Assembly: GCA_905178155.1 (NCBI GenBank)
Contig: CAJINV010000011.1
Location: 1,819,216-1,883,215 of the forward strand
Length of the DNA stretch: 64,000 bases
Reading direction: 5' to 3'
Origin: Amoebophrya sp. A120
Lineage: Eukaryota > Protista > Dinoflagellata
In this document: positions 1 through 64,000 of the stretch, piece by piece
Numbering within the stretch: position 1 is the first letter of the stretch
How the letters are laid out: each line of letters opens with the position of its first letter
Made by a program: the position numbers and the translations under genes
Notes under the pieces: generated by a model
Told to the model about the DNA's origin: nothing
Databases searched by the model: none
The model's input: only the letters and a program-made list of their open reading frames with translations

Positions 1-153
1 AGGATGAGCAGATGAATCTGTGACGCGGCTGTACTTGCTAACCTGCACTACACTGCATAGTCCAACTTGTCATGCGTGACTCACAAAACTCCTAGGTTTG
101 TGTTGCAAAATCCCCATCCTGACTCTGGTGTGGGTACGTTTTTACTCAGGATA
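1..153. mobile_element. Introner, partial (only the right TIR is in the window), in dynein gene
   Basis: Ends ...gactctggtgtgggtacgtttttactcaggata, nearly identical to the right end of the 6659-6927 element. It interrupts the reading frame at NSGDV. Confidence 0.8.
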
Positions 154-3100
154 GTACATCCCCCGAGTTCAACACCGAGTTAATCACCTCGACAAACTGC
201 TCGTTCACGATCTGCGTGTCCGTGAAGAGAAACACTTGCGTTTTCCCCTCCACGCCAGACCGCTTCAAAACCGTCTTGATATCGTCCCGGAACTCCACCA
301 TCCCGTACCCCTTTGCGACTTCAATCTGGTAGCATCCGTTGTCGTTTGCGAAAGCCGCTAATCTCGCAGACGACTGCCTTCCGGACCCGCCGACCCCGAG
401 CAGCAGCATGTTCCCCTGCGGTTGGTTTAACGTGCGGTTGATCCGCGCGACGTGCTCGGCGAAATCGAGGAAAATCACCAACGGCATGGGTGTGGGGAAC
501 TGGTTGTTGTAATCGTCCAAGTAATCCTCAAGAACTTCCACCATCTTCGTCAAGTCCTGAATCTCTTCGTAACTTCTGCTGTCCAAGGGTTCCATGAATT
601 CCGCGAAGATTAGCCTCTCGTTGTGGAACACCTCGGCGACGTCGAATGGGGCGAAGTTGGTCTTGATCTTCTCCTCTAATAAGTTCTGCAGCCACGTCCT
701 GTCCCCAGCGTCGATCAAGCGATCGCCGAACACCCGGGACACCTCGTGGCACCAACAGCGAAGAAGCACGATCGGGCCCTCGACTTTTTTCGGCAGGAGG
801 GCGCACACGCCCATAAACACTTTCCAGATGTCGCGGAGGTTGAAGAGGTAGTGGGCGCGGGCCGGGGTGGGCAGAAGATCGAGCAGAACCTGATGAACAA
901 TGAGAATGGTTGAAATCGAAAGTTGCTATGCGGATTCGCATAGAAGACGAGGAATTGGAAAAATGCTTTGTCATGCAAGAAGACAGCTACAGACGGTCTA
1001 CTTGAAAATCAGTTTCGCATTTTCTTTTTACCTTGTTAAACACTTCTTTCTGCGCCTCGACCAGTTTCGGTACAAGTGCCTTGACGTCTTCCGGAAACGG
1101 GTCGAAGAATTTGTTTGCGATCGTCGTAAACATCGTCGTAATCGCCGCCCCCGTGAAATCGCTGTACCCCAAAACGTTGAAGTGGCGCTTCAGACGCTCC
1201 GTGATGAACGTTCGGCCGCCTCCTGGGGTTCCCATGCTGCCCGCAACCAACATGTCAATGATTTGGAAGTAGGCAAGCTCTTTTCGGTTGTACCTGGTTG
1301 TATTCGAGTTCTACCGACTTTTGCATCACAAATTCGCTTCTCGCACAACAAAACAGCCGGCACATCGCATTCAAGCATCTTCACAGATCTCGCTGTTCTT
1401 CAAATAAACTTCGCATCACAAATTCGGATTCAGACATACTTTTACTTGCAATGCATGAAGGGATGAACTACTCACTACCATCCTTCGTGGTCAAACCACT
1501 GCCGGAGCAGCTCGATCGGCGGCTGCGCTCCGTAGAATTCCTTCTGTGGCATGTTCAGATCGTCCGTGAACAACACCATCTTCTTGCCCGCCGGCGGGCC
1601 GTAGACCCCCCTTCGCCGTTTCTCCAACTTGCTGTCGATGAAGTCCTGCACTTGGTTGACCTGCGTCTGCGCGGAGAACGCGAGATTGGTGGTCAGGAAG
1701 TTACCCGGGGCGTACTTCTGGAGGTATAAAGACAGATTCACCGTCTTCCCCGTCCCCGTGGGTCCGCAGCACAGCACGTGGCTGTCGTTTTCCAAAAGGA
1801 TATGGAGCTCTCAACTGTTACATTCTCAACTGTTACATGAAATTTGTAATGCAAGAATGGCAAAAGTGAAAGGGAAAAGCTTGCTCCTTTTGCATTACAG
1901 GTTTGGAGCAGATTACAATGCTATCTAGCGTGTCGAGAACTTGTCATGCGGAGAAGGTTTGAAATTGTGAAAAGTGATAGCGTTTTTGCATGACAAATCA
2001 TGTAACAGTTGAGAATGTAACGTTTGAGAGCCCCATAAAGGATTTTAAACGCGTACGTCATCCGGATGGAATCCAACGAGGGGACGACAATGTTTTCGTA
2101 CTTCGCGGTTCGCGGGACCTCAAACGCCGGGATGGTGTCCATCCACGGGACCCACTTCCCCGTCGTGATGTCGAACATGTAATCGTAGAGGTTGGCGCCC
2201 TCTTCCGGAATCCCGTCGAGTTTGAAGTCCATATGCCTCGTTGGGTATTTATGCATTGCAAATATGTCTGGGTCTGGAAAGCGCCAGGTTTGCCATGCAT
2301 GTTTTGCATGACCCATAATGCCTGTAATGCATGGCCTAGCGTCACAGATTTTTAGCAGGCTTCCTGATGCCTGTTCCGCATGACAAATGCCCTCCCCGCG
2401 TAGCACAAACTGGACTCCTCTTGTTGGTCATGCAATACAGATTTTTTTGGAATCCAAAGTTAGCATCACAAGTTCCAACTTTCCACACGCAGACCCGGAC
2501 AGTTTTGCACTTCATAGTACTCCCAGGTCGGGTCGTTGTGCGCGGCGTGCTTCGCGGCCCACTTCTCGTCCTTGCTATGAAAGTGCACAACTCCCCCTCC
2601 CCCTCATTTGGATGGCATCCGCGGCAACACAAGTCCTGGCACAGATGGAGCTTTTGCACGACAAATTTACGACTGATTGTAGTGCTGTTTGGGCTTCCGA
2701 AATTTGTCATGCAAAAAGTGCCACAAGGCAGCGAGAGCGACTGGCTTTGGTATTTTGCATGACAAATGAGGGGGAGGGGGAGTTGTGCACTGTCATACTT
2801 GCCGATGGTGGTCCACAAGTAGTCGTTCAGCTGCTCCCGGTTGTTCGCGCCGGCGAGACTCCCGCCGACCGACCAAACAAGGCAGAAGAGAAACAAGTCC
2901 CCGAAGATCGGCTCCAGGTCCTCCACTTCCTTCTTAAAAGCGTCGATCAATTTCAGCTCGGTGGGCCAGTAGGCCGCGTAAAAGGTGTTGAGCAACCGCA
3001 TGCAGCTGCAGGCGAGGTTTTGCGCAGTCGTGGAGCAGACCTCCCCGAGGGATTTCTTGATGTAGAAAATGGTCGTGTCGAAAATGTCCGTCATGTAGGT

Positions 3101-6100
3101 CTTGAGACGCTCCTGGTAAACCGGCTTGAACTTGAGAAAGGTTTCAGGAATCGACTCCACGTAGGACTGGATCAAAGGGTCCAGGGTAAGCGACTCGGGC
3201 TCCATGTAGATCATACCGCACCGGGAAACGGTGGCCGGACTGGCGACCTCTAAATCCTCAACTTCGAACATCATGCGCATCTGCGGGGTCAGACCGATGA
3301 TCTCACCAGAGACCAGGCACAGCTTCTTGTTGTCGTCCAGGACCTGAAATTATTTGTGAATTATGGGTACTGATTCGTACTGAATTGATCTTTGATGCTC
3401 TTTGATTTGATGCACGACGAGACACTCATGATTTGCATTCCCGCGAGGAGCGCAATGATGTTGTGAGTCTCATCATCTCAACATGCAAACACATAGATAC
3501 GCAAACCAAAGGAAGTTGTGCTTTGTGTATTCAAAAAATATAATCCTTCCTAGTACCGTGTTCATCGACTCGATCCACAGTGCATCCACTGGTCCGTTAT
3601 CCCACAGAAAAAAGCTGGCAGGGCATATTTGTAATGCAAAGATAAATACACAGGAAAATCTGTCATGGGCGGCCTCATAGCATGCTATTTAGGATATCCA
3701 ATACATTTTTTTTGTCTATTTATTTTTGCATTACAAATATGACCTGCCAGTTTTTTTCTGTGTGATATCCGTCGAAGATGATCCAGTGGTGATCCGGACT
3801 CTCTGCGTCCCGAACCGCCACTATCAAAAGGAAAAATCCCCCCTCCCCATATCGAAGTGGAAATCTGTGATGCAGGATTTGGATACACAAATCGGATTTG
3901 TCTTGCAGTAAGGCATCGCAGCCAGATCCTCGGCCTAGGTCGGGGCGTATAGGTCTAGTTGCTTAGCATTGCAAACGGGTGTCCCCTAGGCGCAACAGCA
4001 CGCCAAATCGATTCCATAATGGTGCGGAAGCCTTTGCGCTTGTCTTCTTGCAAGACAGACGTGATTTGTGATCTCAAATCAGCAACGCAAATTTTCGGAA
4101 ACACACCTTTTCGATATGGGGTGGGGGGATTTTTGCATTCAATAGCCACACGGATCTGCTCACTCCCGATCCCGTCGGTCCACTCATGCGTGAGCTCGTC
4201 GAACGCCCCGTAAATTTGCGCCTGCGTGATGGATTTTGGATTGAGGATGTGCGTTTGCGTCTTCTGGTAAGGCGACTCGTCGTTCCTCTCGGGGGGGCAG
4301 AGCACCGTGCAGGCCTTCTGCAACACCCGGTAGTTGCAGGTCTTACCCCCACCGGTCGGGCCCACCAACATCATACCGTGCCGCACTTGGATCATGTCGA
4401 AGAGTTCGAACATCTTCTGGCAGAAATACGGTGTGGGCTGGAGCTTCGACTCGACCGCGCACTCGTTCAACTTCTCAGCGAGCTGCCCGTAGTCCACTTC
4501 AGGTCGGTCGGTGCCCGGGAACAGATCCAGAATGATGTTCTCGAACAGGGGTAAATCGTCCCTCAAAAATTTCGGCACGTTGACATCCCGTAGGGCCCGG
4601 AGAAGGATTTGGAACTCCTCCATGTCCGGGAAGATTCGCTTCGACCGCCCGGCCGCCTCGATCACCGTCTTCACGGCACGCATGCCGTAATCGTAGTGGT
4701 CCTGGGAGGAGAGCTGTTCGGACGCGAGCTTAAAGGTGGACACCATCTTCTTCGCCATGGCGCGACCACCGGTGAAACCGAAGGCGTAAAACATGATCTC
4801 GCCAATCAACGCGTAATCCGGCACCATCATCGCGCAGGGGCGGAAAAGAGCGGAAAGGTTGTCCGGAAGTTCCGTGCGACCGGCGTAACTGTGAAGTGAT
4901 TTTAGGTGCGAAAAATCTACAAGCATCTATTCTTGTTAGAAACCGTTTTGTTCTAAATTTTAGGCCTTATTTTGCAAGAGACAGACCGATTTGCATTTGT
5001 GATGAAATCATATTAGGCAAACAGCAACACAGTAAACAGTTGTTCATCTTACCCTGGGTTCATCGTGATAAACACGTTGAACGTCGGTCGCATCGCGATA
5101 AATGAGCCCTCGAAATCCAGTTCCAGCACTTCGCTGTAACTGTTCAGCTGCGACTTCCCGCCGAACAGAATCAGCAGCTGCTGCGCGATCACGGACAGCA
5201 CCTCAATGTAGATCCGGTTGAACTCATCGAAGCAGCACCAGGCCCCGCACACGGCCAGCCCCTTGAAGAACTTCCCGACCATGATGTAGTCCATCTCCGG
5301 ACTGCAGTTGAACACGACGCACTGCTTCGCCAACGCTTTCGCCAAATCCTTCGTCGACTCCGTCTTCCCCGTCCCGGCCGGCCCGGCGGGGGCGCCACCC
5401 AGGTTCAGGGACTGCGCGCCCATCAGCGTCATGTAGCACATATCCGTCAACGCGGTGATCACCAACCGAAACGTGTTCCCCAAATACTCGTACCCGTACG
5501 GGAAATTTGTCTGCACCATCCGGACCCAGACGTTTTCGATCCCCGTGTCGTCCTCCTCCCAGTAGTAGCGTAATTGCGAAATCCACTCGAACGCGTCCTT
5601 GCTGTCGACCTTTTCCTCGGTCAATCGCTGTACGACATCCTTCGCGTGCACGTCGATGACGACGAGAGCTCCGATACTATGAACTGCAAAAGTATCGTAC
5701 TCGTATAAATGCATTACAAATTTTCTCAGCATGAGAAATGAAATTTGTAATGCTGATTTGCCTTGACAAAGAAATTTGTAATGCAAGACCTGCATTTATA
5801 CGAGTACGATACTTTTGCACAGCATAGATACAGGTGCGCTGCAACTTCGTGATCTTCCCTCGGACCAGCATCACCAGGCCCATCAGCTGCTCGCCCAGCT
5901 TCTCTATGCATTGCAAAAGTATCGCACTAGTAGAAATTGCAATACAAATTGGCTCAGCATTACAAATTGAATTTGTAATGCGGATTTGCCTTTAGAAAAT
6001 GACCTGTAATGCATAAAGGCAGTTAGTACGAGTACGATACTTTTCTTGCCCAGGATATTCTCCCAGTAGCCCGTGACCATGTCGCCCTCAATCGCCTCTT

Positions 6101-9100
6101 CCACCTCGTTATCAACTGCAAAAATGTCTGGGTCTGGAAACTTGTGATGCTGGATGGCGTCTCATGATGAGGCCACAAGTGCTGGCTCAGCATGACAAGT
6201 TTCTGAGCTTCTAGGTGTTGCCTATTCTGCATGACAAACTGCGTTTTTGCATCACAGAAAAATGATGAAGCTGTTGGGTAACGTGCATGACAGATTTGAG
6301 AGTCATGCCAGACAAGCATGACAAACATGCATTCTTCCAGACCCAGACATTTTTACATTTGATACTCGTCGGTCCAGTGCACCTGCGAACCGTTCAACAC
6401 GCACTGCCCGGGGTGCTCGAGCACCCACTTGGTCCTTTCCGTGTCCACATACGTCTCGATACTGGTTTGCATCACCGCGCGAACTGAGTTGCACATTTCC
6501 TTTTCTAAATTCCCCATCCACTCCTCCACGTTTCGGTCCTTCGTTTTCACCTCCTGCGCACACACGATCTTCTCGCCCTCGGAAGAGAAGATCTCCAACA
6601 CCTGCATCTCCTCCCCGAATGTCACCCGCTTGATGTTCTCGAACACCTTGCACAGGAATATCCCGTGTAAAAACATTCCCACCCCAGAGCTGCATGCCAA
6701 AACAGTTTATCATGCGGAGCCCTATGAGAAGCATTCTCTCTTCGTGTTTTGAAATTTGTGATGCGAGAATCAGCGTTCTATGATAGATCTGTGATGCTGC
6801 TGACCTACCTAAAACAGGACTACACTACAAGGATCGAAACTTGTCATGCCAAACAACCAAAGCTGGTTGGTTTGTCTAGCAGGTTTCCCATCTTGACTCT
6901 GGTGTGGGGACGTTTTTAATCAGGATAAGGAACGGCTGCACCCGGGTCGGGTCTTTTGTCTGCGAGAGAATTTCCAGCAATTCGTCGTTGGAGAGGAAGT
7001 AAAATCGCGCGAACGCGTCGCGCTTCGTCTGCAGGTAGTCGTCCAGCCCCTTCTGGACGAATTCTAGGTCGTTGTTCGCGTTCCTCCACTTCTCCAACAG
7101 CCCCTCGGTCGATAGAATGTTCAACGCGCCCGGGTTCTTGTGCACCCGGCCCATCCAGTGCCGCCACAGGTGGTCCACCGCCTTGAACTTTTTCCCCTCG
7201 GTGGGTAATTGCTTCATGATATCCGGCGAATCGAAAATTGGCTGCAGATACATCCAGGCACGTTGTACCTTCAGCCACATGTCAATGCACTCGGACACGT
7301 ACAGCAGCTTCACCGCCCACTCCTCGATCTCCTCGATAAACGGTTTGTTGAACGGGGAAAATTGAATCGCCTGCGTGAGCACATTCTGCTCGTCGAGAAT
7401 GGCGTTGACCTCCTCCGAGCCCTTGAGGATGTAGGTTTCCGTGGTCCGGTAGAACTCCTTGCAATCGAACTCGATGGGCTCCCAGTCCGCCTTCATCTTC
7501 GCCAACTGCTTTTCGATCTGGAACTCCTTTCCGGACCGGTCGCCGATGTCGCTGATCTCGGTCACGGTGTTCATCAAACCTAGATCGATGAAGTTCTGCA
7601 AGGAGAAATTCTCCATTTCCGGATCTATGGTCACCCCCACCAGCTCGCTGATCTGGGTCCAGTGTCGCTCCTTCATACCCTCGTTGCGCATCGCGACAAT
7701 TAAAGGCACGTACTGTTGGAAATCGGCCAGCTCCTCCTTGATCTGTTCCGTGATCGCCAAGACCCCCTTGTAATCCTCTCCGCGAGCCGTGAACGCCTTG
7801 GTGGCTTTGAACAGCAATTTGATGCCGGTGTTGGTCCGGTCCTCGCAGTCCTTGGCCTCGATCGCGTCGAACTTGCCGGAAAAGTACGCTTTTTTCTTGT
7901 TCTGCCAGTCCGACGCCTGCTTCCACAGGATCGAAAAGGGTTCCCAGTCGCGCTGCATCACCGTCAGGTTGCCGTAGTCGTGCGGCTCCATATCCAGTGC
8001 AGATATGTCTGGGTCTGGAAAGATGCAACTTGTGATGCCGCCTTTGGATCCTACATAACATCTGTATTGCATCAACAGCAACAGAGGTGCAGTTTTTGCT
8101 ACGCGGAGAGGGCATCTCTTATGCGGTATGAGCATCAGAACAAAGCCCTCGCAGAATCTCTGGTGCTAGGGCATGCATCACAGACCTCTGGGGTCTGTCC
8201 TCGTGGGTCAATGGTCATGCAAAATCTGCATGACAAACTCCTGCATTCTTCCAGACCCAGACATATTTGCAATGCATATTCCACGCCGAAGAGTGACTCC
8301 TTCAGGTTGAACAGCTTCGAGGTCTCCTGGTTGGATTTCAAACGCTCGGAGATGCTCTCGGCAGAGTCGTTGATGGACTGGGAGTCCGACAGGTCGGTGA
8401 AGTTGACGAAATTTGCAATGTCCTCTTCCAACTCGTGCAGCGTGTTGTCGAAGTGGAATTGCTCATCCTGAATCTCGCGGAAGAAGCTCTTCATCGTGTC
8501 CGCGTGCTCTTGCTTCACCTGAAAGTAGAAGTTTGTCAACATGCGAAGAGTTTTGCAAATGTGCAGTTGCAGGCAGACCTGCTTTGCGAGCACCATGAAG
8601 GTAGGTGTATGCAAACATGAGGCTCTTCAGTAGCACCAGTTTCATTCAACCGCTGCACTACTAGCAGATGTTGAACCTCCTCCTCCTGACAGAAAGACCA
8701 TAACCAATTGCATAGATATGCATTTCGATTCATTTTCCTATTGAATTACCTCTGCAATGGTGTCCATGATATCCTTGGTTCCCTTGAAACAGCTCCATTT
8801 CAGGTCTGTGGCGTCTTGTGGCACCTTCAGCCTGAAATCTTCGACAAGGATGTCGTAAACGTCGAAAACTTTTTTTGCTTCCCCATTATGCATTGCAAAA
8901 GTATCGTACGTAGTGTAAAATGTAAATCGCATGGCAAATTTTTCAAGCAGGAAAATCAAAATATGTAATGCTGAATTAGCTATAGAAACCAGATCTGTCA
9001 TGCTGTACTGCGATTAGTACGAGTTGTACGATGCTGTTGCATTCGATACACTTCGAGCTTTAGCAATTCCCCAGGCACGGTTTCCATGTACTCCTTGATT

Positions 9101-12100
9101 TCGGCCAGTTCTTCGACGTCCTTTGGCGCTTTCTTCAACGAGAGCTTAATCTTCGTGTACTGTGCCATCAGCGTCTCGGCCATCTCACGATACCTGCACG
9201 GATTTCATTTGTGCGTACGAGTGAACAAACTCTACTTTTGATGGCGCCGAGCACGACGAGATGTTGAAGATTGATGATGTTCACGTACCGACTTCAACTT
9301 GTATAAATGCAAAAACAGATTTGAAATGAAAACACAGAAAAGCAAAGCGCAGCAGACAACTGTTATTACCTTTTATCCAGCAACTTCAGCAGCTCTCCCG
9401 CGATGCTGTTGTGCTTTTTCGCGAAGAGATTTCTGGCCTCCGAGAGCGAGATTTCGTACAAGCCTGCCGTGATGCTTTCTGGCAGGGATTCCATAATGGC
9501 GTGTTCCTTCTCCTGCTCCTCGTGTATGTGTTTTGCGATGTCCTGCACGGACGCGGGGTTTTCCTCGTCCTGCTTGCTCGCCACAATTTCTGCCACGTCC
9601 TGCTGAAGCGGCTCGAGGTACGGAGTGATCAGCTTCCTGTAATCCTCCAAACGGGCGGCACCGTACCTGGTTTTATTTTGCAGGGTCAGGGATTTTTTTC
9701 GAAAAAACTAACAAGGATATGAGTTGTACTACATCATACATAATGTGCTGAGCGGCTGTACTAGTCGACATTTCATTCCCCTTCACATTTTTTTTCTAAA
9801 TCGAGATCAACATGATCGGAAGCAATCCTAAGCTGCAATACGGTTGCATCATTTTCTCTAATCTTTTCTTGACCGCGACCACCTTCTCGTCCGACGGGTG
9901 CGTGGTCTCGATGTTTTTCGGCGGGTCCGTTTTTCGCACGAATTGCGACATCACCAGGGGTTCTGGCTGCGAGATGTCGGCCATCGTGACGAGCGCGGAG
10001 TCGATGACCTCCGTGACCATGGTCAAAAAATCCGCCCCGTTGGCGCTGTACGCCGCCTGGAACGTGTTTTGCTCCTTGTTTTCGTTTATCAAATGCAAAA
10101 GTGTCTGGGTCTGGAAGCTTCTGAGACTTGTCATGCACGTTTTGCATACGCCATGATGTCTGTGATGCATGCCGTAGCATCACAGATTGTTCGCGGGGTT
10201 CTTGATGCCTCTTTCGCATGACAAATCCAAATGCCCTATCCGCGTAGCAAAAATTAGAATTACATTCCCTTTGCTACTCATGCAATACAAATTCTTTTGG
10301 AATCCAAAGGCAGCATCACAAGTTGCATTCTTCCAGACCGAGACACTTTTGCATTTGATATCGTTCACCTTCAGCTCCATCAGGAAAATCCCCGCCACGT
10401 CGTCCCTGGAAAGCTATGCAAGGAAAAAACTGTGTAAGTGTAACTTTGTGTTGCAGAAAATGCAAAACCGTTGCACTCGTCATCCTGGACATGCATCAGA
10501 GGTAATTTCCGTGCGTGTTCTCACGTACTAGCTGCGCATGACAGGTTTTCTGTGTCATGCAGAGCAAACCTGTGATGCTATTCCCCCAAGAAACTTACAC
10601 TTACACAGTCTTTTTCCTGGATAAAAGCCCGTTCAGGATCATTTCCGGCGTCGGTGTGCGGAAAGCGACTTCCACCTCCTTCAGACTCTTGATCGTGCAC
10701 TTCGTCGGCGTGTAGTTCACGATCTTCTGCTCGTACGCCTGAATGCTGGCGCGAACCACCTCGAATATGCTGGTCTCCATGATGAAGCGAATCATGGTGA
10801 GCAGCTTCTTGATCTTGCCGTATTTGTACGTCTCAGCGTTGGTTTCCTTAATGGAATACCTGAAATTGGGAACAAAAACAAATTGCGATCATTTTGCTTG
10901 GGACTTCATACATGCACTTGACCTCTTTTAGGCACGAAACCGATGTTGAAATCTGCATACTTACACAACGGAAAGCGAAACAAGTAGGTCGCGAGCAAAC
11001 TCCTATAATACCATCCCTTCTGCACGTCTTCAAAATTGGTGACCACCACCTTTTTCAAGTCCAGCACCCACTCCTTACACCTGCTCAGCATCGCGTTTAT
11101 GCTTTGCGTCTGCAGCGTTCGGAACTGGTCGATCCGCGCGTTGCGCGGGAACTTGGTCTGGAAAATCTTCGTGCCGTAGGATTTCTCCAGCGCGAGACAG
11201 GCTTCGCGGATCTGCACCAACGTCGTTACCACTTGTGGCTTGACGTAGAGCGAGGAGAAGCAGAACTGCGCAAATAGGTTCGTGAAATTGTATGCCGGCA
11301 CGGGGTGAAGCGCGTAGAACTTCGCGGGCTTCCTAAATGCGTTCACCGACGCGTAGCTCGAGTCCACGTCGGGCGCGCCCGTTATGGCCTGCTCCTCCAT
11401 TTCGGCGAGGGGGGACAACCCCTTCGCCTCGCCGGTGACTAGTAGACACAGCCGGTTCAACACGCGACCGTAGTCGAGTTTTACCTCGTTGACCAAACTT
11501 TCCACGAAGTGATCCATGCCGTTGCTGCACAGCTCGGCGCTGGACCGCGCGTTCTTCTTCAGTCTAGCGACTTGGTCCACGTTCAGTGTGGAGATGCCGT
11601 CCGTCGGCACGTTGTCCACGTAGAAAAGAAACTTGATGTGCGAGGCCACGAGCTGTCGCTGGCGGAAGGCGTTGGCGACGCGGTCGGCGTAGGCCACCGG
11701 GTCCTCGCCGTCGAAGAAAAAATCTAAGCGGGACAGGAAGCACGGCGTCTCGTCGTCGTACCACAGTCCGTAGAAGTAATTCGTGTCGTCCCCTTCGTAC
11801 TGGTAGATCACGCACGCCTCAAACGACCCGTCCGCCTCGCCGCCGACGCGCAGACCCTTGGCCTTCAGCCCGGTGCGCTTCTTGCTGCCCTTCGGCGGCT
11901 TGGGAATCAGCGTCATCCACTCGCGCGGCTTGCGGACGTCGTACTCCGTGTCGTTATGCACTGCAAAAGCATCGCACTCGTATTGCAATTTATGCACTAT
12001 CTTTTTCTTACGGTAAATCAGCATTACAAATTCTACTTGTTGTTGTTTTCTCATACTGAGGAAATTTGTCATTGTCATGCATTTGTACGAGTACGATACT

Positions 12101-13276
12101 TTTGCAGTGCATAGTCGTCGAAATCCAGCAGGTCAAAATCGTTGGAATCCAACTGGGACTCCTTAATGCCCTTGGGGTATGCAGAGAAAAAAATTTTTAC
12201 TCGGAATTAATATACACGTTCTGTGCCACCTGTTGCTACTGAAAAAGCCGCTGGCGATTGAAGGTCAAACAGGATAAAAATGCAATGGAAAATGCAAAAA
12301 ATGTGCACACGACACAGAACGTCGAATTTAGCATTTTATCTTTCCCCTTCCATACTTTCCTGTCGAGCTTCACTTTCCGGTTCCGCAAGCTGCGGTTGCT
12401 TTCCTGCACGAAGTCGGCCATACTTATGCCCCGGTCGCGGAACAGCTCCTCGGGGTTCAGGCTCGCGAAGTACCGCTTTTGTCGCTCGACCGTCACCTTG
12501 CGGGGCTTGGTGCCGGGGGCGTGCGCGTACACCTCGATAACCTTCGGCTATGCAATGCAAAAGCATCGTACTCGTACTAATTGGAGCTATAATGCATTGC
12601 AAATTTTTTCTTAACGTAGATCCACATTACAAATTCAATTCAATTTGTAATGCTGAGCCAATTTGCATTGCAATTTATACTAGTACGATGCTTTTGCATT
12701 GCATATCGGCTCGATGGAGCCGATTTCTACTATCTGGGAATCCGGATACGCCAGATCCAATGCCTTCCCGTCGATTACCGTGTCTGTACCTGAAAGATGA
12801 CATCATTTTTCACGATGCTAAACCTGAAACGCATCCATAACCTAACCATAACCAAAACTACACGTACATCTACGTGTACATGTAGGTGTACATGTTGTGC
12901 CGCATTACAAATTCAATCTGCCATCCAAACACATCAAACCTTATCCTTGATATTCTGTACTTATCAACTTATCCGCGGAGCTGCGTTCCTGCCTGCCTTC
13001 GCCGTTGAGCGCCTTTATCTTGGTTCGCCCGGCGGCCTGCAGCTGCTCCAAATACGCGTTGCTGCGGCTGCGGCTCTCGTCGGACATGCGAAAGCTGCTG
13101 GCGGCCGCGCTGCCGTGCGTCCGGATGGGGCCCTCCCGCCAGCCCGGGCCCATGCGGCACCCCTCCACGTCCTCCTCATTGTGCTGGCGCAGGACCTCGG
13201 AAAAGATGCCCCGCTGCCGCGACTTCGGTTGCGGCTTCGCCGACGAAGAGGACGCTTTCGACGTGGGACCCTCCAT
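146..13276 (-). CDS. DNAH1: Axonemal inner-arm dynein heavy chain, DNAH1-like (multi-exon; 3' part runs off the left end of the window)
   Basis: Spliced exons give the N-terminal PGxKPRKVxVERQKRY and [14 protein letters not shown] motifs typical of DNAH1-type chains, the linker ([29 protein letters not shown]), AAA1 [22 protein letters not shown]2 [17 protein letters not shown]3 [16 protein letters not shown] and AAA4 [13 protein letters not shown] introns at about 890-1031, 1294-1478, 3344-3556, 4889-5052, 8519-8749, 9194-9369, 9667-9841, 10860-11011 and one ending ~12790 (donor not located). Most of the others are TIR introners. Start codon and exact ortholog are uncertain. Confidence 0.95.
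1801..2037. mobile_element. TIR introner (non-canonical intron) in dynein gene
   Basis: ~40-bp TIR tatggagctctcaactgttacattctcaactgttacatga; TSD aagga (1796-1800 and 2038-2042); removal gives FKIL|LEND in frame. Confidence 0.93.
2250..2516. mobile_element. TIR introner, tgcaaatatgtctgggtctggaa family
   Basis: tatgcattgcaaatatgtctgggtct ... agacccggacagttttgcacttcata; TSD gtatt/gtact; removal gives TWEY|PTRH. Confidence 0.88.
2576..2797. mobile_element. TIR introner in dynein gene
   Basis: 35-bp TIR tatga(a/c)agtgcacaactccccctccccctcatttg with 1 mismatch; TSD cttgc (2571-2575 and 2798-2802). Confidence 0.93.
3598..3767. mobile_element. TIR introner splitting the AAA2 FDGPVD motif
   Basis: ~50-bp imperfect TIR tatc(c)cacagaaaaaa(g)ctggcagg.catatttgtaatgcaaa; TSD tccgt; removal restores [14 protein letters not shown]. 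Confidence 0.93.
3822..4144. mobile_element. TIR introner in dynein gene
   Basis: tatcaaaaggaaaaatcccccctccccatatcgaa ... ttcgatatggggtggggggatttttgcattcaata; TSD gccac; removal gives [17 protein letters not shown]. Confidence 0.9.
5678..5826. mobile_element. TIR introner, tgcaaaagtatcgtactcgta family
   Basis: TIR tatg...tgcaaaagtatcgtactcgtataaatgca; TSD gatac; removal gives [14 protein letters not shown]. Confidence 0.93.
5905..6057. mobile_element. TIR introner, tgcaaaagtatcgtactcgta family
   Basis: tatgcattgcaaaagtatcgcactagta ... tacgagtacgatacttttcttgcccaggata; TSD ttctc; removal gives YWEKLGEQL. Confidence 0.88.
6110..6364. mobile_element. TIR introner, tgcaaatatgtctgggtctggaa family
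   Basis: 30-bp TIR tatcaa(c/a)tg(c/t)aaaaatgtctgggtctggaa; TSD ctcgt; removal gives HWTDEVEEAI. Confidence 0.93.
6659..6927. mobile_element. TIR introner in dynein gene
   Basis: tatcccgtgtaaaaacattcccaccccagag ... ctctggtgtggggacgtttttaatcaggata; TSD aggaa; removal restores [13 protein letters not shown]. Confidence 0.92.
7991..8278. mobile_element. TIR introner, tgcaaatatgtctgggtctggaa family
   Basis: tatccagtgcagatatgtctgggtctggaa ... ttccagacccagacatatttgcaatgcata; TSD ctcca/ttcca; removal gives FGVEPHDYG. Confidence 0.92.
8887..9048. mobile_element. TIR introner (degenerate), tgcaaaagtatcgtac family
   Basis: tatgcattgcaaaagtatcgtac ... gtacgatgctgttgcattcgata; eroded TSD cccat/cactt; removal gives LLKLE|GEAKKVF. 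Confidence 0.8.
10087..10360. mobile_element. TIR introner, tgcaaa..tgtctgggtctggaa family
   Basis: ~31-bp TIR tatcaaatgcaaaagtgtct(g/c)ggtctggaag; TSD tcgtt; removal gives ELKVNENKEQ. Confidence 0.93.
10415..10623. mobile_element. TIR introner in dynein gene
   Basis: tatgcaaggaaaaaactgtgtaagtgtaa ... ttacacttacacagtctttttcctggata; TSD aaagc; removal gives [11 protein letters not shown]. Confidence 0.92.
11955..12113. mobile_element. TIR introner, tgcaaaag(c/t)atcgtactcgta family
   Basis: TIR tatgcactgcaaaag(c/t)atcg(c/t)actcgta; TSD gtcgt; removal gives LDFDDTEYDVR. Confidence 0.93.
12549..12705. mobile_element. TIR introner, tgcaaaagcatcgtact family
   Basis: TIR tatgcaatgcaaaagcatcgtact(c/a)gta; TSD tcggc; removal gives [11 protein letters not shown]. 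Confidence 0.93.
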
Positions 13277-15004
13277 CGGTTTCAGGATGTGATGTGCAAG
13301 CGGAAGAAGTGCCGGCTGGCTCCTGCTTTCTTCACCTCTCCGTGGTGCGTCGGTGGCCCTCGTAGTTTCGCAGGTCCTGCTTTATGCTGGCGGAGAGACC
13401 CGAGGAAGGAAGATCACGGGCTCCTCCATACGGAGGACGACGTCGGTGTTGAGCATCTTTAATTTTTGTCTATCTTCATCACATGCCCTTGTGGCCGATC
13501 GGCTGACCCTGCTGACCTCCAGCTACAAAATGGATGATGGAAAATTTGCCATACTGCATAAGACATGCAGTGACTTACTTTTAGAACAAGAAGTGGCGCA
13601 GCTGGGTGTTACACAGCAGGCTCGTGAAGACGACGCGAAACAAGAGCCAGCTGTGAGACTTTAATGCAAAGATCCCGGCGTCATCTTTAGCTTTGCCTGC
13701 AGTCGGGGCATGCTAGTTGATGCTGCGCTCTATCAATACGATTCTCCAAGCGAACAAAAAACGCCCCTTCGACTTTTTGTCTTACGTCGCGCTCTTCTCG
13801 TGCTCCTCTCATCTCATCTTTGCTCATTCTCATTCTCATTCTCGCTTCTCGAAGTTGTGGTCGAAATATGTAATGTTGCTCCAGGGTCTACCGCGGTGGC
13901 AAGGTCACTCGAAAACACTATAAGTAGATGGCCTTTCAACGCATTAAGACCACTCTGCAACAGAGGACATGTCTCGAGGTCTAGAGCTCTTCTTCTGCAG
14001 GGTGCTCAACGCCTCATACCTAGCGCAATCGCTTCAACTTACAGAACCTCCCAACGACGAGCGCAGGCGGTCAAGGCAAGGTGGCGGCGCCATTTGCGGC
14101 GGCGGTGCCCAACCTGTATCGATCGAAAGAACGACTCCGCTGGGCCGCCGGCCCACAGTCTCTCTGTGTCCCCGACCAGAGGGCCGGCGCCTTGGCCGCT
14201 CCCCTCCCAAAAACGACAGCGGGCACACCCGCCGGTAGGGGGAGGCTGGCAATTTATTTGCGCGGCGCGCCGCGCCCCGCCCAACAATAGACTTCACCGC
14301 AGACAGTCTGGACGAGGGAGGGCAGAATGAAATACGGGCGCCCCAACGGGCGCACGCGGCAGCAACTGCGCGGGCCGGGGGTGGCACACGAGGCCGGGCG
14401 GGCCGACCGGTATCGTACTGGCGCAATGAATCCGCGCGGCAGAGGCCGCCGGGGGGGCGGCATAGGGGGGCAAGGCAGGGAGGGCCCGGACGGGGCGGCC
14501 TCGCCTGCTGCCTGCCTACTTCCTTGGCCTTGGGCGGGCGCCATCACTTCCTGCTTCGTATTTATTGCTTTGACTTCGCAGCCAGCAATGGCCGCCGAGG
14601 CCGCGTCGCACAGTCCGAAGACAAATCCCGAGATGCCCGCGCCCCGCGTGATTCTGACCGCGCCGGCATCAGAGACCTCGCACGCCGGTGCGCGAATAGG
14701 GCGCCGTCGCAGGTACGCCCTTTCATCCAGCATACCTTAGCTGCACAAAGGCAAAGTCGTGGCGCTGCCACTACTTTATTTGGTGCCGCGAAACAACAAC
14801 AGCGGCGCCCTCCTACTCGGAGGTAGCCCGCCGAACGACCCTGCTTCCAACGCGTGCGCCGCTTCGTTCACACATCAACACGCCCGGAAAGGGTAGCGCA
14901 TGGCGCTCTGTGGCACGCCTAGGGTCGTGGAAGCATGATGGGGAAGCGAATGCTTTCGACACCGCTCGCGAGCCCGACTGCAAGAAGCCATTTTTGACTT
15001 GATC

Positions 15005-15498
15005 AACGAACGAAGATATTTCTACACCTTTTCTCACACTCAGTTTTCATTTTCCCCATTACCACCTCTCACGTATCTATTCTCGCCTGGTGTCAGTACT
15101 TCGAACATAGATTGAAAAACCGAAAAGAATGAAGATCTTGGATCTCCTCCTCGTGGTTTTTATTTACCACTGCTGCTTTTTTACCCTGTGGCTGCCTTGT
15201 TCGGACAGTGAAATGTTGCATCAGGAGCTTTCGTTTTTGTACGCAAGACGAAAGAGACGGAAAAACCAGATTTGTAATGCGGAACGCCAAAAGTTGACAA
15301 ACAGAGATTATTTTTCCACATGAACATAAAAAAGAGCTTGACTTTTGTGCCCGTTTAGTCGTGTTTCACCAATCTGTCATGGTAAATAAAAGGCGAAATA
15401 GAGTGTGGCTTGCTGCTGTGGCGCGTGTGGGCAGCAATGCAGATTAAAAATCTGTGATGCTGAAAGAGGAAAAGTTTGTTCTTTTTCCGAGGCCTGAT
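15005..15498. repeat. Terminal direct repeat (pseudo-LTR), 3' copy
   Basis: aacgaacgaagata...ccgaggcctgat; matches 21628-22121 with only 3 substitutions seen by eye. Confidence 0.95.
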
Positions 15499-15680
15499 TA
15501 GAAACGCCATAAATAAGATTCCTTGCTCTTCGAAAAGTAAAACGACAACCATAAAAGACTTACTATACCACTATTGCCTTGCGTTAACTAAATATCCTGA
15601 TGGGGTTCAACATGCCGTCGCGTAAGTGCATTACAAAGGCTTCTATGTAGCATTTTCGGAGTAGCGACGGAGCGAGGAGT

Positions 15681-18600
15681 TTATACCGGTGACGCAGTCT
15701 CTGCGTCGCTGCTGTTCTCTTGGTCCTCTGCGTTGATACGAAGCGACGCTTCGTAACACAGACGCCCGTACTCAATCCCCCTCCTCATTTTACTCGACAA
15801 AAATGACTGTTTTGGAATTTCCGCTTTCGAAGGAAGTGCCTCCGTAGAAATTCCTTTGTCCGAAATCCAGTATCTAATCCCAATTACGTGTCCCTCCGCG
15901 GTTGTATCCGATAGCTTACACCCCCGATAAAACTCCTCCTTCAATTTCCCCGGCTCGATACCACGCAACAACAAGCGGATGAGGGTGAGGTCGTCGATGT
16001 AGCGTTTATGGCACAGGACGCCCCTCCTCCCGTAGCGGCTGCGTGGGTCTCCGTATGTTGCGGCTATCGTTCCACCCCTCTCCGCATTTATCCCAAACGC
16101 GTTGCTCACCTCGACCATCAATGGTGACCCCATCGGCCCGCCCCCAACCTGTCGCGCGATCAGGCCCATGCAGCGGCAGATAGCAAAAGTAGCGTCAAGC
16201 TTGAGACACCGCAAGACGAGATCAATATCGATGTGCCAGAAGTGTTTGTTGTCCGGCTTGTCCTTCAAGAACTGGATATTCCTCCGCGGTTTGGGTCGTG
16301 CGCGTGCTATCAGTGACGTCATTTTGATCTTCCTGTGGTACAACTTGCCAGCGCGCTGCTTGGGGTTTTCCTGCCTGTGCTCCTCGACCCTTTGGAGGTA
16401 GGGCGTGTTCTTTTCTACCGCGACAAACTGCGTCCCGTACCCCTTAAGCTGTTGCACTCTTTCGCCGACAATCTGCATCGCGTCAGCAACTGAGCACCTA
16501 GTGAAGAAGTCTTTGACGTCAGCAGTCTGTATTGCTATTTGCAGTCTTTGTCGCTCCTCTGGTGGGAGGTCACGCCAGAACTTGTTTATCTGCTCAAACT
16601 CCGCGATGAGCTCTTGCTGCGTGCTGAAGAGGAAGTTTTTGTAGTCGACGTCGAGGATCCGCCGGATGACCCTCGCGACTGTGGAGAAATGCCCGCCGTA
16701 GATGTGCTTGAAGTAGCTCGTTATCGGTCGGAATGCTATTGCCCCGCCCTTCAAGTCTGTGACCTTTAAACTCCTCCCCCTAGTCACCTCGTCAAACAGT
16801 CGCTTCTTCAGCATGATCTTCAAGAACGGCCAGCGGTGGAACTTGCGGAAGCGGATGTTTGTGAGGTCCTTGGTTTTATTCTCCTTTGCAATCGAAAAGA
16901 AGCCTCCCTGCACGTCTGTGTCGTACTGCGCTAGACCTCCCCAGCCTGGAATCAACTCGTAGTCACCCTGAAGGTGGTTGATCATGCAGTGGCTGATTAT
17001 TCGGTCACAACAGAAGAAGACGCTCCGCGACTTGTCAACCTCCCCTGTGTAGCAGTGCGCCGCCAGAAGCTTAGCAACGTCCGTCACGTCGTCCTCCGTG
17101 CAGTAGGACTTACGCCTTTCCCAGTCGATCGACTTCGTTGCTATCTCCTTATCCTCTTTCTCTCCTCCTAGTGGTATGAGGCCTGGCTGTTTGGAGAATT
17201 GTTTTCTGGCTCTTCCTACTGCTGTGGCGACTTGTCCTCGGGTCGGCGCGAATGTAGCAATCCTGGTCCAGTTTACTTCTTTTCCCTGGTGTGTTGCAAG
17301 TGTGAAGCCCGACGAAACAGGCTCACAGCAAATATGTCCGTCGATCGTAGGCAACCACGGATGCCGCTCCTTCAGTTCCTGGCAAGAACAGCGAAGCGGC
17401 AGGTCGTTCCTGATCCTGTACGCAGTGTTCCGGTGCCAATCCGCCAGCTTCGTGCCGAACATGTCCAAAAACTTCTTTCCCCTGGATTTCTTAATCCGCA
17501 GGACACGCACCGGGCCGCACCTCAGCTCTTGGTGTGTAAGCATGCGCGAAAACATGCGGCGCAGGTTGTTGAGCAGCATCGGCGTGGTCTCTGGGAGGCG
17601 GATTGTTGTGACGATGATCTTGGAGCCGCTAACAGTGGCGTCAAGGTTGGAGCGGAAAATGTAGTACTTGCCAGTAGGGAGGAGGCGTTTTGCGTGGCTG
17701 TGCAGCTGTGTAACTTCTCGCGCCGTCTTCGCCCGTAGGTAGGAGCTGATACTGTTAGACAGTCCAATCCTCTTAGACATGGACAGGATGACCCGCGCTT
17801 CTTCATCTACAAAATCCGGCAAGTCCCACTGCGCCATGGCTTCGAAAGCACGCGCGGGCTCCTTGTCGGATATCTCGAATTGTCGGCAAGGGTGTCCAGA
17901 GGTGCGTGTACTCTTGAAAACTTTCCGCCGCGGGTGTGTGATGATGAACGTCTTCACCACCCCCGCCCTGCTCTTCTCGTGTTCGCGGACAGCAGCCCCC
18001 TGGGTGTTGCTTGTCGCATGGAAATACTGGATCAAGATGCGCTCCCCCACTGCTAAGTTTGCCTCCTTCTTCACCGGCGCGTGCATGAGTTTCACTACTA
18101 TCCAGTTCGGCTCGCCGTCTCGGTGGAACAAGCCGACGAGCTTGTTCTTCCTCCCCTCTTCCGCTGCCGCCATCCAATGTGACTCCACCCGGTCTAGTTT
18201 CGCCTTGGTTGTCCTCCCCACGTAAGTTTTCCTCGTTCCCGGCCGCCATGCAAGATACAACACGTGCGTCTCCCTTTCATCCTCTGCGTTCGTGCTCGCT
18301 ATCATGCGGCAAATTCGAATTTTTTCCCGTAGCCTGTTGGTGAAGCGAGTATTACTAAGTTCTAAAATCTGCATCATGAGCTGCTCATCCATTTGAAAAA
18401 GCTGTTTTCGGATCTCTTTCAAAAAAGAACGAAAGGGGGGCCGTTGTGCTGCTTGTTGTTGTCCTCGCCGCTGTGGATCTGCCCAGCTCGGAAATAGTTG
18501 ATCCCTGCTCCTCGTGTGTCTGCAGTCCACCTTTCCCCACCTATCCCTCCGGATTTCAACACAACATCCGCAGTCCTTCGTCTTTTTACAATAGCAGCAC

Positions 18601-18788
18601 TTCTGGTAGTTTTCCATCCTCTTCAGTGTGTAGTTCCCAATTCCCGCCTTGATGTTCTGCACCTCGTAAAGCCGTGCAAGAGATGGAGATGTAGTTTGTA
18701 GCTGTTCGTTCAAAATTTCCAAAAAATTTAAGATGTCGCATTTTCCATACCGGAATCTGCACAGTACCCGTGAGTCGTCGTTCATCAT
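15681..18788 (-). CDS. GIY-YIG endonuclease + reverse transcriptase polyprotein (Penelope-like, ~1035 aa from the first ATG; frame open to 19052)
   Basis: VLYLAW-x6-YVGRT...R...H...E...N (GIY-YIG); Cys clusters CCYCKKTKDCGCC and CSC...GHICC; VDK motif; RPITS; DVKDFFTR (RT motif A); QVGGGPMGSPL (motif B); RYIDDL (motif C). No RNase H or integrase is evident. Confidence 0.9.
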   Translation of the reverse strand: MMNDDSRVLCRFRYGKCDILNFLEILNEQLQTTSPSLARLYEVQNIKAGIGNYTLKRMENYQKCCYCKKTKDCGCCVEIRRDRWGKVDCRHTRSRDQLFPSWADPQRRGQQQAAQRPPFRSFLKEIRKQLFQMDEQLMMQILELSNTRFTNRLREKIRICRMIASTNAEDERETHVLYLAWRPGTRKTYVGRTTKAKLDRVESHWMAAAEEGRKNKLVGLFHRDGEPNWIVVKLMHAPVKKEANLAVGERILIQYFHATSNTQGAAVREHEKSRAGVVKTFIITHPRRKVFKSTRTSGHPCRQFEISDKEPARAFEAMAQWDLPDFVDEEARVILSMSKRIGLSNSISSYLRAKTAREVTQLHSHAKRLLPTGKYYIFRSNLDATVSGSKIIVTTIRLPETTPMLLNNLRRMFSRMLTHQELRCGPVRVLRIKKSRGKKFLDMFGTKLADWHRNTAYRIRNDLPLRCSCQELKERHPWLPTIDGHICCEPVSSGFTLATHQGKEVNWTRIATFAPTRGQVATAVGRARKQFSKQPGLIPLGGEKEDKEIATKSIDWERRKSYCTEDDVTDVAKLLAAHCYTGEVDKSRSVFFCCDRIISHCMINHLQGDYELIPGWGGLAQYDTDVQGGFFSIAKENKTKDLTNIRFRKFHRWPFLKIMLKKRLFDEVTRGRSLKVTDLKGGAIAFRPITSYFKHIYGGHFSTVARVIRRILDVDYKNFLFSTQQELIAEFEQINKFWRDLPPEERQRLQIAIQTADVKDFFTRCSVADAMQIVGERVQQLKGYGTQFVAVEKNTPYLQRVEEHRQENPKQRAGKLYHRKIKMTSLIARARPKPRRNIQFLKDKPDNKHFWHIDIDLVLRCLKLDATFAICRCMGLIARQVGGGPMGSPLMVEVSNAFGINAERGGTIAATYGDPRSRYGRRGVLCHKRYIDDLTLIRLLLRGIEPGKLKEEFYRGCKLSDTTAEGHVIGIRYWISDKGISTEALPSKAEIPKQSFLSSKMRRGIEYGRLCYEASLRINAEDQENSSDAETASPV

Positions 18789-19011
18789 TATAAAAGAAGT
18801 CGCCCGCTTGTTGTTCGTGAAGAAGTTTCCTGCACTTTGGCAGGTTGTAGAAGTCGAGATGATAGTGGTCGTTTTTGTATAGTTGTTTTTTACGCCAGTT
18901 GTAGCGTATACTGTCAGTCCGCAAGTTGCTCGTAGAAAATAAAAAATAAACCCGTTCAAAATCTTTCCTGCATAGAAACTTCTGAATTGATAACCCCCCG
19001 CTGACGTGCCC

Positions 19012-20697
19012 TCAGTAAAGGTTGAACACCGACGAACTGCTTCCACCACCACCTCGTCCCTGGTCCCGCACCAAATTCTTCTCGTGGCGCTGCTTGTCCA
19101 CCTTCTCCTTCTGTTCGCGAATGAAGTTGATCAGCAGGATCACCACCCAGGACGTCGCCATGGAAATACAAAAATCCTTGCCATCCTCATCGACAAACAT
19201 CTGCTCCGGCACCAGCTTCCCGTTGTAGGACTCGATCACGGAATGAAAATACTTCACGTTCGTCACCGGCATGCCCTCGCACTCGTGGAATTCCTTGATG
19301 ATCATCTCAGTGGTTGCCTGCAAGTTCTCCAACGGCAGGATCTGTCCGATTATCCAGAAGCCTTGGCACAGGGCGACCCACTCCTCTTTCAGGGTTTCGA
19401 CAGCGGTGCTGCGCAACTCCAGGACTCCGATGCTAATCTCCTCCTGTATCTGTTCCGCGTCCTCCTTAAAAATCGTCGCGAGGGTATCCACAGTCGCCGG
19501 CCACTGAAATAAGTTGTCAAGCGTGTTCTGCTCCTCCCGGAAAACCTTTGTGTAGTGTTGCAGACCGCGGAAGGAGATGGGGTTTTGCTTCCCAAACATC
19601 TCCGCATACTTCGCCTCGAACATGCTATTCACCTGTGCCGGCAATAACTCCTCCGCGAAGTTTTCAATTTCTTCAGCCGACTTCTGGCAGTACAACTGGA
19701 ATTGACTGGGCGGCGTTTTCTCTCCAATGTTGTACCGCTCCGGGTGTTTGCTGAGTTTCTCCATGTTGTTCTGATTGTTATCACCCTCATCGTCGGACAC
19801 GTAACCCCTGTTGCGTCGTAGCGGATTGTTGTACTTGTTATCGGCGAAAGTAGCGCGCCGCATCTTCTCGTGGGTGTCATCACCTCCTTTCCCATTAGAG
19901 TTGCGGTCTCTCTTCCCCGATGCTGATCCGAAGAAGCCGGCCGAGGTGCCGAAGTCCGTGGAAGGAAAGAAGGAGAACTGTTGCCCTTTTCCTGTGGTCT
20001 GTGCCTCCTGCAATTTAATTTGTTTCTCCAAGATCTCATTTCTCAGCCGCATCTTCTCCAACTCGGTGTCTGTCGCCGCGTCACTGCTCCCTCCACCACT
20101 GCTCATCCGGGCGGACTTCTTCCAGTTGACCGGTCTTGCTGTTCCGCGCCAGTTCACCTGATTGAGCCACTCACTCTCCCCCGGATCACCGTGTTTGTTT
20201 TTGACCTCCTCGACCACCATCTGCAGCTGCTGCTTGAAGATCTCCATCGCCGCGTCGTCCCCACTTTTGTACAGCATGTCCATGAGCGAGGCGGCCTGTG
20301 CGATGTCGACGCAGTGCAGCCGGGGCACCGGGATCGGCACGTACCTGTTGATCAGGCCTGGTTTTTCTAGTTTGTCCGCTTTTTCAATCTGTTGGTAGCA
20401 ATCGCGCATGGCAGGAAGGACGCCGAACTTGTACATCGTCGCGACCGAGACCGAGCGAGCGTCGAAGTCGAAAAAGACCATGCCGTGGCGATACGAGTCG
20501 TAGTCACAAGCATCCTTATCATCTACCGGCTGCGCGAAACCTCCCTTCGGTTGCTGTTGCTGTCCAAAACCACCAAGGCCGCCGCCAAATCCCTTCCCTC
20601 CGGTCAGCATAGCAAGCCCCAGACTTTGCATGGGGTTGGAAAACATGTTTGCACCGGTGGCCGGAGCCTGAGCAGACGCAACCTGGAAATCCGGCAT
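19012..20697 (-). CDS. ORF1 of the retroelement (561 aa; Gly/Gln-rich N-terminus, predicted coiled coil; unknown function)
   Basis: Uninterrupted 561-aa ORF inside the terminal repeats, co-oriented with and just upstream of the RT ORF; heptad-like ELEKMRLRNEILEKQIKLQE. Confidence 0.75.
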   Translation of the reverse strand: MPDFQVASAQAPATGANMFSNPMQSLGLAMLTGGKGFGGGLGGFGQQQQPKGGFAQPVDDKDACDYDSYRHGMVFFDFDARSVSVATMYKFGVLPAMRDCYQQIEKADKLEKPGLINRYVPIPVPRLHCVDIAQAASLMDMLYKSGDDAAMEIFKQQLQMVVEEVKNKHGDPGESEWLNQVNWRGTARPVNWKKSARMSSGGGSSDAATDTELEKMRLRNEILEKQIKLQEAQTTGKGQQFSFFPSTDFGTSAGFFGSASGKRDRNSNGKGGDDTHEKMRRATFADNKYNNPLRRNRGYVSDDEGDNNQNNMEKLSKHPERYNIGEKTPPSQFQLYCQKSAEEIENFAEELLPAQVNSMFEAKYAEMFGKQNPISFRGLQHYTKVFREEQNTLDNLFQWPATVDTLATIFKEDAEQIQEEISIGVLELRSTAVETLKEEWVALCQGFWIIGQILPLENLQATTEMIIKEFHECEGMPVTNVKYFHSVIESYNGKLVPEQMFVDEDGKDFCISMATSWVVILLINFIREQKEKVDKQRHEKNLVRDQGRGGGGSSSSVFNLY

Positions 20698-21627
20698 CTT
20701 GTCGCTGGTGGTAATGGGGAAAGACGGCTAGTCGCAGAAGGTGTAATTAAAATACGCAAGAGAATGCTTCTAAAAGAGAGTGCAGCCAGTTACAGACGAA
20801 GTAGGTAAAATTATGTTAGACAGCATGTGTGTAAGGCACTAGGATATAACAAGAAGTAGAAGAACGGAGTAACAACAACACGCTCTAAGAAGACCACAAA
20901 CAAAAAGGTAAGAAGCGAACAACTGCGGGCGACTTCACGGAAACTCACCCCGAATACATCGGGCAACTTACTTTCAAACGGGACCTTTTTCAATCTTGAT
21001 CGGCAACGCGCAGATCAAGAGAAAGAAATATCCTGCAGATATAGCCGCGCGGAGCATTAAAAAATTACACATCTCTCTAGTTTTATTTTGCAAGTAATCA
21101 TTTTTAGAGTGGGACCAGGCGAGTTGGAAAAGAAGCAGCAAAATTGGCAGAATTCCTGCTTTTTCCTTGCCTTGTAAAGCCTAAATGAACCGATATAGGT
21201 GGGGACAAGTCGTGTTATATGAGGTAGCAAAGATGCAGAAAAATGGAGCGCGTCGTCGGTGTTGAGAGAATAAAAATCACCTCGTCCCCCAACACCTCTT
21301 TACAGTCCTAAACCCGCCGACCTGAGTACACGCTTTTTTACCTAAACTGCCATACAAAAGCGTCAGAGTCACCGGATTAGCTCGGCGGAACAAGGACAGC
21401 AATACAACACAGGTATCAAAAGCAAAGCACCAGTGGAGCCACAGGGTATACTCAAGCAGGGTAAGAAACAGATTGGCTATCGTGTGTTTTTGTATCGTGC
21501 TCTCCGCCAACTTGGGATGCGTGTACTTGCAGCGTCTTTTACTTAGTCGTCCTGTGTCTGTTTTTTCTAATAAAAAGGTAAAAAAGTTTACAACATAACC
21601 CGGAAAGTCTCCTTATATGCCGTTTTT

Positions 21628-22121
21628 AACGAACGAAGATACTTCTACACCTTTTCTCACACTCAGTTTTCATTTTCCCCATTACCACCTCTCATGTATC
21701 TATTCTCGCCTGGTGTCAGTACTTCGAACATAGATTGAAAAACCGAAAAGAATGAAGATCTTGGATCTCCTCCTCGTGGTTTTTATTTACCACTGCTGCT
21801 TTTTTACCCTGTGGCTGCCTTGTTCGGACAGTGAAATGTTGCATCAGGAGCTTTCGTTTTTGTACGCAAGACGAAAGAGACGGAAAAACCAGATTTGTAA
21901 TGCGGAACGCCAAAAGTTGACAAACAGAGACTATTTTTCCACATGAACATAAAAAAGAGCTTGACTTTTGTGCCCGTTTAGTCGTGTTTCACCAATCTGT
22001 CATGGTAAATAAAAGGCGAAATAGAGTGTGGCTTGCTGCTGTGGCGCGTGTGGGCAGCAATGCAGATTAAAAATCTGTGATGCTGAAAGAGGAAAAGTTT
22101 GTTCTTTTTCCGAGGCCTGAT
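21628..22121. repeat. Terminal direct repeat (pseudo-LTR), 5' copy
   Basis: Near-identical copy of 15005-15498. Confidence 0.95.
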
Positions 22122-22635
22122 CAAGTGTGGTCACCGCTGTTGGTCTACGAGTACGACTACGATCGAAACAATAAAGAACATAGACACACACATAGCTAGG
22201 TGTCGAAGGCGTCTCCCACTGGGTGCATCACCCCCGCTCGCCTCTCGTCCTTTGTCAAAAGGTACGCAGAAACTCAAAGCCTCTTCAGCCCCGATAAACT
22301 CAAGCTCCATGGCCTATTGTTCACTCAAGAAGTTTCTTGTGGCAGCCATGTGACACAATACACAGAAACAACAACGAGGTCGCGCCGTGGCACAAACAGT
22401 CGCTGTACTGCTCGCGCCCCCCTACTCTTTGCTTTCATGCTCTCGAGTTTACATTACAATAAAAGGCAACGTCATCGGTAGATCTAGCAAGAATTCCTCG
22501 TATCAATTCCACCTTCTGCTTCAGATCTTGCAGCCGGCCCTCTCATGGTACCTACATCTTTGCTCACATGCGAAAGTGAAACCAAACACACACAAGAACA
22601 AGGCCGCTCAGCGTCGCGTTCTGTCCCCGGCAGTC

Positions 22636-24201
22636 ACCGCATTAAAAAACGGCTTGGTAGTATTCAATGACGCTTTGACATACGAACCGGGTGTGGCGGT
22701 TGTGGGCATCAACTTTGCGGTCTGCCAGACAAAGGGGCCGGCGCCGGCGCCTGGGCGCGGCGCGCCAAAATAAACATCGCGGACAGACACCTGGATAAAT
22801 TGGCGCGCATGATGTTCCAAGAGAGATGCGACAAAGACAGTGGCGCGCCCGCCACAGCGTGCTCCCTCGAGCTGGGCCAAAGGCAACACAAACACAGCGG
22901 ACTCCAAGATATCCGCCCCGGCCGCGCTCCATGCGGGCGGGCATTCATGCCGGCACACAAACCGAGCGGCTGCGTCCAGGCGCTCAGGCTTCCCCTCGTC
23001 TCCGCCACGAGAGCGCCGCGCTTACAGGCCACCACGGGCAGCAGGCTGGAATCCGGACAGCTTCGTCATGCAGCAACTCCAGCGCAAACGCGCCCCGCCT
23101 CGAGTCCAGCGCTTTCGCCTTAAAAACTGCCGTCGCTGAGAAAGCAACGCCCCACCCCGTCGACACAAGTAGCAGGCCGGAATCCACCGGGGAGAACTTC
23201 ACACCGTCGCAGACATCGGCGCGGCCCAGCGCGCGCCAGTTCGCATAGCGGCCGAAGCCTCATCCGCGACAGGCGCACCGCCCCGCCACGCGGACAAGTC
23301 CGCACGGTTCTGATTGGCAGCCGGCTGGACGTGGTTGCGCGGCGCACCATGTCGATCGTCGCCGTCATCGCCTTGCTGCTCAACATCTTCAGGAGCTAGT
23401 ATCAACCCGCCCCCCGCGGGCACCGCGGGGGCCGGTATCGAAAGAAAAGCACCATTGTGATCAAGGATATTCTGGCTATCACCACCTGAAGGCTGCATGT
23501 GTTGAAGCTTTGCTCGAGCATACATGGTGTTACCCAGTAAACAAAGGGTTGAAAAGAGGAAGGGTCTAATTCGGCAACAAGTACTTCCGCTCCTTCGACA
23601 TTTTTCCTCTGGACCACTCCCCGACATACAAATATGATAAACCACAATGTCAATGTCATGATATGTAATTCCGCACAATTCTGCTTTCTGCCTCAAATCT
23701 TGCAGCCGGCTCTCTCATGATACATTTTCGCTCGCATGCGAAACCAACAACACACGAGAAGTAAAAGACGGCTCAGTAAAAAGAAGCGTTCGAACATGAC
23801 ATCGCAATATGGTAGCCAGTCGTGCATCTTTTTCTCCCAATTCCTCTACGTCTGTGCTCTTCATAAGTAGGTGCGCGTCGGCACTGCGTCTTTTTCGGTC
23901 CAATAAACAAGAAATGCAACTGCCTGTGAGCATTGCCTCGTCGCGCAGAAGACATGATGACTCATGCTCGTCTTTTGCGTTTCTATCGCGCATCAAATAA
24001 GCGAAGCGCTGTTTTCGTGCAGGAGAAGGCGAAAAAAAAGCTATAAAGCTCTTTCTGTTCGCATATTATCTGCTGAAGTTGTAGTTGTTTCAATCTGAAC
24101 ATCGACCGCCGTTATTCCACCGCATTAAAAAACGGGTTGGTAGTATTCAGCGACGCTTTGAGCGACGAACCGGGTGTGGCGGTTGTGGGCATCAACTTTG
24201 C
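22636..24201. repeat. Local duplication remnants (83 bp at 22636-22718 and 24119-24201; a related stretch at ~22527 and ~23698)
   Basis: accgcattaaaaaacgg.ttggtagtattca...cgaaccgggtgtggcggttgtgggcatcaactttgc occurs twice; tcttgcagccggc.ctctcatg.tac occurs twice. Confidence 0.8.
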
Positions 24202-24500
24202 AGTCCCCCTTCCAGCCCCGCTTAACCCTCCCAAGCTGGCCGGCTGCCGTACAGGAGTTTGCAATTGCGAAGGAAGGGCTGGCGGCCGCAATTTTTGCTT
24301 CCCCGGCAGAGAGGTGCTGCTCCCAGACCGTGCGCCTGCTCCGCCCGGCAGTTCTGAAGCTAGCAGCTTCACTTGCTTTTGTAGTGACGAAACCTAGTGT
24401 GTGATTTTCGTTTGTAAAACAAGAGGACACAGGATGAACTACAATTATTCAGAAACGTACTATCGCGATCATCGCTGCTCCTGCGAGCTTCATATGCTGA

Positions 24501-26432
24501 TCATGACACTTGATCGTCGGGAAACATCTTCGCTAGCACCACACGACTAGATTTTACTTTTACCTGGTTCGTCAGCATCTGAATGTGCTCCTTCTGTTGT
24601 GCTTCTGTGTCCGCGCGCTGAGCCAAGGCATGATCCAGGTGACCCTTCACATCGGCGGCAAGGGCGTCTATTCGGGCGGCGAAACAGGACTCCACAACTT
24701 CCAAGCCGACGTCCATACGCTTCTTCGTCTCTGGCCGGTCTCGGAAGTACCGCTCGAGAACCTTGCAAAAGGGAGATTTGTTTTCTTTCAACATGCATCT
24801 TTTGTTTTTAGGGTGGCACACTCTCATTTTCATGTCAATGGCGAGATTCTGCTCCACTTCATGGGAAAAAAATTCAATCTACTGTATTCTGTAGTACGTG
24901 ATGCGCCTCCACGTCGGATAACGATAATAGCCGCTGGTAGCAAATCACCATGGCTCGCGTTGGATTGGAACCTTTGTTTGATATTTGTATTTCGATTAAG
25001 TATGTTAATACTATATTGTCTTTATGTTTCCTTCTTTTCTGTTTCACACACGAGCACGCCACGCTCCGGATTATCACAGCAAAGACGTTCTAGTACCCAA
25101 TGCTGTATCCCGAAATGGTGATCCCGGATTTTGGCTCGGCGTTTTTGGTCTCCTCTCAGGACTGAAATCGCCCCGAAACACTGGGTGCATGAAGGGCGTC
25201 GTTGCTTGTTGCGCCCCGGCCGGCGGCTGCAAATGCGGCGCTGCAGAAGACATGGCGGCAGACGGCAGACCAGCACCAAAGTTTTGGTTATGCAGCGGAG
25301 GTTGGTTGGGCACCATATAAAACCCTGTTTCCCGCGAAGACGCTGCGGCTCGCTGTGCGGCTGAAGCGCGTGTTGCTGTGCCACCTGGTGGAAGATCTTT
25401 GTTTCCGCCGGTGAAACTTCCCGCATTGTTTCCGTTTACCGAATCAAAAACCTGGGCCTGAAAAATTCCGCTGGAGGGGGGAGGCTGAAAATTTTGGAAA
25501 CTGGCGGCTGCGCCCGACGGCAGCCTCTGTCCGCGGGCGTCGAGGTGGAATTGCGATTGCGATAGTCCCTGCTGCTGGTCCAAAAATATTTGCGCGTACT
25601 GTGGCTGAAAGTCCTGCGACGTGTACACGCTCGCCGCATCTCCTGGTGGTATCGCATCTCCGCGACTCGCCATGTGCCGCATTAGCGGAGGCCCGCGCGG
25701 GTTTATTACCGCATGTTGTTGCCCTTCAGTTACGCCGCCGGGCGGCTGGACCTGCCCAGAGGACGACATGTCCGCGGCGTGTTGTGCTGGCGCACCCGCA
25801 GCGAAATACGCCGGCTGCGGGGGAGCTTGGTCAGCAGCCGAAACACCGCTTGGCTTCCTGCCACGGAATGACATTCGCTGTGTACTGCTGCTCGAACTAC
25901 TATCCTGCTCTTGTCGATGCGAAGAGCCAGCTTCATCCGGCATCTGTGCGTGCGCCCCTCCGGACGGCGGCATGGGAATCGCAGCGCCGGGAACACCTGC
26001 GCCAGCGGTCGCATTGAAGGAACCTCCTTGGGGCAGGGGTATCGCCGTTGAGGCCGCACTGGCAGTGGCGGCCATCGGAGCTGCACTGGCCGACGGTGGC
26101 ATCGGAATCGCAGATGAGGAGCTTGCGGCGGCAGGCCCGGAATCAGAAGGTGCCGACGCCGAGGCCGTCGTGGTACCGGCAGCGGTGTTCGCAGGAGCTG
26201 TTGGCGGGGGTGGCATCGGAATTGGCGTGGACGATATCACGTCTTTCTCCACATCATCCTCATTGTTGTCTCCGCCGGACCCTCCAGACTTCGATCTTCG
26301 TGCCGCGCGCTGTCTCCGAGACGCCGACGCGGACACCTCCTGCTCGCCATCGCTTGTTTCCCAGAGCAAACCGCTCGCGCCGCCCCAGAAGGAACCTCCA
26401 GACGCTTGTTCAGGGCTACCTGACCCTGACAT
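24501..26432 (-). CDS. Hypothetical Ala/Ser/Pro-rich protein (452-aa ORF plus probable downstream exon 24501-~24860)
   Basis: Long ATG-initiated low-complexity ORF with repeated AIPMPP; a coding-like ORF follows after an AT-rich intron-like gap. Confidence 0.55.
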
Positions 26433-26902
26433 CCTATTTCCGAAATCTTAGTAGCTACTTACCCGAGCTTCGAACCCTTTCAAAAGGTGGCGGTTCTTCA
26501 GGCTATCTATCCCTTATAGTTCTCTAGATGCTGACGTTTCTTCAATCGCAATCAAGGCCTACCGGAGATTCATTGTGCCTCGATTCTGCAAGCAGCTTTG
26601 TAAAATAGAACTTCTCTCTGCTCTCAGTACTTACGCTTGGGTAATCACGCGACGGAGGATGTAAGTAGGTGATCTCGATATGTAGTCCCATTGAACACCT
26701 ACCGGAATCGCAAACTGTTGTCGCATTTCTAGCAACAAAACTGAACGCCGAAGAAATATTGAACCAGAAGTCGCCATGAGCATCGTGCTGCGCGGGTCGC
26801 ACAAGTACGCTACTTACGCTCGTCGGCGCACACATCAACGCAGCACTGTCGCATAGCTGATCCGAAACTGTTCATCGTGGTCAACATTAGTGCAGAAAAA
26901 AA

Positions 26903-28643
26903 TCAATTGCAGCCCCACCTTGGTCGTGCGGGTCGCGCCAAATGTTCCCGGACAAACAGTCCCTTTCTGTTGCGACCGCACACGCGCAGGTTGGTCACCG
27001 TATCGCCAACCTGGTAGGCTTCGAATCCCTTGTGCGCTATTGCGTTGAGGCCGTTGCAGGAAAAATGCGTCTCCCCCTCGGGGTATGCATTGCAAATGCG
27101 TCATGGTCTGGAAGGATTCTGATTTGCATTGCACACGCGCTCACGGCATGACAAATCACGCGGAGGGTTTTTCTTTTTTTTATGCCTAGTGTGCATGAGA
27201 AACAAATACCCTGAAAACCAAAATCGGACATCCTAACCTTTGCTTGACTGCGCAAGACAGATTTTTGCCTGGAGCAGAATCCCCATCACAAGTAGTTGCA
27301 ACAAACCTTCCAGAGCCAGACATATTTGCAATGCATACAGGTGTCCGGTTTGTAACGAATCCGTCGACATAAACGGTGCGCTCGTCTTCATCAGGTGTTG
27401 TCTCATCTAGATTTTGACTCGCCTCGTCAGACGCTTGACTGTGATTCTGCAACAGTCCATCGCTCTCCCGTGAGGCCCTTGAGAGGTGAGGATGTACCGC
27501 CGTCGCGACTGTCTGTTGACCTTCCGCGCGCGCGGAAGAGCAGCACCTCTGCCCGTGCTTATCTACGAGGTCTGCCGGCCTTGACGACGCGAACAGCTCC
27601 CGATTGAGCTCTGCGTATGGCAAGTAACGCTGCTGGGTCCGCCGAGCGACGAATTCTCCGGTCGGGTCCCGAAGCATCCGTCGTAAAGCTGCAGCAAGGT
27701 GGGGGAGCACCAAACTTCCCTCTGCCGCGTAGTGAAGAGCGTCTTGCGAGAGCGGTCTGTGCTCCCATACGGAGTTATACAGGTTTTTGTTTTTGGTGTG
27801 TAATGTTGGCTTGTCCTGCTGTGCCTGTGGTCGTCCATAGCTTTCTTCGTCATCATCATTCACCCCGTCGCCCTGCTCATCGTGTAGCTGGTTCTCTGAA
27901 GTAGATGCGGTGAATGCTGCAGCGTAGCTCGATGAGAAGCTACCATGCAACCGCTGCCCCGCCCGTTCCACCGCGTCCCAGCGGCGCTCTTTGTACAGGC
28001 CTGGGAGAAAGATTCTTAACAGCTCCGGCAGAGACGCCAGGTATTTCGTACTGCCTTTGCGCTCCAAGTGGGCCAGGTGCGCAACTTGGGTGTCGAAGGC
28101 GTTTTGCAGTTTGATATCGTAAAGTGCCCGCAAAAACGCGGCGTCCTCGCGACAATCGTGGAAAATTTTGCGGACGTCTGTGCGCTCTTGGAAAAAAGTT
28201 CGCAATGTTGCTCGAGTTGCATCTTCCTCCAGTAAAGGGCTTGAGAAAGCGCTGCTCTCCGGCGACGACAGAGTTTGCGTTGTCCCTCGTGCCGCTTTTG
28301 TCTTTAAGGCTCTTGAAGCACCACTGTTCCTGTTGCACTCAAGTAAATCCACGAGAGCGAGTTGCTGCAGCGCCGGCGAGTAAATTTGAAGTAAACTGGG
28401 TTTCCCAAAGCGCCCCAAATGTCCCTCAAGATCCACTCCAACCTCGGTCCGCGACGGAATTTCGCTGACGAAGTTCTGAAGCTGCTCTGGCAGGGTCAGG
28501 TACAGAAGGGTGGTTCCCCGTGGTTTACTTCTTGCTGCTCGAGCAGCGGCAACTGCTGCACCGGTCCAGAGCGACGCAGCGCGCGATGACATATGCGGCT
28601 TGACGTCGGCTGATATTTGTTGATGGTGACCGGGGGTGGTCAC
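26903..28643 (-). CDS. DEDDy 3'-5' exonuclease (EXD1/egalitarian-like)
   Basis: ExoI VGVDLEG...LLQI; ExoII KIFHDCREDA...FDTQVAH; ExoIII-like WEHRPLSQDALHYAAE. The last exon (PEGETHFSCN...WGCN*) joins in frame after removing the introner at 27084-27337. Start uncertain. Confidence 0.85.
27084..27337. mobile_element. TIR introner in exonuclease gene
   Basis: tatgcattgcaaatgcgtcatggtctggaagg ... ccttccagagccagacatatttgcaatgcata; eroded TSD cgggg/caggt; removal gives NRTPEGETH. Confidence 0.85.
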
Positions 28644-29215
28644 GTTCAGTCGTTCTTCATTCTTCTATTTCATCCTGCACAGGGACACGGAGTGGGTAGA
28701 TGTACACACTTGAAGAAATCGACGCAATGAGGAATGAATATATATCATCACAACTAAGGCAGATCTCCAGCTGCGCAAATTTTTGCGCAGAAGCACGCAG
28801 ACACATGTTCCTTCTGCATTGCGCGCGAAAGCGAGACCGAAATCTGTTGCGCTTAACTATAAATATGTGCGCCAAACCGCATCCTCGTCTTGCTCGCGCG
28901 ACGAAAAACGCGTGTCTTGCGCGCGACATCATCTGCACCTGCCAGCCAGTTTATGCGCACATCGACATCTTCACTATCACGCTTCATCTATCACTATCAT
29001 CGTCATCTGTATCGGAACACCACAAGGAGCTGGCACACGAGTCCGGATAAATGTGACCAAGGCCGCTGAGCTCCGTAGCAGCACAGCCGGTATTAATGTA
29101 GTGCGTGTTGTACCTCAACGTATGAATAAGTACAAGTCGCTGTCGCTCGTTAGATTTGAAAAATAGAAGAATTTTCTGGAGTCGAGTATTATTTTCGTTT
29201 TTCTGTACACAGCAG

Positions 29216-30013
29216 CTATATCTTGCCCATCCGGACAAGCTGGTCAAACCCCGTAAAGACCAGTCCTCCAGCTAGACTGTATCGGCCCATCTGCGCCCAG
29301 CTTCCCGCGGTGCTCTTGTACAGCGCGCCGGAGAAAAGTCCGGCCACCGGGGCGTTAAACTGGTCGTCTTCGCCTCGTATCCACCCGAGCAACTGATTGC
29401 TCACGCAGTAGTACAAAGTCATGATGGCCCCTTGGTTCGCCACCAGGGCACCTGGAAATCATTTGTGTCGTATGGTTGGAGGTTAAATGGAAAAAGAAAA
29501 CGTTTTGCGCGACTACGAGATACTTACGGGTCAGAATATACCAAACTGATCTTATTCAAAATTTGTTGTCAAAAACGCATCAAGGAGTACGTACCTCTGC
29601 TACTGACGCCGTTCATCACGCTGTTGAGAAAGAGTTTTGGCGTTGCTCCTCCTTTTCTCATGCCCAACAAAGAGCCGTAGAAACCGCCCGTAAGCATTCC
29701 GATACCGTAGCACAGGCCTACACTATACGTGATTTTCTCGCCCCATTGCCTTCCATAGCCTTCGAGATACCTGATAAATATTCAAAATTTGCTTGACCAT
29801 CATGTAGAAGCGATTGGGGTCGATGTAATAGTGACTTCTACCGCATCCGTAAGGGTCACATGCTCTTGTCAACGCCAAAGAGCTATCAGGTAAGTACAGG
29901 TCGTCCTTCTTGTTTTGCGGTCGCGCTACCGGTGCTCGCTTCTCCAATAAAATGCTCGGTGATCCTGCCCCACCGGTGGAGAGGTAGTCATCATCTGTGG
30001 CGGCGCCGATCAT
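29216..30013 (-). CDS. TIM23: Mitochondrial inner-membrane translocase, Tim17/Tim22/Tim23 family (Tim23-like), 3 exons
   Basis: Spliced ...YGRQWGEKITYSVGLCYGIGMLTGGFYG...LFLNSVMNGVSSRGALVANQGA...RGEDDQFNAPVAGLFSGALYKST; GT-AG introns at ~29771-29897 and ~29452-29594. Confidence 0.85.
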
Positions 30014-31259
30014 GTTTATTGTCGTGCCGGACGAAAATACGAGTGCGAGTGGAATCCTTCTTGTGCACCAAAATCACAAGAGCCGCTGCAGCGCAAGATG
30101 CCACAGCTCAGTCTGCGACAACAGTCTTCACGATCTTCGTGAGGACAAAGACATTGTTATATTGATTCGGTATGGGTGCTAATAGTCCTGGGAAGATATT
30201 TTTTTGCCTAGTAGGTTTTAAGAGTGGAATCCGGACCTACGAGCGCAAGCGCATGTACAAAACGAAACTTACCAAAATTGTTCGTCCTCTATAACTAAGT
30301 TTGCTAGGCCGTAAAGCATCTGTTTCAACCTCAAGCAACATGAGAAAATGAGAGTGACTGAAAAAACGGCAGCTTCACTAAATCTAAAGTCAAAGCATAA
30401 GCAACCTGCCATGATGTCACATAAGAGAAACAATGGACGACGCTTTGTTATTCAGCCGAAGGCACATCATCGAAATGATGAGTAACTATAGAGTTTGATG
30501 AAAATCATCTGTTTCTGTGCCACAAAACGTGACAATTACAACTCCTACCGTACTTAGACTTACACGGCACCGCAAATAAATATTCATCTCGGATTAGACA
30601 TGATCGTCGATTGGGATCATCTAGATTGATCTTCTTCTTCATGTCGTCACAACCGTCGCATGTGTTAGCCCCGCATCTTCGGCTTCTTTCCCAGAAGTCT
30701 ATTACCTAGTACTTTACACTACAGGTGGTATTAGTGACGCAAATCGCATGCAACATGCCGCAACTCCATCTTGATCGGGATCTCACTTCGCTGCAACCGC
30801 AAATAAAGGAAAAATAGAAAGGCGAAAGCGGCCCTTACTGAAAAGAGAGCTATATCTTCATCACACACTAACACTATGTATGAGCAATAAAGGAAAAAAT
30901 AAAAAATTGAAGTATATCTGAAGTCCTAATAATCATGCACATTTCTGTAAAAAAAAATCTGATACATAGGAATCTGACGACCGTACGTAACTGCGTCATG
31001 TACAACTACCTACGTGCCCGGCGATCGGTAATACTAGGCACAAACGCGAAGTAGAAAACAGAAAATCAACCATCCATGACCCATCAAATACCGGAGAGAG
31101 GCCGAGAAGAAGAGACTGCCACCACTGCCTGCGCAACTAGTGAAAAAAAGTGATCCATTTGCGTAGCTGCGGGAGCAAAGGCTCCACTTTCATTGGTACG
31201 CCTAGACACTTTATTTAAGACGCGGACAAAGACAAAACACGCGAGCTTGTGCCCCCACT

Positions 31260-34200
31260 TCCGTGCTGAGAGGTTGCATCTCATGAGGCTGAGGACACTC
31301 GTCGAACTCTCCTCAAATTGATTGATTCTCACCTGAGCAAGTGGCGCCATTTTGTTTCCGAACCACAAACACACGCCTAGGGAGAGGAGCTGCCCTCCCT
31401 ATCCAAATTATAGGCGCGGGCGGCAATGAAATTATCGGCAAGCGGCAACAGGGCCAACCAGCCAAAAGGTGGGCATGCAGACTCGATCGCCGGCTGCGCC
31501 ATGTCGGGTGCGCCGCTTCCTCGCGCACAGGGGCCTGCCCGACTGCGAGCGCCGACGGAGAAGCTCTGGGCCCTCCGCCTGCGGTAGTACACTGACGCGC
31601 GCGCCCTCCGCCTCCCGCGCGTGTGGCATAGCGCAGAACACGCGCCAAAGGAAGAAACCAAAGCTCGGGGCCAATAGAATACATCTGGCCGTCAGCAGCC
31701 CAAGGAGAAACCCCGGGCATACCAAATGCCGCACGCCCACGCGCCGACCGACGATTTGCAGAAGGACGGCCCGCATGCGCCTGCGCGGGCGCCCAGAGAA
31801 CCCACAGAAGCCATCCACGGCGCGCCCCCCGGTGGGGGCCTCAACAGTCCCGCAGGCGACTGGAGGCCCCGCAGTCTGTCGGCAAGGCCTGACTTTCGGC
31901 AATCTTGCTGCTGCAGTATGCGACTCCGGGCGTCGAGTCGTGCTTGACTTTCAATCTGCCGGCAGCACACCAGCCACAGGCGATTCACGAGTTGCGCTGG
32001 AACCACGCTAACTCGGCGCAGCTCCTTATACGCGGAGCCTTGTACGCGGCGCACCCACTGCGCCGGGATGCGTGCAGCATGGGGCTCGTCATCTGGCGGA
32101 CCAACTTGCCTGCCTCCTTCTGAGCTCCTTCAGCTTGCGCGCATTCGTTGCAGACTTCTCACAAAGAATAAATGCTGACGATTTATATACTCTGGACGAG
32201 AACAAGGAGTATTCATTGCCAAACACCAGGACGAGAACAAGGCTCAAGGTCTCTCACAAAATCTGAATCAACCAACGCACCTTTGGGTGCGGTCGCTCTC
32301 ACAAAAGAAAACTCCGATCTCTCATGATGATCATCATCATCATCATTTTACTCTCCCTCACAAGTTAAAACCCAAATTCCACTGGGCGCCCGCGGTGGCG
32401 TGGCTCTGGACCAAAATGCAGCATCTCTGCTGAGTGCGGAACCAACGAACAACGCGCATGAGTATAGTAGGACTGGGTTTGGCTTCTACATGAGTTCCTT
32501 ACTAGCGTGAGCAGGATTGCCAAGGCTTTTCTATTACTCTTTCGCGAACGAGTGTTTGCCAAGCTCTGTAGCGTCGTACTCCCATACAGAAGTCCAAATC
32601 TAAGCAGCAAAGCCAACTGTTGTGCTTGGTATCATTTATTTTTGAAATTTCTATTTTTTCGTATGTCTACCTTGTCATGATGCCCACACGATTGGAGCAG
32701 CATCCCGCTCAGCATCTCCGGTTGGTTATTGTAGGACGAAACCAGAGTAATTTCTCGTCACCGTGCAGCCGCGCGACCGTCCCTCAGATTGATTCTCAGC
32801 TGAACAAATAACGCCATTTGTATGCTTTCGAAGCACAAAAAAACACGCGTCTAGGGTGAGGGGCTACTCTCCCAACCCGGCGGGCGCGGGCGGCAATGAA
32901 ATTACAAGCAAGCGGCAACAGGGCCAGCCAACCGTAGGGCGGCCAAGCAAACTCGATCGCCGGCTGCGCCATGTCGGGCGCGCCGCTTTCTCGCGCGCAG
33001 GGGCGTGCCCGCCTGCGGGCGCCGATAAAGAAGCGCCGGGCCCTCCACCGGCAGTACACTAACGCGCGCGCCTTCCCGTGCGGGCGGCGGGCATAACGCA
33101 GGACACGCCCGCGCCAGAGAAAGAAGCCAAGCCACACCCGGGGCCACGGCACAAAATACATCTGGCCGCCAGCGGCCTAAGGAAGGAGACGCCCGGGGCA
33201 TACCAAATGGCGCGCGCCCGCGCGCCGATGAATGTATGACTTACAGGCGGACGGCCCGCATGCGCCTGCGCGGGCGCCCAGTTGTCCTCTCCTGGCTATC
33301 CTGCCTCGTTCTCCTCGTGCTTGTTGTCCTTGGCGAGGGTGAGGAGGGAAGCGCTTCGCGTCTCGCTGCTAACCGAACTAACAACATTTCCCGCTGGCTG
33401 CGTTCGAGGTTGGCGATGTGTGACATTGCCTGGAGCATGAGAGAGACGCAAGAGATCCAAAGACGGCATTGACACGACAGTGAGAATACTTCTATGCACA
33501 AAATTAATACGGAAAGATCGCTAGTGCGCCATTACTTCGCATTCCAGCCTGTGCTTTCACTCCCTTGCTGAGAAATTCCATTTCATGAGCCTGAAGAGGA
33601 CACTTGTCAAACTCTCTCTCTCCTCAAGTTCTCCGCTGAGCAGTTTGTTCTCGAACCACACACAAGCAACGTTCAGGGAGAGGAGCTACCATCCCTACCC
33701 GGTGGCCGCGGCCGGGCAAGAACAGTGAGGAAAATTATAGATACGCACGTCGGCAACCCATAACGATTCGGCCTAGCTAGCCGTGGAGTGGGCAAGGGCG
33801 ATCGCTGGCTGCGCCATGTCGGGCGCGCCGCTTCCTCGCGCACAGGGACCTGCCCGTCTGCGACCGACGAGAACAAGCACCGGGCCCCCCGCTGGGCAAT
33901 ACACTCAACCGCGCCGGCGGCATGGCCCAAAGCGCACACCAAAAAACAGGTAGGATTGCTACTCGGGGCCAATATCTGGTATACATCAGCCCGCGGCCCA
34001 CAGGGGGCCCACCAAGCGCAAGGGCGCGCATTTGCGTAAGAGGACTGCCCACAAGAAGCATTGGCCGAGCGAAGGCCGGGCCGCGCAACCAACCGGGGGC
34101 CCGCCGGCCGGCCTCGATATCCGGCGCGGCCTCAAATCTTGCCAGGGAGCTGCGCGGGCTTCTGCGTTTCGACAAACGTGGCCTGGTCGCCAATCATCTG

Positions 34201-59262: not shown

Positions 59263-61406
59263 TTATTCTTGGTCCCGCATGTACACTTTCAAAAACCCGG
59301 TGATGTTACCTCTACAGACCGGACACCGTTTCTGGAAGTCATCGATCATGAAGTAGTCGATCATCAAGTAGTCGGCGCAACTCTCGCAGAATGGCGCGTG
59401 TCCGCACGGATTGACTGCGAAAATCGGAGGACGACATGGTTCGTAACACACGTGGCACTCGGGCTCGCTTTTTGCGCGCTGCAGCTCCACTTGGACCCCA
59501 ATTTGCGCACAGAGATCCACGCAACGGCCCGCAACCGAAGAAATATCGGACTCCATTCCGGCTTGGGGGTCGCCCAAACTGCCTCCCACGCGACTGTCCC
59601 TCTGCCGCCGGCGGATGAAGTGAGCCACGTAGGCTGCTATCGCATTCCGGCCGAGCATGCGGACGGTCTCTGCTGGATTGTCGCCCAATAACATCTTAGC
59701 AACCTGCTCCACGTGGATCGCTTCTTCCTCGGGCGCCTCAGCAGTACGTGCGTCGAGATTGGCCTCGTAACACTCGAGATATGGATTGCAAATATATCTG
59801 GGTCTGGAAATTTGTAATGCTTGTGCGAAGCCAAACTGGCTGTCGAGTTTGTTTGTATAATGCATCTTGCGCAAGAGCAAGATGACCTTCGCTTGTTTGT
59901 ACTTATCGCAAGAACGCGATTTCTCTCTCGGAATACGCACATTCACGGAGCAAACAAACTTTGTTATGCTTGCCTGCGAAGTGTGGGTATGCTGTTGCAT
60001 TGGCCTTGGCGATCATCCGAGATTTAGCATTACAACTTCCCAGATCCGGACATCTTTGCAGTGGATACGAGCAGGTCCTTCACGATGTCACCACTAGAGT
60101 CCGAATCTGTGTTTCGTACAGCAGCCGAGAGTGCGGTTTCGCCCGTCCCACTCGTCTCGTCGAACTGAATCTCTTTGTCGTGCGGTCTGTGTCCACGACT
60201 TGTTAATTTGCCCGACTCATGCCATCTACGCAGCGTTCCTGAAGTGAGGTTTTTCACTGCTGCCGCTGCGTGCGGGAGTCCGCAGGATGTGGCGTAAGCC
60301 AGCATTGTGTGGACCGGCTCGCTCTTGATGGTGTTGAGGAGCAACTGCACCACTTCACGCCGCCCGCTGAGCACGGCTGCAACAAGCGGCGTCACTTGCT
60401 TGGGCCCGTGTTTGGCATTCAGGTTTACAATTTTTCGCAACCCCCAGGGCTTTTCGCCGGGTCCTAGGGGACGCACAAAAAACTTTTCAGCAGAAAATTC
60501 TTTCCTGCGTTTCTCCATGAGCGAATTTCGTCTCTCTGCCAACATCAGGCAAATCGAATTCGCCGAAGGCGGGTTGCTGGTGTTGCTGTTGCTGGAGCGA
60601 TTAATGTCCTGGAGCGAACCGCTGGGTGGGTCACGCACGCCTTCTCCGGAACGTGTTTGTTTGAAGAGTTTGTTCCACGGACGGACTGGAGCGAGCGCCT
60701 CACTGTCAAGCTGGGCTAGATGAGCGGAGCTGGAGTGCGCGCTCGATGAATGGCGGATACGGAAACGCAGGTCTTCCGCTTGCTCAGAAAGTATTTGTTT
60801 GTAATGCTGGCGGCGATTTTGCTCGTTTTCGAAGACGACCGGATCCAAATCGAGGAGCTCGATCAGGCGCAGGTAATCGGTTCCAGAGGACTCGACTGTT
60901 CCGTCACCCGCACACAGCTCATACAATTCTCGTTCGAGTTGTCGTTCTGCGGAAACTCCAACGTAGTTTTCCATGCATTTGAAGACGCGACTCCAGCTAA
61001 TGCCGCGCTCCGAGTTGTCGCTTTCAGAGTCGGTTACGAGAGCGCTGCTGCTGCGGGTGGGCGGGGCGAAGGTGCAGGAGCCGGCGGCTCGTCCTCTCGT
61101 CGGACGAGTGTAGCCCGGGAATAGGCCCAAGGGCGGTGGCTTCTTACCGTCAGAGGTGATGTCATGCCGTTGCAGCATGTGCAATTCGAGGCATTTACGC
61201 GCGTCGACGCGAAAGAACGCTTCGGGCCGAAAGCACCGGCTGCACTGCGGACAAGTAGCCTGATCCGACTCGTACGCGACTGGCCGGTAGCACTGCATCC
61301 CGGGTCGACGCCTTAATAGTCCTCCGCCCGCGGGTGCACTGGAGGCGTCCGTCGGCGACGGTTCCGGAGGCTGCCTGCGAAGCCCCTTCGACTGCCTTTG
61401 CCCCAT
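59263..61406 (-). CDS. Ankyrin-like repeat + C-terminal C3HC4 RING protein (paralog 2), putative E3 ligase
   Basis: MGQRQSK start; CPQC...HMLQRH; TPLVAAV; GETALSAAV; CHVC...PCGHAPFCESC...CPVCR. Extensive similarity to paralog 1. Confidence 0.85.
59780..60067. mobile_element. TIR introner in RING paralog 2
   Basis: tatggattgcaaatatatctgggtctggaaa ... ttcccagatccggacatctttgcagtggata; TSD cgaga/cgagc; removal gives KDLLECYEANL. Confidence 0.9.
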
Positions 61407-62592
61407 ATTGAAACACAAAAATCGCTTGCCTTTATGTTTATTCTACCGACAAAATTATTATTTTACAGTTGTTCGTTAGTGCTCGCAATTGGCAATTTTT
61501 TTTTTTTCAGCAACTGCAACGAAAAATAACAAATACAAAAACTGTACGACGAGAGACACGAATTAAGGTGGGGTTTTTATTCGGTCGACTTATCTAGTAA
61601 TCGGGATTCCAAAAAAAACCTGTCCTTGCGTATTCATTCATGATGTGCTCGAAATCAAATTGGAAATCGGAAATAAATTTACGCATTTTTTCAACTCTCG
61701 ATGTCGGCGAGCGAAACGAAAAGGACAACGACATGATGTTCGATAAGTGTCAAGATTTGGGGAAATTGCACTCAAGCAAAAAAACACACAGACACGAAAA
61801 CATGGCACGAGTGCCACGACCAATTTTACCTAGTTTGAATGAATGGATGAGAAAGAACCGACCGAACTTTGAATTTTGCAGCCTTTTTTGTTTTTGTTTT
61901 GGGTGGATTTCAATTTCGCGGTAAAATGAAGGTTAAACTCAACAAAAAACAATAAACAGACCGTAGATTGTCGGTGTACGCGAAGCTTGTGGCAACACAA
62001 AAAGCAGCACCTGCTTTTCAGTGTCGTTGCTGCGTGGTGCGATCCCTCTCAGAAGCAAAAGTCAAATTCTGCCCTCGCTCTATAAAATGTATGTCATGAA
62101 GCACGAGCGAAATGTGGTGCGCCCCGGCTGCAGCAACTATCTTGTTTTTCTTTGTCGTTCCCCCCATCGAACGACGCGACTAGCACGTTTTCCGCTAAAT
62201 GTGCAGACACAACGAGGGCAACTCGAACTCTCGAACAACAAAAAGTAGGGCCGACCCCCACGATTGATCATTCCATCGATCGAATGAAGCGACTACTCAC
62301 AGAAACAGCGTAAAGAAAGTAGAGATGGATTGAAATCCGTTATGTGAAGTTCTATTTCATGAAAACAACTTTCGTCTTGGTGCAACGGCACGACAACGAC
62401 GATTATTTTTTTACGCCGCGTTCATGAAAGACCAAAATAAAAATTATTCAATTCGTCTTGCAGGGGATTGTATCTAATCACAAGTTGTCGTACTTCTACT
62501 TGCACATCCACATGTACATGATGCATATGTTTACAAAATCTAATTAAATTTTCGCGTGAAATCTGAAATCTGAAGTGCCTTTATCAAGCACT

Positions 62593-63977
62593 TCAACAAT
62601 CACCAAGCAGCCGATCCCGTATCCCTTGCACGGTGGCTCGGTACTCCGGCACGGCTGACGGCTATCGACTGCAAATATGTCATCTGGGTCGTCTGGAATT
62701 GGTAGATCGGGAGAGTTTATTTCTGATGTCAGGCAAATTGTACAATGACCCGGAATGGTGGTCTCGGTGATGCATGCTCTAGCATTAGCATTAGCATTAG
62801 CATTACAGGATTTGGATTTGCGAAGATCTTGCATGAGGATAAATGCTTTCTCCGGACAGCAAATATTTATCAGAGCGCCCAGGACCAAAGAGCATATTTG
62901 CAATGCATAACAGCATGTCCCCTGCTATAGTCCCGGTTTCAAAATCCACGTCGTGGCGCCCTTTTAGCGTTTCTACGTCTATTTGCAGCAGGTTCCCTAG
63001 CGACCGGAAGGCCGCTTCCTCCGTCCGCGGTGCTGCGCTTGTTCGTTTGTCCTCTGCCCCCTCGAGAAAATGCGTAAACCAGGAATCCACATTCTCCTCC
63101 TGCGCAGCGTGCTGTGTGGGGGTCCCGAAAAGCGGGCTTTCCTCTTCCGTGTGCATCACGTAGGCGGAACGGTCGAGGAGGTAGATCCGCTATCCTGTGT
63201 AAATAAAGCGCCCCCGCGACCCCAAAGCCAGCACGATGTGATAATTCTATATCTGCTAGGTAAGTCCACAAGTTTATTTGCGATTGGCGCATGACGGATT
63301 GATGAGATGCAGATTTTCAGATTTGCATGACAAAACTCTGGGGTCGTGGGGGGCGTTTTTACTTCTCTGGATCATATCCGCAAAATGCACATCCCCACCG
63401 CAAAGCTGTCCGTTTGTCGTGGGTAATAGTGCGCCCTGAGCACAAGTTCCGGAGCACAGTACGTGGCGCGCCCGCACCCTGCGTCCTGCGAACACGAGAA
63501 GAGCCGGTCTTGAGGCAGTGTCGTTGTAGTAGTATGCCCCCCTTGGTCTTCTACTTCCTGGTGCTCCTCCTGACCCTCAGAACTACTACAAGGAGAAAAA
63601 TTATTTTCGTCGTCCGCAGGGTTCGTGTCGCAGAACCCTAGCCGCCCCTCCGCCCCCTCCGGTCGTTCGGCTCTGGAAGATGAACCGCTGCTGCATTCCG
63701 AAGATGTTGCGGCAACACAGGGAAGCTGAGTCCTCGTCGGAAATAAATTGCTCTCGTCACGACAAGAACTTGTGGCAGCTGCCAGGTCGTGATTGCAGCG
63801 GCAATTTAATAAGACCGCAGGCGAGTTCTCTACCAATGAGCTGAAGTTATATGGTGGCGCGGGAGCGGGCTGGAGTTCGAAGCAGCCCGGAGTCATTTTC
63901 TGCTGCAAAAATGCGTCCTCGGCTGGTTCTCGTGGCGGAGCTCCCGTGGCCGAGGCGGCCTGGAGTTGTCCTGTCAA
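62593..63977 (-). CDS. Hypothetical protein, 3' part (start probably beyond the window)
   Basis: Three exons join in frame after removing two introners: ...ATYCAPEL...DSFAVGMCILRIYLLDR...GDMLSAVPEYR...GDC*. YCAPE and DSFAVG resemble kinase subdomains VIII-IX. Confidence 0.6.
62663..62909. mobile_element. TIR introner (degenerate) with an internal (TAGCAT)4 run
   Basis: tatcgactgcaaatatgtc ... gagcatatttgcaatgcata; TSD acggc/acagc. Confidence 0.82.
63191..63376. mobile_element. TIR introner
   Basis: tatcctgtgtaaataaagcgcccccgcgacccca ... tggggtcgtggggggcgtttttacttctctggatcata; TSD tccgc; removal gives ILRIYLL. Confidence 0.88.
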
Positions 63978-64000
63978 GCCGACACAATTATCGTCCTGCT

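Follow-up and report, generated by a model that had tools for sequence, protein, structure and literature searches.

Ten transposon-like elements lying between positions 2060 and 9180 of the window, by which we mean the whole 64,000-nucleotide stretch of Amoebophrya sp. A120 analysed here (contig CAJINV010000011.1), are removed exactly from transcripts without normal splice signals. The elements are members of a published class in a published strain and as such are already known; what is added here is a handle on the splicing question together with a well-supported polar signal at their 5' end. The way in which the more than 60% of Amoebophrya introns lacking GT-AG are removed has been an open question since 2021, partly since the direct repeat at each element hides the border. 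Imperfect duplications, found in 91 of 430 catalogued elements, are natural markers from which this border can be read in existing RNA-seq.

The ten elements interrupt a gene predicted to encode a DNAH1-like axonemal dynein heavy chain (Table 1), the homologues of which are named DNAH1 in a homology search. The original prediction had placed this gene at 1..12705; it is located on the minus strand and extends past both ends of that span. Excision of each element plus 5 nt and of ten GT-AG introns yields about 2,600 codons in one open frame sharing 44-54% identity with dynein homologues in the main alignments, and the motifs FDGPVD, QPFLCKVF and HWTDEVE are indeed restored, as had been foreseen, when the element and one repeat copy are taken out. 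Nine of the ten modelled canonical introns, including the three confirmed by transcripts, begin with GTA. In this gene model the two canonical introns closest to the 5' end are uncertain.

A hairpin scan of the window that imposed no rule on ends or on the direct repeat (TSD) and accepted sizes of 80-800 nt detected 85 hairpin diagonals, whereas three block shuffles gave 4-7. Among the hairpins in 1-12705, 11 carry a direct repeat of exactly 5 bp outside TAT...ATA ends. According to a relaxed scan the same region contains 15 complete elements of 149-323 nt, so that, with a further one cut by the window edge, the predicted number of about 16 insertions in the dynein gene was recovered. The seven insertions predicted in other genes were found by the relaxed scan in the rest of the window (eight rows, one being a duplicate), and an eighth was seen by eye. 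The scans also recovered both the terminal inverted repeats (TIRs) with TAT...ATA ends and the one element starting with CAT. The 5-bp flanking repeat is present at all 15 dynein elements, but it is perfect in only 12 of them, two having one mismatch and one having two. Together with the extra repeat copy these elements occupy 3,369 of 12,552 nt. They fall into eight similarity groups, and the supposed single terminal rule over several TIR families held, TAT/ATA ends and the 5-bp repeat being common to the families. A GT-AG or GC-AG boundary in any register yielding the same product is permitted by none of the 15, which extends to all of them what had been stated for most.

Table 1. Elements, host gene and control introns in the window. 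The value k counts the TSD bases that the transcript retains from the upstream copy.
Feature	Position	Strand	Evidence
DNAH1-like axonemal dynein heavy chain gene	154..13200 (5' start approximate; 3' part continues past position 1)	-	Pfam DHC_N2, AAA_6, AAA_8
Element cut by window edge, ATA end at 153	1..153 (right end 151-153)	-	Sequence; transcript contig piece stops at 154
Element, perfect 5-bp TSD	1801..2037	-	Scans, frame; transcript contig spacing fits
Element, TSD with one mismatch (position 2 in transcript sense), upstream copy kept, k>=2	2250..2516	-	Joint 2244-2517, 3 letters ambiguous
Element, perfect TSD	2576..2797	-	Transcript joint, frame
Canonical GT-AG intron (control)	3344..3556	-	Transcript contig joint
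Element, perfect TSD	3598..3767	-	Joint 3592-3768
Element, perfect TSD	3822..4144	-	Joint 3816-4145
Canonical GT-AG intron (control)	4889..5052	-	Transcript contig joint
Element, perfect TSD	5678..5826	-	Joint 5672-5827
Element, perfect TSD, degraded TIR pairing	5905..6057	-	Joint 5899-6058; predicted folds
Element, perfect TSD, strong predicted hairpin (z -6.0)	6110..6364	-	Joint 6104-6365
Element, perfect TSD	6659..6927	-	Joint 6653-6928
Element, TSD with one mismatch (position 5), base of downstream copy retained, k<=4	7991..8278	-	Joint 7986-8280, 4 letters ambiguous
Canonical GT-AG intron (control)	8519..8749	-	Transcript contig joint
Element, TSD with two mismatches (positions 2, 4), upstream copy kept, k>=4	8887..9048	-	Joint 8881-9049, 1 letter ambiguous
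Element, perfect TSD	10087..10360	-	Scans, reading frame
Element, perfect TSD	10415..10623	-	Scans, reading frame
Element, perfect TSD	11955..12113	-	Scans, reading frame
Element, perfect TSD	12549..12705	-	Scans, reading frame
Element in 3'-5' exonuclease gene, TSD with two silent mismatches	27084..27337	-	Scan; database protein P0121 reads across joint
Element, TSD with one mismatch	40286..40588	-	Scan
Element, perfect TSD	40703..40959	-	Scan
Element, TSD mismatch at position 5, k<=4	46557..46859	-	Met in database protein
Element, plus strand reads CAT...ATA; degenerate end is 3' in transcript sense	56683..56962	-	Scan; strand margin 3.8
Element, TSD with one silent mismatch	59780..60067	-	Scan
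Element in kinase gene, TSD mismatch at position 3, k>=3	62663..62909	-	Leu in database protein
Element, perfect TSD, missed by scans	63192..63376	-	Seen by eye

The transcript evidence consists of contigs from four runs (X1-X4; two samples of one study) with 99% likeness to the region 2060-9180, which are not on record as RNA and were treated as transcripts because they are without canonical introns. Thirteen joints, corresponding to three GT-AG introns and ten elements, occur in all four runs, and each of the ten elements is skipped as exactly the element plus 5 nt. These joints agree with the claim of exact removal at the RNA level without GT-AG, for which an RNA alignment had been suggested as a check. 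In the case of the element at 2576 an in-frame GT..AG option is located 3 nt away and is not the form assembled in the transcript contigs. Two RNA runs available as raw reads, X8 and X9, contributed 97 reads and 3 reads, most of which fell on TIRs with almost no exon cover, and they speak neither for nor against removal.

A search with a TIR pattern yielded at least 161 stretches in a metagenome collection, comprising 150 loci of a single assembly (665 kb in total), and no match in viral contigs. Two A120 proteins share 93-96% identity with proteins of this second assembly, and a third shows no difference over its exons; the assembly is therefore regarded as that of a close sister strain, not fully independent of A120. 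Among 435 unbiased hairpins of the loci and the window, 231 combine a perfect 5-bp repeat with TAT/ATA ends; the repeat at the hairpin ends measures 5 bp in 252 cases, 4 bp in 86 and 6 bp in nine. The resulting catalogue, which is biased toward the family used as search pattern, comprises 430 elements with a median of 259 nt, versus none in 96 kb of shuffled sequence.

A perfect repeat hides the position of the cut in the RNA, while an imperfect one can reveal it. The transcript joints demand k>=2 for the element at 2250, k<=4 for that at 7991 and k>=4 for that at 8887, and only k=4 satisfies all three together, so that the intron would read N-TAT...ATA-NNNN. This value was picked from the three transcript cases and the protein checks came later. 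Database proteins, which are gene models derived from transcript alignments and not reads, contain a Leu at 62663 (k>=3), a Met at 46557 (k<=4), a Lys at L014:9444 (k>=4) and an Asn at L014:9994 (k>=1), and a Glu in the AT5.2 orthologue gives k>=1 for L039:1966; three of these five checks set a sister-strain element against the protein of another strain, and two yield just k>=1. For the 39 elements of the loci with non-synonymous mismatches 19 neighbouring ORFs were looked up, by which three elements were resolved. Taking transcripts and database proteins together, nine of nine resolved mismatch positions in eight elements fit k=4. The intron thus probably begins one base ahead of the TIR and extends four bases beyond it. 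If each element had a random register, the bounds would still coincide with P 0.50 in the three RNA cases and with P 0.13 in seven elements, so the evidence for one common register is suggestive only. The two TSD copies could not be told apart by stop codons (0 of 97), nor were codon likelihood and the GC/AT direction informative on them. A phase bias (129 of 275) was discounted, since codon composition can explain it.

The signal that directs the cut should be sought in the TIRs, since the elements occur equally in both orientations (2398 vs 2410 pairs; 90:74 in the largest family) and any signal must therefore sit there. Strands were assigned by a codon model, with neighbouring elements agreeing 192:3, and mutations were counted in elements, mostly of the sister strain, in which one end was required to be TAT and the other was left free. 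TIR positions 1-2 are mutated twice at the 5' end versus 15 times at the 3' end of 299 elements (p 0.002). Two rows, L015:8809 and L030:15184, were dropped after inspection as misregistered; in 297 oriented elements the terminal T/A is mutated 0 times at the 5' end versus 13 times at the 3' end (p 0.00024). No such bias appeared at position 3 (six versus two), nor was any clear 5'/3' bias seen at the inner positions 4-26 (lowest p 0.036). The terminal T-A is kept only at the 5' end, and this polar conservation points to a reading of the sequence at the donor. Under k=4 the protected bases are +2U and +3A of the intron, as in the canonical GTA starts, and if this register is correct the elements would possess the +2U donor position of U2-type introns. 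In the search for a branch point no position stood out in the TIRs.

On balance we lean towards the view that the elements are MITEs of a DDE transposase that are removed by a relaxed spliceosome reading N-U-A and measuring the acceptor. A cut-and-paste transposase would insert the element with a 5-bp stagger, as is suggested by the TIRs, the constant TSD, the families and the free orientation, and the element is then removed together with one TSD copy exactly and at the RNA level, as the transcripts show for ten. At a fixed offset of k=4 a GUA-like donor would receive its +2U and +3A from the TIR whichever way the element is oriented, and the mRNA would regain one copy of the TSD. The relaxed spliceosome would read N-U-A, perhaps before the 3' TIR is transcribed, and would place the acceptor according to how far it lies from the 3' TIR or from the base of the stem. 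In favour of a spliceosome, nearly all spliceosomal proteins as well as U2, U4, U5 and U6 are reported in A120 (Farhat 2021, PMC7789003). It may no longer need +1G or AG, and any branch point would have to lie in the TIR because orientation is free. The original prediction of one machinery for mobilising and excising seems unlikely to be correct, since insertion takes place on DNA and removal on RNA. A bolder version, which we put forward tentatively and would not yet back, is that the A120 spliceosome gave up both terminal dinucleotides and now reads N-U-A alone at the donor while measuring an acceptor four bases past the hairpin. If it were true, the TAT end and 5-bp duplication of an unclassified integrase-type transposon would form a complete, orientation-free cassette from which an intron could arise without a scar wherever it lands in an exon, and this would account for the tens of thousands of introners in A120. 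The elements also show how a transposon inserted in an exon can become harmless, whatever its site and orientation.

The main rival to a relaxed spliceosome is a non-spliceosomal or otherwise separate, structure-guided machinery with the same fixed offset, its cuts lying 1 nt ahead of the stem and 4 nt beyond it. Most dynein elements are predicted to fold as long hairpins, TIR positions 1-3 having a predicted pairing probability of 0.7 or more in 12 of 15, and the TSD has no GT or AG bias. In favour of this rival are also the fixed unequal spacers around paired motifs described for Euglena in PMC12501133, and the report that U1 snRNA was not detected in A120 (Farhat 2021, PMC7789003). However, mutations at the 3' end that break the terminal pairs are tolerated while those at the 5' end are absent, and the conserved bases match +2 and +3 of the canonical donors of the gene. 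Moreover, the first 7-8 TIR positions of the elements at 5905 and 8887 are predicted to be unpaired, yet both elements are skipped exactly, so neither a perfect stem nor a perfect repeat seems to be required; this, together with the two mismatches in the repeat at 8887, speaks against the predicted guidance of excision by the TIR hairpin or the direct repeat. We regard a structure-guided route as unlikely. Against a relaxed spliceosome it counts that neither G at +1 nor AG at the 3' end of the intron is enriched in the element set, and that the hairpin would bury the donor from +2 onward. An Rfam search detected no snRNA in the window and one weak sub-threshold match in three loci, and short snRNA motifs gave no convincing match.

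The next rival is a cut that slides within the direct repeat, leaving a variable border while the repeat buffers any register. Of 97 TSD mismatches 51 are synonymous, which exceeds the proportion of 0.36-0.43 predicted for an unconstrained intronic copy (p 0.04) and could mean that the register slips; the chance agreement of 0.13 given above and the legend to Fig. 3 of Farhat 2021 (PMC7789003), which calls the sites variable, point in the same direction. Against it stand the agreement of all resolved mismatch positions with k=4 and the finding that among the joints listed for 2060-9180, in contig assemblies that drop or hide rare isoforms, no alternative reaches a share of at least 20%. Furthermore, mismatches at TSD positions 1-4 are polar, with C in the downstream copy 37:11 and the purine in the upstream copy 28:8, whereas those at position 5, only 13 cases, are even (C 4:3, purine 2:2). 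Taking these points into account, a sliding border appears rather improbable. The polarity of the TSD copies would fit a pairing of the exon ends with the loop of U5, which is U-rich. Such pairing between U5 snRNA and exon ends is treated in PMC8283771.

Although in-frame GT/GC..AG pairs are present within about 20 nt of all 15 dynein elements, the use of nearby GT-AG sites, retention in a pseudogene, excision from DNA or an assembly artefact are highly improbable and, as far as the dominant form of the ten elements with transcript joints is concerned, refuted, given that the joints equal the element plus 5 nt throughout, that the contigs skipping elements also are without canonical introns, that the same grammar recurs in the second assembly and that contigs of a further run, X5, pass from exons into elements without a break (one piece, 8254-10111, spans the element at 8887 and three GT-AG introns), which identifies the elements as genomic.

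With respect to the introner elements reported for A120 (Farhat 2021, PMC7789003, passages on introners) there is no difference in kind, and the link to Amoebophrya introners made in the original prediction is upheld by the same strain, the TAT start, the repeat and the families. An exon of the window outside the dynein gene is 100% identical to an A120 protein. The published elements, among 29,850 repeated introns in this strain, are about 240 nt long, repeated in families and supported by RNA, and their inverted repeat starts with TAT followed by seven variable bases and AAA; here A occupies TIR positions 11-13 in 87-94%. Their removal from RNA without GT-AG is matched here by ten elements of ten. 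The direct repeat is variable there, with 3-5 nt (5 bp in the example of the Fig. S19 legend), and the border is left unknown in these passages; here the repeat measures 5 bp in the 231 of 435 hairpins given above, and we propose a fixed register together with a 5'-polar signal. Our literature search, which had subscription papers outside its scope, revealed no publication in which the register is fixed or the 5' polarity described. In Table S4 of Farhat 2021 each of the nine top non-canonical A120 classes begins with N-T, which is consistent with k=4 while depending on the placement by the aligner inside the repeats. Figures 3 and S19-S25 of that paper may hold positional detail bearing on the register.

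Compared with a U2-type spliceosomal intron, the elements are devoid of the GT/GC donor and the AG acceptor. The nonconventional introns of euglenids (PMC12501133 and PMC11282704, in part) are similarly bounded by TIRs and TSD-like repeats, are without GT-AG and have the junction at a set distance from paired motifs. However, their signature N3CDG...CH'GN5-6|R (PMC12501133) differs, by eye, from the N-T-A-T that k=4 would place at +1 to +4 here; a terminal TA is conserved in the present elements, and their spacers would be 1 and 4 nt. A fixed N-TAT...ATA-NNNN rule, if true, would separate a relaxed spliceosome from a Euglena-like pathway, correct gene models and indicate the sites at which lariats should be searched. 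The introns of Fritillaria borealis are also transposon-derived and removed by a modified spliceosome, but according to PMC13326754 and PMC11282704 their ends are mostly AG-AC or AG-AT, accompanied by a duplicated U2AF and altered snRNA m6A, whereas the present elements would leave both terminal dinucleotides free except for +2U.

Regarding their origin, the elements are likely MITEs of a cut-and-paste transposase: they are short and non-coding and have TIRs and a TSD of constant length, with no transposase inside. No transposase family was detected by Pfam among 68 ORFs of the window, nor was a transposase found in the window and the 665 kb of loci by a motif scan, a scan for long elements or in the ORFs of L018. 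Judging from the termini, the mobiliser may be an integrase-type DDE transposase. In the parts of PMC10045372 and PMC2836005 on these groups, IS3EU/GingerRoot elements have the TA..TA termini found here, but usually a 6-bp TSD, in contrast to the prevalence of five-bp repeats over six-bp ones reported above. Ginger2/TDD elements share a TSD of 4-5 bp, with TDD-4 and TDD-5 making 5-bp TSDs, but have TGTNR termini where those here are TAT. The pair of TAT and 5 bp thus fits neither group fully. For A120, an introner family that carries both TIRs and Copia/Gypsy-like ORFs has been reported (PMC12130899), the genus name having no match in Dataset S2 of that paper. In view of this family, the TA..TA ends and the 5-bp TSDs, an integrase-type enzyme outside the named families is taken as the lead.

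Sixteen of the 24 elements in the window are located within 1-12705, the conserved dynein gene, and the remainder in 12706-64000. No elements were detected in the long ORFs at 15.7-20.7 kb, which lack Pfam matches. A perfect TTTTGCAG acceptor-like motif was found inside the 3' TIR of the elements 5678-5826 and 6110-6364, 10 nt upstream of the inferred cut (N-TAT...ATA-NNNN). According to the transcript contigs the assembled joint of these two elements does not lie at this motif.

Furthermore, the exon following each of four canonical introns begins with GTA, a repeat of the donor. These introns are possibly older insertions.

Canonical introns with a donor repeat (window positions) and long TAT...ATA elements of the sister-strain metagenome assembly (locus:positions)
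Feature	Position	Next exon begins	Direct repeat	Internal DNA
Canonical intron	1294-1478	GTA		
Canonical intron	9194-9369	GTA		
Canonical intron	9667-9841	GTA		
Canonical intron	10860-11011	GTA	6 nt, spanning borders	
Long element	L018:505-1608		perfect 5-bp TSD	additional
Long element	L025:632-1465		perfect 5-bp TSD	additional
Long element	L053:3862-4492		perfect 5-bp TSD	additional

The long elements range from 631 to 1104 nt. An Rfam search of them yielded zero families reaching the threshold, and none of the ORFs examined in L018 was transposase-like.

The AT5.2 database protein P0154, which is ~86% identical to the gene at L039:2-2734 of the sister assembly, reads through two element sites of this gene without a break. 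The introns of AT5 are 99.98% canonical according to a passage of PMC7789003, and therefore AT5 DNA may show empty sites.

Window 53300-55850 is a repeat tract, with both tandem and inverted units, that is unrelated to the TAT elements; copies of it with 72-89% identity are present in the sister-assembly loci L023 and L002. The run of 100 Ns at window 35811-35910 is an assembly gap or mask.

About 90 raw reads of the RNA run X8 match the TIR at window 6333-6364 alone, with one flank being foreign, which suggests an element retained in another transcript.

What the first reader, a model, noticed from the sequence alone, without database searches (positions are those of the whole stretch)
960..63330. 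One short motif, TGT(A/C/G)ATGC and its complement GCAT(T/G/C)ACA, recurs inside introners of unrelated TIR families
Seen in sequence: atttgtaatgc, ttgtcatgc, ctgtgatgc, gcatgacaa, gcatcaca and gcattaca occur repeatedly and in both orientations inside nearly every element (e.g. 1843, 1942, 1988, 2703, 2757, 3628, 3728, 5711, 5744, 6143, 6190, 10130, 46595, 59812), although the TIRs differ. The motif also occurs in some GT-AG introns (968, 1323, 1414). Inference: it may be a shared cis-element, either a transposase-binding site or an orientation-independent intron-definition signal for a non-canonical splicing factor.
Basis: partly seen in the sequence, partly recalled or inferred. Interest (0 to 1): 0.8.

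Follow-up and report, generated by a model that had tools for sequence, protein, structure and literature searches.

The report
Shared inner box of introner transposons
A short DNA word repeated inside nearly all the small hairpin transposons that act as odd introns in this genome is real, sits at a fixed distance from both element ends and resembles the ends themselves; it is likely a docking site for the still unknown enzyme that moves these elements, which would give a handle for finding that enzyme.

Summary
TGTVATGC occurs 77 times in the window, against 6.9 expected. Of these, 59 lie in 24 hairpin elements covering 5.5 kb, none in 8.3 kb of dynein exons, and 4 in GT-AG introns.

The elements begin TAT and end ATA, carry 5-bp target duplications, and are skipped exactly in transcript-like contigs. 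They match the published Amoebophrya A120 introner elements.

A public assembly gave 126 further TSD-flanked copies. In all, 135 of 137 elements hold the word, at 14 copies per kb.

- **Position.** The word is the core of a box about 17 nt long, AAATTTGTVATGCAAA. The first copy starts 33-45 nt from each end in seven families with different arms.
- **Letter 4.** It is almost never T (5 of 483).
- **Conservation.** The box is as conserved as the arms.
- **Likeness to the ends.** The box resembles the terminal box TAT[C/G]NA[A/T]TGCAAAA. The families therefore form one superfamily and are not unrelated.

Box orientation is neutral with respect to transcription. Inverted neighbours do not covary, and arm mismatches show no G-U excess.

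Best reading (0.45): subterminal binding sites on duplex DNA for the mobilising enzyme. An RNA-level role in splicing (0.3) remains open. I found no description of the box in print.

The parts
1..153 (.). Right part of a TAT...ATA element cut by the window start (same family as 6659-6927); box at 68(+)
   Evidence: The transcript-like contig piece starts at 154 (table 8).
1801..2037 (.). Element, family CTCTCAACTGTTAC, TSD AAGGA; boxes at 1845+, 1892-, 1942+, 1988- (two internal hairpins)
   Evidence: Its removal plus one TSD fits the contig length.
2250..2516 (.). Element, family F1 (GTCTGGGTCTGGAA), TSD 4 of 5; boxes at 2323+, 2378-, 2463-
2576..2797 (.). Element, family GTGCACAACTCCCCCTCCCCC, TSD CTTGC; boxes at 2705+, 2757-
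3598..3767 (.). Element, family CCCACAGAAAAAAGC, TSD TCCGT; boxes at 3630+ and 3728-, each 33 nt from its end
3822..4144 (.). Element, family ATCCCCCCTCCCC, TSD GCCAC; box at 3866+ (45 nt from the end)
5678..5826 (.). Element, family F2 (GTATCGTACTCGTA), TSD GATAC; boxes at 5711- (flipped, 34 nt from the end), 5746+, 5777+
5904..6056 (.). Element, family F2, TSD TTCTC, right arm decayed; boxes at 5957-, 5974+, 6005+
   Evidence: contig length 409 nt fits
6110..6364 (.). Element, family F1, TSD CTCGT; boxes at 6143+, 6190-, 6229-, 6249-, 6285-, 6316-
6659..6927 (.). Element, family CCCGTGTAAAAACATTCCCAC, TSD AGGAA; boxes at 6757+, 6790+, 6842+ (none within 70 nt of an end)
7991..8278 (.). Element, family F1, TSD 4 of 5; boxes at 8031+, 8175-, 8228-
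8887..9048 (.). Element, family F2, no clear TSD; boxes at 8964+, 8996+
   Evidence: read by eye. Joints at 8887 appear in DNA contigs.
10087..10360 (.). Element, family F1, TSD TCGTT; boxes at 10129+, 10161+, 10177-, 10216-, 10313-
10415..10623 (.). Element, family CTGTGTAAGTGTAAC, TSD AAAGC; boxes at 10536-, 10553+, 10571+
11955..12113 (.). Element, family F2, TSD GTCGT; boxes at 12021-, 12073+
12178..12354 (.). TAT...ATA interruption with weak arms and no exact box; borders set by eye and not verified
   Evidence: No solution was found.
12549..12705 (.). Element, family F2, TSD TCGGC; box at 12646+
27084..27337 (.). Element, family F1, decayed TSD; box at 27146-
   Evidence: No RNA check was made.
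40286..40588 (.). Element, family F1, TSD 4 of 5; boxes at 40322+, 40376-, 40420-, 40459-
   Evidence: No RNA check was made.
40703..40959 (.). Element, family GCACAAC..CCCCCTCCCCC, TSD TTCCC; box at 40854+
   Evidence: read by eye
46557..46859 (.). Element, family F1, TSD 4 of 5; boxes at 46593+, 46710-, 46736-, 46776-, 46810-
   Evidence: RNA-like contigs skip 308 nt from 46552 to 46861.
56683..56962 (.). Decayed F1 element (left end CAT, TSD CGTTG) with no exact box, still skipped in RNA-like contigs
   Evidence: (joint 56676 to 56962, skips 285)
59780..60067 (.). Element, family F1; boxes at 59813+, 60027-
   Evidence: RNA-like contig skips 293 nt.
62663..62909 (.). Element, family F1, decayed; box at 62800-
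   Evidence: RNA-like contig skips 252 nt.
63191..63376 (.). Element related to 6659-6927, TSD TCCGC; box at 63325-, next to the right arm
   Evidence: RNA-like contig skips 191 nt.
890..1031 (-). GT-AG intron of the dynein gene with one box (969+)
1294..1478 (-). GT-AG intron that holds a decayed F1 arm and two boxes (1323-, 1413-): a former element
12790..12953 (-). GT-AG intron (borders set by eye) with one box (12902-)

Best explanation
TGTVATGC is the core of a box about 17 nt long (AAATTTGTVATGCAAA) that lies 33-45 nt inside both ends, and again further inside, of the TAT...ATA hairpin transposons with 5-bp target duplications that form the non-canonical introns of this genome. It is likely a binding site, read on double-stranded DNA, for the still unidentified enzyme that recognises the similar box at the element ends and moves the elements. 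Shown: the enrichment, the confinement to elements, the fixed distance from the ends, the strong conservation, the near absence of T at letter 4, the likeness to the terminal box, and the exact removal of the elements from transcripts. Inferred: several inner boxes, in either orientation, would load copies of a transposase or integrase-type protein. That protein also binds the terminal box next to the cleavage site. The inner sites would help pair the two ends, as subterminal repeats do in other cut-and-paste transposons. The hairpins the boxes can form in RNA would then be a by-product.
For: (1) Specificity. The window's elements hold 59 hits against 1.56 expected, and 8.3 kb of exons hold 0. 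135 of 137 TSD-flanked elements hold it, with 478 copies in 34136 nt.
(2) Position. The first inward copy starts 33-45 nt from the end in 174 of 214 arms of family F1 (178 of 214 have an inward copy within 70 nt). The same holds in six other families with different arms: F3 6 of 6 arms, F5 4 of 4, F6 3 of 4, F4 2 of 4, F10 2 of 2, F9 1 of 2. Family F2 has the copy flipped, at 34-47 nt in 21 of 26 arms.
(3) Constraint. Mismatch to the subfamily consensus is 5.1% and 3.7% in box letters, 21.8% and 23.8% in other interior letters, and 6.4% and 7.5% in the arms (n=54 and n=28 copies; Fisher p about 1e-65). Letter 4 is C 264, G 144, A 70, T 5.
(4) Likeness to the ends. The terminal profile TAT[C/G][A/C]A[A/T]TGCAAAA aligns with the box profile at one offset with score 0.47, against 0.34 or less at 19 other offsets. 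The terminal box abuts the 5-bp duplication, which is where integration chemistry acts.
(5) Strand neutrality. There are 87 sense and 91 antisense copies in 53 elements of known coding strand. F1 orientation against the gene is 19 to 21. 203 of 343 neighbouring pairs are in the same orientation and cannot pair with each other in RNA.
(6) No sign of selection for pairing. The free letter matches between inverted neighbours in 39 of 101 F1 pairs, with about 41% expected. Arm mismatches are G-U type 35 against A-C type 34 on the sense strand.
(7) Two decayed F1 copies with 0 and 1 exact box are still skipped in RNA-like contigs.
(8) Private changes are not clearly depleted in boxes (OR 1.2, p=0.38; OR 0.60, p=0.07), as expected if the constraint acts on lineages that keep transposing.
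(9) Gozashti et al. 2025 (PMC12130899, passages) report TIR-flanked Amoebophrya A120 introners with integrase-like ORFs, which is a candidate enzyme class. That a 5-bp duplication fits such enzymes is recalled knowledge.
Against: Farhat et al. 2021 (passages) found no transposase in A120 and argued against transposase-driven mobility. The box persists above chance in GT-AG introns (4 in 1632 nt against 0.35 expected), including an intron whose arm has decayed but which keeps two perfect extended boxes (1294-1478). This could mean selection after insertion. In the second subfamily, private changes tend to be fewer in boxes (OR 0.60, p=0.07). Inverted neighbours have sharp preferred spacings (16 and 47-48 nt) and form stems in predicted RNA folds. 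The tests in points 5-8 are indirect and low in power. The coding strand could be called for only 53 of 137 elements.
Confidence: 0.45

Rival explanations
1. RNA-level role. The boxes would act in the transcript, either as stems of small internal hairpins that help the intron fold so that its ends meet, or as sites (as duplex RNA) for the factor that recognises the paired terminal boxes and cuts out these non-canonical introns.
For: The elements are removed from transcript-like contigs exactly at TAT/ATA plus one duplication, so the terminal box is also part of the removal signal. Plus/minus neighbours peak at 16 nt and 47-48 nt and form stems in the predicted folds, with z-scores of -11.9 and -7.4. 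Boxes survive in GT-AG introns derived from elements. In subfamily 2, private changes tend to be fewer in boxes, and are fewer in arms (OR 0.60, p=0.07; OR 0.44, p=0.002). Farhat et al. 2021 (passages) report loss of U1 and propose structure-based splicing.
Against: Box orientation is random with respect to transcription (87 to 91), so a reader of single-stranded RNA would see two different words. 203 of 343 neighbour pairs are in the same orientation. The free letter does not covary (39 of 101 against about 41% expected). There is no G-U over A-C excess in the arms (35 to 34). T is excluded at letter 4, which a plain stem does not explain. Decayed copies with 0-1 exact boxes are still skipped.
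Confidence: 0.3
2. Inherited scaffold without present function. All families descend from one founder built by tandem duplication and inversion of a unit of about 32 nt, and the box is only its best-kept remnant.
For: Same-orientation copies are spaced 31-33 nt in 71 of 203 pairs. Box positions are fixed within subfamily consensuses. All families share ends and TSD length.
Against: Everything else in the interior and the middle of the arms has diverged beyond recognition between families, while the box is kept at the same distance from the ends. Within F1 it is 4-6 times better conserved than its neighbours, with one free letter that still excludes T. That is the pattern of constraint and not of drift.
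Confidence: 0.1
3. Nested insertions. The plus/minus box pairs are the ends of tiny independent mobile elements that landed inside larger ones.
For: Pairs such as 1845/1892, 1942/1988 and 2705/2757 look like short inverted-repeat units of 45-60 nt. From memory, the word starts like TGTNR termini of integrase-type elements.
Against: The pairs have no flanking duplications (reading). Copies sit at the same positions in all members of a subfamily and at a fixed distance from the outer ends in different families. Many copies are unpaired tandem copies.
Confidence: 0.04

Closest known systems
Introner elements / non-canonical introns of Amoebophrya sp. A120 (Farhat et al. 2021, PMC7789003; Gozashti et al. 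2025, PMC12130899)
   Same: Inverted repeats start with TAT, then about seven variable letters, then at least three A. Direct repeats are 5 bp and lengths are about 150-320 nt. There are many families, the elements lack GT-AG and they are removed from mRNA (passages and figure legends; here). The window's elements are members of this kind.
   Different: The passages, supplement text and tables I could read describe only the terminal repeats and call the families distinct. They mention no inner box at a fixed distance, no internal repeats and no likeness between inner and terminal boxes. The supplementary figures (S19-S25) could not be seen.
Subterminal transposase-binding repeats of cut-and-paste transposons (P element internal binding sites, En/Spm 12-bp TnpA motifs, Ac/Ds AAACGG repeats, IR/DR elements of Tc1-like transposons); recalled, not looked up here
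   Same: There are short terminal repeats plus several copies of a short word inside the ends. The copies run in both orientations, start a few tens of bases from the termini, and are kept in non-autonomous derivatives.
   Different: No cognate protein is known here. The elements are very small, so the boxes fill most of the interior. The same ends also define RNA removal. The family-specific middle of the arms has no known counterpart.
Nonconventional introns of Euglena (Nomura et al. 2025, PMC12501133: code 5'-N3CDG ... CH'GN5-6|R)
   Same: These are non-GT-AG introns whose ends pair. They are abundant, and their removal depends on short words near the ends (abstract and introduction).
   Different: The Euglena code is not met here. 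Letters 4-6 are CAA, GCA and the like, not CDG. Euglena introns are not described with TSDs or an internal repeated box.

Membership tests
Amoebophrya A120-type introner elements | Inverted repeat at the intron ends starting TAT, about 7 variable letters, then at least 3 A | tested here: met
   The terminal profile of 274 arms is T A T [C/G] N A N T G C A A A A. The published definition is in the passage seen.
Amoebophrya A120-type introner elements | Short direct repeat (5 bp) at the two borders | tested here: met
   137 unique elements have a perfect 5-bp duplication, 11 of them in the window. The legend of Fig. S19 reads 'direct repeats of 5 bp'.
Amoebophrya A120-type introner elements | Removed from mRNA without GT-AG borders | tested here: met
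   Contig length arithmetic for seven elements and five joints that skip the element plus 5 nt. Caveat: the runs are labelled 'RNA?' as a guess. They also skip GT-AG introns at CT..AC borders, whereas the DNA run's contigs run through them.
Amoebophrya A120-type introner elements | Repeated in many copies and families | tested here: met
Non-autonomous TIR DNA transposon (MITE) with subterminal binding repeats | Terminal inverted repeats, target-site duplication of fixed length, no coding capacity | tested here: met
   lengths are 109-481 nt (median 262), too short for a transposase.
Non-autonomous TIR DNA transposon (MITE) with subterminal binding repeats | A cognate autonomous element with the same ends that encodes the transposase | not tested
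The only lead is from the literature.
Non-autonomous TIR DNA transposon (MITE) with subterminal binding repeats | The protein binds the subterminal word | not testable with these tools
   This needs a binding assay.
Euglenid nonconventional introns | 5'-N3CDG ... CH'GN5-6 followed by an exon purine | tested here: not met
   Element ends are TAT[C/G][A/C]A. Letter 6 is A in 97% of F1 arms and G in 1%. The code comes from the abstract seen.
Integrase-type TIR elements with TGTNR...YNACA termini (Ginger-like; recalled) | Element termini TGTNR and a 4-bp TSD | tested here: not met
   The termini are TAT...ATA and the TSD is 5 bp. Only the inner box begins TGTVA. Gozashti et al. also state that the A120 elements lack Ginger termini and TSDs.

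The most novel reading that the evidence does not exclude
One end-recognising machine serves both lives of these elements. A transposase-derived, box-binding protein would load on the inner and terminal boxes. It would not only move the DNA but also mark or cut the folded transcript at the same TAT/ATA borders. The box would then be the shared address label of a spliceosome-independent, transposon-encoded intron-removal system in a lineage that has lost U1.
Probability: 0.07. Interest if true: 0.92.

Novelty: new variant of a known kind. Interest (0 to 1): 0.55.

Why it matters
Amoebophrya-type non-canonical introns are very numerous. Farhat et al. 2021 report 29,850 repeated introns in strain A120. 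What moves them and what removes them from RNA are both unknown.

A conserved inner box of about 17 nt, shared by families whose arms differ and related to the terminal box, has three uses:
- It unites the families into one superfamily.
- It gives a precise bait (oligonucleotide, DAP-seq, pull-down, one-hybrid) for finding the protein that reads the ends.
- It gives a natural-variation test: does intron retention depend on the number of intact boxes? That would tell a DNA role from an RNA role.

It would also improve detection of decayed elements and so improve gene models.

Tried and rejected
**Orientation bias.** In the window, all 8 asymmetric F1 copies point the same way in minus-strand genes. 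In the wider sample the split is 19 to 21, and it stays balanced at stricter thresholds. It was rejected as a general rule.

**Covariation of the free letter.** In the window about 13 of 17 inverted pairs matched (my reading). In the wider sample this was 39 of 101 for F1 and 19 of 33 for other families, which is not above chance for F1.

**RNAalifold on 54 F1 copies.** It found only the arm stem, with a covariation term of +0.09 and 2 of 25 pairs showing double changes.

**Purge of end-like TAT.** TAT in element interiors is at 0.92 of expectation and TATGC at 0.91. The lack of T at letter 4 is therefore the box's own specificity.

**Helical phasing.** Peaks at 20, 31-33, 39, 59, 64, 85 and 124 nt fit only partly and come from a few subfamilies. 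Not used.

**Exact exon map.** The stretches 7986-11007 and 11949-12954 were not solved.

**Candidate enzyme in the window.** The ORFs at 15684-19130 and 19015-20727, between 495-bp direct repeats that hold boxes, have no Pfam hit. The 1149-aa ORF has no homologue and no PDB match.

**Pfam scan of long ORFs.** A scan of 138 ORFs beyond 13 kb found only a 3'-5' exonuclease domain, ankyrin and RING, all on the minus strand.

**Access limits.** The genome is not held. Records behind the loci are not searchable. There are no earlier notes on this genome.

**RNA runs.** No RNA holder is listed for the stretch. Raw RNA runs X9 and X10 put only 91 and 3 reads on the window, all partial, so they say nothing about starts, strand or small RNAs.

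**Literature search.** A string search for the four words together with 'Amoebophrya' found no paper that holds both.


Full report
**1.
TGTVATGC and its complement occur 77 times in the window (36 plus, 41 minus). The 100 dinucleotide-preserving shuffles gave 6.9 ± 2.7 with a maximum of 15. The three variants are among the most frequent 8-mers of the window.

**2. What the carriers are.**
The left 13.5 kb holds a minus-strand gene whose exon translations I read as a dynein heavy chain (my reading, no family search was run on them). The reading frame is broken by inserts that all begin TAT and end ATA. They have 20-55 nt inverted arms and, in most cases, a perfect 5-bp direct repeat outside the ends.

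Contigs of runs X1 and X4 behave as transcripts, although the tool labels them 'RNA?' as a guess. They skip GT-AG introns at CT..AC borders, whereas contigs of run X5 (kind not on record; it behaves as DNA) run through them.
- Between the exon pieces that end at 5672 and start at 6928, the contig holds 409 nt. This is exactly what remains when four elements and one copy of each duplication are removed.
- The same holds for three elements between 1794 and 2798, where 262 nt remain.
- Five more elements are skipped as element plus 5 nt at 46552/46861, 56676/56962, 59774/60068, 62657/62910 and 63184/63376.

These features match the published description of introner elements of Amoebophrya sp. A120. 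That description gives an inverted repeat starting TAT, seven less conserved letters, then at least three A. It also gives 5-bp direct repeats and non-canonical introns of about 240 nt (Farhat et al. 2021, PMC7789003; passages, figure legends). The organism name is my inference from this match. No tool named it.

**3. Where the word lies in the window.**

| Compartment | Hits | Length (nt) | Markov-1 expectation |
|---|---|---|---|
| 24 TAT...ATA elements | 59 (10.8 per kb) | 5455 | 1.56 |
| Nine GT-AG introns of the dynein gene | 4 | 1632 | 0.35 |
| Dynein exons | 0 | 8268 | 0.54 |
| Rest of the window | 14 | 48645 | 5.0 |

- 23 of the 24 elements hold at least one copy.
- A 25th element, found later, is a decayed F1 copy at 56683-56962 and holds none.
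- Five further GT-AG introns (1001 nt) hold none.
- The GT-AG intron at 1294-1478 contains a decayed arm of family F1 and two perfect extended boxes, so it is a former element.
The word is about 38 times commoner in the elements than their own composition predicts, and about 37 times denser than in the rest of the window.

**4. A wider sample.**
One scan of metagenome contigs with the arm pattern of the commonest family (F1...TGTCTGGGTCTGGAA) returned 161 loci (124 kb). Together with the window they give 137 unique elements with TAT...ATA ends, paired arms and a perfect 5-bp duplication. The median length is 262 nt.

They fall into 12 arm families: 107 F1, 13 F2, and 1-3 each for ten others. 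The sample is biased towards F1 by design. The other families came along in the flanks.

135 of the 137 elements hold the exact word, with 478 copies in 34136 nt, or 14 per kb. The mean is 3.5 exact copies per element, and 6.6 if one mismatch is allowed.

**5. Anatomy of the box.**
- **Extent.** The word sits in a longer consensus, (A)AA[T/C][T/C]TGTVATGC[A/T][A/G]A. This is clearest outside F1, as AAAATTTGTVATGCAAAA.
- **Position, inward copies.** The first copy, read from the end inwards, starts 33-45 nt from the end in 174 of 214 F1 arms, with peaks at 34 and 41-43. Across F1, 178 of 214 arms have an inward copy within 70 nt. The same 33-45 nt window holds in F3 (6 of 6 arms), F5 (4 of 4), F6 (3 of 4), F4 (2 of 4), F10 (2 of 2) and F9 (1 of 2).
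- **Position, exceptions.** F2 has the box flipped, at 34-47 nt in 21 of 26 arms. F7 and F8 have a one-letter variant (TTGTGTTGC) at that place and exact copies further in. F11 and F12 have none near the ends.
- **Further copies.** Neighbouring copies in the same orientation are mostly 31-33 nt apart (71 of 203 pairs), with further groups at 39 nt (22) and 20 nt (10). Plus-then-minus neighbours peak at 16 nt (a tight hairpin) and at 47-48 nt.
- **Letter 4.** It is C 264, G 144, A 70 and T 5. All other letters are nearly fixed.
- **Likeness to the ends.** The profile of the 274 termini is TAT[C/G][A/C]A[A/T]TGCAAAA. It matches the box profile at a single offset with a score of 0.47, against 0.34 or less at 19 other offsets. 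At that offset ..T.TG..ATGCAAA. is shared, and the terminal TAT corresponds to TTT in the box.

The families are therefore not unrelated. They share a terminal box, a TSD length and an inner box, and differ in the 17-28 nt between the two boxes and in the rest of the interior.

**6. Constraint.**
The two largest F1 subfamilies have 54 and 28 copies.

| Letters | Mismatch to consensus, n=54 | Mismatch to consensus, n=28 |
|---|---|---|
| Box letters | 5.1% | 3.7% |
| Free letter (letter 4) | 35% | 19% |
| Other interior letters | 21.8% | 23.8% |
| Arms | 6.4% | 7.5% |

The box against other interior letters gives a Fisher p of about 1e-65.

Changes seen in one copy only are a rough proxy for mutations after insertion. 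They are not clearly rarer in boxes (OR 1.2, p=0.38; OR 0.60, p=0.07). In the arms they are rarer only in the second subfamily (OR 0.87, p=0.51; OR 0.44, p=0.002). The proxy is crude, because saturated columns hide singletons.

**7. DNA or RNA?**
- **Coding strand.** For 53 of the 137 elements the coding strand could be called from the frame that opens when the element and one TSD are removed. This gave 10 of 10 correct calls in the window.
- **Orientation.** In those 53 elements the word is in the RNA sense 87 times and antisense 91 times. F1 elements lie in either orientation, 19 to 21, and the balance holds at stricter thresholds.
- **Pairing of neighbours.** Inverted neighbours do not match at the free letter more than chance in F1 (39 of 101, with about 0.41 expected).
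- **Arm mismatches.** Mismatches in the arms are G-U type 35 times and A-C type 34 times on the sense strand. Selection for RNA pairing should favour G-U.
- **Decayed copies.** Two decayed F1 copies with 0 and 1 exact boxes are still skipped in RNA-like contigs.
- **Points for RNA.** The elements fold into very stable hairpins in which box pairs close internal stems (z = -11.9 and -7.4). Boxes also persist in GT-AG introns derived from elements.

**8. Explanation.**
I commit to the following reading at 0.45. The box is a subterminal binding site, read on duplex DNA, for the enzyme that recognises the related terminal box and carries out cut-and-paste with a 5-bp staggered cut.

A site read on duplex DNA fits these observations:
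- the box works in either orientation and in tandem arrays;
- it has a free central letter with one exclusion;
- it resembles the terminus;
- it is conserved among propagating lineages but is allowed to decay in old copies that are still spliced.

What remains inferred is the protein, the binding and the effect on mobility. Gozashti et al. 2025 (PMC12130899; passages, table rows) class short A120 families as 'TIR DNA, unknown superfamily'. They also describe TIR-flanked A120 introners with ORFs related to LTR-retrotransposon integrases. That would be a suitable enzyme class. That such enzymes make 4-6 bp duplications is recalled knowledge.

The rivals are:
- an RNA-level role as folding modules or as duplex-RNA sites for the removal machinery (0.3);
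- an inherited scaffold without present function (0.1);
- nested mini-elements (0.04).

Chance or composition is excluded.

**9. Comparison with known systems.**
- **Membership.** The elements are members of the published A120 introner elements. All four defining features tested were met.
- **Closest working analogy.** The inner box works like the subterminal repeats of P, En/Spm, Ac/Ds and IR/DR transposons. These are recalled and were not looked up. Membership in any transposon superfamily cannot be tested without the enzyme.
- **Euglena.** The splicing code of Euglena nonconventional introns (Nomura et al. 2025, PMC12501133; abstract and introduction) is not met.
- **Other genomes.** Earlier notes of this scan describe hairpin-bounded, exactly removed introns in other dinoflagellates. 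None mentions an inner box.

**10. Novelty and limits.**
I found no description of the box in any of the following:
- passages of the two Amoebophrya papers;
- the text of Farhat's supplement, which held legends only, so figures S19-S25 could not be seen;
- rows of Gozashti's tables;
- a full-text search for the word strings together with 'Amoebophrya'.

The limits of this work are:
- the wider sample is dominated by one family and one assembly;
- copies of a family are not independent observations;
- coding-strand calls rest on a codon table trained on one gene;
- five of the nine dynein GT-AG intron borders, and elements 8887-9048, 12178-12354 and 40703-40959, were set by eye;
- the runs used as transcripts are labelled RNA only as a guess.

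Noticed in passing
window 14988-15482 and 21611-22105; ORFs 15684-19130(-) and 19015-20727(-): A direct repeat of about 495 bp, nearly identical in its two copies, brackets 6.1 kb with two long minus-strand ORFs of 1149 and 571 aa. Each repeat copy holds two boxes, and a third lies just beyond the left copy. The ORFs have no Pfam hit, and the 1149-aa ORF has no PDB match or homologue. RNA-like contigs give no depth over 16-20 kb, and DNA contig depth there is about 1.6 times that of neighbouring unique DNA.
   Followed up: partly
window: F1 elements at 2250, 6110, 7991, 10087, 27084, 40286, 46557, 62663: All 8 asymmetric F1 copies in the window have the same orientation (more minus-strand boxes) in minus-strand genes. 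In the wider sample orientation against the coding strand is balanced, 19 to 21. This local one-sidedness is unexplained.
   Followed up: partly
window 56683-56962: A decayed F1 copy whose left end reads CAT instead of TAT, and which has no exact box, is still skipped (element plus 5 nt) in RNA-like contigs. Removal therefore tolerates loss of the first T and of all exact boxes.
   Followed up: partly
window 53523-53900: A cluster of inverted and tandem repeats built from units like CGAAATATTTTGGAGCT. Its 8-mers (AATATTTC, ATATTTCG, TATTTCGA) are among the commonest in the window, and RNA-like contig depth there is near zero.
   Followed up: no
window 6004-6670, 5337-6003, 10006-10672: Summed depth of RNA-like contigs over element-rich bins is about 2 to 10 times that of most exon-dominated bins (for example 1208 against about 50-220 in X1). 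Element sequence is therefore abundant in those assemblies, as unspliced or excised RNA, or as copies from many loci collapsed together.
   Followed up: no
window 35811-35910: An assembly gap of 100 N.
   Followed up: no
window 62780-62807: A short tandem run (GCATTA)n inside element 62663-62909 ends in a box (GCATTACA). The box core appears to have been expanded by slippage.
   Followed up: no
window 13.6-64 kb: All four ORFs with Pfam hits (3'-5' exonuclease domain at 27189-28664, ankyrin at 56913-58289 and 60033-61442, RING at 59266-60012) lie on the minus strand. 134 of 138 long ORFs scanned have no Pfam hit. This fits the one-directional gene blocks and the many unassigned proteins reported for Amoebophrya.
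   Followed up: no
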